Shown piece after piece: positions 1-63,610 of a DNA stretch of 63,610 nt (position 1 is its first letter; every line of letters starts with the position of its first letter). The stretch is from positions 1-63,610 of the forward strand of contig JAKSUL010000006.1 of assembly GCA_024409055.1 (NCBI GenBank), in the 5' to 3' direction. The notes beneath the pieces are model-generated. The model ran no database searches, was not told the DNA's origin, and worked only from the letters and a program-made list of their open reading frames with translations. Origin of the DNA: Bacilli bacterium (lineage in GTDB: Bacteria > Bacillota_I > Bacilli_A > RFN20 > CAG-826). The position numbers and the translations under genes are program-made.

Positions 1-19
1 TCAAGATTCATAAATAAAG

Positions 20-57
20 AAAAGCGTTCTACCGATCAAACAGGAGAACGCTTTTTT
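20..57. terminator. Intrinsic (likely bidirectional) terminator
   Basis: Inverted repeat AAAAGCGTTCT (20-30) / AGAACGCTTTT (45-55) with A/T tracts on both sides, just past the stop of the minus-strand GH125 gene. Confidence 0.75.
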
Positions 58-64
58 GTTGCCG

Positions 65-1351
65 TTATTTTTCGATTCGAAGAATTTTCTTAAGACAAAA
101 TTCCGCAAAAAGGGAATTAGCCCATCCAAACCATGCTCTGGTGTAGATGGAAGCGTCGTCTTTGTTGATGCTTTCGTGCATGAGGTTGGTTCCGTTATCG
201 CTATTTAATACCATGGATAGACATTCATCGATCTCTTTTTTGTCTGTCGAAGTGATGCCTTGCATAAGTATCGATAAAGGCCAAATTGTATTTTTTGGTG
301 TATGCGGGCTTCCGATTCCTTTGAGGACGGTCCCCTCGTAGTAATAGTCATTGTCTTTTGACAAAACTAGTTTCCTGGTATTTTCGTATGCTTCTTTGTC
401 GAGATATGGATATTCAAGATATGGAATGCTCAGGAGGCTTGGTATATTGGCGTCATCGTTAGTCGAAAAATGACCATGGCAGTCGGTTTCTGAGACATAA
501 ACTCGGCCTTTTCCTTCTAAATTAACGATGCCGTATCTATTTATTCCCTCTTTCACTTTGGACGAAATCGACGAGCACGTCTCTGCGTATTCGTTTTTCC
601 CTAGCTTTGTTTTAAAGATGTTTTCTAATCTCGTTAAGACGGTCACCAGCAGCATATTATCCGGAATGTGGTAGTGGAATTGGCAAACGTCGTCGCTTGG
701 TCTGAACCCGGTCCAAACAAGCCCGTATGTTTCTGGGTTAACCGAATTCTTTTTGCATTCGATTTTTTGTCTCTCGGTGAAGGTATATCCAAAATAATAA
801 TCGGATTTCTCTTCGTGGTTTTGTTCGATTTCCAATGTCTTCAAAATCACGTCAAAGGCCTTGAAGAAATCGATGCTGAATACTTCTTTGTCACCGGTAT
901 ATTCGTAGTACTTGATTACGAGCCATAGCGGATAGCAAAGGGAGTCTAATTCGAATTTCCTTTCCCACACAATTTTCGAATGTGGGTTTGTTATTGCGGT
1001 TAGGTCCCATTCCCCGTATGAGTTTTCGTTTTCTTTGAAGGCATTGGCGTATGGATCAATGGAAATCATCCTAAGCTGCCTTTTGATGAGGGCTTTGATC
1101 GTTTTGCCTACCTTTTCTTCTTTCGAGAAAGGGAGATAGTGCATCACCTGAACGGAACTATCTCTAAGCCACATGGCGGGTATGTCTCCCGTTATTAGGA
1201 AAACTTCGTCATCGATCCATTTGATGGCTTTTTTCCAGGTGTCGTAAAAGCAATTGTTAAAAGTGAAAACGAGATGGTCGTTCTTGGTCGTTTCGCGAAT
1301 TGCCGCGGCGACGTTATCAAAGTTAATCGTTGATGGTATTGAAGTATTCAT
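65..1351 (-). CDS. GH125 family exo-alpha-1,6-mannosidase-like glycoside hydrolase
   Basis: Motifs TGDIPAMWLRDS, WERKFELDSLCYP, GFRPSDD, DDANIPSLLS, GIGSPHTP, TRAWFGWANSLF; no signal peptide. Confidence 0.9.
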   Translation of the reverse strand: MNTSIPSTINFDNVAAAIRETTKNDHLVFTFNNCFYDTWKKAIKWIDDEVFLITGDIPAMWLRDSSVQVMHYLPFSKEEKVGKTIKALIKRQLRMISIDPYANAFKENENSYGEWDLTAITNPHSKIVWERKFELDSLCYPLWLVIKYYEYTGDKEVFSIDFFKAFDVILKTLEIEQNHEEKSDYYFGYTFTERQKIECKKNSVNPETYGLVWTGFRPSDDVCQFHYHIPDNMLLVTVLTRLENIFKTKLGKNEYAETCSSISSKVKEGINRYGIVNLEGKGRVYVSETDCHGHFSTNDDANIPSLLSIPYLEYPYLDKEAYENTRKLVLSKDNDYYYEGTVLKGIGSPHTPKNTIWPLSILMQGITSTDKKEIDECLSMVLNSDNGTNLMHESINKDDASIYTRAWFGWANSLFAEFCLKKILRIEK

Positions 1352-2555
1352 ATATTCCTGCCGTCCAACCCATCATACTGGGGGTTTCGTATTCGACGGT
1401 TTTTGAAACTTCACCGGTGACGGTGTTGTATTTTTCCCAAAGTTTGCCGGTAGTTTGATAGTTTTTATCAACTACCTGGATATATTGTTTCCTGATAATT
1501 GCAGCTTCTTTTTCCAAACCGACATTCTTTAGAGCGAGATAGCAAAAATAGGCGTTCGATGGCCACATGTGTGGGTAGTCCCATTGAAGATAATCATCTT
1601 CCCCTCTATATGGAGCGGTTGAGATTCCATATTCGTTGTCTAGTGCTTTAAAAAGTTTTAAACAAGCTTCTTTATCCTCGCTTATACCCATTGCGAAAGG
1701 GTAGAAACTTGCCGCGCTGGCGATAGATGAAAGAGACTTATCGACGAAGTTATAATCAAGCAACAAGCCCGTCTTTTCGTCCTCCATGAGCTTCATCATT
1801 TTTTCTTTGCGTGAATTGCCTCTTTTTAAGAAGACCAAAGAATCTTCTTTCCTTCCGATTAATAGAAGCATTTCCGAGAGCTTCATTTCCGCGTCAAAAA
1901 GAATGGAATTTAAGTCTATTTGAGCGAACTCGAGGGAGGCGAATCTATTCGTTTTCGTTTTGAAACGCATGTTGACGTCCCATCCGGATTCTCCGATTGC
2001 GAAGAAATTTCTCGCCATTTCTATTTTGTCGATATTCTTTTCCTCGCCTTTTAATCCGCCGACTCTAGAAACGAAATAATCGTAAGAGTTTAGACATTTA
2101 ATCGAAGTCCAACCGGATTTGTATTGATTTAATCCGCATGGAGACATCCTATCGTATGCCCAAAAATCCATTTCGGTGATCAAGGCGTTAACGAATAGTT
2201 CTATATCCTTTTTGTCGCCCGTCTTTTTGTATAAGTCGTACACGCCTCTAGTAAAAAATGGAGGCTGGCTTCCGAAAATTAGGTGGTCAGCATTGGGAAC
2301 GAATCCATATGAGTCCACAAAAAACTTCATTATCAGGAGGTTGTTTCTGGCTTGTTCGATCATTCCGTCTTGGAGCAACCCGATATTGGTGAAATAAGTG
2401 TCCCAATAGTAGAAGTTCTTGAAACAATCATCGATACACGGAGTGGTGTATGGAACGGGTAACTTGACGTTGCTTAGCTTGGCGTCTTCTTCTTTTTTAG
2501 GGTCTCTTATCGTTTTTGCCCAGTTTTTAAGGATGTATTCATGCGTGGAATCCAT
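1323..2555 (-). CDS. Trehalase-family (GH37-like) glycoside hydrolase
   Basis: Motifs YYWDTYF, SQPPFF, ESGWD, DLNSILF, QWDYPHMWP, LWEKYN, MGWT. Confidence 0.8.
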   Translation of the reverse strand: MDSTHEYILKNWAKTIRDPKKEEDAKLSNVKLPVPYTTPCIDDCFKNFYYWDTYFTNIGLLQDGMIEQARNNLLIMKFFVDSYGFVPNADHLIFGSQPPFFTRGVYDLYKKTGDKKDIELFVNALITEMDFWAYDRMSPCGLNQYKSGWTSIKCLNSYDYFVSRVGGLKGEEKNIDKIEMARNFFAIGESGWDVNMRFKTKTNRFASLEFAQIDLNSILFDAEMKLSEMLLLIGRKEDSLVFLKRGNSRKEKMMKLMEDEKTGLLLDYNFVDKSLSSIASAASFYPFAMGISEDKEACLKLFKALDNEYGISTAPYRGEDDYLQWDYPHMWPSNAYFCYLALKNVGLEKEAAIIRKQYIQVVDKNYQTTGKLWEKYNTVTGEVSKTVEYETPSMMGWTAGIYEYFNTIND

Positions 2556-2558
2556 GGA

Positions 2559-3449
2559 TTAATAGTACCTTTCTTTTTGGACGTTTTTCCTAAACAAAGA
2601 AGGAGAAACACCAGCGTTTTTCTTAAAGCAAAGGGAGAAATACTGAACTGTTCCGAAGTTGAGAGCTTCCGCGATTTGGTTGACGCTGCTCTCGGTCTCG
2701 GTTAGAAGTCGTTTCGCCTCGGCTATTTTCAATTCGTAATAATACGAGCTAATCGTATACCCAGTATTCGCTTTGAAGTGGCGGCACAAATAGTTTTTCG
2801 AATAGCTGAGATTGTCCGATAGCTGTTCCAAATTAAATTTTTCGTAAAGGTTTTGTTTCAAAATGTCGATGATTTTATACGAAAGAGCGGAATAATTCCT
2901 GACTCCATTGCCGCCTGTGTCCTTTTTTCCTTCCACGAGGGATATGAGGAAAAGTTCCAATTTGTTTTTGATGATTTGTTTGAATCCGTATGGAACTGCT
3001 TCCGGGATCATCTTCTTTTTCTTATCGCTGAACCATATTTGCCTCGAAGAGGTGAGATGTCTGCCGGCGTATTCGAATATTTCGCTTAATGCGTATATCT
3101 GCTCGTTGCTCAACTTGATGACTTGGTCAAAGAGAAAAGAAAGATCTGGAGACGATGTTAAAAAACTTGTGATGGAGACTCTGGAAGAACAGTTGTTGTT
3201 CATGTCTCTATGAACGGAATACGGCTTATGCAAAAAGGCTTCCCCGGCATTAAGAACGTATTCTTTGCCGTCCTCGATTGTAATGAGACTTCCTTTGTTG
3301 ACGAAAAGAAGTTCCAATTGTCTGTGGCTTTCGGTGATTCCTTCGTAATTCTTTGGAAAATTGTAAACAAACATCGTTGAAAACGATGTAAGGGTTATGC
3401 ATTCCTCGAACTTATAAGTTTCTAGAGAATTTTTAATTAAATGCCCCAT
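2559..3449 (-). CDS. AraC family transcriptional regulator
   Basis: N-terminal cupin-like region (ESHRQLELLFV..GEAFLHKPYSVH) and C-terminal double HTH (YSKNYLCRHFK..IAEALNFGTVQYFSLCFKKNAGVSPS). Confidence 0.92.
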   Translation of the reverse strand: MGHLIKNSLETYKFEECITLTSFSTMFVYNFPKNYEGITESHRQLELLFVNKGSLITIEDGKEYVLNAGEAFLHKPYSVHRDMNNNCSSRVSITSFLTSSPDLSFLFDQVIKLSNEQIYALSEIFEYAGRHLTSSRQIWFSDKKKKMIPEAVPYGFKQIIKNKLELFLISLVEGKKDTGGNGVRNYSALSYKIIDILKQNLYEKFNLEQLSDNLSYSKNYLCRHFKANTGYTISSYYYELKIAEAKRLLTETESSVNQIAEALNFGTVQYFSLCFKKNAGVSPSLFRKNVQKERYY

Positions 3450-3595
3450 AACGCGTTTTTCCCATTATATCACATAAAATATTTTTATAATTTATGCGTC
3501 TATTTATAAAATATTGATTATCAATATTAAAAACTTTGTTTTAAATATATGATTAGGTATCAAAACATATAGATTTCAACAGAGGAGCGTATTTT
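3450..3595. promoter_or_regulatory. Divergent promoter region (araC / ABC operon) with 19-bp palindrome
   Basis: AT-rich; minus-strand extended -10 TGATATAAT (3464-3472); plus-strand TATGAT (3548-3553); palindrome AATATTGAT-T-ATCAATATT (3510-3528); RBS GAGGAG before 3596. Confidence 0.55.
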
Positions 3596-5152
3596 ATGGC
3601 GAATCTTAAGCTGAAAGGGGTAAACAAAGTTTATCCTAATGGTGTTCAGGCCGTTTTCGATTTCAACGTCGATATTAAAGACAAGGAATTTATTGTTTTC
3701 GTCGGCCCTTCTGGATGCGGTAAATCTACGACTCTTAGAATGGTCGCCGGATTAGAAACCATCACTAGCGGGGAATTCTATATCGATGGCCAATTGATGA
3801 ACTCGGTTGAACCTAAAGATAGAAACATCGCCATGGTTTTCCAAAACTACGCCTTGTATCCTCATTTCACCGTTTACGAAAACCTAAGATTTGCTTTGAA
3901 ACTCAGGAAGGTTCCAAGGCCGATTTATACGAATCTTGAAGATCCCGAAATCGTCGCACTTACGAAAGAGAATCAAGAATTGTTTGCGACCGCCAATAAA
4001 TACAACAGGCAGTTCAAGAAGAAACAGTACGACGACAATCTTCTAATCGAAAGAAGAGAGGTCTACAAAAAGATCTTTGAAAACGAGGAAAAGCTCCAGG
4101 GCCTTTACGTTCAAGCCGTCGGCATTGACGAATATTCAATAAACAAAGCCACCAAGCTTATCGCGAAGTTAAAGAAGGACATCGCGCATAACGAAAAGAT
4201 TATTTCTCGCTATGTTGAGGATTATCCGGAAGAAACCAAGAGATTTGTTGAATCGAACGAGAACATCGCGAAACAAATCAAAAACGTCGAAGAAAAACTC
4301 GAATATTTGAAGACTCACGAAGTTCCGCTTAATCAGGTTCGCCACCTCACCAAATATGAGATGGACCTCGAAATCAACAAAGCGGCGGACTCCATCGATC
4401 TTGAAAGATACCTTTACCGCAAACCGGCCGCTCTTTCTGGTGGCCAGAGGCAGCGTGTTGCTTTAGGGCGCGCCATCGTTAGGAAACCAGCCGTTTTCTT
4501 GATGGACGAGCCTCTTTCTAACCTTGACGCTAAGTTAAGAGTCCAAACCAGGTCTGAGATCATCAAGATTCACGAAAGAGTTGGTGCCACGACCATTTAT
4601 GTCACCCACGACCAGACCGAAGCCATGACTATGGCGGATCGCATTGTCGTTATGAAAGACGGTTATATTCAGCAGGTCGGCGCTCCAAAAGAGCTCTTCA
4701 AAGATCCGGCCAATAAATTCGTCGCATCCTTCATTGGAAGTCCGGCTATGAACTTTATCTCCGGAACATATTCGAACGGGGTCTTCAAAGGCGAAATGAA
4801 AGAAGGGCTAGTCGAGGCCGTCGGTAACGAATCGTTTGAGTACGAAGTTCCCTCCGCCTATAAAGCGATGCTCACCCCCTACGAAGGAAAGAAAGTCATT
4901 TTGGGCGTGAGACCAGAAGATATCGAAATTAAAAAGGCTACCGGCAAGAAGAGCGGTGGAACCCTCGTTAATTGCGATTATGTCGAACTTCTTGGATATG
5001 ACTTAATGGTTTATGCCTACATCCTCGGAAATAAGGTAGTCGTTAAATCGGAAGAAAATACTGGCATTGCCATGGGAGATGATGGCTACATCACCTTCAA
5101 AGAAGACGCTGTCTATTTCTTCGATGGCGAAACCGAGCAGAGAATCCGTTAA
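3596..5152 (+). CDS. Sugar ABC transporter ATP-binding protein (MsmX/UgpC/MalK type) with large coiled-coil insertion
   Basis: Walker A GPSGCGKST, Q-loop VFQNYALYPH, signature LSGGQRQR, Walker B FLMDEPLSNLD, H-loop YVTHDQ, FIGSP, C-terminal TOBE-like GVRPED; about 143 aa insert after LRKVP. Confidence 0.92.
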   Translation: MANLKLKGVNKVYPNGVQAVFDFNVDIKDKEFIVFVGPSGCGKSTTLRMVAGLETITSGEFYIDGQLMNSVEPKDRNIAMVFQNYALYPHFTVYENLRFALKLRKVPRPIYTNLEDPEIVALTKENQELFATANKYNRQFKKKQYDDNLLIERREVYKKIFENEEKLQGLYVQAVGIDEYSINKATKLIAKLKKDIAHNEKIISRYVEDYPEETKRFVESNENIAKQIKNVEEKLEYLKTHEVPLNQVRHLTKYEMDLEINKAADSIDLERYLYRKPAALSGGQRQRVALGRAIVRKPAVFLMDEPLSNLDAKLRVQTRSEIIKIHERVGATTIYVTHDQTEAMTMADRIVVMKDGYIQQVGAPKELFKDPANKFVASFIGSPAMNFISGTYSNGVFKGEMKEGLVEAVGNESFEYEVPSAYKAMLTPYEGKKVILGVRPEDIEIKKATGKKSGGTLVNCDYVELLGYDLMVYAYILGNKVVVKSEENTGIAMGDDGYITFKEDAVYFFDGETEQRIR

Positions 5153-5157
5153 AGATT

Positions 5158-6168
5158 ATGGAAAAAGATATAGCGAAGAAAAAGAAACCTCTTTGGCGGA
5201 GAATAAGGAACTTCTTCTACGAGAAAGACCGTAAAGTCTTCGGAAGCAGGCACCTTGCCGCCGGCCCAGTTCTTAGCAAAAGAAGGACTTCACTTTTTAT
5301 CGTGGCCCTCCTTTTCATTCCTATTGCTCACTGGTTGGTCTTCTGGTTATACATCAACATCAATTCAATTTTCTTGGCTTTCCAGGATTTCAGAACCGGG
5401 GAGGCTACGTTTGTAAACTTCCAGTTATTCTGGGAAAAACTTACTAGCCCGGTTGGGAACGAAATCGGCATCGCACTTAGAAACACTCTTATTTATTTCG
5501 GCACAACGGTCCTTGTCACAATGCCGTTATCATTCGTCATCGCTTACTTCCTATATAAGAAGATTCTTGGACACAGGATTTTTAGGATCATTTTCTACTT
5601 ACCTGCCATTATCTCTGGCGTTGCTCTTGTCGCAGCCTTTAAGGAAATGGTGGCCCCGTATGGTTTTATTTCCAAAATATTGGAATTCTTCGGCATGGAG
5701 ATTCCTGAAGGCGGTCTTCTTTATGACAACACTACCGCGACAGGAACGATCGTCGTGTATTGCATATTGACCGGATTCACCACCAATGTCTTGCTTTTCT
5801 CCGGCGCAATGGCCCGCGTTCCTCAGGAAGTTTTGGAATCAGCTAGGTTAGAAGGATGCGGATCCTTTAGGGAATTAGTGGAAATCATCTTCCCGCTTAT
5901 TTGGCCGACTTTTGCCACTCAGTTAATTTTCACGATGACCGGTTTATTCACAGCGTCTGGCCCGATTATGCTTTTCGACAAGATGAACAATTACGAGACC
6001 ATCACCATCTCGTATTGGATTTACCGTGAAATCTACGGAACCGGATTGGGCGGAACCGGAAACTACAACCTCGTTAGCGCCACCGGTTTGGTTTTCACTC
6101 TCATCGGATTCCCGATCATTATGCTTACCAGGTTCTTAACCGATAAGGTTGAGCCGGTCGAATACTAG
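5158..6168 (+). CDS. Carbohydrate ABC transporter permease (MalF/UgpA type)
   Basis: Multiple hydrophobic helices, FRIIFYLPAII, EAA-like loop EVLESARLEGCG. Confidence 0.9.
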   Translation: MEKDIAKKKKPLWRRIRNFFYEKDRKVFGSRHLAAGPVLSKRRTSLFIVALLFIPIAHWLVFWLYININSIFLAFQDFRTGEATFVNFQLFWEKLTSPVGNEIGIALRNTLIYFGTTVLVTMPLSFVIAYFLYKKILGHRIFRIIFYLPAIISGVALVAAFKEMVAPYGFISKILEFFGMEIPEGGLLYDNTTATGTIVVYCILTGFTTNVLLFSGAMARVPQEVLESARLEGCGSFRELVEIIFPLIWPTFATQLIFTMTGLFTASGPIMLFDKMNNYETITISYWIYREIYGTGLGGTGNYNLVSATGLVFTLIGFPIIMLTRFLTDKVEPVEY

Positions 6169-6179
6169 GAGGTCATAAC

Positions 6180-7094
6180 ATGAAAAGAATTCCTAGTGCA
6201 TTAAGAATCAAGACCGATAAGGTCAAGAAATCCTTTGGCGAAAAAGTTATTTTCTCCATCGTCTTCGTTTTGTTTGCCATATACGCTGCCGCGATTCTTT
6301 ATCCTTTGGTGTATCTCGTTTTCGTCTCCATGTTTATGGATGCGGAAAACTATATCTTCATGATTACGGGCATTGCCGATGTATCGCTAGCTCCTCACTT
6401 TGAGAACTATATAAACGCTCTTAACATCTCTGTTCTAGATTCGGTTGGTAACGAAGTATTCATGCCACAGATGTTCTTCAACTCTATATGGTATTGCTTC
6501 TTCTCTATTGCCGGCGGCGTTCTTATGTCCTGCTTTACGGGATACGTGGTCGCAAAATACAAATTTAGAGGCAGGGGGCTTATCTATGCCGTCGCCATTT
6601 TCTGCATGACCATTCCGATCGTCGGTACCGGCGGCGCTGCCTTCAAGTTAATCTTTGATCTTGGCCTATACAACACGCCGATTTATATCATCGTTGCTTC
6701 TTTGGGCGGCTTTGGATTCAACTTCCTAATCATGTATGCCTTCTTCAAGAATGTCTCTTGGAGCTATGTCGAGGCTGTCTTGATCGATGGAGGCGGACAC
6801 TTCACGGCCTTTTTCAAAGTCATGCTTCCGCAGGCCAAACCTTCCTTAATCACATTAGCCATTTTGGCCTTCATTGGATGCTGGAACGATTATTCGACCC
6901 CACTTCTATACTTGCCGGACTATCCGACGGTAGCAAGCGGTGTCTATCAAATTCAAACTGCCGCCGAAAGAAGCGGCGAAACCCCATTGGTATTCGCGGG
7001 ATTGGCCTTGTCCATTATCCCGGTAATCATTCTCTTCGCCATTTGCTCGGAAAGAATCATGAAGAACCTTTCCATCGGCGGATTGAAGGGATAA
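6180..7094 (+). CDS. Carbohydrate ABC transporter permease (MalG/UgpE type)
   Basis: TM helices, KYKFRGR, EAA loop YVEAVLIDGGG, WNDY, C-terminal GGLKG. Confidence 0.92.
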   Translation: MKRIPSALRIKTDKVKKSFGEKVIFSIVFVLFAIYAAAILYPLVYLVFVSMFMDAENYIFMITGIADVSLAPHFENYINALNISVLDSVGNEVFMPQMFFNSIWYCFFSIAGGVLMSCFTGYVVAKYKFRGRGLIYAVAIFCMTIPIVGTGGAAFKLIFDLGLYNTPIYIIVASLGGFGFNFLIMYAFFKNVSWSYVEAVLIDGGGHFTAFFKVMLPQAKPSLITLAILAFIGCWNDYSTPLLYLPDYPTVASGVYQIQTAAERSGETPLVFAGLALSIIPVIILFAICSERIMKNLSIGGLKG

Positions 7095-7133
7095 ATACAA
7101 AACAACAAATTTAATAAGTCAGGAGGATTTGCA

Positions 7134-8732
7134 ATGAAAAACAATCGCTTATTAATCGCTATGACGACTTCCATGCTCTGTGCTACGCTTCTTAGCGCCT
7201 GTGGAGGCAACAAGGTCCGTGACGACGCTCAGTCACTTCAGATTTTCTGCGTCGATGCCGGATATAGAACCCAGTGGGTTTCTGACATCAAAGACCTTTT
7301 CGTCCAAGAGGATTGGGTCAAACAGAAATACCCAAACCTCAACGTCAGGATCGACACCAGCAAAGATCAGACCTACGGAAGAACTCGTATGGACGCAGGA
7401 AGAAGCTCCAACACAATCGACCTTTTCTTCGATATGGGCTTAACCAACTACAACGGAAGCGACGATCTTCTTGATTTGACCGAGACCGTTTATAACTCAT
7501 CGGTTCCAGGCGAAGATACTTTGTTTAAAAACAAAATCGATGCTTCTTATCTTGAAGCCTTCACTTTTGATGGACAAAGCGATCCCGCCAAAAAAGGCCA
7601 CCAATTCTTTGCCCCGTGGGCTGGTGGTATGACCGGCATTCTTTATAACGCCGACATATTCTCTTCCCTCAACTACACCGTTCCGAACACGACTGACGAG
7701 CTCGTCGCCCTTTGCGCCGATTATCAAGGAAGAGGAACGGAAACTTCCCCGAAATACTGTTTCATCCAAGGAAACGACGAAACTTACTTCAATTACCTCT
7801 TCGATATTTTCTGGACCCAATACCAAGCTAGAGAAGGATACCTTGATTTCGTCAACGGAATCGCCGATAACGTCGTCTCCAAAGACATCTTTAAGCAGCA
7901 GGGCAGGATGGAAGCTCTTCTTGTTTATGAATCTTTAGTCAAAAACGAGAAGCACTTCGTCAACCCGAACTCAATCAACCAAGGATTCGCCGTCGCTCAG
8001 GCCATGTTCTTAAAAGGTGAGGCTTTGTTCAACGTCAACGGCGACTGGTTTGTCTCCGAAACCAAAGACATCAAAGGAAAGATCACAAACCCGGCTTCCA
8101 TCAAGATGATGAAGACCCCGATCATTTCCGCTATTAAGAACGTTGTGCCGGATTCTTCCATTGGAGACGATGCCGAGCTTTCGGCTTTGGTTAAGGCCAT
8201 CGATTCTCACGACACTTCCCTTTCTGGAGCCGGATACGAAGTCACCCAAGCCGACTACGATTACGTAAAAGCCGCTAGGGCCATCACTTACTCTATCGGA
8301 GCCGGTCACCACGCCGCCATTCCAAGCTATGCCACAGCTAAGGGTTTGGCCGCTGACTTCATCAGGTATTTAGCCACTGATAAGGCCATCGAAGCTTACA
8401 TCAAAGCCACCGATGGTGCTTCCATGCCTTTCGCTTATGACCTCGAAACCAAGAACCCGGCCTTATTCGCCAAAATCGATCCGATCCACCAGAGCAGGGT
8501 CCAATATTTTGCCGATACGTTCATCGATCCTTATACTCTTCCGAACAAATATATGTTCCCTCTCATCAAATACGGCGGAGTCGATACTTTCAAATTAGCT
8601 AATGGCTATGACTTCTTCGTCCAGATGGGCAAAAAGAACGGAGCCAAGACTCCTCAGCAATATTGGGATGAAACCATTTCGTATTGGACTGACGATAAAT
8701 GGCAGGACGCTTGCGAAAGAGCGGGTATCTAA
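7134..8732 (+). CDS. ABC transporter solute-binding lipoprotein (sugar family 1)
   Basis: Lipobox LSAC; GILYNADIF, FLKGEALFNVNGDW, AADFIRYLATD; follows two permeases; RBS AGGAGG. Confidence 0.85.
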   Translation: MKNNRLLIAMTTSMLCATLLSACGGNKVRDDAQSLQIFCVDAGYRTQWVSDIKDLFVQEDWVKQKYPNLNVRIDTSKDQTYGRTRMDAGRSSNTIDLFFDMGLTNYNGSDDLLDLTETVYNSSVPGEDTLFKNKIDASYLEAFTFDGQSDPAKKGHQFFAPWAGGMTGILYNADIFSSLNYTVPNTTDELVALCADYQGRGTETSPKYCFIQGNDETYFNYLFDIFWTQYQAREGYLDFVNGIADNVVSKDIFKQQGRMEALLVYESLVKNEKHFVNPNSINQGFAVAQAMFLKGEALFNVNGDWFVSETKDIKGKITNPASIKMMKTPIISAIKNVVPDSSIGDDAELSALVKAIDSHDTSLSGAGYEVTQADYDYVKAARAITYSIGAGHHAAIPSYATAKGLAADFIRYLATDKAIEAYIKATDGASMPFAYDLETKNPALFAKIDPIHQSRVQYFADTFIDPYTLPNKYMFPLIKYGGVDTFKLANGYDFFVQMGKKNGAKTPQQYWDETISYWTDDKWQDACERAGI

Positions 8733-8734
8733 TC

Positions 8735-11230
8735 ATGGCCAGCAAGAAAGCGTTATTAAAATTTGGCGCATTCACGGTCACTCTTTTTGCCGCTACTTCT
8801 TGTGGCGCTGCCTCTTCCTCCGAGGTAACTCCTTCTGTTAAAAAAACCGAGGATGCTACTTCCAATAAAGAGATTTGGGGAACTTACGGATCCGAAAAGG
8901 TCGTACAAGATAGAGCCCGCGATTACTACGCTTCCAAAGTTCAAGACGCCAAGATCGATATTTTGACGTGCAAAGGCGAAAGCGAACTTGATCAAATCGT
9001 CATTTCCCCTGTTTCCAAAGTCAATTATTTCAACGCGAGGGTCACTAATCTTATTTCTTCCGATGGTAACGTCATTGGTAAGAACAACATCGAGCTCTTT
9101 GCCGCTAAATACTTAAAAATAGCCAATATCTATGATATTGCCACGAATGAAAGCAAAGGAAACTTCCCGGACGCTTTGATTCCGGTTGAGGCTATCGTTA
9201 GAGAAAAAACCAACTACATCAACGCCGGTTATAACCAAAGCTTTTATGTTAAGGTCACGACTCCTTTGGGACAAAAGCCCGGGGTATATAAAGGCAACCT
9301 TTTCATCCAACTTGATGAAACCGAATATAAGATTGCCGTTACGGTTGACGTCAAAGACTACAAGGTCAACGCCATCACCCACTCCAAGAGCCTTTTCCTC
9401 AACGATTGGCAATTCGATAGCGGCGAAAACGATTCTTCCCAGGACAAATTAGATTCTTATAACGACGCTCTTTTGGACTATAGGCTTTCTCCAGACAAAC
9501 TCATCAGGCAGGAAGACATGTATGGCCACTTCAACAGCGATTTCATTTTCCGTTACACCGAAAAAGCCTATGAGTACATGCAAAACGATAATTGCACCAA
9601 CGTATCCATTCCTTATGAGCCGATTTCAAAAGTTGTTGGAGGAGAGTGGCTCCAGACCATAAACGTCGAGAAATTTAAGGAATTCCTTACCAGCTACTAC
9701 GTTAAATCGATTGCCACGAACTACAACATGTTCGAAAAATCTTCCTTCTACTGCGGCCTCATCGACGAGCCGGATGATAGGCAGATACTGGAACAGACCA
9801 AGCTCGTAGTCGGTGACTTTGAACGTGCTATTTCCGAGGCGGCTGCCGATTTATCCGTTCATGGTTATATAAGCAATCCTCTTCACGAAACTTTGATCGA
9901 AGAAATCAAGAATCTTAAAAACATCGTCACCTGTGCTTATGCTGACGAATATGCTCCCTATATTGAGTGTTGGTGCCCGAAAGCTAACTTCTATAACACA
10001 GAAGAGCAGCGCGCCAATTACGCCAGTCAAAAAGAGAAGTGGTGGTATACGTGTGTTTATCCACGCGCCCCATATCCAACCTATCACATCGAAGACGGTT
10101 TAACTTCCGCCAGAGCTTTATCTTGGATGCAGGCCGAATACGATGTTGTCGGAAACTTATTCTGGGCGACCAACGTATACGCTCGCTATAACGGGACCCA
10201 GTACATCCCGATCGAAGACTATTACCAAGAAGGTTATAGATTTAGCGGTGTCAATGGCGATGGATTCTTGTTCTATCCAGGTGAACCGCTTGGTTACAAT
10301 AAGCCGTTTGGTTCCACGAGGCTTGAATCCATTAAAGACGGTCTCGAGGAATATGAGATTTTCTATAACCTCAAGGAAGTAGCCAAAAATCTCGAGTTAA
10401 AAGATGATGGCATGTTCTCTTTCCTAAACCGCAACTTATATCGTGGAACCAAGGTCATCGGCGGAACTGCCGAAATGGAGGAAAGCCGCAAAGACCTCAT
10501 TGACTTAGCTCTAGCCAATCAAAATGGTTCTTCTTTCCTCATCACCGATTGCGTCTATAACGAGAATCAGGGCCAAGTCGAAATGGAGTTTTACGCCAAT
10601 AACGGAACGAAGATCGATCTTAATGGTGCTCAAATCTCTGAAGGCGCCTCTTATAAGAATGGTCATATTTTCACTGCTATTCAAAAACTCGATAAAGATG
10701 AAAACGTCGCCAATATCTCCGTCTCGTATGGCGGAAAGACCAATACGATAAAACATAACCTTGGCGGCAAGATTTACGCTATATCCGCTAAAGATCTCGT
10801 GAATGGTTTCGCCAAATACGACGCTGAAGTTGCGGCCTCTCTTGTTGAATCCGGCGATGAAGAGCTGGTCAAGATCGACGTCTCCGCCATCAACAACAAG
10901 AGGCAAAGAATTCGTTATACTCCTGACTTTATCAAGAACGTTAACGAAGATACCAAAACGCTCATCATGACATTCAAGAACGAGTCAAGCAAAGACATTC
11001 CTTTGGCTTTGGCCGCTAAGTTTACGAATAAACGTGGTGAGCAATATCTCAGCCAAGGAAATGTTTTGACCGCTAACGGCTATACGACCGTCACGGTTGA
11101 CTTATCAACATTCTCCATGGCCACATCGGGAAACATCGAATATTTGACTTTCACCTTTGGCGAAGATACGGCAGAAGGAAGCAAAGAAGCGGTAACGGCG
11201 TTCCTTAGAAACGTTGTTCTAGCTTATTGA
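8735..11230 (+). CDS. Surface lipoprotein, DUF4091/GH123-like glycoside hydrolase with C-terminal beta-sandwich
   Basis: Start reassigned to ATG 8735 (MASKKALL..ATSC lipobox); motifs FPDALIP, IDEP, WWYTC, NGDGFLFYPG, STRLESIKDGLEEYE. Confidence 0.75.
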   Translation: MASKKALLKFGAFTVTLFAATSCGAASSSEVTPSVKKTEDATSNKEIWGTYGSEKVVQDRARDYYASKVQDAKIDILTCKGESELDQIVISPVSKVNYFNARVTNLISSDGNVIGKNNIELFAAKYLKIANIYDIATNESKGNFPDALIPVEAIVREKTNYINAGYNQSFYVKVTTPLGQKPGVYKGNLFIQLDETEYKIAVTVDVKDYKVNAITHSKSLFLNDWQFDSGENDSSQDKLDSYNDALLDYRLSPDKLIRQEDMYGHFNSDFIFRYTEKAYEYMQNDNCTNVSIPYEPISKVVGGEWLQTINVEKFKEFLTSYYVKSIATNYNMFEKSSFYCGLIDEPDDRQILEQTKLVVGDFERAISEAAADLSVHGYISNPLHETLIEEIKNLKNIVTCAYADEYAPYIECWCPKANFYNTEEQRANYASQKEKWWYTCVYPRAPYPTYHIEDGLTSARALSWMQAEYDVVGNLFWATNVYARYNGTQYIPIEDYYQEGYRFSGVNGDGFLFYPGEPLGYNKPFGSTRLESIKDGLEEYEIFYNLKEVAKNLELKDDGMFSFLNRNLYRGTKVIGGTAEMEESRKDLIDLALANQNGSSFLITDCVYNENQGQVEMEFYANNGTKIDLNGAQISEGASYKNGHIFTAIQKLDKDENVANISVSYGGKTNTIKHNLGGKIYAISAKDLVNGFAKYDAEVAASLVESGDEELVKIDVSAINNKRQRIRYTPDFIKNVNEDTKTLIMTFKNESSKDIPLALAAKFTNKRGEQYLSQGNVLTANGYTTVTVDLSTFSMATSGNIEYLTFTFGEDTAEGSKEAVTAFLRNVVLAY

Positions 11231-11244
11231 GGAGGAATCTAGTT

Positions 11245-12495
11245 ATGAAATTCAGCAAGTTCTTAATGATGGGATTCCTTCCCTTGTTCGCTTTGACCGG
11301 ATGCAACAACACTCCGTCCGAAAACAAAGACGAGACGATGTTCCTTAGTTTTGAGGAGGGCTATAACGACCTTAATAGCGCGGTCCTTATCAATTATTTT
11401 GGAAAGGCTTCTTTGAATACCGTTCCTGAATTCGTCAAAGAGGGAAAATGCAGCGCTTTGCTTCAACCAACCGGTGTTTATGGCGTTAATAGAAAGCCTT
11501 TGATTTATTTCCCCCTTTCCTCAAACCTATATAACTTCAACAAAGGAGACATCACCAAATACGATTCCGTTTCCTTTGCTATCTATAACGCCAGCGACAG
11601 GAAAATAGAAGGGGCTACCGGATTTGTTTCCGATGTCGTTTCCGTTTATAAGGTTGGAACGACCAAGATAGGTGAGATGACTTTGTTGCCGCGTCAATGG
11701 AATGAGTTCACTTTCACCATCGATCACGCTTATTGCAACCTCTTCTTCAACATCCAAGAAGCTCCGGGCTTGTATTTCGAGTTCGAGAACATGAATGTTA
11801 AGGACCCCTCTTTCGCCCCATCTCTTTATTTGGACGCCGTTTCTTTCAAAAACGCCGCTACCCCTCATGTCATCCATGATGACTTCGTTCTTGAAGAAAA
11901 TGAGATCTGCGATTTTGAGAAGGATTTCCAGCAATATTTCCTCGCCTGCAACAATTACTTCGAAGACGCTTTGAAGTTCAAAATCACCGATGACGTTGAT
12001 GGAATTAAGGCCTCTCACGGCAAAAAATTCCTTTGCATCGATGTAAAGGCCGGGTCTGTTGCGTGGGCCGATTGGTCTTCCACTTTCCTTACCGAAAGAT
12101 ATATGTCGAGAACCAAGATTGCTTCTTTGGATCTCGAGGAAGAAGCTTCCCAGTATCGTTTCGAATACGATATAAGGTTCGTCGGAACTCCAAACTCCGA
12201 TAACAACCGCGTCGTCACGAGGTTCATGACTAGGGGTGAGACGAAATCGACCTTAGTCGTTCCTTGCATCGATGAGAGCAAGCCTTTGGACCAAGAAAAC
12301 ATTGTCGCCCCGGAAAATGAGTGGTGCACGATGGGCTTTACCTTCTGCAAGAACTACACGTTCGCCGGTCAAAACTACTGTTTGGACACCAACTTCACCG
12401 GAGTTAATACCGGCAAGATGGAATTCTCCATTGGTGACCTCGAATATGACTACAAGATTCTTATCGACAACATCAAATTGGTGAAAATAGCGTAA
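11245..12495 (+). CDS. Lipoprotein with two putative carbohydrate-binding (jelly-roll) domains
   Basis: Start ATG 11245 after RBS GAGGAGG; lipobox LTGC; halves begin LSFEE / CDFEK and end LYLDAVSF / ILIDNIKL, a typical CBM-like pattern. Confidence 0.65.
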   Translation: MKFSKFLMMGFLPLFALTGCNNTPSENKDETMFLSFEEGYNDLNSAVLINYFGKASLNTVPEFVKEGKCSALLQPTGVYGVNRKPLIYFPLSSNLYNFNKGDITKYDSVSFAIYNASDRKIEGATGFVSDVVSVYKVGTTKIGEMTLLPRQWNEFTFTIDHAYCNLFFNIQEAPGLYFEFENMNVKDPSFAPSLYLDAVSFKNAATPHVIHDDFVLEENEICDFEKDFQQYFLACNNYFEDALKFKITDDVDGIKASHGKKFLCIDVKAGSVAWADWSSTFLTERYMSRTKIASLDLEEEASQYRFEYDIRFVGTPNSDNNRVVTRFMTRGETKSTLVVPCIDESKPLDQENIVAPENEWCTMGFTFCKNYTFAGQNYCLDTNFTGVNTGKMEFSIGDLEYDYKILIDNIKLVKIA

Positions 12496-12499
12496 CGGT

Positions 12500-13249
12500 A
12501 TGCCTACTATCGAGTGCAAGAATCTATCGTTTGCCTATTATGGCAACAAAGGAAAAGAAGTCGCGCGCGTCCTCAACGGCCTTAACGCGACCTTTGAAAA
12601 TGGGAAAACGACGATTCTCCTCGGCGAATCAGGTTCTGGAAAATCCAGCCTCTTGCATTTGATATCCGGCCTAAACGAAGACTATGAAGGGGATATCCTC
12701 TTCGATGGCGTGGACGCGCATGAACTATCGATCAGAAGAAGGAAACTGAGCTACATAACACAGAAGGTTCTTCTCCTTCCGCATATCACCATCTTCGACA
12801 ACATCGCCTCATCGCTTAAATACGATGACGACATCGATCCAAACGAGATTAAGGTCAGGGTTAGAAATATCGCCAAAGCCTTAAAGATTGAACATTGTTT
12901 ATCTCGTAAGCCAAAACATCTCTCCTATGGTCAGCAACATCGCGTCATGTTGGCCAAGGCTTTCGTCGGTAATCCGGAACTCATCTTACTTGATGAAGCC
13001 TTCACCGGACTTGATGAACCGACAAAAGACGAGCTTCTTAGACTCGTCAAAGAGTGGAAAAAAGAACTCGGCGCCACCCTCATCGTGGTCACTCACGATT
13101 ACAAAGAGGCTCTCTCACTAGGAGACGTCGCTTATGTGCTGGAGGATGGGAAAATCGAAGTCTCCATTCCAAAAGAAGGCATCCGTTCTTCGAATCATCC
13201 AAGCTTAGTTGCTTTAAGGGAAGCCTCCAAGGTGGAAGAAAAGTTATGA
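12500..13249 (+). CDS. Short ABC transporter ATP-binding protein (no TOBE domain; LSYGQ signature)
   Basis: Walker A GESGSGKS, Walker B ILLDEAFTGLD, H-loop VTHD. Confidence 0.88.
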   Translation: MPTIECKNLSFAYYGNKGKEVARVLNGLNATFENGKTTILLGESGSGKSSLLHLISGLNEDYEGDILFDGVDAHELSIRRRKLSYITQKVLLLPHITIFDNIASSLKYDDDIDPNEIKVRVRNIAKALKIEHCLSRKPKHLSYGQQHRVMLAKAFVGNPELILLDEAFTGLDEPTKDELLRLVKEWKKELGATLIVVTHDYKEALSLGDVAYVLEDGKIEVSIPKEGIRSSNHPSLVALREASKVEEKL

Positions 13250-14166
13250 GCGATAAACGTGTTAAACGCAAAATTGCCGAGACCGACTTCCTAGAGGAGA
13301 ACCTCCCCCAAACTAGAAGCGGGCAATTTAAAGACATCCTGAAAATCAATTTTAGGTTATTCCTTGAATTGGGGTTGATCCTTCTTGGTGTCTTCGCCCT
13401 TTTGCTGGCCAAGGTTTATTTCTCTTATTACTTCAATGCGGTGGCCGAGAATTCCTTCAAGCTCGGGCACATCAGCGAAGAAGAGAAAAACAGCATCGTC
13501 TTATGGACGTTCTTAATTAGCGAAGGAGCCAACGTTCTCTTGTATCCGCCCGTCTTCATCGTTTTGGCGGGGGTCCTAAGAATCGTTAGGCAACTCTGCT
13601 ATACCGAAGGAATTATCTTCTCCTACGACTTCAAACAAGGGGTCAAAGATAATTGGGCCAAATTCCTCTTTATCGGCTTGTTCTTCGCGTTGGGACAGTT
13701 CATCGTGGCGCTTGTATATGCGTTTATGGGTATCAGCTTCTTGTCCGCGATCCCTTACGCCTTATCACTGCTACTAGTTGCTCCGACCTTTATTGGGGCT
13801 ACTTACTTCTTCAGCACCTATGAAAACAAATTGGGCAGAGGGTTGTTAAATTCGATGCTCATTCACTTAAGGGCGTCATGGAGATCGCTTCTACTGACCG
13901 CCGTAATAGTGGCACCGGTCATCCTCATCGAACTCTTCCTTGGCATGATAATCGTCAAACTCGTCATCTACTCGGTTCTTATTGTTCTATGTTTGCCGAT
14001 AGTGATATTGGCCGGGTATGAGATGTATCTATACGTTTATGACACAAACGTGAACGTCTATCACTTCCCAGAGGCTATCAGGAGAGGCCTATACATCTCC
14101 GAAAAAGAAAAAGAATCCATCAACCAAAAATTAGAGGAAATCAAAGGAGGGAAAAATGAAAAATAA
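13246..14166 (+). CDS. Multi-pass membrane protein, YesL/DUF624-like
   Basis: Start reassigned to ATG 13246 (ATGA overlap with ATPase stop); about 6 TM helices; YDFKQGVKDNW resembles the DUF624 motif; paralog at 56955. Confidence 0.65.
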   Translation: MSDKRVKRKIAETDFLEENLPQTRSGQFKDILKINFRLFLELGLILLGVFALLLAKVYFSYYFNAVAENSFKLGHISEEEKNSIVLWTFLISEGANVLLYPPVFIVLAGVLRIVRQLCYTEGIIFSYDFKQGVKDNWAKFLFIGLFFALGQFIVALVYAFMGISFLSAIPYALSLLLVAPTFIGATYFFSTYENKLGRGLLNSMLIHLRASWRSLLLTAVIVAPVILIELFLGMIIVKLVIYSVLIVLCLPIVILAGYEMYLYVYDTNVNVYHFPEAIRRGLYISEKEKESINQKLEEIKGGKNEK

Positions 14167-15910
14167 TTCATTGAAGAAACTTATCCTACTCATCCCTAGC
14201 GTTTTTATGGTCACTTTGACCGGGTGCGGAGGGCCCAAAAGCGAAGAGAGCGTTTTTGTTCCCATTACTGGAATCGAGTTCAGAACCGAGGTTTCTAGCG
14301 TATACGTGAATCATGAAACCTATATCACCGGTGTTAGGGTTCTTCCTGAGAACGCTTCTAAAAAAGAACTCGCTTGGTCTGTCGAAGATCAAACCGTTGC
14401 CTCCATTACCGAGGACGGAAGAGTCGAGGGTTTAAAACCTGGCAGTACCAAGCTCATCGCTTCTGCGAAGGATGGGTCCAATGTTAAAAAGGAAGTCGCC
14501 ATCACTGTTAAACCACTAGAAAAGCCAAGCTCTTGGTCTTTGGATACAGCCTATTGCTTTTACTACACTGACTCGTTTGAGCCAAACATCACGATGTACC
14601 CGACTTCGCAATACATTGATAAATCAGTGGATTATGAAGTGGTGGAAGGCGCCGATGTTCTTAAAGTGGAAGACGGCAAAATAGGCGCTTATAAAGCCGG
14701 TACCGGGAAAGTCAAAGTCACTTCCAAAGCAAATCCTGAGCTCGTTGGCGAGATCAACTGCATTGCCGATGGCGACCTTCTTTCTAAATATCGCTACAAG
14801 GAAGTAGCTGGAGAGGCCACGGCTAGCGTGGTCGCCTCATTAGAAGATAGGGTTTCCATTTTGGACTTTAAAGCCACCGTGCAAAAAGGCAATTGGGCGA
14901 TCTGCACTATTGAGTTCGACAAGAAACTCGACAGCAAGGAATTCTCCTTCACGGTCGATTCTAAATCCGTTAGCGGAGCTGAATGGTACTCCGTTCGTTT
15001 GGCCAATGAAGGTGTGATTTATAGTGAAACGGAAATGGGCGCGGAAGGACATGGCGGAAAGCCTTCGACCGATCATTGGACCACCAATGCGTTCGATTTC
15101 TCTTCCTTCGACCGCAAATTCAATCAAATCGTTATTTGTATTAACGGCGATTCTGATTATCAAGAAGGCAAGACGGATCGTTACGCAGAAATGCTTTTCG
15201 ATAATCTTTCTTTCCAGGAATACGTCGATAATCCGACAGCGATTTCTGTTAAAGGCGGAGATGTTTTGCTCCCGCTTAACGAAACTGCTGATATCGAAGT
15301 TGAATTCACCCCGTCCGCTGTTAGAAATCGCGGATTGACCTATAGCGTTAAACCAGGATACGAGGAGATCGTCTCCGTTGAAAACGGAAAGCTTAAAGGC
15401 TTATCGGAAGGCGTTGGTTATGTTGAGGTCGCCTCTAGCGGTGATCCAAACGTGAAAACGGAAGCCAAAGTGATTGTTTCAAGCGAAAAAATGATAGCCC
15501 TTGAGGTTATTGGAAATGACGGAATGAGCATCAATAAATACGCTTCGAAAGAAGGAAGAACAGCCGTTACTTCTCTTTCCGCTCCTTCAACCATCGCCGA
15601 TACCTATCCATCGGTAACATACAAGTTGCCTCAAAAAGCGGCCGCTAAAAACATCAGCATTTCCGTCGACGCTAAGATGATGAGCGGATTGACTTGGTTC
15701 TCGATCACCGCTTGCTCAAATAACGGCACTGCAAGGATTGAAGAGATCGGATGCGGAGACGGAACGCGTGATTGGAAAACGTTTATTTTCAACTATTCGA
15801 GCGAGACGGAAGTCGACTCGATTCGTTTCACCATCAACACTCAAAAAGATGTTCCGGAAACCGAAAAGACGGAAATACTATTCAACAATTTGTCTATAAA
15901 CATTGGTTAA
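14156..15910 (+). CDS. Lipoprotein with Ig-like (Big_2-type) repeats and two CBM-like domains
   Basis: Lipobox LTGC; VLPENASKKELAWSVEDQTVASITEDGRVEGLKPGSTKLIA is Big_2-like and repeated; two beta-sandwich units ending MLFDNLSF and ILFNNLSI. Confidence 0.75.
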   Translation: MKNNSLKKLILLIPSVFMVTLTGCGGPKSEESVFVPITGIEFRTEVSSVYVNHETYITGVRVLPENASKKELAWSVEDQTVASITEDGRVEGLKPGSTKLIASAKDGSNVKKEVAITVKPLEKPSSWSLDTAYCFYYTDSFEPNITMYPTSQYIDKSVDYEVVEGADVLKVEDGKIGAYKAGTGKVKVTSKANPELVGEINCIADGDLLSKYRYKEVAGEATASVVASLEDRVSILDFKATVQKGNWAICTIEFDKKLDSKEFSFTVDSKSVSGAEWYSVRLANEGVIYSETEMGAEGHGGKPSTDHWTTNAFDFSSFDRKFNQIVICINGDSDYQEGKTDRYAEMLFDNLSFQEYVDNPTAISVKGGDVLLPLNETADIEVEFTPSAVRNRGLTYSVKPGYEEIVSVENGKLKGLSEGVGYVEVASSGDPNVKTEAKVIVSSEKMIALEVIGNDGMSINKYASKEGRTAVTSLSAPSTIADTYPSVTYKLPQKAAAKNISISVDAKMMSGLTWFSITACSNNGTARIEEIGCGDGTRDWKTFIFNYSSETEVDSIRFTINTQKDVPETEKTEILFNNLSINIG

Positions 15911-15928
15911 TAGAAAGGAAATAACACA

Positions 15929-18382
15929 ATGGGCAATAAGAAAATTCTGACTGTATCGTCTCTGTTCTTAGCTACGACATTACTAGCGGGCTGCGGTGGA
16001 GGTTCCTCCACCTCTAAACACGTCCATAACTATGGCGATTTAGTTGCTAAGGCCAACGCCACGTGCGAAGAAGACGGCCATGAAGCCTACTATCACTGTG
16101 AAGGCTGTGATACTTTCTTTAACGAAAACAAAGAAGAAATCGCGCCCGAGGATTTAACGATTAAAGCCACAGGCCATAATTGGGCTTTTGTCGCCGGCAA
16201 ACCAGCCTCATGCACCGAAAGCGGATATAAAGATTATTACGATTGCTCGAGGTGTGAAGAGTATGCCGAAACCCAAACTGGAGAGCATAAGTTCGAAGAC
16301 CTTGAAGCCTGGAAAAAAGGCGAAGGCAAAATCGACGCTGGACAACATGAACTTTCCTTTGTTGCAGGGGAAGATTTCACCTGCACGACCCCTGGATATA
16401 GAGGTTATTACGTTTGCTCTGCCTGCCAAGGATATTTCTCCGATGCAGAAGGAAAGAACGCGATTGAGGACCTCGAAGCTTGGAAGCTTGACCCAAATGG
16501 AGGATATCTCCCGGCCGCTCACCATTTAGTGGAACACGAAGCGAAAAATCCAACTGGGTTTAATGATGGTAATACTTATTACTCCCAATGTGAGATGTGT
16601 GAAAAATACTTCTCCGATCACGAATGCGAACATGAAGCCGAAGAAGGAAGCTGGGTTATCCCCGCGACCGGAATGGTGACGTTTGATTCCGCCACCCAAA
16701 TCGAAAATTCGACTTCGAAAGAAGGAGATGCCATCGCCCTTGATAAATATGGCGTTGGATCCGCATCAGGTGCTATCTGCACCCTCGATCCGGCCGGAAC
16801 CCACGAAGACCAAACCTATAACGGTTATCTTATGATGCCGACATTGCATGGTGTCACCGGCCTCACTATTAAAGGAAATGGAAACATTGCCGTTAGAACT
16901 GGTGTTGAAGCTTGGAAATGGGAAACCGTTTGCTATTTCTCGATCTCCAGCGAAAAGCCGATTACTTTGAATCTAGACCCAAATAGAGATAACGCCGTCA
17001 TCATCGCTTCCACCGGTGGACAAGTTTCGCTCAATGAAATAAAGGTTACGTCCGCACTTAAAGACGGAACCGGAACAAGCGATGCCGATTTGCTCCAAAA
17101 TGCCGTTGTTGCCGAAGGGCTCACGACCAATGTTGCGTATGGATATTTCACCGACAAAGACACGAATAACAGCGGATCTGCCCTTCTTATTGGTGCGCAC
17201 TGCAATACCGAGGCTTGGCCGTGCGTCTTCCTCGATTTCCCGAGTGGATTAAATCTTAATGGTGGCAACATTTCTTTCGACGCCAAGGGATTATCCGGAA
17301 GAAAGAGAGTGTCCCTTACTCTCTTCGATGCCGATTTGAACATCATCGCAGGGGAGATTGGATACGATCTTTCCTCTTCTTGGGAAACCTTCACCTACAA
17401 TTGCAGCGCCGCTAAGAAAACCGTTAGGTACATGAGGCTTACGGTGTTCACGACATCTGTTTCTGATGTCCACGAAACCCTTATCGATAACCTTATCGTT
17501 AAAGAAGCTGGATTGGTTACTGAAACTAACGCCCCGGCCTGGTCTTATAGGGCTTTTGATGCCGATCGCAAACTCAGCGAAGCTCAATACATCGATAAGG
17601 CTTTGGCTATCGATTTCAAACCTGAGACCGCTAACGCCGCTTTCGAAATCGACTACATGTCTGATGTAAATAACTATGTTGGCAAGAAGAACTTCGTCAA
17701 AGTTGTTAACGGTGCTATTTTCTCTACATTCGGAACAATCTCGGCCAACGCCGCCGCTGGCGAAGGATGGTACACCCTCACGGTCAGCGAGAAAAACCTC
17801 GAGAGTTATAACCGTTTGAGAAACTCCAGCAACGCCACGACGATTGATGGCATTTATCTCGCCACCGACTACGCCATGACGGGATCTGTTACGTTCAATT
17901 ATCGTTCGCTCCGCGTCGTCGATGACATCGCTCCGACCAGGAACCCGAAAAGATATACAGCCGCGGCCGAAGGCATCACCTTCTGGGGCAATGACGTTCT
18001 CGACGTCGCCTTCGTTAACGACTATAGAGGAACCGAGGGCAATGCCCTTATGATCTCCTTCAAAGTCGAAGGCGCAGTCGGCTCCTGCTTCAGCATGAAT
18101 TTCGCAGATAGCGGAGTTGGTCAGAAGATATTCAAAACCATCATCATCACCGTCACCGAAGATGGACTCACCACCAACTGCGGTGTGCTTAAAAAAGCGG
18201 TGGACGATTATTACAACCTTTATATCAGGACCACTGATGTTGATGCCGCTGCCTTAACTTCTGCAAACGGAAGCAATTACATCAATGTCTTCTGGATGGG
18301 CGGAGATTATTGGACGATCGACGCTGTGTCGTTTGATACGAACGCCTTCAAGATTTATAAAGCCGGTAGCATTGTTTGGTAA
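15929..18382 (+). CDS. Large lipoprotein with four N-terminal His/Cys (CxxC) repeats and CBM-like C-terminal domains
   Basis: Lipobox LAGC; repeats H..TC...G...YY.CxxC; C-terminal about 570 aa paralogous to 19737-22184. Confidence 0.8.
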   Translation: MGNKKILTVSSLFLATTLLAGCGGGSSTSKHVHNYGDLVAKANATCEEDGHEAYYHCEGCDTFFNENKEEIAPEDLTIKATGHNWAFVAGKPASCTESGYKDYYDCSRCEEYAETQTGEHKFEDLEAWKKGEGKIDAGQHELSFVAGEDFTCTTPGYRGYYVCSACQGYFSDAEGKNAIEDLEAWKLDPNGGYLPAAHHLVEHEAKNPTGFNDGNTYYSQCEMCEKYFSDHECEHEAEEGSWVIPATGMVTFDSATQIENSTSKEGDAIALDKYGVGSASGAICTLDPAGTHEDQTYNGYLMMPTLHGVTGLTIKGNGNIAVRTGVEAWKWETVCYFSISSEKPITLNLDPNRDNAVIIASTGGQVSLNEIKVTSALKDGTGTSDADLLQNAVVAEGLTTNVAYGYFTDKDTNNSGSALLIGAHCNTEAWPCVFLDFPSGLNLNGGNISFDAKGLSGRKRVSLTLFDADLNIIAGEIGYDLSSSWETFTYNCSAAKKTVRYMRLTVFTTSVSDVHETLIDNLIVKEAGLVTETNAPAWSYRAFDADRKLSEAQYIDKALAIDFKPETANAAFEIDYMSDVNNYVGKKNFVKVVNGAIFSTFGTISANAAAGEGWYTLTVSEKNLESYNRLRNSSNATTIDGIYLATDYAMTGSVTFNYRSLRVVDDIAPTRNPKRYTAAAEGITFWGNDVLDVAFVNDYRGTEGNALMISFKVEGAVGSCFSMNFADSGVGQKIFKTIIITVTEDGLTTNCGVLKKAVDDYYNLYIRTTDVDAAALTSANGSNYINVFWMGGDYWTIDAVSFDTNAFKIYKAGSIVW
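16019..16672 (+). repeat. Four tandem 50-58 aa His/Cys repeats within lipoprotein
   Basis: ATCEEDGHEAYYHCEGC; ASCTESGYKDYYDCSRC; FTCTTPGYRGYYVCSAC; PTGFNDGNTYYSQCEMC; EDLEAWK repeated in units 2 and 3. Confidence 0.8.
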
Positions 18383-18387
18383 TTTAT

Positions 18388-19614
18388 ATGGAAAGAGTAA
18401 GAGTTGGATTTGTTGGCTTAGGCCAACGTGGCAAGGGAATGTTGGACACCTTTTTGGCAGTCCCCGATGTTGATGTTGTCGCTGTGTGCGATGTCTATGC
18501 GGATCGTGTGGACAGCATCGCCAGTACAATCAAAGAAAAAAGAGGAATGGAAGCCCGTAAATATACGGACTTCAACCTTTTGCTTGAAGACAAGGAGCTG
18601 GATGCGATTTATATCGCCACTTCTTGGGAAGCCCACATCGACCAAGCCATTATGTGCATGAAAAAAGGTATTCCGTGCGCTATGGAAGTCGCCGGAGCTT
18701 ATTCCATCAAGGATTGTTGGAGGCTCGTTAAGGCCTATGAAAAGACCAAGACTCCAATAATGATGATGGAAAATTGCTGCTACGATAAATTCGAGCTTTT
18801 ATGCACCGCGTTAGCGAGAAAGGGCGTCTTTGGCGAGATTGTGTATTGCCATGGAGCCTACACACACGACTTAAGGAAAGAGATTCTCGGTGGCAACGTT
18901 AACCGCCATTATAGGCTTAGAAACTATATCGCCAGGAACTGCGAAAATTACCCGACCCACGAGCTTGGCCCTATCGCCAAAATTTTGAACATCAATAGGG
19001 GCAACAGGATGGTTTACGTTTCCTCCGTTGCTTCTAAATCTAAAGGATTATCGGAATACGCCAAAAGCGATGCTTGCGAAGACAAAACCCTTAAGGACGT
19101 CACATTCAAACAGGGGGACGTCGTTTCCACGAACATAATTTGCGAAAACGGTGAAACCATCACGATGACCTTAAATACGTCTTTGCCTGCTCATTATTCT
19201 AGAGAAATCCAAGTTAAGGGCACCAAAGGATGCGCCGACATGGATACCAATATGGTGCTAGAAGATGGTTCGATCGACGAAAGCCACTGGAATCCAGCGG
19301 AGTTCAACAAGATCTATTTCGGGAACGCCGAAAAATACTATGAGGAATACTTGCCGTCTTTCTGGAAGAACATCACTCAGGAAGAAATAAGCTTAGGACA
19401 TGGTGGCATGGACATATTCCTCGTTAGGGCGTTTATTGAGTGTTTGAAAAACGGAGAAGAAATGCCAATCGATGTGTATGACGCTGCCGCTTGGTATTCG
19501 ATCACCCCATTAAGCGAAAAATCCATCAAACACCACGGAAAACCTTATAAGATTCCGGATTTCACGAGGGGCAAATATAAAAATAGACCCTCTAAGGATG
19601 TTATAAAGTTATAA
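18388..19614 (+). CDS. Gfo/Idh/MocA family oxidoreductase, GH109-type NAD+-dependent glycosidase (alpha-N-acetylgalactosaminidase-like)
   Basis: Rossmann GFVGLGQRG, ATSWEAH, AMEV, MMENCCY, YPTHELGP, GHGGMD, DVYDAAAW, IPDFTRGK; start ATG 18388. Confidence 0.88.
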   Translation: MERVRVGFVGLGQRGKGMLDTFLAVPDVDVVAVCDVYADRVDSIASTIKEKRGMEARKYTDFNLLLEDKELDAIYIATSWEAHIDQAIMCMKKGIPCAMEVAGAYSIKDCWRLVKAYEKTKTPIMMMENCCYDKFELLCTALARKGVFGEIVYCHGAYTHDLRKEILGGNVNRHYRLRNYIARNCENYPTHELGPIAKILNINRGNRMVYVSSVASKSKGLSEYAKSDACEDKTLKDVTFKQGDVVSTNIICENGETITMTLNTSLPAHYSREIQVKGTKGCADMDTNMVLEDGSIDESHWNPAEFNKIYFGNAEKYYEEYLPSFWKNITQEEISLGHGGMDIFLVRAFIECLKNGEEMPIDVYDAAAWYSITPLSEKSIKHHGKPYKIPDFTRGKYKNRPSKDVIKL

Positions 19615-19644
19615 AATATTTACCATTTTTAATAATAATTTGCA

Positions 19645-19668
19645 TGTCGAGAAAGCGCTTTATCGACA
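19645..19668. promoter_or_regulatory. Near-perfect palindrome (operator or RNA hairpin) upstream of 19737 gene
   Basis: TGTCGAGAAAGCGCTTTATCGACA, one mismatched pair; AAAGCGCTTT core resembles LacI/CcpA operators. Confidence 0.4.
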
Positions 19669-19736
19669 AGCGTTAATTATAAAATTAAAGTGTGTTTACA
19701 AAACATAAATAAGGGCAATTAAAACAAGGAGTAATT

Positions 19737-22184
19737 ATGAACTCAAAAAAGAAGATTCTCGTTTTGCTTTCCTCCCTTCTTTTAGCCACGGCCGCAACTG
19801 CGACCGTCGCGACAACGGCGTTGCAACCAGAGGGCCGTCCCTATGGAATTCAAGCCGGTGACGAATGTGCCAGCCACACTGGCAATCATTACGCCATGAA
19901 GGACCCGACCAATACCGAACCGGGTTATAGGGAATTCTGGGCTTGCTGTGTCTGCGGACGTCAGTATTTGACCCAAAAGACTGGTGATTGGACCGAAGGA
20001 AGTGCTGCGACAATGATCGGCTCGGTGGATAGCGATCACATCGCCTACCTTCCAGTTGGCTTGAAGATTCCGTTTGGTGAAAATGACTGGGGATTAAAAC
20101 AACTTTCCAGCTCTTTCGCTAAAACCGACTACGCTGACAAAGCCATTCAATTCAAAGCGTATTTTGGCAATTCCGGCGATAGCCAAATCCAAATCTCCCT
20201 TTATAACGGAAACGATGAGCTTAAACCCGCGATCACTGATATCAGGATTTATCAGACCGGTGGCAAATATTCCGTCAAGGTAGGATCCATTGACCTTGAG
20301 GCCGCTTGCACCAAAGTCGATGAACATACAGTCCTCGTAAAACTCAATTATTCAAGGCTTTTGAACGCCGGTGCAATCGCCACCGAAAATTCCTTCAATT
20401 ACATCCGCGTTTGGCCGATGGCCGAAGTCACGACTCCTGGATGCGGTGTCTTCACTAACTCCTTCAGCGTCGTTGACCCGTATGTCGTCGAACATAAATA
20501 CAGTTTCCATACTGCCGAGTCCATTGAGAATATGGTCACCGAAGAAGGTGAAAACCTTTGGATTGGCAAAGATGGCATTGGATCCGCATCAGGCGCCATC
20601 TGCACCCTCGATCCGGCCGGAACGCACGAAGGACAGATCTACAACGGTTCTATGTGCTTCAACGATTTGAAGGGCGTTTCGAAAATCAAACTTAAAGGAA
20701 CCGGCAAAATCCTCGTCCAAACTGGCCTTGTTGCTTGGACGTGGGAAACAAGCTCCGTCTTCGATTTGAACACCGAGGAAGGAATCACCATGGACATCGA
20801 CCCAGAAAGAACAAATGCGTTCCTTCTTGCCTCTAGGGGCACTCAAGTTGTCCTTACTTCCTTAGAGATTGTTTCCAGGGTCGAAAATGGAACCGGTTCT
20901 ACTGACATGGACTTATTCCAAAATGCGACTATCGCCAATTGGGGCAATGAATCCTATGGATATTACACAGCTTCCAATACAAACGGCAGCAAGTCTGCTC
21001 TCGTAGTCGGATCGATGCTTAATTATGAATCCTGGCCAGCTGTTCCGCTTATCCTTGGTGGTGTTGATGCCACAGGATGCAAATTGGAATTCGACGCTAA
21101 AGGCACCGCCGGAAGAAAGAGAATCTCCATCACTCCGTTTGGCCCTGGTGACGTTCAGCTTGGACCAGAAATCGGCTACGATTTGACCAACTCCTGGCAG
21201 AAGATCACTTATGATAATTGGACCGTTGACGATCGAGTGGTCAACTTCATCAGAATAACTGTATTCACTACACCTGAATCTGATGTGCATGAAGCCATCA
21301 TCGACAATATGAAATTCGTTGATAAATCGATTATTAACGAAACCGGTGCCCCGGCTTGGTCTTATAGGGCCTTCGATGCCACCCACGTCCTCACTGAATC
21401 TCAATATTTCAATAAAGCGTTGGCCATTGATTTCAAACCAGAAACCACCAATGCTTCCTTCGAAATCGACTATATGTCCGACAGCAATCACTATGTCGGT
21501 CGTAAGAACTTCATTACCGTTGCTGATGGAGTCCCGACTTCCACTTTCGGAACCATCGTTGCCAATCCTACCGCAGGCGAAGGATGGTACACCCTCCTTG
21601 TCAGTGAAAAGAACATCGGCCACTTTGACCGTGTCACCAACGGAGCAACCATTGCCGGTATGTATTTGGCGACCGATAACGCGATGACGGGATCTGTTAC
21701 CTTCAACTATCACTCGTTCCGCGCTGTCGATGATATCGCTCCGACAAGACAAATTCTTACATATACACAGAATGGATTTGGAGTCGGCTTTGGCCATACC
21801 GACGTCAACCACGTCGCCAACGTCTCCCACTACAGGACTGCGGCGGGTAACACCATCATGATTTCCCTTAAAGTCGTGGGTTCAGTCGGTTCCTACTTCA
21901 CGATGAACTTCGCCCCTCAGGGTGATCCGAACATCTTCAAATACATCATCATCACCGTCACAGAAACTGGCCTTGCCTCCAACTGTGGCAAGATCGAAGC
22001 GGCGCCCGATGGATTCTATAACTTCTATCTCCCGAACACCGAATGCGATCAAGATGCCCTTACCGATGCCAACGGCGACTGCACCTGCAGCGTCTTCTGG
22101 ATGGGTGAGCCCTTCACCGGCGTCGAATATGTCCAAATCGACGCTAATGCCTGCAAGATTTATCAAGCTGGCATCGTTGCCTAA
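19737..22184 (+). CDS. Large exported non-lipoprotein surface protein, paralog of 15929-18382
   Basis: Basic plus hydrophobic N-terminus without lipobox; HYAMKDPTNTEPGYREFWACCVC module; shares GSASGAICTLDPAGTHE, APAWSYRAFDA, GEGWYTL, DDIAPTR with 15929 protein. Confidence 0.8.
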   Translation: MNSKKKILVLLSSLLLATAATATVATTALQPEGRPYGIQAGDECASHTGNHYAMKDPTNTEPGYREFWACCVCGRQYLTQKTGDWTEGSAATMIGSVDSDHIAYLPVGLKIPFGENDWGLKQLSSSFAKTDYADKAIQFKAYFGNSGDSQIQISLYNGNDELKPAITDIRIYQTGGKYSVKVGSIDLEAACTKVDEHTVLVKLNYSRLLNAGAIATENSFNYIRVWPMAEVTTPGCGVFTNSFSVVDPYVVEHKYSFHTAESIENMVTEEGENLWIGKDGIGSASGAICTLDPAGTHEGQIYNGSMCFNDLKGVSKIKLKGTGKILVQTGLVAWTWETSSVFDLNTEEGITMDIDPERTNAFLLASRGTQVVLTSLEIVSRVENGTGSTDMDLFQNATIANWGNESYGYYTASNTNGSKSALVVGSMLNYESWPAVPLILGGVDATGCKLEFDAKGTAGRKRISITPFGPGDVQLGPEIGYDLTNSWQKITYDNWTVDDRVVNFIRITVFTTPESDVHEAIIDNMKFVDKSIINETGAPAWSYRAFDATHVLTESQYFNKALAIDFKPETTNASFEIDYMSDSNHYVGRKNFITVADGVPTSTFGTIVANPTAGEGWYTLLVSEKNIGHFDRVTNGATIAGMYLATDNAMTGSVTFNYHSFRAVDDIAPTRQILTYTQNGFGVGFGHTDVNHVANVSHYRTAAGNTIMISLKVVGSVGSYFTMNFAPQGDPNIFKYIIITVTETGLASNCGKIEAAPDGFYNFYLPNTECDQDALTDANGDCTCSVFWMGEPFTGVEYVQIDANACKIYQAGIVA

Positions 22185-22194
22185 TTTCTAACAC

Positions 22195-22229
22195 AAAAGT
22201 GGTACATTCGATGATGTGCCACTTTTCTT
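22195..22229 (+). terminator. Intrinsic terminator
   Basis: AAAAGTGGTACAT / ATGTGCCACTTTT stem with T-rich tail, about 10 nt after the stop. Confidence 0.75.
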
Positions 22230-22260
22230 ATGCTTTATTTATAATAAAGAAGACTAAATT

Positions 22261-25002
22261 ATGGATAACAAATATAGACCTATTCCGTTCTGGAGCTGGA
22301 ACGATGAATTAGACGAAAAAAAGCTCACCGAGCAGATTGAGTGGATGCATTTTTCCGGTATCGGAGGCTTCTTCATGCACGCTAGAGGAGGCCTTACTAC
22401 ACCATATTTGGGGGAGAAATGGTTTTCCTGTGTCGATGCTTGTTTAAAGAAAGCCGAAGAGCTTGGAATGGAGGCATATGCCTACGATGAAAACGGCTGG
22501 CCAAGCGGCTTTGCTGGAGGAAAGCTTCTCGTCAACGAAGAAGACCGTGACCGTTTTTTGATGACCGCCTACGGAGAATATGATCCAGAAGCTTATGTTT
22601 CCTACGATGTTAGTGGCGAGAAACTAGTTCGCGTCACAAGCGGAAGTAACGTTCTCAACATTTACAATAAATCAGCTCACGGGACTGCTGATATTCTCAA
22701 TGAAAAAGTCGTTAAGAAGTTTATTGAATACACTCATGAAGAATATAAGAAGAGGGACGTACATGGTGTTTTGAAAGGTTTCTTCACCGATGAACCTCAA
22801 TATCAAAGGTGGTACCACCCATATACGAATTGCCTAGAGGCTTATTTCAAAGAACATTATGGTGAAGACATCAAAGACCGTTTGGGTCTTATGTTCGTCG
22901 AAAAAGAAGGGTATCGCGATTTCCGCTATAAGTATTGGAAGGCCATGCAAGACATGATGCTTAATAGCTACGCCAAACAGGTTTATACGTGGTGCGATGA
23001 GAACGGTTATAAAGCTACCGGGCATTACATTGAAGAAAAATCGTTGGCTATGCAGATGATGTGCTGTGGTGGCATTATGCCTTTTTATGAATACGAGCAC
23101 ATTCCTGGAATAGATTGGCTTTCTCGTTCGGTTGAAGGGAATGATCTGTCTCCAAAACAAGTTGGCAGCGCAGCCGCCCAATTAGGCAAAAAACAGATTC
23201 TAACCGAATCGTTTGCCTGCGCTGGATGGGACGCCACGCCGAAAGAACTTAAGCACATTTTTGAATGGCAAGCCGCCATTGGCGGGATCTCACTCCTTTG
23301 CCACCATCTTCTTCCTTATAGCGAATGGGGCCAAAGAAAGAGGGACTATCCTGAACACTATGGCAACGCCAACCCGTGGGCTTATGAGAACTTCCGCGTC
23401 TTTAATGACGAGATTTCTGAAATTGGCGAGAAACTTTCTAAGAGCAGCGAACTAGTTCGTGTGGCTTTATTGCACCCAATTAGAAGTGCATATCTTACGT
23501 ATAAAAGAGAAGATCCGTTCGGAAGCGTCCGCGAATTAGACGCAAACATCGGTTATTGGTCCACGAAATTAGATTCCCTCCATATCCCATTCCATTTCAT
23601 CGACGAAACTCTCCTTAGCAAGCACGCAGAGGTCAAAGGGAAGAATCTTAAGATGGGGTTATGCCAATATGACATTATCCTTTTGCCTAAGATTTACACG
23701 ATGGATAAAACAACGGAGAAATTGCTCCATGAATACGTTTCTAATGGCGGAAAGATTCTTCTTTTAGACGAGGCCCCGACTTATTTAGAAGGAGAGCCTT
23801 ATTCATATGACTATTTGAAGAGTAACATTACTTTGGACGACGTCATTGCTTCAAAGCCTTTTATCTCCAAGGAAGATGAAGGCGTCAGGATAAGCTATAG
23901 AAAAGACGACGAAACCAATAAACGTTTCTTCTATATCGTCAACATAGGCGAAGAAAGAGATATCTCCATCAATGGATGCAGCCTCCATTTCTTGAAATGG
24001 GAATCTAGATTCATCGATGAAGATAAACTAAAGAGCGATTCTATTAATCCGAAAGAAATCGTCACGTTTGGCGATAAATTCAAAGTAGTTAAACCGTGCG
24101 CCAATTTCTTGACCCTTGATAAAGTTTCCTATTCGACGGATGGGTCTAATTACTCAGAGCCCTTGGATGTTATGGGTGTGTTCGATTTGCTTTTGAACAA
24201 GAGATACAAAGGTGATTTGTATCTTCGTTATTCTTTTGATGTCGAAAAAATACCGGGCACGTGCTCTGCTTTAATCGAAGATCAGCATATAAAAGAAGTG
24301 GTGGTTAACGGAAACAAAGTCGAATCCAAAGGCAGCGTTTTGGAGGACAAACTCCTCGAATTCGATATTGCCAAAGAACTTAAACTCGGCAAAAACGAAG
24401 TGGTGGTCAAGATTGATTATTATCAAGACGCTACCGTCTATAACGTTTTGTTTGATCAAACAGAGACATCTGAATCTTTACTGAATTGCTTGGTGTATCC
24501 GACCACCATTGAGGCCATTTACCTAAAAGGAGACTTTGGGGTTTATGGACCATTCAAGCAGGGCAAAACCCCGAATGTTTTGCTTGGCGAGGATTTTAGA
24601 ATTGGCGAGCAAAAGAAAGAAATCGCGTCGTTAATAGAAGATGGTTTTCCTTTCTTTAGAGGTCAAATTGAGCTTGAGCAAGAATTCGAGGTCTCGAATG
24701 TTGAAACCAAACTTGTTGTTTCGGGCCGTTATCAGCTTATTGATTTGTTCATCAACGATAAGCATGTGAAAACGATGATGTTCGACGAAGAAATCGATAT
24801 TTCTAACTTTGTCAAAAAAGGAAAGAACGTTGTTAGGCTTGCATTGATCGTGTCGAATCGAAACCTTTTGGGCCCGTTCCATTCTTCTGAAGAAGAATCG
24901 ATCGCTGTCGGACCATATACCTTCGAAAGAAGAGGTAGCTGGGTCGATGGAAAATTGAGCGATTATCGTGACTCTTATTCCTTCGTAAAAACACTTCTAT
25001 AA
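22261..25002 (+). CDS. GH106-like (alpha-L-rhamnosidase-related) glycoside hydrolase
   Basis: YRPIPFWSWN, GIGGFFMHARGGL, YDENGWPSGFAGG, FFTDEP, PGIDWL, LTESF, RKRDYP; C-terminal beta-sandwich; no signal peptide. Confidence 0.7.
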   Translation: MDNKYRPIPFWSWNDELDEKKLTEQIEWMHFSGIGGFFMHARGGLTTPYLGEKWFSCVDACLKKAEELGMEAYAYDENGWPSGFAGGKLLVNEEDRDRFLMTAYGEYDPEAYVSYDVSGEKLVRVTSGSNVLNIYNKSAHGTADILNEKVVKKFIEYTHEEYKKRDVHGVLKGFFTDEPQYQRWYHPYTNCLEAYFKEHYGEDIKDRLGLMFVEKEGYRDFRYKYWKAMQDMMLNSYAKQVYTWCDENGYKATGHYIEEKSLAMQMMCCGGIMPFYEYEHIPGIDWLSRSVEGNDLSPKQVGSAAAQLGKKQILTESFACAGWDATPKELKHIFEWQAAIGGISLLCHHLLPYSEWGQRKRDYPEHYGNANPWAYENFRVFNDEISEIGEKLSKSSELVRVALLHPIRSAYLTYKREDPFGSVRELDANIGYWSTKLDSLHIPFHFIDETLLSKHAEVKGKNLKMGLCQYDIILLPKIYTMDKTTEKLLHEYVSNGGKILLLDEAPTYLEGEPYSYDYLKSNITLDDVIASKPFISKEDEGVRISYRKDDETNKRFFYIVNIGEERDISINGCSLHFLKWESRFIDEDKLKSDSINPKEIVTFGDKFKVVKPCANFLTLDKVSYSTDGSNYSEPLDVMGVFDLLLNKRYKGDLYLRYSFDVEKIPGTCSALIEDQHIKEVVVNGNKVESKGSVLEDKLLEFDIAKELKLGKNEVVVKIDYYQDATVYNVLFDQTETSESLLNCLVYPTTIEAIYLKGDFGVYGPFKQGKTPNVLLGEDFRIGEQKKEIASLIEDGFPFFRGQIELEQEFEVSNVETKLVVSGRYQLIDLFINDKHVKTMMFDEEIDISNFVKKGKNVVRLALIVSNRNLLGPFHSSEEESIAVGPYTFERRGSWVDGKLSDYRDSYSFVKTLL

Positions 25003-25056
25003 GTCAATATCTAAGCATTATGTGTCAATATGTTCGCCTTAAGGCGGATATATAAT
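25003..25056 (+). promoter_or_regulatory. Promoter with 21-bp-spaced direct repeats (candidate AraC-type site)
   Basis: GTCAATAT at 25003-25010 and 25024-25031; TATAAT at 25051-25056. Confidence 0.5.
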
Positions 25057-25077
25057 TTCTAAAAACGGGGATTATTT

Positions 25078-26151
25078 ATGAAGATCGAAGAATTGGATGA
25101 AAATTTCAAGGAACGCCAAGAATTAAGAAAACAATATGATGTTTATTTTTATCCCTCCTCTTTCATGAGTTTGTATGGGCTTATGTTTAACCAAGAAAAT
25201 GGCTTTTATCGCCTTCCGTGGGAAGTGGCCCATGCGACAAGAGAAGCCCTTGAATACCACATGTATTTCACCGCTGGCGGAAGACTTATTTTTTCGACTA
25301 ATTCGAAGTGCATCGGCATAAACGTCAAATGGAAATCATTGGACGGTATGCCCCATATGGCCATCACCGGACAAGCCGGCTTCGTCTTGAAAGAAAAAGT
25401 CGGGAATAAAGAAGAATACATTGCCACGATGGCTCCGGATTTTGGAAATAACGACGGATTTAGAGCGGTTTCCCCTCATATTTCGAAAAGGGGGATGAGG
25501 ACCTACATCTTGTATTTTCCCCTTTATAACCGCGTTAGTTCGATTGACTTGATTCTTGATAAAGGTGCCAAGGTTGCCAAAGTAGAGCGTTACTATAAAG
25601 ATGTTCCGCCGTTCTTGTATTATGGGAGTTCCATCACCCAAGGTGGATGCGCTTCTAGATCGGACAATTCTTATCAAAATTTTATCTGTGAACATTATGG
25701 CGTTGATTTCATAAATATGGGTATGACTGGGCAAGCAAAAGGAGAAGAGCCAATGGCTAAGTATCTAGCTAGCCTTGATTGCTCGTTGTTTGTTTATGAT
25801 TATGACCATAACGCCCCCAATACCGAGCATTTAAAGCAAACTCATGAACCGTTCTTTCTTGAGTTTCGCAAGTCCCATCCTACTACTCCTGTAATCATGA
25901 TTTCGATGCCTACCATTCAATTTAACGACACCAAGGCGAGGCGCGATGTGATTGAAGAAACCTACAAAAAAGCCCTCGCTAGAGGCGATAAGAACGTCTA
26001 TTTCATCGACGGAAAAACAATTTATCCGAATGCCTTAAGAGACCATTGCACGGTTGACGGGTGTCATCCCACCGACCTCGGTTTCTATTTCTTTGCCAAA
26101 AGATTGATGAAAACAATTGACGAAATCATCAAAGAAGGGAAGATTTATTGA
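25078..26151 (+). CDS. SGNH/GDSL hydrolase (esterase) with N-terminal beta domain
   Basis: YGSSITQG, NMGMTG, YDYDHN, VDGCHPTDLG. Confidence 0.88.
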   Translation: MKIEELDENFKERQELRKQYDVYFYPSSFMSLYGLMFNQENGFYRLPWEVAHATREALEYHMYFTAGGRLIFSTNSKCIGINVKWKSLDGMPHMAITGQAGFVLKEKVGNKEEYIATMAPDFGNNDGFRAVSPHISKRGMRTYILYFPLYNRVSSIDLILDKGAKVAKVERYYKDVPPFLYYGSSITQGGCASRSDNSYQNFICEHYGVDFINMGMTGQAKGEEPMAKYLASLDCSLFVYDYDHNAPNTEHLKQTHEPFFLEFRKSHPTTPVIMISMPTIQFNDTKARRDVIEETYKKALARGDKNVYFIDGKTIYPNALRDHCTVDGCHPTDLGFYFFAKRLMKTIDEIIKEGKIY

Positions 26152-26168
26152 CTCGGCAGGAGATAACT

Positions 26169-27227
26169 ATGGAAATATCTAAGATTGATAAAAACTTTGC
26201 GACGATTACGCCTTCGTTTAAGGGAAAATTCATACCAGTCCCATCTGAAAGCGTAATGCTTCACGGGCTTCTTTATAGCGAAGAAAAAGGGTTTTATAGG
26301 CTTCCTTTTGAAGTGGCCGATAAGCTAAATGACGGCGTTAAATATCTTCATCAGCATACCGCCGGAGGCCGTATTTCTTTTTCGACCAATTCAAAGAATT
26401 TGGCCATCCACGTCACTTATGATTCGCTAGATAAAATGCATCACATGCCGATGATGGCACAGGCCGGTTTCTCCCTTTGCGAAATGATCAAAGGGAAAGA
26501 AACCCACATTCACTCTTTTTCCTTTAGCTTCGATTCCGCGAACGGCTATTCATCGGTTGCTCCGAAGCAAAAAGGAAATAAAGTCAGGAATTACGTTCTC
26601 CATTTCCCGCTTTATAACAGGGTCAAATCTCTGACCCTTGAAATTGATAAGGGCGCTGAAATAAACCCATTCAATCCTTATATGGATGTTAAGCCGATTA
26701 TTTATTATGGCAGCTCCATCACCCAAGGCGGATGCGCTTCTCGTAGCGACCATTCCTATCAGGGGTTAGTTGCTAAATGGATTCCTGTCGATTTCGTTAA
26801 CTTCGGCTTCTCCGGAAGCTGCAAAGGCGAATTGGAAATGGCCAAATACATTTCCACGTTGGAGTGCAGTGTCTTCGTGATGGATTATGATCACAACACC
26901 CCAACGCCGGAATATTTGAAGAGCACCCATGAGCCCTTCTTCTTGGAATTCCGCAAATCCCATCCGACCACTCCAGTCATTTTTATGAGCGCGCCAAGCT
27001 ATCATTACGACCCCAAAGGCCTTAGAAAACGCCTTAACGTGGTTAAGGAAACGTATTTGAACGCCGTTGCTAGAGGCGACAAAAATGTCTATTTCATTGA
27101 TGGATCGAAAATTTACCCGAACAAACTTAATCACGAATGTTCCGTTGACGGATGCCATCCAAATGATCTTGGTTTCTATTTCATGGCCCTCAAGGTCAGC
27201 GCGATCCTAAAAAAGATTTTTAAATAA
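26169..27227 (+). CDS. SGNH/GDSL hydrolase, tandem paralog of preceding gene
   Basis: Start ATG 26169 after RBS AGGAG; YGSSITQG, NFGFSG, DYDHN, VDGCHPNDLG. Confidence 0.88.
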   Translation: MEISKIDKNFATITPSFKGKFIPVPSESVMLHGLLYSEEKGFYRLPFEVADKLNDGVKYLHQHTAGGRISFSTNSKNLAIHVTYDSLDKMHHMPMMAQAGFSLCEMIKGKETHIHSFSFSFDSANGYSSVAPKQKGNKVRNYVLHFPLYNRVKSLTLEIDKGAEINPFNPYMDVKPIIYYGSSITQGGCASRSDHSYQGLVAKWIPVDFVNFGFSGSCKGELEMAKYISTLECSVFVMDYDHNTPTPEYLKSTHEPFFLEFRKSHPTTPVIFMSAPSYHYDPKGLRKRLNVVKETYLNAVARGDKNVYFIDGSKIYPNKLNHECSVDGCHPNDLGFYFMALKVSAILKKIFK

Positions 27228-27230
27228 AAT

Positions 27231-27932
27231 ATGAATAACAAAATAGTCACTTTTTCTTTCGATGACGGCATCCAATATGACGCTAAACTCGTCGAGCTTT
27301 TGAATAAGTACAACCTAAAATGCACATTCAACATCAATACTGGCCTCATTTATCGTTCTCACGAGTTCGCTAGAGGACCAGAGCCGATTGAGGTGCATCG
27401 TCTCTTCCCTGAGGAGATGAAGAAAATTTATGTTGGGCACGAAATTGCCTCTCATTCTTTAACGCATCCACGGTTAGAGACCCTTACCGTTCATGAAATG
27501 GAAACCGAAATTAGAGAGGATATCGAAAATATTAAGAGCATATTTGGCCTCTCTAATGTCCCGTGTTTTGCCTACCCCTACGGAACTTATAGCGAAGAGG
27601 TTATCGAAGTGCTTAAAAAATACGGCATAAAATTTGCTAGAGGCACCCATTCTTCTAAAGGATTTGGCGCCGAAGGAGATTTGCTTGAGTATCGCCCAAG
27701 CGCTTATTATCGCGATGAGGATTTAGAAGACATCGTCGATGAGTTCCTCAACCTAAAAACCGATAAGAAGGCCATTCTTTATATTTGGGGCCATTCATAT
27801 GAACCAGAAGGTTATAAAGAATGGGACAAACTTGAAACTATCTTCAAGAAACTCGCCAATAGAAAAGACATTGATTATTTAACCAATGGCGAAGCGTTTT
27901 TTAATGACGATTCCGCTGTATATAAGGGTTAA
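27231..27932 (+). CDS. Polysaccharide deacetylase (CE4/NodB family)
   Basis: TFSFDDG, HEIASHSLTHP, FAYPYG, LYIWGHSYE. Confidence 0.9.
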   Translation: MNNKIVTFSFDDGIQYDAKLVELLNKYNLKCTFNINTGLIYRSHEFARGPEPIEVHRLFPEEMKKIYVGHEIASHSLTHPRLETLTVHEMETEIREDIENIKSIFGLSNVPCFAYPYGTYSEEVIEVLKKYGIKFARGTHSSKGFGAEGDLLEYRPSAYYRDEDLEDIVDEFLNLKTDKKAILYIWGHSYEPEGYKEWDKLETIFKKLANRKDIDYLTNGEAFFNDDSAVYKG

Positions 27933-27942
27933 CGTATAGACG

Positions 27943-28854
27943 TTATTTAGCGACGTCTTCTCTTCTCCACCTGAAATTGCCTAAAAGGCCATCGATCTCG
28001 TTGTAATACGTGAACGTATCGGGGATTGTTGCAATAAGATTTAAGAAAGCCGAGAGTTCTCTTATGCCGATAACGGTGAAGAGGATCTCGCTTTCTTTGT
28101 CTGTCCATCCACCTTTTGCTTCGACAATAGTGACCCCGTGTCTAAATTTATTCATGATGATTTGTTTAACTTCATCGGGGTGTTTTGTGATTATTTTGCA
28201 TTCGACGGCGTGCCTTAAATCCTTTTGGGCGTAGGCGGCAGATAAGGTTAGAACCAACATCTCGATGATGGAAAGAAGTATCGAGATGAAATCGTGATAG
28301 AGGAAATAGGAAGATCCGATGATAACGAGGCTGAAGCCCGTTATGATGACTTCCACGTTAAATCCCTTCATCTTTTTGCCGATTATGCAGGCTGGGATAT
28401 CTACACCACCGGATGAAGCTCCGATTTTCAGCATGAATCCCGTTCTTAAGCCTAAAAGAAGTCCGGTGAATATTGTGCATACAAATCTCATTCCGGTGTC
28501 TGTGATCGTTTCAGATCCAACTGTGATAACGACGGGGATGGATGGGCAGTTTGTAGTTTCTAAAATGAAGACGGCCAATGCGTTTAATCCAATGTAGAGC
28601 AAAGTGTAGAGAACGTATTTTTTCTTTAAGAAAATGTAGCCGACAACAATTAACGGCAAATTAATGATCAATGACCAAATATAGAAGGAAAGATTCGTCG
28701 CTTCTGAAAGCATTTGGGCGATGCCGTCGCATCCAGCAGGGGCGAAGTTGGCGTTTTTCGCAAAAATATGGATGGCGACCGCTCCGGCGATTGCTGCTAA
28801 AACTATGTAGGCGATATCTTTTAGTATCTTGATTCTTGAACTTGCTTTTTCCAT
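27943..28854 (-). CDS. YitT family membrane protein
   Basis: FAPAGCDGIAQ, INLPL, GASSGGVD, RHGVTIVEAKGGWT and a C-terminal DUF2179-like domain. Confidence 0.88.
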   Translation of the reverse strand: MEKASSRIKILKDIAYIVLAAIAGAVAIHIFAKNANFAPAGCDGIAQMLSEATNLSFYIWSLIINLPLIVVGYIFLKKKYVLYTLLYIGLNALAVFILETTNCPSIPVVITVGSETITDTGMRFVCTIFTGLLLGLRTGFMLKIGASSGGVDIPACIIGKKMKGFNVEVIITGFSLVIIGSSYFLYHDFISILLSIIEMLVLTLSAAYAQKDLRHAVECKIITKHPDEVKQIIMNKFRHGVTIVEAKGGWTDKESEILFTVIGIRELSAFLNLIATIPDTFTYYNEIDGLLGNFRWRREDVAK

Positions 28855-29060
28855 GGCTTTTTACCGCGAACTAAACTATAGAACATCTAAAAATGTATTT
28901 GTTGTCATTTTCTACTAATTGCATATATAAGAGCACTCATGTTTTCTAATCAAATGAATTGCCTCTTATGAGTGTTAGAATAAACCAAACATCATTTTAT
29001 GTTTGAACTTCGCGTCAAAACTAAAATTCGCGAAACAAAACATTTGTGAGAGGTGGATCT

Positions 29061-30326
29061 ATGAACACAAGAAAAAAGCTCATGGCCTATGGGATTATTA
29101 CGCTTAGCTTGGTTTTGGCCAGCTGTGGCGGAAAAGGCTCCTCCCTTGATTACGAAAACGGGTTCCAAGACGGATATTCAGCCGGACATAACGACGGAAT
29201 GAACGATGGATTGGCCGAAGGGTACAACACCGGATATCAAGAGGGCTATAACAGCGGTTTTAGCAACGGAAAAGAAATCGGATACGATGACGGCTACATC
29301 GATGGTTACGAAGATGGCGCCGGAGAATCCGGACAAGGATCTTTTGAGCGTCCAGGCAAAAACATTGAACTGCATACTGATTTGCAGAAAAGCTACATTG
29401 AGGATGATCCTTCGAAAATTGGAATGTACGCCCATGGCTATAGCGGAGAAGAACTCTGCAAACCTAAAGCCGTAACGCTAGATTGGAGCGATGTTAAATT
29501 TGCCGAAACGTGCAGCACGTATACGGTCGTTTTATCAGAAACTTCCTCTTTTAGCGATAGCGTGTCCTATCAATCCACGGAAAAGAGCTTGGATGTTTAT
29601 AACCTTAAGCTTGGCACCAACTACTATTGGTATGTAAAAGCCACCGGGTCGACGATGACTTTCGCTACGCCGGTTTTTAATTTCAGCACTAAAAACACAG
29701 TTGTTAGAAACCTTTACGTCCCAAATACTTCGAATTGGAGAGACATGGGTAATTATGTTTTGAATAACGGCAAAAAGATAAAACAGGGCCTTGTATACCG
29801 CTCTGCCGCTTTTGGCTATTACGATGGGAACGTCGGAACGATAGCCCAAGCAACGAAAGATTGCATTCTAAATGAGCTAAAAATCAAAACGGAGCTTGAT
29901 TTGAATGGTTCCCCGAACGTTCCGGGTCTTAACAAGGTCAGTGCCGTTATGAAATGGGAAGGTATCAATAACCTAATCGATAACGAGGAAAACAAGAATT
30001 CCATTAAGACAGTATTCAATTCTTTGGGAGATACCAGCAATTACCCAGCCGTATTCCACTGCACAAGAGGAAGAGACAGGACTGGCGCCATCGCCTTCTT
30101 GTTGGGGGCCTACTTAGGCATGAACGCAGTTGATCTCCATAGGGATTATTTGTTCACGAATTTCTCTGCCGGCAATTCTTGCTCCATCGGGGCCATCACG
30201 GGTTATGAGAAATATTTGGCTGGCTACGAAGGAAACACCCTTCAGGAGCAGACGACTTCCTACTTAAAATCCATCGGCGTGACTGAGGCCACCCTATCCA
30301 CGATTACATCTACATTGGTTGCATAA
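29061..30326 (+). CDS. Lipoprotein tyrosine-phosphatase-family protein (CX5R) with GxxxG repeat stalk
   Basis: Start ATG 29061; lipobox LASC; NWRDMG, VYRSA, HCTRGRDRTG, DYLFTNF. Confidence 0.82.
   Translation: MNTRKKLMAYGIITLSLVLASCGGKGSSLDYENGFQDGYSAGHNDGMNDGLAEGYNTGYQEGYNSGFSNGKEIGYDDGYIDGYEDGAGESGQGSFERPGKNIELHTDLQKSYIEDDPSKIGMYAHGYSGEELCKPKAVTLDWSDVKFAETCSTYTVVLSETSSFSDSVSYQSTEKSLDVYNLKLGTNYYWYVKATGSTMTFATPVFNFSTKNTVVRNLYVPNTSNWRDMGNYVLNNGKKIKQGLVYRSAAFGYYDGNVGTIAQATKDCILNELKIKTELDLNGSPNVPGLNKVSAVMKWEGINNLIDNEENKNSIKTVFNSLGDTSNYPAVFHCTRGRDRTGAIAFLLGAYLGMNAVDLHRDYLFTNFSAGNSCSIGAITGYEKYLAGYEGNTLQEQTTSYLKSIGVTEATLSTITSTLVA
29151..29318 (+). repeat. (Y/F)xxG tetrapeptide repeat, 14 glycines at every fourth residue
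   Basis: YENGFQDGYSAGHNDGMNDGLAEGYNTGYQEGYNSGFSNGKEIGYDDGYIDGYEDG. Confidence 0.85.
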
Positions 30327-30328
30327 TT

Positions 30329-31351
30329 ATGAAATTTAACAGACAAGAGACACTCGATTTGATTCTTAAGGAAGAATATGGCTTTCTTCCAAAAGAGTGC
30401 GAAAAGCCACTCGATTACTCCGTTGAAGAAGAAAAAGTAATCAACAATATTCACATCCAGAAGGTCATCATGTCCTATCAGGGATATAAGATGAGAACCT
30501 ATCTATATCTTCCTGAAGGCAAAAAGAACGTGAAGACGTTCATATTCGTCATGCATGAATACGCCGAGAATTTAGCGGACAAAGACTTGGTTGGCAAATA
30601 CCAGACTTTTTATCGTTATTGCCCGCTAGATTATGTTGTTGGAAAGGGCTATGGCGTTATGCTTGTGGCGACAAGAGAAGTTGCGCCTGACGAAAAGAAT
30701 TCGAAGAGGCCGTCCATTTTCGATGCGATGACGCTCGATAGGGGAGATAGCGATTGGGGAACCCTCCAAGCTTGGAGCTGGGCTTGCCGCAAAGCGCTCG
30801 ATTACCTCTACACTATGCCTGAGACGATCGATTTGAATAACGTCGTCGTCATTGGCCACTCACGTGGTGGCAAAACCGCCCTTCTAACCGCAGCTCAAGA
30901 CGAAAGGTTCATCATGGCCGTTTCTTCTTGTAGCGGAAATTCCGGCGCAGCTCTTGCTAGAAACAACACCGGCGAAACCATCAAAGACATCACCTTCCAT
31001 TTCCCATATTGGTTCTGCCATAACTATTACAAATATGCCGGACACGAAGAAGATCTTCCGTTCGACCAACATCAGTTGATTGGCTGCATCGCGCCTAGGT
31101 ACGCATACGTCTTAAGCGCAACCGAAGACGCTTGGGCTTGCCCGAAAAACGAGCTTGAGGCTTGTAGGAAAGCCACCGAATTCTATGAAGAATACGGCGT
31201 TAAAGGCTTGATAGCCCCCGAAGAAATAACGACCGACGTTTCTTATAATGAAGGCAACATCGGATACCATTACAAAACCGGAGTCCATTGCATTGAGCAA
31301 AGGGATTGGGACATGGTTATCAATTTCTTAGAAAAACATAGAGGGAAATAA
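30329..31351 (+). CDS. CE15-like alpha/beta-hydrolase (glucuronoyl/acetyl esterase-like)
   Basis: WGTLQAWSW, GHSRGGKTAL, SGNSGAAL, FPYWF, LPFDQHQL, IAPR. Confidence 0.8.
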   Translation: MKFNRQETLDLILKEEYGFLPKECEKPLDYSVEEEKVINNIHIQKVIMSYQGYKMRTYLYLPEGKKNVKTFIFVMHEYAENLADKDLVGKYQTFYRYCPLDYVVGKGYGVMLVATREVAPDEKNSKRPSIFDAMTLDRGDSDWGTLQAWSWACRKALDYLYTMPETIDLNNVVVIGHSRGGKTALLTAAQDERFIMAVSSCSGNSGAALARNNTGETIKDITFHFPYWFCHNYYKYAGHEEDLPFDQHQLIGCIAPRYAYVLSATEDAWACPKNELEACRKATEFYEEYGVKGLIAPEEITTDVSYNEGNIGYHYKTGVHCIEQRDWDMVINFLEKHRGK

Positions 31352-31352
31352 C

Positions 31353-32564
31353 ATGGAAGACATCAAAGTTTACGTAGACGCCATCAAAAAATACGTTGGC
31401 GAAAGCTATCGAAACAATTTCAGGGAACCCGTGGATAGGCTTCCTTACCATTTCCTTGTCCCGGGAGCCGGATATAGGCACCAACTTTGGGATTGGGACA
31501 GTTGGTTGACCGGCTACGCTTTGATGAGCGTTGACGACAAAGACATCGAAAAGTATCAAAAAGGCTGCGTTTTGGATTTCTTAAACGCCATATGCGAAGA
31601 CGGAAGGATACCGATTCTCGTCCAAGATTCTCCTTCTTGGCTTTTTGATATTGATGACAAGTATCAAAGCAATATCCATAAGCCATGCCTCGCCATACAT
31701 GCTTTAGAGATTTCTGAAAGGTATAACGACTACAATTGGATTGCCGATAAGTTCGACGATTTGCTTCGTTTCATCTCTTTCTACGAGAAAAACCAAAAAG
31801 ACGAAGAGACCGGCTTGTTCTATTGGATTGACGATTTGGGAATCGGATTCGATAACGACCCGACAGTTTTCTATAGGCCGAACAAGAGCACCGGCGCCAT
31901 ATATTTGAATTCCCTTATGTATATGGAGCTACTTTCTGTCGCAAAAATCGCTGAGAAACTCGGAAGAAAAGAAGCCGAAGAATATTTCAAGAAGAGCGAA
32001 TCCTTGAAAGAGGCTATCGAAAATGAATGTTTCGACAAGGTTGACGGCTTCTATTACTCAGCCGATTTATCGCTTAGAAAGGTCGACCCTGAGGTTTGGC
32101 TTCATAAAGGCCATCCAAGGTTCTGGCACTCGCTTCCGATAAAGATCACGACTTGGGCCGGCTTGCTTCCTTTGTGGGCAAAAATCGCCACCAAAGAAGA
32201 GGCTGATAGAGTCGTCAAAAGGTATCTGAACGAAGAAGGTCTTTATAGCGAATACGGAATTCGTAGCGTCGCCAAAAACGAGAAGATGTTCGGAATCTTT
32301 GATACCGGAAACCCGTCTTGTTGGCTCGGTCCTATTTGGATAAATGCCAATTATTTCACATATGTGGCCCTTAAAAATTACGGCTACGACGACTTGGCTA
32401 AAGACATAGCCGTCAAGACTATTAAGCTTCTTGGAAAAGACGTATTGGAAAACGGACAGTTCCACGAATATTACGATTCAGAGACCGGAAAAGGCGTCCG
32501 TGGCCCTGGATTCCAAAGCTGGAATTTCTTGGTCATCAAGCTCATTGAAGAACTTGGTCTTTGA
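31353..32564 (+). CDS. GH63-like (MGH1/trehalase-like) six-hairpin glycoside hydrolase
   Basis: QLWDWDSW, GFDNDP, YLNSLMY, WLGPIWINANY, FHEYYDSETG. Confidence 0.75.
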   Translation: MEDIKVYVDAIKKYVGESYRNNFREPVDRLPYHFLVPGAGYRHQLWDWDSWLTGYALMSVDDKDIEKYQKGCVLDFLNAICEDGRIPILVQDSPSWLFDIDDKYQSNIHKPCLAIHALEISERYNDYNWIADKFDDLLRFISFYEKNQKDEETGLFYWIDDLGIGFDNDPTVFYRPNKSTGAIYLNSLMYMELLSVAKIAEKLGRKEAEEYFKKSESLKEAIENECFDKVDGFYYSADLSLRKVDPEVWLHKGHPRFWHSLPIKITTWAGLLPLWAKIATKEEADRVVKRYLNEEGLYSEYGIRSVAKNEKMFGIFDTGNPSCWLGPIWINANYFTYVALKNYGYDDLAKDIAVKTIKLLGKDVLENGQFHEYYDSETGKGVRGPGFQSWNFLVIKLIEELGL

Positions 32565-32615
32565 TTCTTGCCTTGAGTAGTCGCTTATATAATTAAATTA
32601 ATAAAGAGGTTTTAT

Positions 32616-35375
32616 ATGAAAAAACAAACAGCACTCATCAGCGTCGTTGGTTCTTTGTCGCTAGCTAGTCTTTTGTTCTCTTGTGGTGGAACCGCTCATG
32701 AGCACACGTATGTGGCTCACCCTGAGGTTCCTTCTAACTGCCACGATGCCGGAACGGATTTCTACTACTCTTGCGAAGGATGCGACCTTCTTTTTGATGC
32801 AGAGAAAAAACAAATCGACGCCCCCCTTCCTTTGGAACTAGATCCTAATACCCACAAAGGGGCGAAGGTTTTAAACGCCATCGCCGAGACCACAAATTAC
32901 AAAATCGGCGATAAGTTCGACTTGGAGAGCACCAAACTCTTATGGGGATGCGAATATTGTGACGGAGCCGAATTAACCGCCACCGAAAAAGCCAATGTCG
33001 AAGTCAAATACCCGACCGAGGGAGCTAATAGCTTTACGGTTGCCGATAGCAAAGAAGCTTCCGTAAACGTCACCCTTAGCTCCAACGCTTATACCGTTCA
33101 GGTTGCCGTTAGGGTCGGAAAGAAAGATAACGCTATTACGGGGTTAGCCGATATGGCGGCCCACTGCGGATATCAAATCACCGCCTTCGATGAAATGTTG
33201 GAAAACGGAACCATCAGCGCCACCAGCGGAGAGAATGTTACTTTGTATTTCTCCGATACGATCGACGGCACATACACCAAGCGTTCCGATATGCCGAATG
33301 ATACGGTCTTCAGCGTAAGAGACGGCGAAACCGAATCCGTTTATTACATCAAAGCCGAATCCATGCCGACCGAAGAATACGTTAAAGCCACGGTCGATCC
33401 GGTCAAATTAACCATCACCCATAACGAACTTCTTTGGGATACCTCTAGAAGCGACTACGACTTCGTCGGATGCATGTGCAAACCGGAGAACGTAAAGAAG
33501 TTCAATAAACTTCCGAGTAATTCCACAACCGTTTTGCTCACCGAAGAGACCGCGACTTTGGATTTAAGCGGAACCGATTACGGAACCGCCCCATACACCG
33601 ATATGACAATCGAAAAAGTCACCACCAAAACTAGCTCTGGTGATGTAATCGACTTAGGCACCTCTTTAACCGTTCCGACCGCTTCTTTCTCGGATAATAA
33701 CATCTTCGGAAAAACGAAGGTCTCAGTCACCGTTTCCCATGGCGAAATTAGCGATGAGATTCCGGCTGGAACCCACGTTATCGAAGTTCCGGTCGTCGTT
33801 GTCACGAAGACCATTTCTAACGCCGCCGAATGGAAGGCTATGTTGCCTTCCGCCACCGGAACGACAGTCGAAGGATATTATCTTTTGACTGACGATATCG
33901 TTATCCCCGCTAATAAAAATCCTGAATACATCCAGGGTTGGGATAAGGCGCTCTTCTCCGGAACCGTTGATGGAGATGGCCACAAAGTTACTCTCAATCA
34001 AGGCACGTATGGCCAGTTCTATGTTTTGAAGAATGCGACGTTAAAGAACATCACTTTCTGCAATGAGCTCTGGAATCGTACCGCTCTTAAAAACTGCCTT
34101 TTGACACAGAAGGCGAATCAGAGCACTTTCGAGAATCTCACATTCAAGGTCCTTGCCGTTAATAGCGCTACAAAAGACGTCGAGTTCACCCCGGTTACAG
34201 ATTACGGATATCTCTTCAATAATGGCGGTGTCCAAGGATGCTCCTTCGCTGATTGCGACTTCGATTTCGACGGATACGTTGTTCCTTCTTTGCTCTGCCA
34301 CTCTGGCAACAGCAGCGCGACCAACACATTTGCGAATTCCGTTTTGACCTGCATCGATGTCACCGAACTTTATTTCACCAACACTGGCGATGTCATCACG
34401 GAAGCCGAAGGCTTAACCATTAATAGAATCGCATACGAAAAGGTCGAAATGGAAAGCACGGTGATCTCCGCCGCCTCAACTGGTCCAGTTTCTATCACCC
34501 TACCTGCGAAATATGAAGGTGTTACCGTCACCTCAGTCACAATGAAGTGTGGTGGAGAGGATGTTAAAGTCGGCGATTCCTTAGCTAGCGTTACCATTCC
34601 TGACGACGTTAAGAACAATCTTTTACTCCATGGTGAAACCGAAATTGTCGCTACTGTCGAAAACTATGCAGGAGCTGGCAAATTGTTAATCCCTGTCACC
34701 ATCGTCACGGGTGTTATCTCCACTAACGCTGAGCTCTCCGCCTTGACCCACGTCGACGGAACTAAGAAGACCGTCTACGGCTATTACATGCTTGGCGCTG
34801 ACCTCGACCTCAACAGCAACTACACCGATTTCAAGTCTGGTAGCGTCATGTACAACACGTTCTCCGGCACCTTTGACGGCGCAGGCCATAAGATAACGTC
34901 CAAGTCGAGGACCTTTGGTATCTTCGGCGAATTGACCGACGCAACCATCAAGAATCTCAACGTCGACGACGCTTGGTCCTATGGCGGCATCGATCAGAGC
35001 CAAAGCGTCTTCAGCATCGACATGACGAGGACAATCCTCGAGAACGTCAACGTCAAGATGACCGCCAAAGCCGGCAGGGATACCCAGTTTGCTTCCCTCG
35101 TCTCTTCCTTCGACCTCGCCAAGCAAGCCTATGGCTGGATCAATTCCAGGGTCTGCCATACCTGCACGTTCAAGAACTGCAACTTCGACGGCGGGACCAC
35201 GCTGAAGGTCATCACCTTGCTCGGAACCCACTCTTCTTGCGTCAACGCGACCTTCACTGACTCCACCTTCAATTGCGGCGAATACTACTGCGTCTACCAG
35301 TCCAGTTACACCAAGACCGTCAGCACGACCTTCCCGGGACTAACCATCACCGGAACCTGCGTCTACGCCGCTTAA
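32616..35375 (+). CDS. Large lipoprotein: His/Cys N-terminal module, Ig-like linkers, two GYYxL..FxGxxDG repeat domains
   Basis: Lipobox LFSC; HEHTYVAHPEVPSNCHDAGTDFYYSCEGC; GYYLLTDDI..FSGTVDGDGH and GYYMLGADL..FSGTFDGAGH. Confidence 0.8.
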   Translation: MKKQTALISVVGSLSLASLLFSCGGTAHEHTYVAHPEVPSNCHDAGTDFYYSCEGCDLLFDAEKKQIDAPLPLELDPNTHKGAKVLNAIAETTNYKIGDKFDLESTKLLWGCEYCDGAELTATEKANVEVKYPTEGANSFTVADSKEASVNVTLSSNAYTVQVAVRVGKKDNAITGLADMAAHCGYQITAFDEMLENGTISATSGENVTLYFSDTIDGTYTKRSDMPNDTVFSVRDGETESVYYIKAESMPTEEYVKATVDPVKLTITHNELLWDTSRSDYDFVGCMCKPENVKKFNKLPSNSTTVLLTEETATLDLSGTDYGTAPYTDMTIEKVTTKTSSGDVIDLGTSLTVPTASFSDNNIFGKTKVSVTVSHGEISDEIPAGTHVIEVPVVVVTKTISNAAEWKAMLPSATGTTVEGYYLLTDDIVIPANKNPEYIQGWDKALFSGTVDGDGHKVTLNQGTYGQFYVLKNATLKNITFCNELWNRTALKNCLLTQKANQSTFENLTFKVLAVNSATKDVEFTPVTDYGYLFNNGGVQGCSFADCDFDFDGYVVPSLLCHSGNSSATNTFANSVLTCIDVTELYFTNTGDVITEAEGLTINRIAYEKVEMESTVISAASTGPVSITLPAKYEGVTVTSVTMKCGGEDVKVGDSLASVTIPDDVKNNLLLHGETEIVATVENYAGAGKLLIPVTIVTGVISTNAELSALTHVDGTKKTVYGYYMLGADLDLNSNYTDFKSGSVMYNTFSGTFDGAGHKITSKSRTFGIFGELTDATIKNLNVDDAWSYGGIDQSQSVFSIDMTRTILENVNVKMTAKAGRDTQFASLVSSFDLAKQAYGWINSRVCHTCTFKNCNFDGGTTLKVITLLGTHSSCVNATFTDSTFNCGEYYCVYQSSYTKTVSTTFPGLTITGTCVYAA

Positions 35376-35387
35376 TCTTTACTAGAT

Positions 35388-35428
35388 GAACGAAAGACCG
35401 AGGATTTGCCCTCGGTCTTTTTTCGTTC
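35388..35428 (+). terminator. Intrinsic terminator
   Basis: AAAGACCGAGG / CCTCGGTCTTT stem followed by a T tract. Confidence 0.85.
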
Positions 35429-35629
35429 TGCTCGCAAAAAAGCGTCTCAAAAATATTTCAAAATGAATTCATATTATTAACCAAAAACGCGTGATTTTTG
35501 CAAATAAAAGCACTTTCATGGGGTATTTCACCATTTTTCTTTTCTTTTCTACTATTTCATTTCGTCGCTTTCTTCGTGCGCACATTACGCTATATAATGT
35601 CAAAAACTACACACAAAAAAGGAGATTGT

Positions 35630-37681
35630 ATGAACAAGAAAACTCGTGTTGTGTTTGCTTTGTCTTGCTTTTCCATCCTAGCCGTCGCCTCTGTTGCTGC
35701 GGTTGGTGTTGGCGCCGCTGCCGGTGGACGTTTGTTCGCCAATGACGGAGCTACTTGGAAACACTACAAACAAGCTCTTCCTGGAACAGTAAACGGCTCT
35801 GAAAACGGAGTCAGGGAATACTGGGTCAGCTGTGGTGGAGAAGGCTACCAATTCACCGCTCCTGCAGGTGCTACCATTCAAGAAGCTACTACTTATGACT
35901 TTTCCGGATTCGAGGCCAATGATCCTCGTTATATCATCCCGTTAAAAGGCGAATATCGCTCAGCCTTCTTGGTTGGCGGAAATCGTTACCACAGCGAAAC
36001 TCCGGAACTCGCCGGCGCTGGCTGGTGGTACTCTGGAACTCTTCCGGAACTCGGAAAATCCAAGACGATGATTTGGAAGAATGTCAACGACAGTGACACG
36101 AATCCTTATTACTACGTCGACACAATGGTTGTCACCAAAGTCATCAACAATTGGACCGAATTTAAAGCGACTTTCCAACACTCCGGTGCTTATACCGCCG
36201 ATGAAAAAGTCGAAGGTTATTATGTTTTGGGCAGTGACATTACCATCAATCAAAACATCAACAACGAAAACTACACATCCGCTCTCTATAATGCCGGCTT
36301 TGTCGGCGAATTCGATGGCCGTGGACATTCTATGGACGCGACCAGCGTTCCTGGTGCTTATAACGGCGGTTTATTCGGGCTCGTCAACGGTGCCACGATC
36401 AAGAACGTTAGCATCACATCTAGCTGTCCGAGTTATGCCGCAGGATTAGTAACCGGTCAGGCTAATGACTCTATCTTCAAAAACATCAAGGTCACTATTC
36501 CGACCGTCGGCACAGATAACGCTTCATACGGACGTTTTGTCGCTAGGTTCTCTGCCAACAACTTGTTCGAGGACATCGACATTTCGTTCGGAGCCGGTCA
36601 GACCGTTTCCAACATTTTCGGTGGTAACACCAACGCCGCAAATGACACCTTTATCAACGTCACCGTCCAAAACGACACCAAACCAACTATGTGGTATACC
36701 GTTGATGGTGGTGGAACAAAGATCACCAACACTGCCGGCCTCGTTTACATCCCGAATGGATACACCATCGCTTCCGGCCGCAGGGACATCGTTGCAAAGA
36801 CTGCCGCTCAGGCTATTACCATGCCGGCCGAAGTTACCGGCGATATCACTGCCATGAAATTGGTCGATAGGGCTGGAACCGAGTATGATCTCGGAGCCGA
36901 TCCAACCGCCATTGCCTTACCTGAGGCTTTTGTAACCAACGCTGAACAGCACGGCGAAAACGTCTTGTTGGTCACAACCTCCACTGGCAATTACGCCGTT
37001 AAGGTCACTGTTGTTACCAGCTACATTTCTACCGCTGCCGATATGGCTCTTATCAGGGGTTGCAACCTCGGTAAAAAGGTTTATGGATATTTTGCGATGA
37101 CTAACGATGTCGTCGTTGACTACAGTGCCACCGGAATCGGACAAACCACCAACGTCTCCGGTTGGTCAACAACCGCTAATGGCTTCTACGGTGTCTTCGA
37201 TGGACGTGGCCACGTCATCAAAGGCAATGCCTACACAGCTAGCAAAGGCATCTTCGGAACCATCCAAGGGGCTGCCGTTATCATGAATATGAACATCTAT
37301 AACGACAACTACACTGGCTACGATACTCCTCTTATCGGCGTGGGTATCATGGGAGTTGGCGGAGCTACTGGCTACATTAGGTTTGCCAACGTTGATATCA
37401 ATGTCAAAGCCGTCGGTAGCAACACCGCAAGAACTGGAATCTTGTCCGCCAGCGGTCTTAACACCGTCGCCTTCCAGAACTACACCGTCACCATCAGGGG
37501 TGAATATCCGGAAGGAGCCACCGTCTCCTTGATGCCGGCTAACTACTTGACCGAAGCCACCAGGTTCAACCACTTTGTTTGGAACACCCCGCACGCTACT
37601 ACCCTTTCCGTTATTGCCGGAAAGACCAGTGGAACCGTTAATCCTGGAATGACGATCAATTACACCGACGTCGCTGCTTAA
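35630..37681 (+). CDS. Exported non-lipoprotein surface protein with two GYYxL..FxGxxDG repeat domains
   Basis: Start reassigned to ATG 35630 (RBS AGGAG, TATAAT at 35593); hydrophobic N-terminus without lipobox; WKHY..GVREYWVSC module; GYYVLGSDI..FVGEFDGRGH and GYFAMTNDV..FYGVFDGRGH. Confidence 0.8.
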   Translation: MNKKTRVVFALSCFSILAVASVAAVGVGAAAGGRLFANDGATWKHYKQALPGTVNGSENGVREYWVSCGGEGYQFTAPAGATIQEATTYDFSGFEANDPRYIIPLKGEYRSAFLVGGNRYHSETPELAGAGWWYSGTLPELGKSKTMIWKNVNDSDTNPYYYVDTMVVTKVINNWTEFKATFQHSGAYTADEKVEGYYVLGSDITINQNINNENYTSALYNAGFVGEFDGRGHSMDATSVPGAYNGGLFGLVNGATIKNVSITSSCPSYAAGLVTGQANDSIFKNIKVTIPTVGTDNASYGRFVARFSANNLFEDIDISFGAGQTVSNIFGGNTNAANDTFINVTVQNDTKPTMWYTVDGGGTKITNTAGLVYIPNGYTIASGRRDIVAKTAAQAITMPAEVTGDITAMKLVDRAGTEYDLGADPTAIALPEAFVTNAEQHGENVLLVTTSTGNYAVKVTVVTSYISTAADMALIRGCNLGKKVYGYFAMTNDVVVDYSATGIGQTTNVSGWSTTANGFYGVFDGRGHVIKGNAYTASKGIFGTIQGAAVIMNMNIYNDNYTGYDTPLIGVGIMGVGGATGYIRFANVDINVKAVGSNTARTGILSASGLNTVAFQNYTVTIRGEYPEGATVSLMPANYLTEATRFNHFVWNTPHATTLSVIAGKTSGTVNPGMTINYTDVAA

Positions 37682-37697
37682 TCTTTACTAAATGATC

Positions 37698-37733
37698 AAA
37701 AGGCCGAGGCCATTGGAGCTTCGGTCTTTTTTC
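37698..37733 (+). terminator. Intrinsic terminator (homologous to 35388-35428)
   Basis: AAAAGGCCGAGGC / GCTTCGGTCTTTT stem followed by a T tract. Confidence 0.8.
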
Positions 37734-37849
37734 ATCCTGTTTTCAAAAAGAAGGGTTTTATCTTTTTACTTTCGTCGAAAATGATATTTACCTTAATATA
37801 AATTTATTTATATTATTATTGAACTAGCGGACACGCTGGAGGTTTTTGT

Positions 37850-39340
37850 ATGAAATTAAACAAAGAATCCTATTTGAACAAATTAAAAGGATGCTTCATC
37901 GGTAAAAATATCGGTGGAACAATCGGTGGACCTTACGAAGGAAGGCGCGAGATGCTCGACGTCAAAGGTTTCATCACTTCTAAAGGAGAACCACTCCCAA
38001 ACGATGACTTAGATCTCCAGTTGGTGTGGCTTCAGGCCGTCGAAGACGAAGGCCCGCAACATATCGATAGCGAAACCCTCGGACAATACTGGCAAAGCTT
38101 CATTACTCCATACTGGAACGAATATGGAATTTGCAAGACCAACATGGGTAGAGGCATCATGCCAAGCGTTGCCGGTGATATGGAAAACAATGTTTGGAAG
38201 CATTCAAATGGTGCTTGGATAAGAACCGAAATCTGGGCTTCCTTATGCCCTGGTGCGATTGATACAGCGGTTAAGTACGCCATCGAAGATGCCATAGTTG
38301 ATCATGGGGTTGGTGAAGGAACGGCCGCTGCCGCCTTTGTTGCCGCTTTAGAAAGTGCCGCGTACTTTGAAAGTGACATCGAAAAGTTGATCGATATCGG
38401 TTTAGCGAAAATCGATCCTGACTCCAGACTTCACTCGACGATTGCTTTGGTTAGAAAAGAGTTCTACGCCGGCAAAGATTATGCGACCGTCAGAAACGAA
38501 GTAGTGGAACTTAATAAAGATATTGGCGATGGCTGGTTCCAAGCTCCCAATAACATTGCTTTTGTTGTCATTGGACTTTTATATGGAAAGGGCGATTTCA
38601 AGAAATCAATGATCACCGCAGTTAATTGTGGCGACGATACCGACTGCACAGCCGCGACCGTTGGTTCCATTTTGGGAATTATCCTCGGTGCCGATAAGAT
38701 TCCGGAAGACTGGAAGGAATATATCGGAGATAGGATCATCACCTGCTCCATCAATAGGGGAATTTCATTTAGATTTGCCAACACGATCACTGATCTTGTT
38801 AATAGGATCAGCGCCCAAGCCCCGTATTGCTTATACGCCAACAAAGATAAAGTCGAAATCGTCGATGGTGAAACCGAGATAAGCGAAGAAGAAAGAACGT
38901 CTTTCTTAAAAGAATTCGCAAAAGACGATGAAAGGGATAGCATCCGTGCCCTCCGTTATTCTCTCAAAGCCAATACTTTCAAAACTAGAACCGGACCTTT
39001 GACCACAATCGTCACTTATAAAGATGGCGTGTATTGCAAAGCTGGCGACACCAAGACTTTGGAAGTCATGTTCACTAATAACATCAAGGCTTATGGCAAT
39101 GAAAACCATGAAGCTAAGGTTGAGGTCATTTTGCCGAAAGGAATGACTTGCAGGGAAGATAAAAAAGAAGTCTTCTTGCCTTGCTGGACCCCAATGTCCG
39201 TCATGGCTTATTCGGAGTGTATTTCTTTCGATATCGAAATCAATGAACCGACCGCTACCGCCGAAACCGTTTTACTAAAGATCACCGTTAAGCCTAGGGG
39301 CAAACAATACTTCATCCCGGTCAAGTTTTTGAGAAAGTAA
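37850..39340 (+). CDS. ADP-ribosylglycohydrolase family protein with C-terminal Ig-like extension
   Basis: IGGTIGGPYEG, PNDDLDLQ, NGAWIR, AVNCGDDTDCTAATVGSILG. Confidence 0.85.
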   Translation: MKLNKESYLNKLKGCFIGKNIGGTIGGPYEGRREMLDVKGFITSKGEPLPNDDLDLQLVWLQAVEDEGPQHIDSETLGQYWQSFITPYWNEYGICKTNMGRGIMPSVAGDMENNVWKHSNGAWIRTEIWASLCPGAIDTAVKYAIEDAIVDHGVGEGTAAAAFVAALESAAYFESDIEKLIDIGLAKIDPDSRLHSTIALVRKEFYAGKDYATVRNEVVELNKDIGDGWFQAPNNIAFVVIGLLYGKGDFKKSMITAVNCGDDTDCTAATVGSILGIILGADKIPEDWKEYIGDRIITCSINRGISFRFANTITDLVNRISAQAPYCLYANKDKVEIVDGETEISEEERTSFLKEFAKDDERDSIRALRYSLKANTFKTRTGPLTTIVTYKDGVYCKAGDTKTLEVMFTNNIKAYGNENHEAKVEVILPKGMTCREDKKEVFLPCWTPMSVMAYSECISFDIEINEPTATAETVLLKITVKPRGKQYFIPVKFLRK

Positions 39341-39344
39341 GAAA

Positions 39345-41714
39345 ATGATTACTGATTCAAATACTGTCATAAGGATTATTTCGAACGACTTGTCCGGTCT
39401 TGTTGAGTTCGAAATCGAGTCCGCTAAGACCATAAAATCCCTCACCTTAGATATCTTTGATGGTGGGTCTAATGTGTTTTCGTGTTCGAAAGACGTTGAG
39501 GCTTCGAAAACCGAAATCTCGGCCAAAATAAATGAGCCAAAACTTTGGAGCGTAAATCATCCAAACCTTTATACCTATAAGTTGGTTTTAAAAGGCGAGC
39601 AGGAAGAAGTGGTGGAAGACACTTTTGCCATTAGGAAGATCTCGACGAACGGAAAATACATTTGCATAAACGACACCCCGATATTCGTTAAAGGATACAT
39701 TAGGGGTGCGACCGCGCACGAACATAGCAATAACCTTAATATCTCCGAGGAAGAGTTTTATAGGAAGAACATCAAGCAGGCTAAAGCCTTTGGTTTTAAC
39801 TTAGTTAGATTTCATTCCCAAATCCCAAGCGACACATTCTTTAAAGTCGCCGATGAAGAAGGCCTGCTTGTCCACATTGAGATGAGGCCTCCTCACGATT
39901 TGTATAACAACCTCGAGGAAATGATTCATACTCGCAATGACTTCATCTCCGAGGAGTTCATTTCCGATACGATAAATAGGTTATTTAACCACCCGTCTTT
40001 GCTCGTTTATTGCTTAGGCAATGAAATCAGAAACCTTTCCGACAATAGCATCGTTACCGAAATTGGAAAGGAAATAAAACGCAAAGACCCAACTAGGCTT
40101 TATCTTGATACCTGCGCTTGGGGAGAAAACGGACGTCCAATTGTCGATATCGATGTTCAGCACCTTTCATATTTCTTCCCGTTTGGAAAACATGCCGGCA
40201 TGTACGATGACACCAAGAATTTGATGCTTGGCGACTTCAACAAAGGAAAAGAAATCAAATTCGATGTTCCTCTTCTTGCCCACGAGGTATGTCATTACAC
40301 GGCCTTAAGGGATTTCAAATCCTTGAAGGAAAAATTCGTCGCTAACGAGAAAAACGTCCCGTGGTGGATAGATAGCGAGCTTAACCTCATCAAAGAAAAA
40401 GGGTATGAAGATCGCTACGAAGAGATGTATCACGCCAGTAAGTTGTGGCAGTTGATGTGTTGGAAAATAGCCTACGAAGCCATGAGAAACAGCACCCTTC
40501 TTGGTGGTTTCCATTTCCTTCAGTTCGCCGATACGGATGTATATGAAAACTCCAATGGAGTCGTTGATTGTTTTGATGATGTCAATTATTTGACTCCTGA
40601 GCAATTTAAGACGTTTAACGGGGATATCATCATCACGGCGTTGGTCAATAAATACAATTATTACGCCGGCGACACAATTTCTTTGCCGGTCACGATTTCT
40701 CGTTTCGATGAGCTCAACCTTTCTTCGTGCGACCTCAGGTATCGTTTGAAAGTAGGGGATACGGTTATCGAAAAAATCGTCAAAGACATCGATGTGAGCA
40801 AGCACGATCATTATCAGATTTACGAGATAAAAGAAGTTCTTCCGCCTACTGATATTCAGAAAGAAGCCACCCTTGAATTAACTCTCCTTTCCAAAGGAAA
40901 CAAGATTTGTTCGAATAGATATTCCCTCTATGTTTACCCAAGAAGGGAAGAGATTTCTTACGAAGAATTCGTGAACTACGAAAAAGGCGATGTCGTTGTT
41001 ACCGATGACATCGAAAAATGCTTATCCGCTTTAGGTGAAGGAAAGAACGTTTGCCTTGTTTATAGAAGCGATTACACAAGACACGTCCTCCATAAAGACA
41101 TGAAAGCCCCGAAGTATGCTTTCAAGGCTTCGTGGAATAGATTCAAGCCTGTCATCTGGGATAGAGGCACGAATTTCGGCGGAATTATCGATATTTCAAA
41201 ACTTACTAAATATGGTTTCAATAATCCCGTCCTTGGGTGCGCGTATTGTTCGCTTTCCGAGGACAGTGATAAGATTATCTTAGATAATCAGCCCTGGAAA
41301 AGTACGAATCTTATTTCCGGGATTGATAAGTGCAACCGCGATAGGTTCGACGCCTACAAAGGCTCGTTCAACCTACCGGAGCCGATGCCGGATCGCACCT
41401 TAAGAGATTACTCATACTTGTTCTCTCTCAAGGTTGGTGAAGGAAAGTTGCTTGTGACTGGGTTCAACCTCTTGGGCCTAGATGAAAACGAAAGCAGTGC
41501 CAACAACATGGCCCACTTCATCATCGATTATCTAAATTCGAAAGACTTCAATCCTGAAGGCGAAACCACAATCGAAGAATTCAGGAATTATTTGAAGGAA
41601 AGCGCCGAAAAGCCAGTCAAAGAAAGAATGATGACTCAGTTCTGGGCGCTTGATGACGCTCCTGTCGAATCCAAACAATATTGGGAAGATTCGAGGGCGT
41701 ATTTGAAAGACTAA
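39345..41714 (+). CDS. GH2-like glycoside hydrolase (Ig + TIM barrel)
   Basis: EPKLWSVNHPNLY, KAFGFNLVRFHS, ADEEGLLV, NHPSLLVYCLGNE, LGGFHFLQFAD. Confidence 0.75.
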   Translation: MITDSNTVIRIISNDLSGLVEFEIESAKTIKSLTLDIFDGGSNVFSCSKDVEASKTEISAKINEPKLWSVNHPNLYTYKLVLKGEQEEVVEDTFAIRKISTNGKYICINDTPIFVKGYIRGATAHEHSNNLNISEEEFYRKNIKQAKAFGFNLVRFHSQIPSDTFFKVADEEGLLVHIEMRPPHDLYNNLEEMIHTRNDFISEEFISDTINRLFNHPSLLVYCLGNEIRNLSDNSIVTEIGKEIKRKDPTRLYLDTCAWGENGRPIVDIDVQHLSYFFPFGKHAGMYDDTKNLMLGDFNKGKEIKFDVPLLAHEVCHYTALRDFKSLKEKFVANEKNVPWWIDSELNLIKEKGYEDRYEEMYHASKLWQLMCWKIAYEAMRNSTLLGGFHFLQFADTDVYENSNGVVDCFDDVNYLTPEQFKTFNGDIIITALVNKYNYYAGDTISLPVTISRFDELNLSSCDLRYRLKVGDTVIEKIVKDIDVSKHDHYQIYEIKEVLPPTDIQKEATLELTLLSKGNKICSNRYSLYVYPRREEISYEEFVNYEKGDVVVTDDIEKCLSALGEGKNVCLVYRSDYTRHVLHKDMKAPKYAFKASWNRFKPVIWDRGTNFGGIIDISKLTKYGFNNPVLGCAYCSLSEDSDKIILDNQPWKSTNLISGIDKCNRDRFDAYKGSFNLPEPMPDRTLRDYSYLFSLKVGEGKLLVTGFNLLGLDENESSANNMAHFIIDYLNSKDFNPEGETTIEEFRNYLKESAEKPVKERMMTQFWALDDAPVESKQYWEDSRAYLKD

Positions 41715-41734
41715 TTATTTAGGAGGTTCTTACC

Positions 41735-43420
41735 ATGAACATGAAAAAGGCATTGACCGTTGCTGGAGCGATGGTCTTCGTTACCGCCGGAGCCACAACT
41801 TTGGCCAGCTGCGGAAAATCCGACATCGATACCACCAAAACCCAGCTTTACGTTTTGAACTACCAAGGCGGTTATGGAAAGAAATGGCTCGAGAACGCCG
41901 CTAGACGTTATGAGGAAATGTATAAAGATCGTTCCTTCCAGCCAGGCAAAACTGGTCTTGAGATTATTGTTCAAGAAGAAAAGCAAAGGCCGAACAACGC
42001 TGTTTTGAAGAATAGCAATTACGAGTTGATTTGCTTCGAAGGCTTGGTCTATAAGGACCTCATGGCCGACAACATGTGCGCCGATATCACCAAATACGTC
42101 ACGAATCCTAATCCGTACGAAACGGAAAAGACCATCGAGAGCAAGATGTATGAAGAGCAGAAAGATTTCTTCAAAGATAACGGCAAGTACTACGTCCTCC
42201 CGAACTATGTCGGAACCTTTGGCGTCGTCTATAACAAAAAAGTCTTCGACCAAAACGGTTTATACTTTGTCGACGGATATGAATCCCTTGAAGGCGATGA
42301 AAGGTTTACCATCGTCCCTGAGGAAAGAAGTGCTGGTCCGGATGGAGCCTACAACACCGAAGATGACGGACTCCCGGTCACATACGAGGATTTCTATGAT
42401 CTCTGCTCCTATATCGATAGCAGAACTCTTGTTCCCCTTATTTGGATGGGCAAGAACTCCCAGAACTATTTAACCGATTTAACTTCCGCCATGATCGCCA
42501 ACTATGACGGATACGAAAATTACAAAGCCAACTATTTGATGGATGGCACTTTCGAGGCCGCCAAGATCGATGATGCTAACGGCACCGTTAAGTTCAACGC
42601 CGATGGATCCATCGAAACCGAAATGGTCACCGTTCACCCGGGTAAAGTCGGAAACGCCTATGATGGATATGAAATCCAGCGCAGCGCTTCTAAGTACTAC
42701 GCCTTCGACTTCATCAAGAACATCGTCCACAACAAAGGACAATGGGCTTATGACCGTTTGAATGATTCCTTGTTGCACACCGATGCCCAGAGCCTTTTTA
42801 TCAACTCTCAATTCGGAGTTCTTCCGTCTTTCAAGAAGCCGAACGCCCAAATCGCTATGCTTTTTGAAGGTAACTGGTGGGAATCCGAAGCCAGCGAAGT
42901 TTTCGAAGGCTTGTCTCAAGACGAGAAGAGCCAGCTCGACTATGGTTGGATGCCTCTTCCGAGAAACGTTCACTCCACCAACAACAAAAACACCAGCATC
43001 AGCTCTTTGACCTCTTACATGTTCGTTAAGAACGGACTTGAGGACTATCAGACTGAGTTGGCCGCCGACTTCATGCAGTATCTCAATACCGACGCTGCTT
43101 ATGAAGAATTCAGCGTCTTGACCTCTGCCGTTAAGTCCTTCAAATACGAGCTTAGTGCCGAAAGCAAAGCCAAGATGACCAAATGCGGTCAACACTTCTG
43201 GGATTACTTCCAAGAATCCGAAAAGATCTTCCCGCAAAGCCACAACGGTCAGTTCACCGATGCCCTTTCTTCGTTTGAGCTTTCCAGGCGTTACTTCACC
43301 AAAGAGACCATGACTTGGCCGTCTTTGAACTTCGCTACTGATCCAAACGAAACCGCCGGCACATACATGAATAAGATGTATCACTACTACAAGGACACCA
43401 TCTGGAGCAAATTGCAATAA
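41735..43420 (+). CDS. ABC transporter solute-binding lipoprotein
   Basis: Lipobox LASC; GGYGKKWL, GVVYNKKVF, AMLFEGNWWE, AADFMQYLNTD; precedes two permeases. Confidence 0.85.
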   Translation: MNMKKALTVAGAMVFVTAGATTLASCGKSDIDTTKTQLYVLNYQGGYGKKWLENAARRYEEMYKDRSFQPGKTGLEIIVQEEKQRPNNAVLKNSNYELICFEGLVYKDLMADNMCADITKYVTNPNPYETEKTIESKMYEEQKDFFKDNGKYYVLPNYVGTFGVVYNKKVFDQNGLYFVDGYESLEGDERFTIVPEERSAGPDGAYNTEDDGLPVTYEDFYDLCSYIDSRTLVPLIWMGKNSQNYLTDLTSAMIANYDGYENYKANYLMDGTFEAAKIDDANGTVKFNADGSIETEMVTVHPGKVGNAYDGYEIQRSASKYYAFDFIKNIVHNKGQWAYDRLNDSLLHTDAQSLFINSQFGVLPSFKKPNAQIAMLFEGNWWESEASEVFEGLSQDEKSQLDYGWMPLPRNVHSTNNKNTSISSLTSYMFVKNGLEDYQTELAADFMQYLNTDAAYEEFSVLTSAVKSFKYELSAESKAKMTKCGQHFWDYFQESEKIFPQSHNGQFTDALSSFELSRRYFTKETMTWPSLNFATDPNETAGTYMNKMYHYYKDTIWSKLQ

Positions 43421-44346
43421 TGCGAGTCAGAAGAAAAGTTAGCGACAGCAAAAAGAGTGATTTGGGTTTCCAACTCCTCCTTTTGGCGTGGCCGGTAATT
43501 CAATTTTGCATCTTCTACATTTACGTCAACATCAACACCGTCAGACTCGCCTTCAACTTTGGCGAGACTAGCGGTGGACCGTTCGTTTATTTGGAATATG
43601 TTTCCCAAAACCCTGAATTCTTAAAGGGCGCTGGATTATCGTTGCTTCTTTACTTGGTCTGCACGGCCATTTCCATTCCTTTGGCCCTTCTTTTCGCTTA
43701 TTACATCTACAAGAAGTTCAAAGGTGGAAAGCTGTTCAGATTCCTCTTGTTCTTACCGTCCATCATCTCCGCTACCGTTTTGATCATCATCTTCACCAAA
43801 TTTACGGCTTATGACCTTTTGGTGTTTCAGCATGATGTCTTGGGTGTGGAGGTCCCGGTATCGATAACATCGGGCGAATTTAAGTATGTCTGGGTTGTCG
43901 TCATTGGTTTCTACCTCTTCTTGAACTTTGGCACAACGACTCTCATCTATTCCAACAAGATGAGCGAAATCTCCACCGAAGTCGTCGAGGCCGCAAGGCT
44001 TGACGGCGTTAACCGCCTCCAGGAGTTCTGGCACATCGTTCTCCCTGGCGTTTGGCCGACTTTATCTACGTTCATCATCACTGGCATGGCAACCATATTC
44101 ACCAACCAGTATTTCTTGTTCACCTTCTACTCAAGCACCGCTGTTACCACATTAGGAAACGCCCCGCTTGGCTATATCATTTATAACTCCATTCAGGATG
44201 CCTTCCTTTCCCCGCAGTCGGTTGAAAGAGCCCCAGTTATGTATCACAACATGGCGGCTTTGGGTATTTTGATTACCGCCGTTACCATTCCTCTTGTTTT
44301 CGGAGGAAGGGCACTTCTTAAACGTTTCGGACCATCGGAGAAATAA
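43420..44346 (+). CDS. Carbohydrate ABC transporter permease (MalF/UgpA type)
   Basis: FRFLLFLPSII, EAA loop EVVEAARLDGVN. Confidence 0.9.
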   Translation: MRVRRKVSDSKKSDLGFQLLLLAWPVIQFCIFYIYVNINTVRLAFNFGETSGGPFVYLEYVSQNPEFLKGAGLSLLLYLVCTAISIPLALLFAYYIYKKFKGGKLFRFLLFLPSIISATVLIIIFTKFTAYDLLVFQHDVLGVEVPVSITSGEFKYVWVVVIGFYLFLNFGTTTLIYSNKMSEISTEVVEAARLDGVNRLQEFWHIVLPGVWPTLSTFIITGMATIFTNQYFLFTFYSSTAVTTLGNAPLGYIIYNSIQDAFLSPQSVERAPVMYHNMAALGILITAVTIPLVFGGRALLKRFGPSEK

Positions 44347-44348
44347 TT

Positions 44349-45272
44349 ATGTTGAAGAGTAAGAAAATATCCCTTTCCCACAACAAGTTATCGGCTTCCT
44401 CCATTTTCATTTTGGTGATCCTTCTTGTTTATACTGCTTTCTTGGCTTTCCTTATCTTTTGGGCCTTCATGGTTGCCTTCCAAACCACCGACAAACAGAT
44501 TTTCAATAAGTGTGGTGGAGCCTATTACAAGATGCCGCCTCATTTTGAACTGCATTTTGCCGAAGTTATCGAAAAGCTTCAGTTAAATGGTTTGCCAGGC
44601 GAAGCCAAACAGAACTTCTTTGATATTTTGAGGAACAGTTTACTTTATTCCGTTTTGTCTGCTTTCTTGAAGACTTTGATCCCTTGCCTCACCGCTTATG
44701 CGTGCGCTAGGTTCAACTTCAAAACCGGCAAGGTCGTTTATACCGCCGTTTTGATGGCTATGATCGTTCCGCTTGTCGGAAGCCAATCCTCTGAGCTTGA
44801 GCTTGTTTCGAAGTTCGTGGTCGGCGATTATTCGCTCATCATCGATAACGTCATCGGAACCTCGTTATTAAAAGCCAACATGCTCGGCTTATATTTCTTC
44901 GTTTTCTATTCGACATTCGAAAGCATGCCGAAAGATTATTTCGAAGCCGCTCGTATTGACGGAGCCGGCAACTGGAGCGTCCTCTTCAAGATCGCTTTTC
45001 CTCTCGTCAAAAATGTCTTCTTGACTGTCTTTATCATCGAATTCGTCCAGTTCTGGAATGACTATCAGACCCCAATGGTCTATTTGAACCATAGACCGAC
45101 CCTCGGCTTTGCTTTGTGGCAATTAAGCTTTGGCACCGCTGGAGCCGCTTTGTCCAACCCAGTCTTAGCTATGACCACCGTCATCTTATGCGCCTTACCG
45201 GTTGTTATCCTCTTTATCATCTTCAAAGATAAATTCATGGGCAATTTAACCATGGGCGGTATCAAAGGATAG
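44349..45272 (+). CDS. Carbohydrate ABC transporter permease (MalG/UgpE type)
   Basis: EAA loop YFEAARIDGAG, WNDY, C-terminal GGIKG. Confidence 0.92.
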   Translation: MLKSKKISLSHNKLSASSIFILVILLVYTAFLAFLIFWAFMVAFQTTDKQIFNKCGGAYYKMPPHFELHFAEVIEKLQLNGLPGEAKQNFFDILRNSLLYSVLSAFLKTLIPCLTAYACARFNFKTGKVVYTAVLMAMIVPLVGSQSSELELVSKFVVGDYSLIIDNVIGTSLLKANMLGLYFFVFYSTFESMPKDYFEAARIDGAGNWSVLFKIAFPLVKNVFLTVFIIEFVQFWNDYQTPMVYLNHRPTLGFALWQLSFGTAGAALSNPVLAMTTVILCALPVVILFIIFKDKFMGNLTMGGIKG

Positions 45273-45282
45273 GAGAACCCAT

Positions 45283-48200
45283 ATGAAGAAACACATATTT
45301 TTCCCCTTGATAGTCGGAGTTTCCTTATTAACTTCCGGCTGTTCTTTTAATGTAAGCGGAGTGCCTACAAAAGTTACGAAGGGATGGTCCGAGGCAAAAG
45401 CCATCAACGGAAACCTTGGCGAAACCATCACTCTTCCTGACGTAACTTATACCGATGGCCAAGCTTATAAAGCCACTAAAATCACCACCTATCCTGACGG
45501 AAGCGAAAAGATGGGAGATGTCATCGAGCTCACCATGTCTGGCTTATACACGGTCACCTATACCGCGATCGTCGATGGCGAAGTCGTCAATAAAGTCGAA
45601 ACTTTCTTCGTTGATTATCCCCAGTTAAAAGTCGGGAACCCCGTCTCTTCGGTTGAATACCTCGAAAATCCAAAAGAGGCCGGAATCAACGCCGATAAAC
45701 CAGGCGCTTTCGTTAAGCTTGCCTATGGCGATACACTCTCTTTCACCAAACCGGTTTATATGAAGGATCTCGTCAGCACTAATTTGCTCACGAAGTTCTA
45801 TGTTGTTCCTTCTAATCCTGGAAGCGTCGATTTCAGCGCCATCACTCTCACGCTAACTAACCCCGACAATCCGGATAACTACGTGAAGATGATTTACTAT
45901 TCTCACGTCGAAACCAACTCCAACGGAAGCGTTAGCCACAGCTCCTCCGTGTGCGCTAGGAGCGACGCCTGCAACGTCTACGCCGGCATTCACCAGAGCC
46001 AAGGCCTCCACACCAACGACAAATACGGTCTTTGGTCCGGATGCACATTCGATGGTTACGTTCAGCCTGCTTACGCTAGCGACAAAATTGATACTTGCAT
46101 GTTCTGCTTTGGCTTCGACGCCACGACCAACGAAACCTTTGGAACTGGCTTCAACTTAGGTAGAAGCGGCGACAAAATCCTCGATCTTGATGACCCGAAC
46201 CAAGTAAGAAAGGTTTGGGGTGGTTTCACAAGTGATAGGGTTCTTATGTCCATCAGCTGCGATTCCTATTCGTCCACAACAGCCAATTTCGTTATCACTG
46301 ATATCTTCGGCGTCACCGGTGAAGAACTTAAGAGCAACATCTTCGTTGACGATGAGGACCCTGAAATTAAATTGGTCAATGACGTCACTCTCCCAAGTGG
46401 TGCCGTTGGATACACATATCCGATCCCCGAGGCCTATGCTTACGACAAGATTTCCTTGGAACTTCCAGTCGATGTTAACGTCTATCAAAACTATGATGAT
46501 CCGGATAACCGCGTGAAGGTTAAGGTCGAAAACAATAAATTCCGCATGGAAAATGCCGGTCTTTATTCGATCGTCTATGAAACCAAAGACCACGCCGGAA
46601 ATAATGCCAAGTTGGTCAAATCAATCTCGGTTCTTCAGAATCTTTCCAAGCCGGAATTCGAACTTCCGACCCATATCAGCGAAGCTCAAGTTGGAACCTA
46701 TATTCCTTTAGAGCACAGCATTGATATCGTCTCCCACTGCGGAGAAGCGACGCTTAACACTTACTATAGCAGCGCTTCCCACGAAAAGACCTTGGTGGAA
46801 GATGGCTTTAGGCTTGATAAAGTCGAAGATTTCACCGTTTATTACGAGGCCGTTGATATGGTCGGCCAAGTCACTTCAAAGACCTATACGATCCACGTCT
46901 TGAATGACAATATCCCGGTCTTGGAGAAGGAAGTCGCCCTTCCTAAATATTTCATCGCCGGCGCTTTCTATAAAGTTCCGAGCATCAAGGTTTGCCTCTT
47001 TAGAAACAACCAGCTTGTCTATGAAGACGCGAAGCTTGAACTCACATGCGATGGCCAATCCAAGTCCTATGGAGAAGGAGAAGAATATTCGCCTTCCATC
47101 AATAGCCAAAGGGAAACCGTTAACGCCAAAATCAAATATAACGATGTCGTTTTGACTTCCACTGACATCCTCACTATTAAATCCACTGGCAAGGATGACA
47201 ATCCGAACAAATTGGATTTAGAGAATTATTTCATCACCAAAGGCGGAGATTTCACCTTGCGTCCGAATAACGCCAAATTCCCTGAAGATAAAGAAAGAGG
47301 AGCTTATTTCTCCAGCGTCTCCGGAAGTGATTTCGGATTCGATTTTGCCAACTATATCCTAGGAATGAACTTCTCCGTCACATTGAATAAGGTTCTTAAC
47401 GCGAAAGCCGGAACTAGGGTCAAAGTCATCCTCACCGACGCCGATGATTTCAACAACAAGATTTCCGCAAGCTTTACTTATGACGGAACCAACACTTACT
47501 TCGAAGTTGGAAGTAGCAAGGTTATGTGCCTTGACACCCTCTTCAATGTCGACGACGAAAGGAATACGTTCCCGTTAGCCTTTGACGGCACCCAATTCAT
47601 CTATAACAACGACGTCCGCCTTACCCCATTTACCAGGGAAGATGGCAAAGCCTTCACCGGATTTAATAGCCAAAATGTCTATTTCTCCCTCGAAACAACT
47701 TCTTGTTCCAATAACACCAGCCTTTTGGTTGGAGATTTATGCGGATACATCTTCAAGAGCGGAACCTCTAGGGACGTCACCGCTCCGGTCATTTACATGC
47801 CGGATAGCATCGGTGGCACCAAGAATCTAAATGACGTATACGTCACTTCGAAGATGTACGCCTACGACGTTCTTTCGCCAAATGTCGTCTTCACCTTGAC
47901 CGTTAAAAACGACAAGAACCAATTCGCCAAAGACGTGAATGGAAACGACGTCAACGAAGTCGATCCATCCAAGTCCCACGATATCGTCTTGTCTGATTAT
48001 GGAACATACACCTTCAAGATCAGCGCTCAGGAAGATCCGAGGTTCGTTCGTTACCCGAACATCTCTTCTTACTCTAGGTCCGTCCACGTTTACGACGACG
48101 TGAAACCGACCCTCACCCTTTTAGAACAGTTCCAAAGCGAAGTTAAGGTCGGAACGGAAGTTAGATTCCCCAAATTCACTTATAGCGATAACCATGACAC

Positions 48201-48381
48201 TCAGGAACAATTGATTGTCCAAAGAACTTACATCGACGCCAAAGGACGTTATCACTACATGAGCGAGACCGAAAACTCGATCAAGTTCATCTATAAAGGA
48301 ACTTACAAAATCATGATCAACGTCATGGACACAAGCGGAAACATCGCCAACGCGACGATGTATGTCTCCGTCATTGACTAA
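45283..48381 (+). CDS. 1032-aa lipoprotein with multiple Ig-like/beta-sandwich domains, unknown function
   Basis: Lipobox TSGC; recurring DxxxPxI starts and GxYxIxYxxxD.xGN ends (GLYSIVYETKDHAGN, GTYKIMINVMDTSGN). Confidence 0.75.
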   Translation: MKKHIFFPLIVGVSLLTSGCSFNVSGVPTKVTKGWSEAKAINGNLGETITLPDVTYTDGQAYKATKITTYPDGSEKMGDVIELTMSGLYTVTYTAIVDGEVVNKVETFFVDYPQLKVGNPVSSVEYLENPKEAGINADKPGAFVKLAYGDTLSFTKPVYMKDLVSTNLLTKFYVVPSNPGSVDFSAITLTLTNPDNPDNYVKMIYYSHVETNSNGSVSHSSSVCARSDACNVYAGIHQSQGLHTNDKYGLWSGCTFDGYVQPAYASDKIDTCMFCFGFDATTNETFGTGFNLGRSGDKILDLDDPNQVRKVWGGFTSDRVLMSISCDSYSSTTANFVITDIFGVTGEELKSNIFVDDEDPEIKLVNDVTLPSGAVGYTYPIPEAYAYDKISLELPVDVNVYQNYDDPDNRVKVKVENNKFRMENAGLYSIVYETKDHAGNNAKLVKSISVLQNLSKPEFELPTHISEAQVGTYIPLEHSIDIVSHCGEATLNTYYSSASHEKTLVEDGFRLDKVEDFTVYYEAVDMVGQVTSKTYTIHVLNDNIPVLEKEVALPKYFIAGAFYKVPSIKVCLFRNNQLVYEDAKLELTCDGQSKSYGEGEEYSPSINSQRETVNAKIKYNDVVLTSTDILTIKSTGKDDNPNKLDLENYFITKGGDFTLRPNNAKFPEDKERGAYFSSVSGSDFGFDFANYILGMNFSVTLNKVLNAKAGTRVKVILTDADDFNNKISASFTYDGTNTYFEVGSSKVMCLDTLFNVDDERNTFPLAFDGTQFIYNNDVRLTPFTREDGKAFTGFNSQNVYFSLETTSCSNNTSLLVGDLCGYIFKSGTSRDVTAPVIYMPDSIGGTKNLNDVYVTSKMYAYDVLSPNVVFTLTVKNDKNQFAKDVNGNDVNEVDPSKSHDIVLSDYGTYTFKISAQEDPRFVRYPNISSYSRSVHVYDDVKPTLTLLEQFQSEVKVGTEVRFPKFTYSDNHDTQEQLIVQRTYIDAKGRYHYMSETENSIKFIYKGTYKIMINVMDTSGNIANATMYVSVID

Positions 48382-48393
48382 GGAGGATTGAAT

Positions 48394-50346
48394 ATGAAAA
48401 AGAAAACTAAATTCTTAGCCGTTGCCTCATTCCTTCTCACCATCTGTTTGACCGGCTGCAACACCCAGCAAACCTCGGTTCCGGATGAGCCCAAAAAAGA
48501 ACTAAAAGTCCCGGCTGTCCACGATGTTAAGATCGTCGATCGCCCCGACCGCACTTTCACATACCAAGACGGCTCCACTAGGAAAACCGATTACAAAATC
48601 ATCTATAACAACACGAATTCCTTCATCGGAAAATGTGCTTCGTTCCTCTCGAAACAGTTTTACGCTGCATCTGGCGCCGAATTCCTTTGCCAAACCGAGA
48701 GCGAATACTTTAAAAGCGGCGGTGCCGTTACCGCGACTTCCCGCTTAATCATCCTTGGCTGCGAAGACCTTTTCTCCAACGCCAAACTCGTCATGCCTGA
48801 AAAAGTCAACAAGACTTCTGGCTACTACATTAAAAACGTCAGGCACAATTACTACATTGAGGCTTATGACTCATATGGGTATCAAGAGGCCACGCTCGCC
48901 TTTGCTAGGTACACGGTTGATTACGATATGATCGAAGAGGACACCATCGTCTTCGAAAACAAGAACATCGACACTCTTCCGGATATGGAAGTCGCCGAGA
49001 TCCCAGATTACATCGGAAACACCCCAACAAATAACTTCACGGCCGAGAAGAGATTCGGTATTGGTTTCGACATGACTTATCCGTTCATGATGACATCAAG
49101 GCCGGATGGCGCCAAAGGAAGAAACTGGCACAACATCTTCGACTTCATCCCGGAATCGATGTTTGGAAACGAACATCCTTATTGGTATTCAAAAGGCGCC
49201 AAAACCCAGGCTTGCTATAGTACTAGGGGAGACGCGAACGAATATAAAGCTTTGGTCGACCAGGTCGCCAAAGTCGCTATTCAAAGTCTTAAGGACAACC
49301 CGACTCAGAACATCATGAACATCACCAGCAACGACATCGGTGATGCTTGCGGATGTGAAGAATGCTTAAGGCTTAAGGAACAGGACGGTGCCTCTTCAGG
49401 ACAGGTCATTCGTTTTATGAACGACGTCAATAAGATCGTTAGGGAAGAAATGAAGAAGGCCAACCGTAACTACTTCCTCTTGTTCTTCGCTTATCTTGGA
49501 TACCAGACCGCTCCGACCGTCGAGGTTTCGGTTGATCCGACCCTCATGTGCGACGACGAGATAATGGTCTGCATTGCCCCTCTCCACGCCAAATACACCG
49601 AAACTTTCTATGACTCCGTTAACGAAATCTATGCTCAGCAGTTCGTCAACTGGGGCAAATACAACAAGAACATCGTCGCTTGGCTTTACGAGACCAACTA
49701 TCACCATTACATGTATCCGTATAACACCTACTCCACGATGATGGATAACTACCGTTATTGCAGGGAAAACGGTGCGATCTTGATCTTAAACGAAGGACAA
49801 AGGTTCTCTGCTAACGTCCCGTGTTTCGGGCACTTGAAAGAATACCTTTGCTCCAAGGCTCAATTTGACATCTACAGCAACTTCAACACCTACAGCGATA
49901 AGTTCTTCAGGAACTATTACCTCGATGCATCTTCGATCATGAGGGAATATTTCGAAGAGATGATCGCTTGGGAAACTAGACTTGAAAACGATCCTGAGAC
50001 CGGATTAGGCGGTGGCGTCTATGAAGAAATCGGATCCAAAGCCTCCTACTGGCCGAAGCAGCTCCTTCTTAACTGGCTCGGCAAGATGGATGATGCCGCT
50101 AAAGCGGTTGCTAAATATGAGGCCATTGATTCCTCTTTATACAAGAGACTTATCAAGCACATCAACATCGAAAGGCTTTTCCCGATGTTCTGCTTGGCCG
50201 ATAAGCATGCCAACACATATACCGACGCCGGCATCTTGTCTTTAAGGAAAGAATTCAAGGCTCTTGCCGATGAACTTGGTTTGATCGAATTCGCCGAACA
50301 CGATGGCGATATTTCCATCAAATACAAAGAATGGGGCATCGATTAA
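48394..50346 (+). CDS. DUF4838-like lipoprotein (putative glycoside hydrolase, GH20/GH67 N-domain-like start)
   Basis: Start ATG 48394 after AGGAGG; lipobox LTGC; HPYWYS..QACYS, NDIGDACGCEEC, FFAY..YQTAP, YLCSKAQFD. Confidence 0.65.
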   Translation: MKKKTKFLAVASFLLTICLTGCNTQQTSVPDEPKKELKVPAVHDVKIVDRPDRTFTYQDGSTRKTDYKIIYNNTNSFIGKCASFLSKQFYAASGAEFLCQTESEYFKSGGAVTATSRLIILGCEDLFSNAKLVMPEKVNKTSGYYIKNVRHNYYIEAYDSYGYQEATLAFARYTVDYDMIEEDTIVFENKNIDTLPDMEVAEIPDYIGNTPTNNFTAEKRFGIGFDMTYPFMMTSRPDGAKGRNWHNIFDFIPESMFGNEHPYWYSKGAKTQACYSTRGDANEYKALVDQVAKVAIQSLKDNPTQNIMNITSNDIGDACGCEECLRLKEQDGASSGQVIRFMNDVNKIVREEMKKANRNYFLLFFAYLGYQTAPTVEVSVDPTLMCDDEIMVCIAPLHAKYTETFYDSVNEIYAQQFVNWGKYNKNIVAWLYETNYHHYMYPYNTYSTMMDNYRYCRENGAILILNEGQRFSANVPCFGHLKEYLCSKAQFDIYSNFNTYSDKFFRNYYLDASSIMREYFEEMIAWETRLENDPETGLGGGVYEEIGSKASYWPKQLLLNWLGKMDDAAKAVAKYEAIDSSLYKRLIKHINIERLFPMFCLADKHANTYTDAGILSLRKEFKALADELGLIEFAEHDGDISIKYKEWGID

Positions 50347-50359
50347 GGAGAGAAATATC

Positions 50360-52291
50360 ATGAAAAAGAAATCATTAGCTATTATCTCTCTTCTCCCTTT
50401 CCTCGCTGGATGCGGTGGAGCCGGTGGGATCATCGATCCTATTCCGTATTCCGATCCAGGACCGGAAACCAAAACCGATCTTGTGTTCTTGGGTTTTTCG
50501 GATTCGAAACAATATTCTCCGTCTGACGAAATCACGTTCCAAGTGAGTGTTGATAACACCACGATCGTTACATACGACGTCGTTTCAAAAACTTTCGTTA
50601 GCGGAACTAAGGCCGGCACAACAACCGCCCACTTCGTTTCTCCGAAATTAAGCGTTGAGGTCACCGTTACCGTTCAAGATGACGGAACTGCACCGTTATT
50701 TACTTTGGATGAGTCGGCGATCAGCCTCGATTTAGGCAACACATACGCGGTTAACGCCTCCTTATCTTTTAGAGGCGTCGATAGCTTCTCTTTATCAAGC
50801 GGGCTTAGCTACCGCAGGGTTGGAGAAGATGAAGAAAACACCACAATCTCCGTTGAGGGAAAAACTATCACCATACAGGCCAACACCGTCGGGAGCGATA
50901 CATACACCATCTTCACCGAATATGCCGGCTTGATTCTTTCAAAGAACTTGACCGTCACCGTCTTAGATAACCAAGCTTTCGTCGTAATAGGCGAAAGATT
51001 GGGATTTGACGATGATGGAGCGGTATATGACGTTTCGATGTATCAATACGATTCCAACAGGATCAACCTCAGGAAAGATCTCTCGGTTTCAAAGGGCTCC
51101 AATATCGTTTCTTATAGTGACTTATCGATCACCTTGGATAGCGAAGACGTTGTCTCCCTTGTTGGAGATGAGCTAGTTGTTCATAAATCCGGACTTGCCA
51201 ATTTGACGGTTCGTTATGGCGAAGAAAGCAAGAACATCAAAGTCAATGTCTTTAAACCCATCATCGAGCACAAACCGATGAGCATCGCCGACGAAAGATT
51301 TGCTTTAAACCTTAGTTTAGAGGTGTCCGGATCCACCCGCAAATACACCGGAAGCACAAGCGTCACAAAAACCTTTGCGATTGAAAAAGGCTCACACGTC
51401 TTTAGCGGAGCCGATAGTGTTTCGGTTGGCGGAAAGATTGTTAAGAACACAGTCGATACCCCAATCACCTATAGTGGTGGTCAGGTTACTTTAACGGCCG
51501 CTTCGTTCGATATCGGATGTGCTGGAGAAAAAGAGGTCGCCTTGGTCATGGAAGCCAACGATTATCTTGTCGAATACACGTTCGATATGTTCTTCATCAC
51601 GAAAGAGCTTTCTACAAAATCCGATTGCGACACCTATCTAACCATGCGTACGGCCTCTGATGCCATCTATGGCTATTACGCCTTGGCCAGTGACGTCGAT
51701 TATTTCAACTACGCTCCGGCACAAGATTATATTTCTGGAGCCGCTAATAGCTATCTCGGTTTCAGGGGCACTCTTGACGGAAGAAAACCCGACGGCAGTG
51801 GTAACTTCAAAATCAAGAATTTGAAGGCCAGCATCTACGGCATCTGTATCACTATCGGTGATGGCGGAACGTTTAAGAACATCGACTTCGACAACGTTGT
51901 CTTGAATAACGCCAAAAAGACCTCGTTGTTAGCCTCCTTCGTCTTCGGAGGAAACTTCTCCAACATCAACGTCAATATCAGCGATGATTCTGATGTAAGC
52001 AGCCACGGACCGGATAACGATCCATGCGCCAGCGGCATTTTATCCTGCCAGAAGATCCAAGATTCTTATTTCGAAGACTTCACGATCAATGCCCAGAAAC
52101 ACGTTATCAAGTCGCTTGTTGGAAAAACCGCTTCTAACAACACCTTCTCTAACACCGTCATCAACTGCATCGATATCTATTATTACTGCACCGGAACTCA
52201 GTATGATTCTTCGACCTTGGAACCGACTGGCGGTATTCTCTTCTCGAAGCAAAACATTCCGGGAATCACCATCAATAGAGCTGCGAAATAG
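50360..52291 (+). CDS. Lipoprotein with Ig-like domains and one GYYxL..FxGxxDG repeat domain
   Basis: Start reassigned to ATG 50360 (RBS AAGGAG); lipobox LAGC; GYYALASDV..FRGTLDGR; ends GITINR like the 32616 repeats. Confidence 0.78.
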   Translation: MKKKSLAIISLLPFLAGCGGAGGIIDPIPYSDPGPETKTDLVFLGFSDSKQYSPSDEITFQVSVDNTTIVTYDVVSKTFVSGTKAGTTTAHFVSPKLSVEVTVTVQDDGTAPLFTLDESAISLDLGNTYAVNASLSFRGVDSFSLSSGLSYRRVGEDEENTTISVEGKTITIQANTVGSDTYTIFTEYAGLILSKNLTVTVLDNQAFVVIGERLGFDDDGAVYDVSMYQYDSNRINLRKDLSVSKGSNIVSYSDLSITLDSEDVVSLVGDELVVHKSGLANLTVRYGEESKNIKVNVFKPIIEHKPMSIADERFALNLSLEVSGSTRKYTGSTSVTKTFAIEKGSHVFSGADSVSVGGKIVKNTVDTPITYSGGQVTLTAASFDIGCAGEKEVALVMEANDYLVEYTFDMFFITKELSTKSDCDTYLTMRTASDAIYGYYALASDVDYFNYAPAQDYISGAANSYLGFRGTLDGRKPDGSGNFKIKNLKASIYGICITIGDGGTFKNIDFDNVVLNNAKKTSLLASFVFGGNFSNINVNISDDSDVSSHGPDNDPCASGILSCQKIQDSYFEDFTINAQKHVIKSLVGKTASNNTFSNTVINCIDIYYYCTGTQYDSSTLEPTGGILFSKQNIPGITINRAAK

Positions 52292-52293
52292 TT

Positions 52294-53964
52294 ATGTACG
52301 ACGATTGTTTGGCGTTATTAAAACAATACGCCGATTCATTGTTAGAAACGCAAATCAAAGAAAAGAACCCCGCTTTTAAAGGCGGGTTTCTTTGCCCTTC
52401 GTGCAAAAATATCCACGGAAGAAGCATAGACGCTATCTACGGGCTATCCGTCGCCTATAAATTTTTCAAAGACGAAAAATACCTGAATGGTATCTTCGAT
52501 TTGTTTTCTTATTCTAAAAATCTTCTTTGCACTGACGGGGGTCTATATAACGACCTTCAAACGGAATGGAGATTCACTACCACCTTCCATGAGATTGCCT
52601 TGGCGGAGACCCTTCTATCCATGAAGGGCGTTTTGCCTCAATCTCTTTTGGACACCATCATGACGAGGATTGATATCCACGCCAGATGGCTATACAAAGA
52701 ATTGAATGAGAATAGTAGGGCAAACATCAATTATTGCACCACGAACGGTTTGGCTCTTCTTCTGGCTGGCAAAGTGCTTGGAAAAGAAGAATATATCGCC
52801 CAATCTAAGCATCTTGTTGATTATGCGTTAGATCACATCTCTACTAACGGTCTTTTCTATGGCGAATGCCAACCTCATAACTCGGTTACTGAAAAAGGGT
52901 GCCTTGGCGTAGATATTGGCTATAACTTGGAGGAGTCTTTGCCGGCTTTAGCGAAATATGCCTACATCAGCAAAGACGAAAAGATTTTTGATAAGGTCCT
53001 TAAGCTGGGGCTGGGTCATCTTCCGTTTATTCTTCCAGATGGGGCTATCGACAATTCGCTTGGCTGCCGAAACTACAAATGGACTTATTATGGAAGCAGG
53101 ACGTGTGACGGAATTATCCCGTTGTGTCTTGTTTTGGGAAATAAAGATCGCCGTTTTATCGAAGCTACAAAAAGAAACGTTTCCTTAATTGCGGAATGTT
53201 CTCCTGACGGTCTCCTTTACGGAGGCGTTAATTATAAGGAGCACGGAGAATATCCGTGCCTTCACCATACGTTTGAGCACATAAACGCGGTCGCTTTCGC
53301 CGTCGATAACTTCTCCAAAGAATATTTGGACGGTGAAAAAGTTTCTTTGCCTTCTGATTTGGAATTCGACTCCTTCATCGAGGAGATGAACTCGTATCGT
53401 TTATCTAACGGAAGATACATTCTTTCCGTGTCCGATTACGATATGAACATCCCTTATTCCGGACATTTGAGCGGTGGAACCATTACCCTTCTATTCGACA
53501 AAAAAGCCAATAAGCCGATAATCGTTGGAAGCGTTGGCGATTATCAATTAACGGAATCAACCAACATGCAGGTTCCTCTCGATAGAGAAAGCCACTTGCC
53601 TGGTTATCCAAGAATCGATACAAGGGTCGGCAACAAATATTATTCGACCGGATATTACCAACATTCGACAATCAAAAAAGATGGTTTGGATTTCTCCTTT
53701 ATAAGCAAACTATCGACTAGAGACAAAGAAGAACTCCCTGAGAATTACAGCGTCTCATATTCCTTAAAGGAAACCGGCCTTTTGATTAAAATAAAAGGAG
53801 AAGGAACGTTTATTTATAAACTTCCTCTTATTAGTGGCGAACTAATAGTGAAGAAAGGAAAAGAGACTGAAACGCTAAATACGTTCTTCCTAACCCCTGG
53901 CTTCATCATGAAAGAACACCATATAAGCAGCGAAAATGGCGAAATAGAAATCGAGGTCAAATAA
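52294..53964 (+). CDS. Uncharacterised cytoplasmic protein, probably alpha/alpha-barrel plus beta domain
   Basis: Long ORF coupled to both neighbours; helical repeats; motifs LCPSCKNIHGR, DIGYNLEESL, YKWTYYGSRTCDG, PCLHHTF. Confidence 0.7.
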   Translation: MYDDCLALLKQYADSLLETQIKEKNPAFKGGFLCPSCKNIHGRSIDAIYGLSVAYKFFKDEKYLNGIFDLFSYSKNLLCTDGGLYNDLQTEWRFTTTFHEIALAETLLSMKGVLPQSLLDTIMTRIDIHARWLYKELNENSRANINYCTTNGLALLLAGKVLGKEEYIAQSKHLVDYALDHISTNGLFYGECQPHNSVTEKGCLGVDIGYNLEESLPALAKYAYISKDEKIFDKVLKLGLGHLPFILPDGAIDNSLGCRNYKWTYYGSRTCDGIIPLCLVLGNKDRRFIEATKRNVSLIAECSPDGLLYGGVNYKEHGEYPCLHHTFEHINAVAFAVDNFSKEYLDGEKVSLPSDLEFDSFIEEMNSYRLSNGRYILSVSDYDMNIPYSGHLSGGTITLLFDKKANKPIIVGSVGDYQLTESTNMQVPLDRESHLPGYPRIDTRVGNKYYSTGYYQHSTIKKDGLDFSFISKLSTRDKEELPENYSVSYSLKETGLLIKIKGEGTFIYKLPLISGELIVKKGKETETLNTFFLTPGFIMKEHHISSENGEIEIEVK

Positions 53965-53966
53965 CG

Positions 53967-56216
53967 ATGATAAAAGTTGAAAACGGTTATTTCAAAATCG
54001 ACACCCCAAATACGACCTATTTATTTAAGGTTAATCCTTTGGGAATACTTGAACACATCTATTACGGAAAAAAGATCCCATCTTCAAAAGATTATTCCTT
54101 TATTGAAGAACAAGCCAAATATGGTGGTGGAACATTAACCGGCGACAACGAATACGCCATATACGAAGATTGCGCTTCTTTGGAGGCCTCTTCTAGTAAA
54201 AGAGGTGACAGCAGAGAAACGTTCCTCAATCTTTCTTTCGATTCGAATGACCGCGAATTTGTTCTTAAATACAAAGCCTATCGCATTTCTAATGGCGTTA
54301 ACCTTGATACGCTTCCCTCTAGTCACGACAAAGCCCAAACCTTGTCCGTTATTTTAGAAGATGAGAATCGCGGCATTGAAGTTACGTTAAATTATTCTGT
54401 TTTCGAGGATACCGACGTCATCGTTAGAAATTCATCAATTAAAAACGTCGGCAAATCACTAATAAAAATCGAAAGGATCATGTCTTCTTCTTTCGATATG
54501 ATCGACGGCGATTTCACTTTGGTCACCTTAAATGGTGCGTGGGCTAAGGAAAGACAAATCAACGAAGCTCCATTAGCGATGGGCATAACAAAAGTGTCTT
54601 CTAACTACGGCTTTAGCAGTGCCCAGACAAACCCATTCACGATTCTTAAAAAGAAAGAGACAACCTTTGTTGGCGGGGAAGCCTATGGCTTCAATCTGCT
54701 TTATTCCGGCAACCACATGACGACTTATGAAAGAACCATGTACCATAAGGTCAGAGTCATGGCCGGAATTAATGATTACTCATTCTCTTGGACTCTTAAT
54801 CCAAACGCGGTCTTCGAAGCCCCAGAGGCTACTCTTTGCTACTCTTATCAAGGCATAAATAAGTTGAGCCACGAGTATCATCAATTTGTTAGAAACCACA
54901 TCATCAGAAGTGAATTCAAGGACAAAGAAAAGCCGATCCTTATCAATAACTGGGAAGGCACCTATTTCAATTTCACCGAAGAGTCTTTGCTTGGAATTGC
55001 TAAAAAAGCCAAAGAAGTCGGCATTGAGATGCTTGTCTTGGATGATGGATGGTTTGGGAAAAGAAACAGCGATTCAACGTCACTAGGAGACTGGTATCCA
55101 AACCTCGAAAAACTTCCAGAAGGAATCAAGGGCTTAAGCGAGAAGGTTCATTCTCTTGGATTGAAATTCGGATTATGGTTTGAGCCGGAAATGATCTCCC
55201 CAGATAGCGATTTGTATCGTAGCCATCCGGAATGGGCGATTAAACACAAGTCATACGTGCCCCTTCTTTCAAGAAACCAATTGGTTCTAGATTTAACGAA
55301 TGAAGAGGTTGTCAAATACATCGGAGACGTTGTGTCTTCTTTGATTAAGGATGCGAAACTCGACTACGTTAAGTGGGACTGCAATAGAAATATAGGCGAC
55401 TACTATAACGAGAACCTCGATAACCAGGAAGAATTCCTCCATAGATATATGCTTGGCTTCTACAAGCTGGTTAAACACGTGACCGAAGAGTGCCCGAATG
55501 TTTTGTTTGAGAGCTGCTCCGCTGGTGGCAATAGGGCCGACTTAGGCTTGCTTTGCTACATGCCCCAATTCTGGTGCAGCGATAACAGCGACCAAGTTTC
55601 AAGAATGATGATTCAAGAGGGGACACTACTTTGCTACCCCCAGTGCTGCATCGGAGCCCATGTGTCTTCATCCTTGTCTCACCAAACCTTGCGCACCGCA
55701 ACATACGACAACAAGTTCAATGTCGCCTGCATCGGAGCGTTTGGATACGAACTCGATTTGACCAAACTCAACGAAAGAGAACTTCAAGCGATCAAAGATC
55801 AAATCACATGGTTTAAGAAGCACAGGAAGCTTCTTCAGCTTGGCGATTTCTATCAGATCAAATCCTTCTATACCGATAACACCCAGGAATTTGTAATAGT
55901 TTCCTCCGATAAGAGCGAGGCTATGTACTTTGTAGGCAATAAGGTTTTCATGCCATATGCTTGCCCGACTATCATCAAGCCGATTGAACTAAATAACGAA
56001 TACGTATATGAAGTTTCTTCAAGGGCCCAATATCAAAATGCCCTTCTTGGAAAAGGCGAAATGTGCGAAAGTAGCGAATGGACCATTTTGGGTGAGACAT
56101 TCATGAACGCCGGTATAAGACTTCCTTATGAATGGCTCAGCGGAAACGGACCGGAAAAGCGAATTATGGAAGACTTCGGCTCACGCCTTTATTACATTGA
56201 AAAGAAAGAAGCCTAA
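53967..56216 (+). CDS. GH36 alpha-galactosidase
   Basis: NNWEGTYFNF, VLDDGWFGKR, FGLWFEPEMIS, YVKWDCNR, FESCSAGGNR, WCSDNSD, FGYELDL. Confidence 0.93.
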   Translation: MIKVENGYFKIDTPNTTYLFKVNPLGILEHIYYGKKIPSSKDYSFIEEQAKYGGGTLTGDNEYAIYEDCASLEASSSKRGDSRETFLNLSFDSNDREFVLKYKAYRISNGVNLDTLPSSHDKAQTLSVILEDENRGIEVTLNYSVFEDTDVIVRNSSIKNVGKSLIKIERIMSSSFDMIDGDFTLVTLNGAWAKERQINEAPLAMGITKVSSNYGFSSAQTNPFTILKKKETTFVGGEAYGFNLLYSGNHMTTYERTMYHKVRVMAGINDYSFSWTLNPNAVFEAPEATLCYSYQGINKLSHEYHQFVRNHIIRSEFKDKEKPILINNWEGTYFNFTEESLLGIAKKAKEVGIEMLVLDDGWFGKRNSDSTSLGDWYPNLEKLPEGIKGLSEKVHSLGLKFGLWFEPEMISPDSDLYRSHPEWAIKHKSYVPLLSRNQLVLDLTNEEVVKYIGDVVSSLIKDAKLDYVKWDCNRNIGDYYNENLDNQEEFLHRYMLGFYKLVKHVTEECPNVLFESCSAGGNRADLGLLCYMPQFWCSDNSDQVSRMMIQEGTLLCYPQCCIGAHVSSSLSHQTLRTATYDNKFNVACIGAFGYELDLTKLNERELQAIKDQITWFKKHRKLLQLGDFYQIKSFYTDNTQEFVIVSSDKSEAMYFVGNKVFMPYACPTIIKPIELNNEYVYEVSSRAQYQNALLGKGEMCESSEWTILGETFMNAGIRLPYEWLSGNGPEKRIMEDFGSRLYYIEKKEA

Positions 56217-56977
56217 TGCCGAACGTTACTTTCAAAAACGTTACAATCTTCTATGGAAAAAGAAGAAATAGACAAGACGTTGTAGAAGATTTAAACGTCT
56301 CTTTTAAAAGCGGCAAAACAAATGTCCTCTTGGGCGCTTCTGGAAGTGGCAAGACCACTATCCTTAAATCGCTTGTTGAGATGGTTGATTACGATGGAGA
56401 CATATTTTTCGATGATGTCGACATCAAAAACATCGTCATAAACAAAAGAAACATCAGCTATTCTTCGCAAAACATCAATCTCTACCCTCATATGACGATA
56501 TTTGAAAATATCGCCTTTCCTTTGAAGATAAGAAAATATCCTAGAGACGAGATATTAAAAAGAACTAGGGCTATGGCCGAAAAGCTTGGGATCGCTGTTT
56601 GCCTAAATCAACGCGGCAGATATCTTTCCATCGGACAGCAGCAAAGGGCAATGATAGCGAGGGAGTTGGTTTACGATCCAAAGATTTTATTGATGGATGA
56701 GCCTTTTTCTTCGCTCGACCCCACCCTAAGAAAAGAAATGTGCAAATTAGTGAAGTCACTTCAAAAAGAACTAGGCGTCACCGTTATTTATGTAACTCAC
56801 TCTTATGACGAAGCGATAAATTTGGCTGACGAGCTTTTCATTCTCGAAGAGGGGAAAGTGGTCGCTAGTGGAACTCCGAAAAAACTTATCGCCGACAACA
56901 ATGAATATCTCGAGATGATGTATAAGAGCGAATATATCTCGGCAGGTGAAATCCATGAGAAAGAGAAAGACGATTAG
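56216..56977 (+). CDS. Short ABC transporter ATP-binding protein (no TOBE domain; LSIGQ signature)
   Basis: Walker A GASGSGKT, Walker B LLMDEPFSSLD, H-loop YVTHS; paralog of 12500. Confidence 0.88.
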   Translation: MPNVTFKNVTIFYGKRRNRQDVVEDLNVSFKSGKTNVLLGASGSGKTTILKSLVEMVDYDGDIFFDDVDIKNIVINKRNISYSSQNINLYPHMTIFENIAFPLKIRKYPRDEILKRTRAMAEKLGIAVCLNQRGRYLSIGQQQRAMIARELVYDPKILLMDEPFSSLDPTLRKEMCKLVKSLQKELGVTVIYVTHSYDEAINLADELFILEEGKVVASGTPKKLIADNNEYLEMMYKSEYISAGEIHEKEKDD

Positions 56978-57848
56978 TTCTCCGAAAGATTTTACTGTCG
57001 CCGAACTCCCGCAGACGAGGAAGGATCAGTTTTTTAACATCTTCAAAAACCAGTACATGACCCTTTTAAAATCTGGTTTTATCCTACTTCTATTTTTCCT
57101 TCCGATTTTAGTTTTAGATATTTTTAGAAATTTATTCGACGCTGGATTTTATTCTCAGTTTGTCGATGGCGCTTTGACTGAAAACGAATATAACTTTTCG
57201 ATATTTGTCGATTTCATGATTCAGAGTGGGGCCGAATTCCTTTTGCTGCCGCTTTTGGCCGTTCCTCTTTCCGGACTAAACAACGTCTTCAAAACGATGG
57301 TGGAAGGCGATTGCGTGCTATTTGGCCCCGACTTCAAAGAAGGAGTTAAGGGAAGTTACAAAATTACCTTAGTCATCCTTCTTGTTTTTGGAATCTTCTT
57401 CCTTTTGCTTAGGTTCCTCGTCAATTACTTTATCGGCGTGTATTTCATCGTCATCCCTGTCTACTCGTTCTTCATCCTTTTCATAATACCCCTCACCATT
57501 ATCTGCCTTCTTTTCTCAACATATTATCAAGGCAACTATTTCAATGTTTTGAGCAACTCAACGAAGCTATATTCGCCGTATTGGTGGAAGTATCTTCTTG
57601 CTTCGGTGCTTCTCTTCGGATTTGTCTTTGGAGTGAATTTTGGCTTTGATGGAAATATGCTCCCGTATTTCAAAACCATTCTTTTGGGTGCCGTCATAAT
57701 ATTCGTTTTGCCTATCGGGATGCTTTTGCTTCACTCAATATCGATTTCTTTGTTCGACAAATACATCAATGGTGAGTTCTATCCTGATAACCAATACAAA
57801 GGTTTGTATAACCCGAAAATTCAAAAAAAGGAAAAAGATATCAAATAA
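56955..57848 (+). CDS. Multi-pass membrane protein, YesL/DUF624-like
   Basis: Start ATG 56955; about 6 TM helices; shares DF..LPQTR..QF, DFK.GVK and C-terminal GLY motif with the 13246 protein. Confidence 0.65.
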   Translation: MRKRKTISSPKDFTVAELPQTRKDQFFNIFKNQYMTLLKSGFILLLFFLPILVLDIFRNLFDAGFYSQFVDGALTENEYNFSIFVDFMIQSGAEFLLLPLLAVPLSGLNNVFKTMVEGDCVLFGPDFKEGVKGSYKITLVILLVFGIFFLLLRFLVNYFIGVYFIVIPVYSFFILFIIPLTIICLLFSTYYQGNYFNVLSNSTKLYSPYWWKYLLASVLLFGFVFGVNFGFDGNMLPYFKTILLGAVIIFVLPIGMLLLHSISISLFDKYINGEFYPDNQYKGLYNPKIQKKEKDIK

Positions 57849-57889
57849 TACTTATGCGAGGGAACTTATCTATAAGTTAAAACCGATAA

Positions 57890-57898
57890 TGCTATAAT
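57890..57898 (+). promoter_or_regulatory. Extended -10 promoter element for the second long ATPase
   Basis: TGCTATAAT matches TGnTATAAT exactly, 23 nt upstream of ATG 57922, followed by a GGAG RBS. Confidence 0.55.
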
Positions 57899-57921
57899 CG
57901 AAAGGATTTTGGAGAAACAAT

Positions 57922-59550
57922 ATGGCAACGCTTAAATTTAATAATATCCAGAAAATTTACCCCAACCACGTTCAGGCTGTTTTCGATTTCAATTTGGAGA
58001 TCAAAGACAAGGAATTTATCGTCTTCGTCGGCCCGTCCGGATGTGGTAAATCAACCACCCTCAGAATGATTGCTGGATTAGAAGATATCTCCGACGGCGA
58101 GCTTTTCATCGACAACCGTTTGGTCAATTTCGTCGATCCAAAAGAAAGAAATATCGCGATGGTTTTCCAAAGCTATGCCTTGTACCCGCATATGACCGTC
58201 TACGATAACATCGGTTTCTCTTTGAAAATCCGCAAGATGGATAGAAAAGTTTTTGAAGAAAACGAAGAAAGAGCGACTCTAGAAAAAGAAATCACCGTCT
58301 TAAGAAAACAGATGATGAGCGTCATCAAAAAAGGCGGAAGAAACCACAAGAAGAGGGAAGAGTGCCAGAAAGAAGCCGAGAGGCTTAGAGCGGAGGTCAA
58401 AGAAAAGATCGCCAAGTGGCATGAACTCGAGACCGTCAAAGTCGGAAAATCGACCTTGTTGATCGAAAGAAACGCCAAATTGATTAAAACCTCCACCAAA
58501 GAGATCCAAGAACTCAAAAAGAAGATTGCTTCTGGCGAAAAAGAAATCGTTTCTTTGGAAGAAAAGATCAACGCCGCGAAAGCCGAACAACCAGTTTCCG
58601 AGAAGAAGGTCAACAAACTCGCTGGCGATTTAGACATGGATAACCATGTTTTGAACTCTTTGCGCATCGAACTAAACAGCAAGGAAAACGAGCTAGAACA
58701 AGCCAAGAAGGATTTTGAGTATTATTCAAACAACGATGTCGAACTTATCAAGTATCGCCATCTCACCAAAAACGAAATATTCGACGAGGTTTTGCATGCT
58801 GCTGAGATTTTGGATTTGTTCAAATATCTCGCCCGCAAACCAGCCGCCCTTTCCGGTGGCCAGCGTCAGCGTGTTGCTTTAGGACGTGCCATCGTCAGAA
58901 AACCAAAAGTCTTCTTGATGGACGAACCTCTTTCCAACTTGGACGCCAAACTCAGAACCCAGACAAGGACCGAGATCGCCCAAATTCATAAAGAAGTTGG
59001 AGCGACGACCGTTTACGTTACCCACGACCAAGTCGAGGCTTTGACCTTGGCCGATAGGATCGTCATTATGAAGGATGGTGTCGTCCAGCAAGTTTGCACT
59101 CCGAAAGAAGCTTATGAACAACCGGCCAATATGTTCGTCGCCGGCTTTATCGGCTCCCCATCCACTAATTTCTTAACCGGCGTCTTTGACGGAAAAGCCG
59201 TTAACGTCCCTTATAAAGACGGAAGCATCGCCGTCAAGCTCAACAAGGACATGGTGGCCGAATTGAAGGATTACAAAGACAAGGAAGTCGTTGTTGGTAT
59301 TAGACCCGAATTCATGCATTTGAAGTCTGAATACAAAGATGATGGAGAAGTCGCCACCGTCAAATTGGCCTTCAAAGATAGCGAATTGGTCGGACACGAA
59401 TCCATCGTTTATTTCGACGTCAACGGTAGCCGTTTATCGGCGAAAGCCTCTTCTGATGCCGAGATAGAAGCCGGAAAAGATTACGAGTTCGTCATCGAAC
59501 TTAAGAAAATCCACGTTTTCGACAAAGAAACCACAAAGACTATTATCTAA
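57922..59550 (+). CDS. Sugar ABC transporter ATP-binding protein (MsmX/UgpC/MalK type) with large coiled-coil insertion
   Basis: GPSGCGKST, VFQSYALYPH, LSGGQRQR, FLMDEPLSNLD, YVTHDQ, GIRPE; about 173 aa insert. Confidence 0.92.
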   Translation: MATLKFNNIQKIYPNHVQAVFDFNLEIKDKEFIVFVGPSGCGKSTTLRMIAGLEDISDGELFIDNRLVNFVDPKERNIAMVFQSYALYPHMTVYDNIGFSLKIRKMDRKVFEENEERATLEKEITVLRKQMMSVIKKGGRNHKKREECQKEAERLRAEVKEKIAKWHELETVKVGKSTLLIERNAKLIKTSTKEIQELKKKIASGEKEIVSLEEKINAAKAEQPVSEKKVNKLAGDLDMDNHVLNSLRIELNSKENELEQAKKDFEYYSNNDVELIKYRHLTKNEIFDEVLHAAEILDLFKYLARKPAALSGGQRQRVALGRAIVRKPKVFLMDEPLSNLDAKLRTQTRTEIAQIHKEVGATTVYVTHDQVEALTLADRIVIMKDGVVQQVCTPKEAYEQPANMFVAGFIGSPSTNFLTGVFDGKAVNVPYKDGSIAVKLNKDMVAELKDYKDKEVVVGIRPEFMHLKSEYKDDGEVATVKLAFKDSELVGHESIVYFDVNGSRLSAKASSDAEIEAGKDYEFVIELKKIHVFDKETTKTII

Positions 59551-59558
59551 GTTGTTAG

Positions 59559-60239
59559 ATGAAGATAAATTTTGAGTTTTTAAAAAACGATATCGATCCC
59601 GAAACCCAAGTAAAGTTTCCTTATTATTTCGATGGGGTCGAAGAATCTGAGGCTGACTTCAAAGTCATGTTCATAGGTAACTCAATTACCTATCACGAGA
59701 AGAAACCTGATATTGGATGGCTGAAAGATTGTGGTATGGCCGCAACCGATATTGAAAGTGATTACGTTCACTTGGTTTTAAAGCACATTCAAAAAAGCCA
59801 CCCTAGAACTAGGGCGTGCGTCTTTAATGGCGGGACTTGGGAGTGCGATAACTTTAGCGAAAAGAAATTCGCCTCTATCAAAGAAACAGTCGAACAATTT
59901 AAGCCAAATCTTGTCATTGTTAGAATCGGTGAGAATTTCTCTAAAGAAAATCTAAAGAATGGCTTAGACCCTGAGCCTAGTTTCGAAATGCTTTTCAATG
60001 AGTGTAAGGACCACGCTGATAAAGTTTTGGTTACCAGTTTGTTTTGGCATCATGACATATTAGACGATGCAATAGTTAGAGCCTCTAAGCGAGTCGGCGT
60101 TCAATATATAGACATTAACGATCTTGGCGAAGTCGACGAAAACAAAGCCTTAGGTCAATACGAACACGCAGGCATATGTGGCCATCCTGGAAACCTTGGG
60201 ATGAAACGTATAGCTGAAAGAATAATAGAAAAGCTGTGA
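59559..60239 (+). CDS. SGNH/GDSL hydrolase
   Basis: FIGNSITYH, RIGEN, GHPGNLGM. Confidence 0.82.
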   Translation: MKINFEFLKNDIDPETQVKFPYYFDGVEESEADFKVMFIGNSITYHEKKPDIGWLKDCGMAATDIESDYVHLVLKHIQKSHPRTRACVFNGGTWECDNFSEKKFASIKETVEQFKPNLVIVRIGENFSKENLKNGLDPEPSFEMLFNECKDHADKVLVTSLFWHHDILDDAIVRASKRVGVQYIDINDLGEVDENKALGQYEHAGICGHPGNLGMKRIAERIIEKL

Positions 60240-60256
60240 TTTCTCACAGCGTTTTC
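60228..60256. terminator. Bidirectional terminator between convergent genes
   Basis: GAAAAGCTGTGA-TTTC-TCACAGCGTTTTC hairpin overlapping the TGA stop at 60237-60239. Confidence 0.65.
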
Positions 60257-60257
60257 T

Positions 60258-61487
60258 TTACTTGTCGAAGACGTCTTTTGGTTCCCTGGTTTTCCATTTT
60301 CCGCGAGTGAAGTCGGGGAACAATTGCGGTGCTCCACCTTCTTTAATGGATTTTTCGCTAAGGACGGAAATGCACATCCATGTTGCCGCGTCATAAACGT
60401 CGATAGTTGGATCAATTCCTTCCTTTAAGCAATCGATGAAATATCTGAATTCGAAGTAATCCATGCCGCCATGTCCGGCAACAAGGATTTCGTTTGTGAT
60501 GGTTTTCCAGAAATCCGGGAGATATTTCTCTTCGTACTTCTCACCGTTTTTGATGTTTTCTGCATACCATTCTTCGGTGAAGTAATTTTCTTTTTGGCCA
60601 TCGACGTAGACGGAGTGAGTCGCGCCTTCATACATCGCTTTAGTTCCTTCGATAGTGAAGTTGCGGTTATAGCTTCTTGGCAATGTGGTATCCAATTTGA
60701 TGGCGACCGTCTCGCCATTTTCGCAAGTGATTATGGTGTTAACGACATCACCCTGTTTGAATTCAACGTTCTCCAATTCTTTGTAGGTATCGAGGTTGTC
60801 TTTGATGTATTGGTGGAGCCCTCTTGCCTTGCTGGACATGGAAACTAGCGAAACGAATCTATTGCCGCGATTGATGTTTAGGATTTTGGCGATCGGACCA
60901 ATTTCGTGGGTTGGGTAGTTGTCGCAGTTTCTCGCCATGTAATTTCTTAAGCGGTAGTGTCTATTGATGTTGCCGCCAGAAACTTCTTTCCTTAAATCGT
61001 GTGAATAGCTGCCTTCCATATGGACGATCTCTCCGAAGAACCCGTCTCTGGCCATTCTTGTGGCCATGAGCTCGTGCTTATCGAAGCAGCAATTTTCCAT
61101 GAGCATGAACGGGGTTTTCGTTTTCTCCCATGTGTCGACGAGCTTCCAAAGCTCTTCTTCGTCATAAGCTGCCCCGACTTCCATGGCTACGGCTTTGCCT
61201 TCTTCCATCGCGCGGCAGGCGACTTTGATGTGGTCTTCCCATGAGGTCGATACCAAGACGGCATCGATTTCCTTCATCTTCAAGATGTCTTCAAAGTTCG
61301 TTGTTAAGAATGGATCATCTCCATATTTTTCCTTAACGTCTACGGCATATTGCTTTGGTCTATCGTCATAGGAATCACATAAAGCGATTACCTTAACGTC
61401 CGGAAGGGCGAATAAGACCGATTTCATAAGGCCTACGCCACGATGGCCTAAGCCGATAACTGCAAAGTTATATATTTCCTTTTTCAT
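60258..61487 (-). CDS. Gfo/Idh/MocA oxidoreductase, GH109-type glycosidase (paralog of 18388)
   Basis: GLGHRG, STSWEDH, MENCCF, YPTHEIGP, GHGGMD, DVYDAATW, FPDFTRGKW. Confidence 0.88.
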   Translation of the reverse strand: MKKEIYNFAVIGLGHRGVGLMKSVLFALPDVKVIALCDSYDDRPKQYAVDVKEKYGDDPFLTTNFEDILKMKEIDAVLVSTSWEDHIKVACRAMEEGKAVAMEVGAAYDEEELWKLVDTWEKTKTPFMLMENCCFDKHELMATRMARDGFFGEIVHMEGSYSHDLRKEVSGGNINRHYRLRNYMARNCDNYPTHEIGPIAKILNINRGNRFVSLVSMSSKARGLHQYIKDNLDTYKELENVEFKQGDVVNTIITCENGETVAIKLDTTLPRSYNRNFTIEGTKAMYEGATHSVYVDGQKENYFTEEWYAENIKNGEKYEEKYLPDFWKTITNEILVAGHGGMDYFEFRYFIDCLKEGIDPTIDVYDAATWMCISVLSEKSIKEGGAPQLFPDFTRGKWKTREPKDVFDK

Positions 61488-61490
61488 AAT

Positions 61491-62312
61491 TTATTTCCTC
61501 ATGAATTTTAAGGCATCTATGTACCAGTTCTTTGTGTTTTCCACTGTCTTCAAATCGAAGGCGTCATTATATACGCTTCGATCTCCAAGAGAGAATCCGT
61601 GAACGGTTCCCTCATATGTGTGCTCGTCACATTCGACTCCGTTTTCCTTTAAGGCGTCAATTAACGCTTGAGCGTTTTGATGGGGGACGGCGTCGTCATT
61701 TTTATCCCCGAATATAAATGTCCTCGGGAACGATGGGGTGACGTGCTTTTCTATTGAATAGAACTCTTCCAATTTCTTTGGGCCGCGTCCAACAAGGTTT
61801 ATGTAGGTCCTGGTGCCTTCGCATTCTTTGTTCATCACGATAACCGGATACCCTAGAAGTAGGCCTGCGAAATCCGAGTTTGTTTCCTCTCCCAATAATT
61901 GTTTTGGTAGAGGAGAGTCTTTATAAGCTCCGATAGTGGAAGCGAGGTGCCCGCCGGCGGAGAATCCCAACAAGAATATTTTGGATTCGTCGACGTGGTA
62001 TTGCTCGGCGTGTTTATGAATGAAGTCTAATGCGGCGAAGGCTTCGATCATCGGATACGGATATTCCGTATCTGGGAATATTGAATACGTTAATAAGAAT
62101 GCGCATGTATCGAATCCAAGGAACCTAAGGGCTACTGGTTCTGATTCCCTTTGGGAAACCATTTGGTACGCTCCACCTGGGCAAATCAATATTGCCTCTC
62201 TTTTTCTGTTGATGCTGATTTCGTTGAAGTTATCAGGGCAAAATACGGTTAGTTGGGCTTTATGTTTCAGAGATGGATACTCTTTCGCTAATTCGATTTT
62301 CTCGTATATCAT
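61491..62312 (-). CDS. Alpha/beta hydrolase (acetyl/feruloyl-esterase-like)
   Basis: CPGGAY oxyanion motif, GFSAGGHL nucleophile elbow, DDAVP, VHGFSL. Confidence 0.88.
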   Translation of the reverse strand: MIYEKIELAKEYPSLKHKAQLTVFCPDNFNEISINRKREAILICPGGAYQMVSQRESEPVALRFLGFDTCAFLLTYSIFPDTEYPYPMIEAFAALDFIHKHAEQYHVDESKIFLLGFSAGGHLASTIGAYKDSPLPKQLLGEETNSDFAGLLLGYPVIVMNKECEGTRTYINLVGRGPKKLEEFYSIEKHVTPSFPRTFIFGDKNDDAVPHQNAQALIDALKENGVECDEHTYEGTVHGFSLGDRSVYNDAFDLKTVENTKNWYIDALKFMRK

Positions 62313-62567
62313 TGCGGCGTCATTCTAGCACTTTCGGTGGTTTAATTTATTCTTTTGCCTCTCTTAAGTAGAAATTGATTTATCGACTTAATAATTTGAA
62401 ATCTGTTTGAAAAACAAACCAATTATCGCTTAGTTGATTTTGCAACTGCAAAAGAAAACTGAGTAAAAATATTTCAAAAAATCTACAAAGTGCAATATTC
62501 TTTGAAATATAACAAGAATTTCATAAGAATATATTTCTTTTTTAACAATCAGCCCTAAAATGAGGGC

Positions 62568-63353
62568 ATGTTCCATTTTGAGTACGGGAATGCATATATT
62601 GAGTACAAAACAGACTCATTCTACGAAAGAGACCTTCTTTATCGCCACATGCACGATAACGTCGAGATCCATTTTCTCATCAAGGCGACCGGTTCTTTTA
62701 GAATCGACGAATCGGCCTACGACATTCATAACCGCGATCTCATAATCATGCCTCAGCATGTTTATCACTATATCCAAACCAAACAAAACGAGCCTTACGA
62801 GAGGATTATCTTAAATTTCCCAAAAGACTTCTTTGATAATGTCACTGGCGGAAAGCCGATGTTTGATAAACCTTTGGTAGTCAATTTGGCCTCACATAAC
62901 GAATTGGTGAAGACATTTGACGACATGGTCTATTTCGACGCCTACCTTAAGGATGAAGATGATAAAAAGGCGATGGTTCTCCTTCTCGCCCAAAAGATTG
63001 CCATTTTGTTGAAAAACACCGAGTTTGAAACAAACGTCTCCAAGAGCGTAAACGAATTGACCTGCAGAGCGATTGCGTATATCGATGAACATATATACGA
63101 GAATTTAACGGTCGCCAAAATCGCCGACGCTTTGTATGTGTCGAAATCCCATTTGCAGAACGTCTTCTTAACTTCTATGAAGATCGGCATCAAGGCCTAT
63201 ATCATTATGAAGAAGATGAATATCGCCCATACGATGCTTCAAAACGGAAATAGATCGACCTCGGTTGCTTCCTCTCTTGGATATACGACCTACTCTTGTT
63301 TCTATAAATCTTACGTTAAAGTCTTCGGCGTGCCGCCAAAGGATACGAAATAA
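62568..63353 (+). CDS. AraC family transcriptional regulator
   Basis: Cupin RHMHDNVEIHFL; HTH IADALYVSKSHLQNVF..SLGYTTYSCFYKSYVKVFGVPP. Confidence 0.9.
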   Translation: MFHFEYGNAYIEYKTDSFYERDLLYRHMHDNVEIHFLIKATGSFRIDESAYDIHNRDLIIMPQHVYHYIQTKQNEPYERIILNFPKDFFDNVTGGKPMFDKPLVVNLASHNELVKTFDDMVYFDAYLKDEDDKKAMVLLLAQKIAILLKNTEFETNVSKSVNELTCRAIAYIDEHIYENLTVAKIADALYVSKSHLQNVFLTSMKIGIKAYIIMKKMNIAHTMLQNGNRSTSVASSLGYTTYSCFYKSYVKVFGVPPKDTK

Positions 63354-63363
63354 TAGCGTTAAC

Positions 63364-63394
63364 AAAAAAGCCACGTGATCAGCGTGGCTTTTTG
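63364..63394. terminator. Bidirectional intrinsic terminator
   Basis: AAAAAGCCACG-TGATCAG-CGTGGCTTTTT between convergent genes. Confidence 0.85.
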
Positions 63395-63406
63395 ATTGAG
63401 CTTATC

Positions 63407-63610
63407 TTAGCGAACGACTGGAACGCTTCCGTCGGTGCATGTGATAGCGGTTAAGGAAGTGCATCCTTGCCAGCTCGGTTTTTTGCTCAAGGCGTTCCAT
63501 TCCGCGGTTGTTCCGTTATAAGAAACGGTGACCAAATTCTCACAGTTGCAGAACGCCATCTCTTGGAGCGAGGTGACTGTGGACGGGATGCTGGCGGTGG
63601 TCATTAAATG
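63407..63610 (-). CDS. C-terminal fragment of BspA-type leucine-rich-repeat protein (5' end outside window)
   Basis: IPSTVTSLQEMAFCNCENL and YNGTTAEWNAL..ITCTDG are typical LRR_5/BspA tails; reading frame stays open to the window edge. Confidence 0.75.
   Translation of the reverse strand, partial: HLMTTASIPSTVTSLQEMAFCNCENLVTVSYNGTTAEWNALSKKPSWQGCTSLTAITCTDGSVPVVR

Follow-up and report, generated by a model that had tools for sequence, protein, structure and literature searches.

Two glycan-utilisation loci of a Bacilli bacterium each pair a CUT1 importer with a candidate second ABC system

Two modules with a shared parts list

The window, a 63,610-nucleotide stretch of contig JAKSUL010000006.1, carries two gene modules at 3596-15910 and 41735-59550 (Table 1). 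A sequence-only reading had listed in each a binding protein, two permeases, a long and a short ATPase, a YesL/DUF624-like membrane protein (here MEM) and several lipoproteins, and every one of these parts was found where that reading had placed it. Its AraC genes near both ends of the island were likewise recovered, as were its 11 lipobox proteins (11 clear, with one further doubtful case at 35498). The host is probably a wall-less gut member of the Bacilli; in a search of its genome, neither a peptidoglycan transpeptidase nor FtsW/RodA was matched.

Table 1. Genes of the two modules and of the island edges (positions in the window).
Feature	Position	Strand	Evidence
AraC-family regulator, left island edge	2559..3449	(-)	HTH_18 E 2.6e-19; Cupin_2
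Module 1 MalK/UgpC-type long ATPase, 518 aa	3596..5152	(+)	ABC_tran in two stretches; OB_MalK
Module 1 permease A	5158..6168	(+)	BPD_transp_1 E 4.7e-11; 6 hydrophobic segments
Module 1 permease B	6180..7094	(+)	BPD_transp_1 E 3.2e-20
Module 1 solute-binding lipoprotein	7134..8732	(+)	SBP_bac_1 E 6.6e-12; lipobox LLSAC
GH123-like surface lipoprotein	8699..11230	(+)	GH123_cat E 2.3e-12; GH123 N-domain; lipobox
422-aa lipoprotein, possible glycan binder	11227..12495	(+)	Lipobox; weak SGBP_B_XBD match only, E 0.0018
Module 1 short ABC ATPase, 249 aa	12500..13249	(+)	ABC_tran E 3.3e-33
Module 1 MEM, six-helix DUF624-superfamily membrane protein	13246..14166	(+)	DUF624 E 0.02
Big_2 (Ig-like) lipoprotein	14156..15910	(+)	Big_2 E 8.9e-14; lipobox
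Module 2 solute-binding lipoprotein, divergent	41735..43420	(+)	NgcE-type binding-protein model E 1e-11
Module 2 permease, first of pair	43420..44346	(+)	BPD_transp_1 E 1.4e-15
Module 2 permease, second of pair	44349..45272	(+)	BPD_transp_1 E 2e-15
1032-aa lipoprotein, weak Ig-like matches	45283..48381	(+)	Lipobox; Big_13 E 0.0013
DUF4838 lipoprotein, enzyme-like	48388..50346	(+)	DUF4838 E 1.3e-32; lipobox
Lipoprotein	50303..52291	(+)	Lipobox FLAGC; weak M26_N match
GH36 alpha-galactosidase family enzyme, without signal peptide	53967..56216	(+)	Melibiase E 6.9e-140
Module 2 short ABC ATPase, 253 aa	56216..56977	(+)	ABC_tran E 1.7e-27
Module 2 MEM, 297 aa from ATG 56955	56955..57848	(+)	AF2 model, six long helices
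Module 2 MalK/UgpC-type long ATPase, 542 aa	57922..59550	(+)	ABC_tran residues 22-337; OB_MalK
AraC-family regulator, right island edge	62568..63353	(+)	HTH_18; AraC_binding

The module 2 binding lipoprotein gave no match in a Pfam search, and its paralogues adjoin permeases on three other contigs of the same genome (C45, C5 and C34). The open reading frame of the FLAGC lipoprotein probably starts at an internal MKKKS. The modules had been described as two diverged copies, and both do carry the same parts; they are not, however, each other's nearest paralogues, and closer copies of each exist on other contigs of the genome. Between modules 1 and 2, identity is 45% for the long ATPases, 43% for the short ATPases and 29% for MEM, and the binding proteins barely align (E 2e-4).

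Both long ATPases exceed the UgpC cut-off of 432 bits (445.7 in module 1, 447.8 in module 2), and that of module 1 ends in an OB domain. The long insert noted earlier is real, but it is predicted to be a four-helix bundle and not a simple coiled coil. It spans about 145 residues in module 1 (approximately 105-250, in the helical subdomain) and about 175 in module 2, so that the Q-loop lies 198 and 228 residues from the signature motif, respectively, compared with 53 in canonical paralogues. AF2 places the module 1 helices at 117-142, 148-170, 179-206 and 211-240 (pLDDT 85-94). Five MalK-type paralogues in the genome bear such an insert, of 125-186 residues.

The short ATPase and MEM form a unit

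The short ATPase of module 1 is a nucleotide-binding domain (NBD) alone, lacking a regulatory domain, with intact Walker A, Q, Walker B D-E and H motifs; these motifs are invariant in all eight copies in the genome. Eighteen MEM-adjacent short ATPases, including the module 2 copy, fall into one clade (SH-aLRT 99).

By profile-profile comparison, MEM is related to DUF624/YesL, as the sequence-only reading had proposed, and is divergent and extended at its N-terminus. The family profile matches true DUF624 proteins at 98.4% (hhalign, E 8e-15, 171 columns) in an alignment that takes in the D-F-x-x-G/S-x-K-x-N motif. About 1,300 clusters of relatives at 50% identity are present in public data, and in one relative a predicted esterase is joined to the end read as cytoplasmic. 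The AF2 model of the module 2 protein (pLDDT 95) consists of six long helices with short outside loops. The nearest solved folds are those of CysZ, CTL1 and PNS1, with no sequence similarity (8-10% identity) and with fold scores in a range obtainable from helix packing alone; we know of none of the three that acts with an ABC ATPase.

That the short ATPase and MEM are coupled, and that these extra parts are kept rather than accidental, was borne out by their conservation. The genome holds eight such pairs, and in all eight the MEM gene follows or precedes the short ATPase gene, five being adjacent and three having two small membrane-protein genes between them, whose products contain two and one hydrophobic segments. 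In the window the genes overlap, by an ATGA at 13246-13249 in module 1 and by 23 nt at 56955-56977 in module 2. MEM has an ABC ATPase as its neighbour in 25 of 28 loci from relatives (one lacks it and two are cut by contig ends) and in 21 of 22 loci of a class-wide sample (one unclear). One natural NBD-MEM fusion of 509 aa (P0169) was identified, the sole fusion among 150 relatives listed; a search for longer fusions found none.

Complex prediction for the module 2 proteins scored 0.72, whereas the best control scored 0.00. Of 157 solved complexes, 116 attain the mark for such predictions; of 215 mismatched pairs, 2 do. Three runs shared at least 97% of contacts, with partner pLDDT of at least 80. 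The predicted interface joins ATPase residues 86-142 to MEM residues 9-38 and 121-132, docking the conserved MEM loop in the Q-loop groove of the ATPase, and the invariant or near-invariant MEM residues (L21, P22, R25, F29, D129, G133 and K135) lie in or beside it. Part of this interface may be an artefact of the 1:1 model, because ATPase residues 128-142 include the signature motif and contacts there would clash with NBD dimerisation. Adjacency, fusion and complex prediction together establish that the short ATPase and MEM form a unit. What computation shows is thus the parts, their homology and their linkage, together with an interface that is predicted.

The pair occurs with and without the CUT1 importer

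The sequence-only reading had gone further and joined the extra parts, long ATPase and permeases into one larger machine. On this account the permeases, both ATPases, MEM and lipoproteins would assemble as an enlarged importer, or utilisome, in which MEM and the short ATPase are additional CUT1 subunits. In the genome, a CUT1 permease pair is indeed found no more than 12 kb from seven of the eight pairs, mostly transcribed in the same direction, so the pair and the importer may be functionally coupled. A permease pair also occurs within 10 kb of 10 of 18 ATPase-coupled MEM loci in close relatives, ordinary DUF624 genes directly adjoin CUT1 permeases in four of seven loci, and in predicted structures the long-ATPase insert comes out next to the groove for membrane-domain contact.

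Against this, the pair was seen independently of both the long ATPase and the permeases, an outcome that the sequence-only reading had itself named as refuting. Five of the eight pairs in the genome have no MalK-type ATPase in the locus, and of 15 loci taken from 15 additional genomes of the class, 10 lack a permease pair to a distance of about 9.5 kb; among 82 open reading frames from those ten loci, Pfam detected no BPD_transp_1. The pair on C45 is a separate, convergent transcription unit. The insert is also present in ATPases of two loci that have no pair (C11 and C6), and is thus independent of MEM. Moreover, distances among permease A, permease B and the binding protein intercorrelate (r 0.74-0.88), whereas short ATPase and MEM distances do not follow this CUT1 core (r 0.10-0.27, not significant). 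Nor do these two track each other (r 0.09), since the paralogues lie at nearly equal distances from one another. We consider a single enlarged importer unlikely.

Further copies of the pair point to sugar metabolism. In ten genomes a LacI gene and a PfkB sugar kinase gene precede MEM and a MalK-type ATPase; GH32 enzymes lie upstream in the seven of these loci examined, six of which have no permease nearby. In such fructan operons (GH32, LacI, sugar kinase, MEM, ATPase) the pair is the sole transporter candidate. Other copies occur in uronate operons (UxaC, altronate dehydratase, GH28) and beta-galactosidase operons.

Two proposed ABC systems at each locus

The reading we favour, at a probability of roughly 0.55, is that each module is a glycan-utilisation locus holding two separate transport systems, of which the second would take up sugar through a new ABC architecture. 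The first would be an ordinary CUT1 oligosaccharide importer, composed of the binding lipoprotein, two permeases and the MalK-type ATPase, working alongside surface lipoprotein glycosidases and binders; its ATPase would bear a lineage-specific four-helix insert beside the permease-contact groove. The second would be self-contained, a short NBD with all catalytic motifs plus MEM. The N-terminal cytoplasmic segment of MEM and its D-F-x-x-G-x-K loop, the DUF624 signature, are predicted to sit in the Q-loop/helical-subdomain groove of the ATPase, which is the coupling place for membrane domains of ABC transporters. We infer that this second system transports at all, and likewise its direction, substrate and stoichiometry: it may import a small sugar product in parallel with the first. 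Searches turned up no paper on the pair and no listed RNA run containing this DNA; the pairing is undescribed and may represent a transporter in its own right, of a new type.

About as improbable as the enlarged importer is a role for the pair as a non-transporting sensor or regulator that reports sugar or tunes ATPase activity, signalling to AraC or LacI. LacI or AraC genes do lie near many copies, no binding protein could be assigned to the pair, and the outside loops of MEM are short. MalK-type ATPases, however, regulate through a C-terminal domain that the short ATPase lacks; its catalytic motifs are all retained, and the fructan, uronate and galactoside operons contain no other transporter gene. 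The fold comparison adds to the case for a sensor, since a transport role is in doubt for both CTL1 and PNS1 (PMC13160678).

Less probable again is that the short ATPase powers the CUT1 permeases where no long ATPase is encoded, with MEM anchoring or modulating it. Four CUT1 loci (C15, C34, C45a and C5) encode permeases and the pair but lack a long ATPase, and the permeases there might be driven by the short ATPase; only two orphan MalK-type ATPases, on C75 and C2, are available in the genome. A quick tree places the short ATPases next to the MalK-type ATPases, with weak support (81). Yet both window modules and C10 encode both ATPase types, and the pair occurs where permeases are absent. In Firmicutes, one orphan MsmX-type ATPase as a rule serves many CUT1 systems. 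The short ATPases also evolve far faster than the long ones: their terminal branches measure 0.36-1.39, those inside the MalK clade 0.10-0.22. Finally, we regard as very improbable an exporter or membrane-maintenance system (sugar efflux, lipid or lipoprotein handling) travelling with glycan loci: the NBD-then-membrane-domain order and the single fusion resemble half-transporters, the majority of which export, and the loci are rich in lipoproteins, but the best NCBIfam matches of the module 1 short ATPase are importer NBDs (WtpC, GlcV and PotA, all below cut-offs), the surrounding genes encode catabolic enzymes, sugar kinases and repressors and are not biosynthetic, and MEM diversifies locus by locus, as a substrate-specific part would.

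Comparison with known systems

The two-system reading can be set against four known groups. As in the utilisomes of Bacteroidota (SusCD with surface binders and enzymes), surface lipoprotein enzymes and binders are encoded in one locus with a transporter; no SusC or SusD family member was found among the 42 open reading frames of the window. The uncharacterised DUF624/YesL family (PF04854), of Firmicute and bifidobacterial sugar operons, resembles MEM in residing in sugar-utilisation loci. MEM is longer (275-325 aa compared with 205-240 aa), has an added N-terminal cytoplasmic segment and an added first helix, and scores under the Pfam threshold; it also has its own ATPase gene, whereas none of seven loci with ordinary DUF624 genes has an ATPase within 1.5 kb.

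ECF (type III) importers offer an analogy only: they need no classical binding protein for uptake, combine small membrane proteins with a larger ATPase-coupling one, and have modules scattered across sugar loci. The pair differs in having one ATPase gene per unit and small partners with two and one hydrophobic segments instead of six. Neither EcfT nor an S component was matched by sequence, and no ECF chain appears among the best 50 fold matches.

In a 2026 review, CUT1 importers are described as two membrane proteins with two NBD copies, and every characterised glycoside ABC transporter as dependent on a binding protein (PMC13543919). Both modules hold the full CUT1 set (TC 3.A.1.1, MalK/MsmX-type ATPases), including the OB-domain ATPase. 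They depart from it in the four-helix insert of that ATPase and in also encoding a second ATPase together with a membrane protein that is not a permease.

The two modules and their genome

Every part that the sequence-only reading had assigned to the two modules is present where it had been placed, as judged from the ORF list and from Pfam and NCBIfam scans, in which the 556-aa protein of module 2 matched no family. The long ATPases of the two modules are 45% identical, the short ATPases 43% and the six-helix membrane proteins (DUF624/YesL relatives, here MEM) 29%, and the binding proteins can scarcely be aligned. In both modules the reading frame of the short ATPase runs into that of MEM, with a shared ATGA in module 1 and 23 shared nt in module 2. 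The count of 11 lipobox proteins was reproduced, with one further doubtful case, and the AraC genes do flank the island at its ends (ORF list, Pfam).

The assembly to which the window belongs, as contig C56, totals 1.78 Mb in 87 contigs and is 97% complete. Searched as a whole, it matched neither PF00905 (PBP transpeptidase) nor PF01098 (FtsW/RodA); since the same searches were positive in 10 of 14 control genomes, the source organism, judged by gene content, is probably wall-less, and the abundance of lipoproteins fits this state. Genome-wide totals are about 16 permease pairs, 15 MalK-family ATPases and eight short ATPase–MEM pairs. The nearest loci to module 1 in this genome are on contigs C15 and C67 and those to module 2 on C45 and C5, so the idea of a private pair of ‘twin' modules fell away.

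The glycosidases of the window (GH125, trehalase/GH63-like, GH109-type, GH123 and GH36) point to host-type glycans containing GalNAc and mannose as targets, and the tandem esterases with their deacetylase are a sign that the island also acts on acetylated glycans. The island also holds a Y_phosphatase3 lipoprotein and an ADP-ribosylglycohydrolase-family protein, the latter an unusual companion for glycosidases. Eight large lipoproteins of the genome carry a His/Cys-rich stretch (H-x-H-x-Y then C-x-x-C) straight after the lipobox cysteine, which may be a putative metal-binding module; one of the eight gives a weak RYYR-CCHC match.

Coordinates and gene content of the features discussed (C, contigs of this genome; L, other loci; window positions unless prefixed)
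Feature	Location	Content
Module 1	3596-15910	MalK/UgpC-type ATPase with insert, two BPD_transp_1 permeases, SBP_bac_1 lipoprotein, GH123-like lipoprotein, 422-aa lipoprotein, 249-aa ABC ATPase, six-segment MEM, Big_2 lipoprotein (in order)
Module 2	41735-59550	Divergent binding lipoprotein, two permeases, 1032-aa lipoprotein, DUF4838 lipoprotein, 662-aa lipoprotein, 556-aa protein, GH36, 253-aa ATPase, MEM, long ATPase (in order)
Short ATPase–MEM pairs (8)	C56 (two), C10, C34, C45, C15, C5, C9	
Further glycosidases	65-2555, 18376-19614, 60258-61487	GH125, trehalase/GH63-like enzyme, two GH109-type enzymes
Deacetylase and esterases	25078-27932	Polysaccharide deacetylase, two tandem GxDLY/SGNH esterases
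Phosphatase-like lipoprotein	29046-30326	Tyrosine-phosphatase-like (Y_phosphatase3) domain, Gly/Asp-rich N-terminal repeat
ADP-ribosylglycohydrolase family	37850-39340	496 aa, between lipoprotein and GH2 genes
His/Cys-rich lipoproteins	15929-18382, 32616-35375; C45:21541-23295; C29, C35, C63, C69, C18	
Extended MalK-type ATPases, MEM-adjacent	L056:10418-12490; L058:7581-9482 (-); L059:676-2538 (-); L092:7386-9476 (-)	C-terminal extension
Small protein pair	L001:14843-15316 and 15306-15911; L003:7078-8135; L005:14564-15638	smallA, smallB

MEM is a divergent relative of DUF624/YesL

Profile comparison indicates that MEM is homologous to DUF624/YesL: hhalign of a 105-sequence MEM profile against seven ordinary DUF624 proteins, six of which match PF04854, gave 98.4% with an E-value of 8.4e-15 over 171 columns. 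The Pfam DUF624 gathering score is not reached (best 15.5 bits against a cut-off of 24.2); just one of the eight paralogues matches DUF624 at E ≤ 1, weakly (E 0.02), and 2 of 45 MEM relatives carry PF04854. MEM is longer than DUF624 proteins (275–325 aa against about 200–240 aa) and has an additional N-terminal cytoplasmic segment and one further helix. Three elements are conserved among the eight paralogues, namely an N-terminal L-P-x-T-R-R-x-Q-F segment, a loop G-x-x-R ... D-F-x-x-G-x-K-x-N and a C-terminal tail D-x-x-I-N ... K-G-L-Y.

An exhaustive profile search returned 1,306 representative clusters at E ≤ 0.001, 518 of them at ≤ 1e-30. The few named relatives are hypothetical proteins from Bacilli and Tenericutes metagenome-assembled genomes, and the clusters retrieved from the ESM Atlas are all called ‘hypothetical protein', one having PF04854 on 21% of its members. 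Against the PDB, Foldseek gave no match to MEM at E ≤ 0.001 and the MEM profile matched no sequence below E 0.3.

DUF624-type genes are simply listed beside sugar genes in the Bacillus subtilis yesU neighbourhood (PMC6120924), the Bifidobacterium adolescentis bfr cluster (bioRxiv 10.1101/2022.03.08.483560) and the sucrose-linked cluster of B. breve (PMC6045613); the last two sources place DUF624/YesL genes with, or co-induced with, fructan/sucrose clusters and leave them uncharacterised there. The family is present in many Firmicute and bifidobacterial sugar-utilisation operons with no assigned function found in the literature, and a search under DUF624, YesL, YteU, COG5578 and PF04854, covering a minority of subscription journals, found no functional study.

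The short ATPase and MEM behave as a unit

The proposed coupling of the short ATPase to a YesL/DUF624-like protein is borne out by adjacency, overlapping genes, one natural fusion and a predicted complex. The two genes adjoin in all eight cases in this genome, three of them with two small membrane-protein genes between. A search of 40 relatives recovered MEM from 13 of the 24 that belong to the same genus and from 3 of the 16 in other families of the order; 25 of the 28 loci place an ABC ATPase next to MEM, one does not and two are truncated at contig ends. A class-wide sample gave MEM matches in 31 of 399 genomes, and the ATPase was adjacent in 21 of 22 full-length loci (one unclear). Ordinary DUF624 proteins differ in this respect: around the seven weak, short matches in the class-wide sample, an ATPase lay within 1.5 kb in none, whereas permeases adjoined in four. 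The fusion, P0169 (509 aa), is a single case; a search aimed at longer fusions of MEM was negative, which is weak evidence. Two MEM relatives have other C-terminal additions, a BD-FAE-type esterase domain in P0073 (598 aa), where we read the C-terminus as the cytoplasmic end, and a weak cupin-like tail in P0069 (414 aa).

A quick tree placed the short ATPases in one clade of 18 (7 from this genome and 11 from relatives; SH-aLRT 99), neighbouring the MalK clade with weak support (81) and with the C9 copy attached via a long branch. Walker A, Q, D-E and H motifs are intact in all eight. The degenerate signature motif (LSIGQ, LSYGQ) was considered as a sign of an inactive ATPase and dropped, because the other catalytic motifs are intact and such variants are known in active ATPases such as LivG. 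The mirror-tree correlation between short ATPase and MEM (r 0.09) could not show co-evolution, because the paralogues are nearly equidistant.

For the pair of module 2, complex prediction returned a median score of 0.72 over three runs, whereas the highest-scoring of three controls stayed at 0.00. Among solved complexes, 116 of 157 attain this mark, as do 2 of 215 mismatched pairs; these counts are approximate here because the analysis used its own alignments. The runs share at least 97% of contacts, with a partner pLDDT of at least 80. The predicted interface brings ATPase residues 86–142, which run from just past the Q-loop glutamine through the helical subdomain, against MEM residues 9–38 and 121–132, which correspond to the conserved segment at the N-terminus and to the signature loop of DUF624. 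ATPase residues 128–142 take in the signature motif. Since a functional ABC dimer needs this motif turned towards the other ATPase, part of the 1:1 predicted interface may be an artefact. Overall, we hold it highly probable that the short ATPase and MEM form a complex.

The two small proteins encoded between ATPase and MEM also occur in many relatives and are missing from the window copies. SmallA (about 160 aa) combines two hydrophobic segments with a tail of 80 aa, and smallB (about 200 aa) combines a single such segment with a domain of 165 aa; Pfam gives no family match and the ESM Atlas no name for either.

The pair occurs apart from the CUT1 importer

The sequence-only reading had joined the permeases, both ATPases and MEM in one enlarged machine, and evidence was weighed for and against such a link between the pair and the importer (INDEPENDENCE from the CUT1 importer). 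Proximity is what such a machine would have in its favour, with a permease pair within 12 kb of seven of the eight short ATPase–MEM pairs in this genome and within 10 kb in 12 of 20 MEM loci of nine close relatives (10 of 18 among those coupled to an ATPase). However, the long ATPase is absent from the locus in five of the eight, the C9 pair adjoins a GH2 enzyme on a 29-kb contig without a permease, and the C45 pair is convergent to its permease operon. Of 15 loci drawn from as many further genomes, five include permease pairs at a distance of up to about 9.5 kb and ten have none in that range. A Pfam scan of the 82 ORFs of at least 200 aa from these ten permease-less loci detected no BPD_transp_1, and in two of them (L104 and L105) permeases may lie just past the stretch read, judging from the similar loci L057 and L061. 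Across seven CUT1 loci of this genome, permease A, permease B and the binding protein have correlated identity matrices (r 0.74–0.88, p ≤ 0.008), whereas those of the short ATPase and MEM are uncorrelated with this core (r 0.10–0.27). With the pair occurring both without the long ATPase and without permeases, a single enlarged machine is not supported.

The insert of the long ATPase and MEM are not tied to each other either: the C11 and C6 loci have the insert and lack MEM, and C34, C15, C5 and C45a have MEM and no long ATPase. Both long ATPases of the window contain ABC_tran and OB_MalK and score above the cut-off of the UgpC subfamily model. The insert separates the Q-loop from the signature motif, which lie 178–239 residues apart in five paralogues (C10, C11, C6 and the two of the window) and the canonical 53 apart in C75, C2 and C67, which are without it. 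The notion that every MalK paralogue of the genome has the insert was wrong on this spacing, and the C4 paralogue is canonical as well, judged by Walker A-to-signature spacing. AlphaFold2 models the insert as four long helices (117–142, 148–170, 179–206 and 211–240; pLDDT 85–94) clamped by two short strands. It is fast-evolving, with only 11 recognisable relatives found, all MalK-type proteins of 510–554 aa; no PDB sequence matched it below E 0.3. Mapped onto the short ATPase, the insertion point falls at about residue 110, a predicted contact with MEM, and the insert is for that reason predicted to emerge beside the coupling groove. A literature search on MalK inserts, covering a minority of subscription journals, found no functional study.

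A candidate sugar-uptake route

In ten genomes, LacI and a PfkB sugar kinase are followed by MEM and a MalK-type ATPase of 620–696 aa that has no insert. A GH32 lipoprotein and a cytoplasmic GH32 are encoded upstream in all seven such loci examined. Six of the seven have no permease in the stretch read; in the seventh, GH43 and CUT1 genes with an ATPase of their own follow as a separate set. A locus that uses fructan by means of an intracellular fructosidase and a fructokinase must also bring its substrate into the cell, and on gene content MEM and its ATPase are the only importer candidate encoded in the permease-less fructan loci. The MalK-type ATPases of the fructan loci extend 260–330 aa beyond the OB/TOBE domains, which end near residue 360, and this extension has no Pfam match.

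Other MEM copies lie in an operon with GH28 and uronate catabolism, in one beside a GH2 beta-galactosidase with PfkB and LacI, and in loci with GH20, GH78, GH16/GH30 and GH130 enzymes; in this genome the pairs neighbour GH2, GH20, GH123, DUF4838, GH36 and a GDE_C-like enzyme. Because of this glycosidase, kinase and catabolic gene context, we read the pair as a putative locus-specific uptake unit. The coupling of a DUF624-type protein to a dedicated ABC ATPase appears to be widespread and so far unrecognised, and it probably constitutes a second sugar-uptake route. To the full reading, that the pair is a separate transporter working beside the CUT1 importer, we give a probability of roughly 0.55. 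A wider generalization is distinctly more tentative, namely that the DUF624 superfamily supplies the membrane domains for a hitherto overlooked ABC class with a CysZ/CTL-like six-helix fold, which would be coupled to MalK-type ATPases via the signature loop and import sugars without a permease pair, the YesL-type proteins of Bacillus and Bifidobacterium doing likewise via a shared MsmX-type ATPase.

This lineage offers three things missing from the Firmicute and bifidobacterial genomes in which DUF624/YesL genes are otherwise found: an ATPase dedicated to the membrane protein and encoded by an overlapping gene, a single natural fusion, and operons with no transporter candidate other than the pair. 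If confirmed, the separate transporter would represent a further type of membrane domain for the ABC superfamily and a sugar-uptake route uncounted in current models of glycan use by the gut microbiome.

Comparison with known transporter classes

The importer encoded with the pair has, at the level of protein families, the defining features of CUT1 (TC 3.A.1.1). A sugar-type solute-binding protein is present in module 1 (SBP_bac_1, E 6.6e-12) and in module 2, where it has no Pfam match, hits an NgcE-type model (E 1e-11) and has paralogues adjoining permeases. The two modules together have four BPD_transp_1 permease genes (E 4.7e-11 to 3.2e-20), and each has an ATPase of the MalK/MsmX type that also matches OB_MalK. 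Characterised glycoside ABC transporters, according to one review, all depend on a binding protein and have two membrane proteins and two NBD copies (PMC13543919).

At the sequence level, the short ATPase–MEM pair differs from the ECF (type III) transporters in having no recognisable EcfT-type or S component, with no Pfam match for MEM, smallA or smallB; the few hydrophobic segments of the small proteins also differ from the six helices of an S component. No ECF chain was among the 50 best fold matches of MEM, below which such chains may still rank. Type VII systems (MacB/FtsEX) have four membrane helices and a large outside domain, whereas MEM is modelled with six long helices, short loops and no outside domain. 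The SusC-type TonB-dependent transporter with SusD lid of a Bacteroidota-type utilisome is matched by none of the 42 ORFs of the window. By the features compared, the short ATPase and MEM therefore stand apart from the ECF, MacB/FtsEX and SusCD systems alike.
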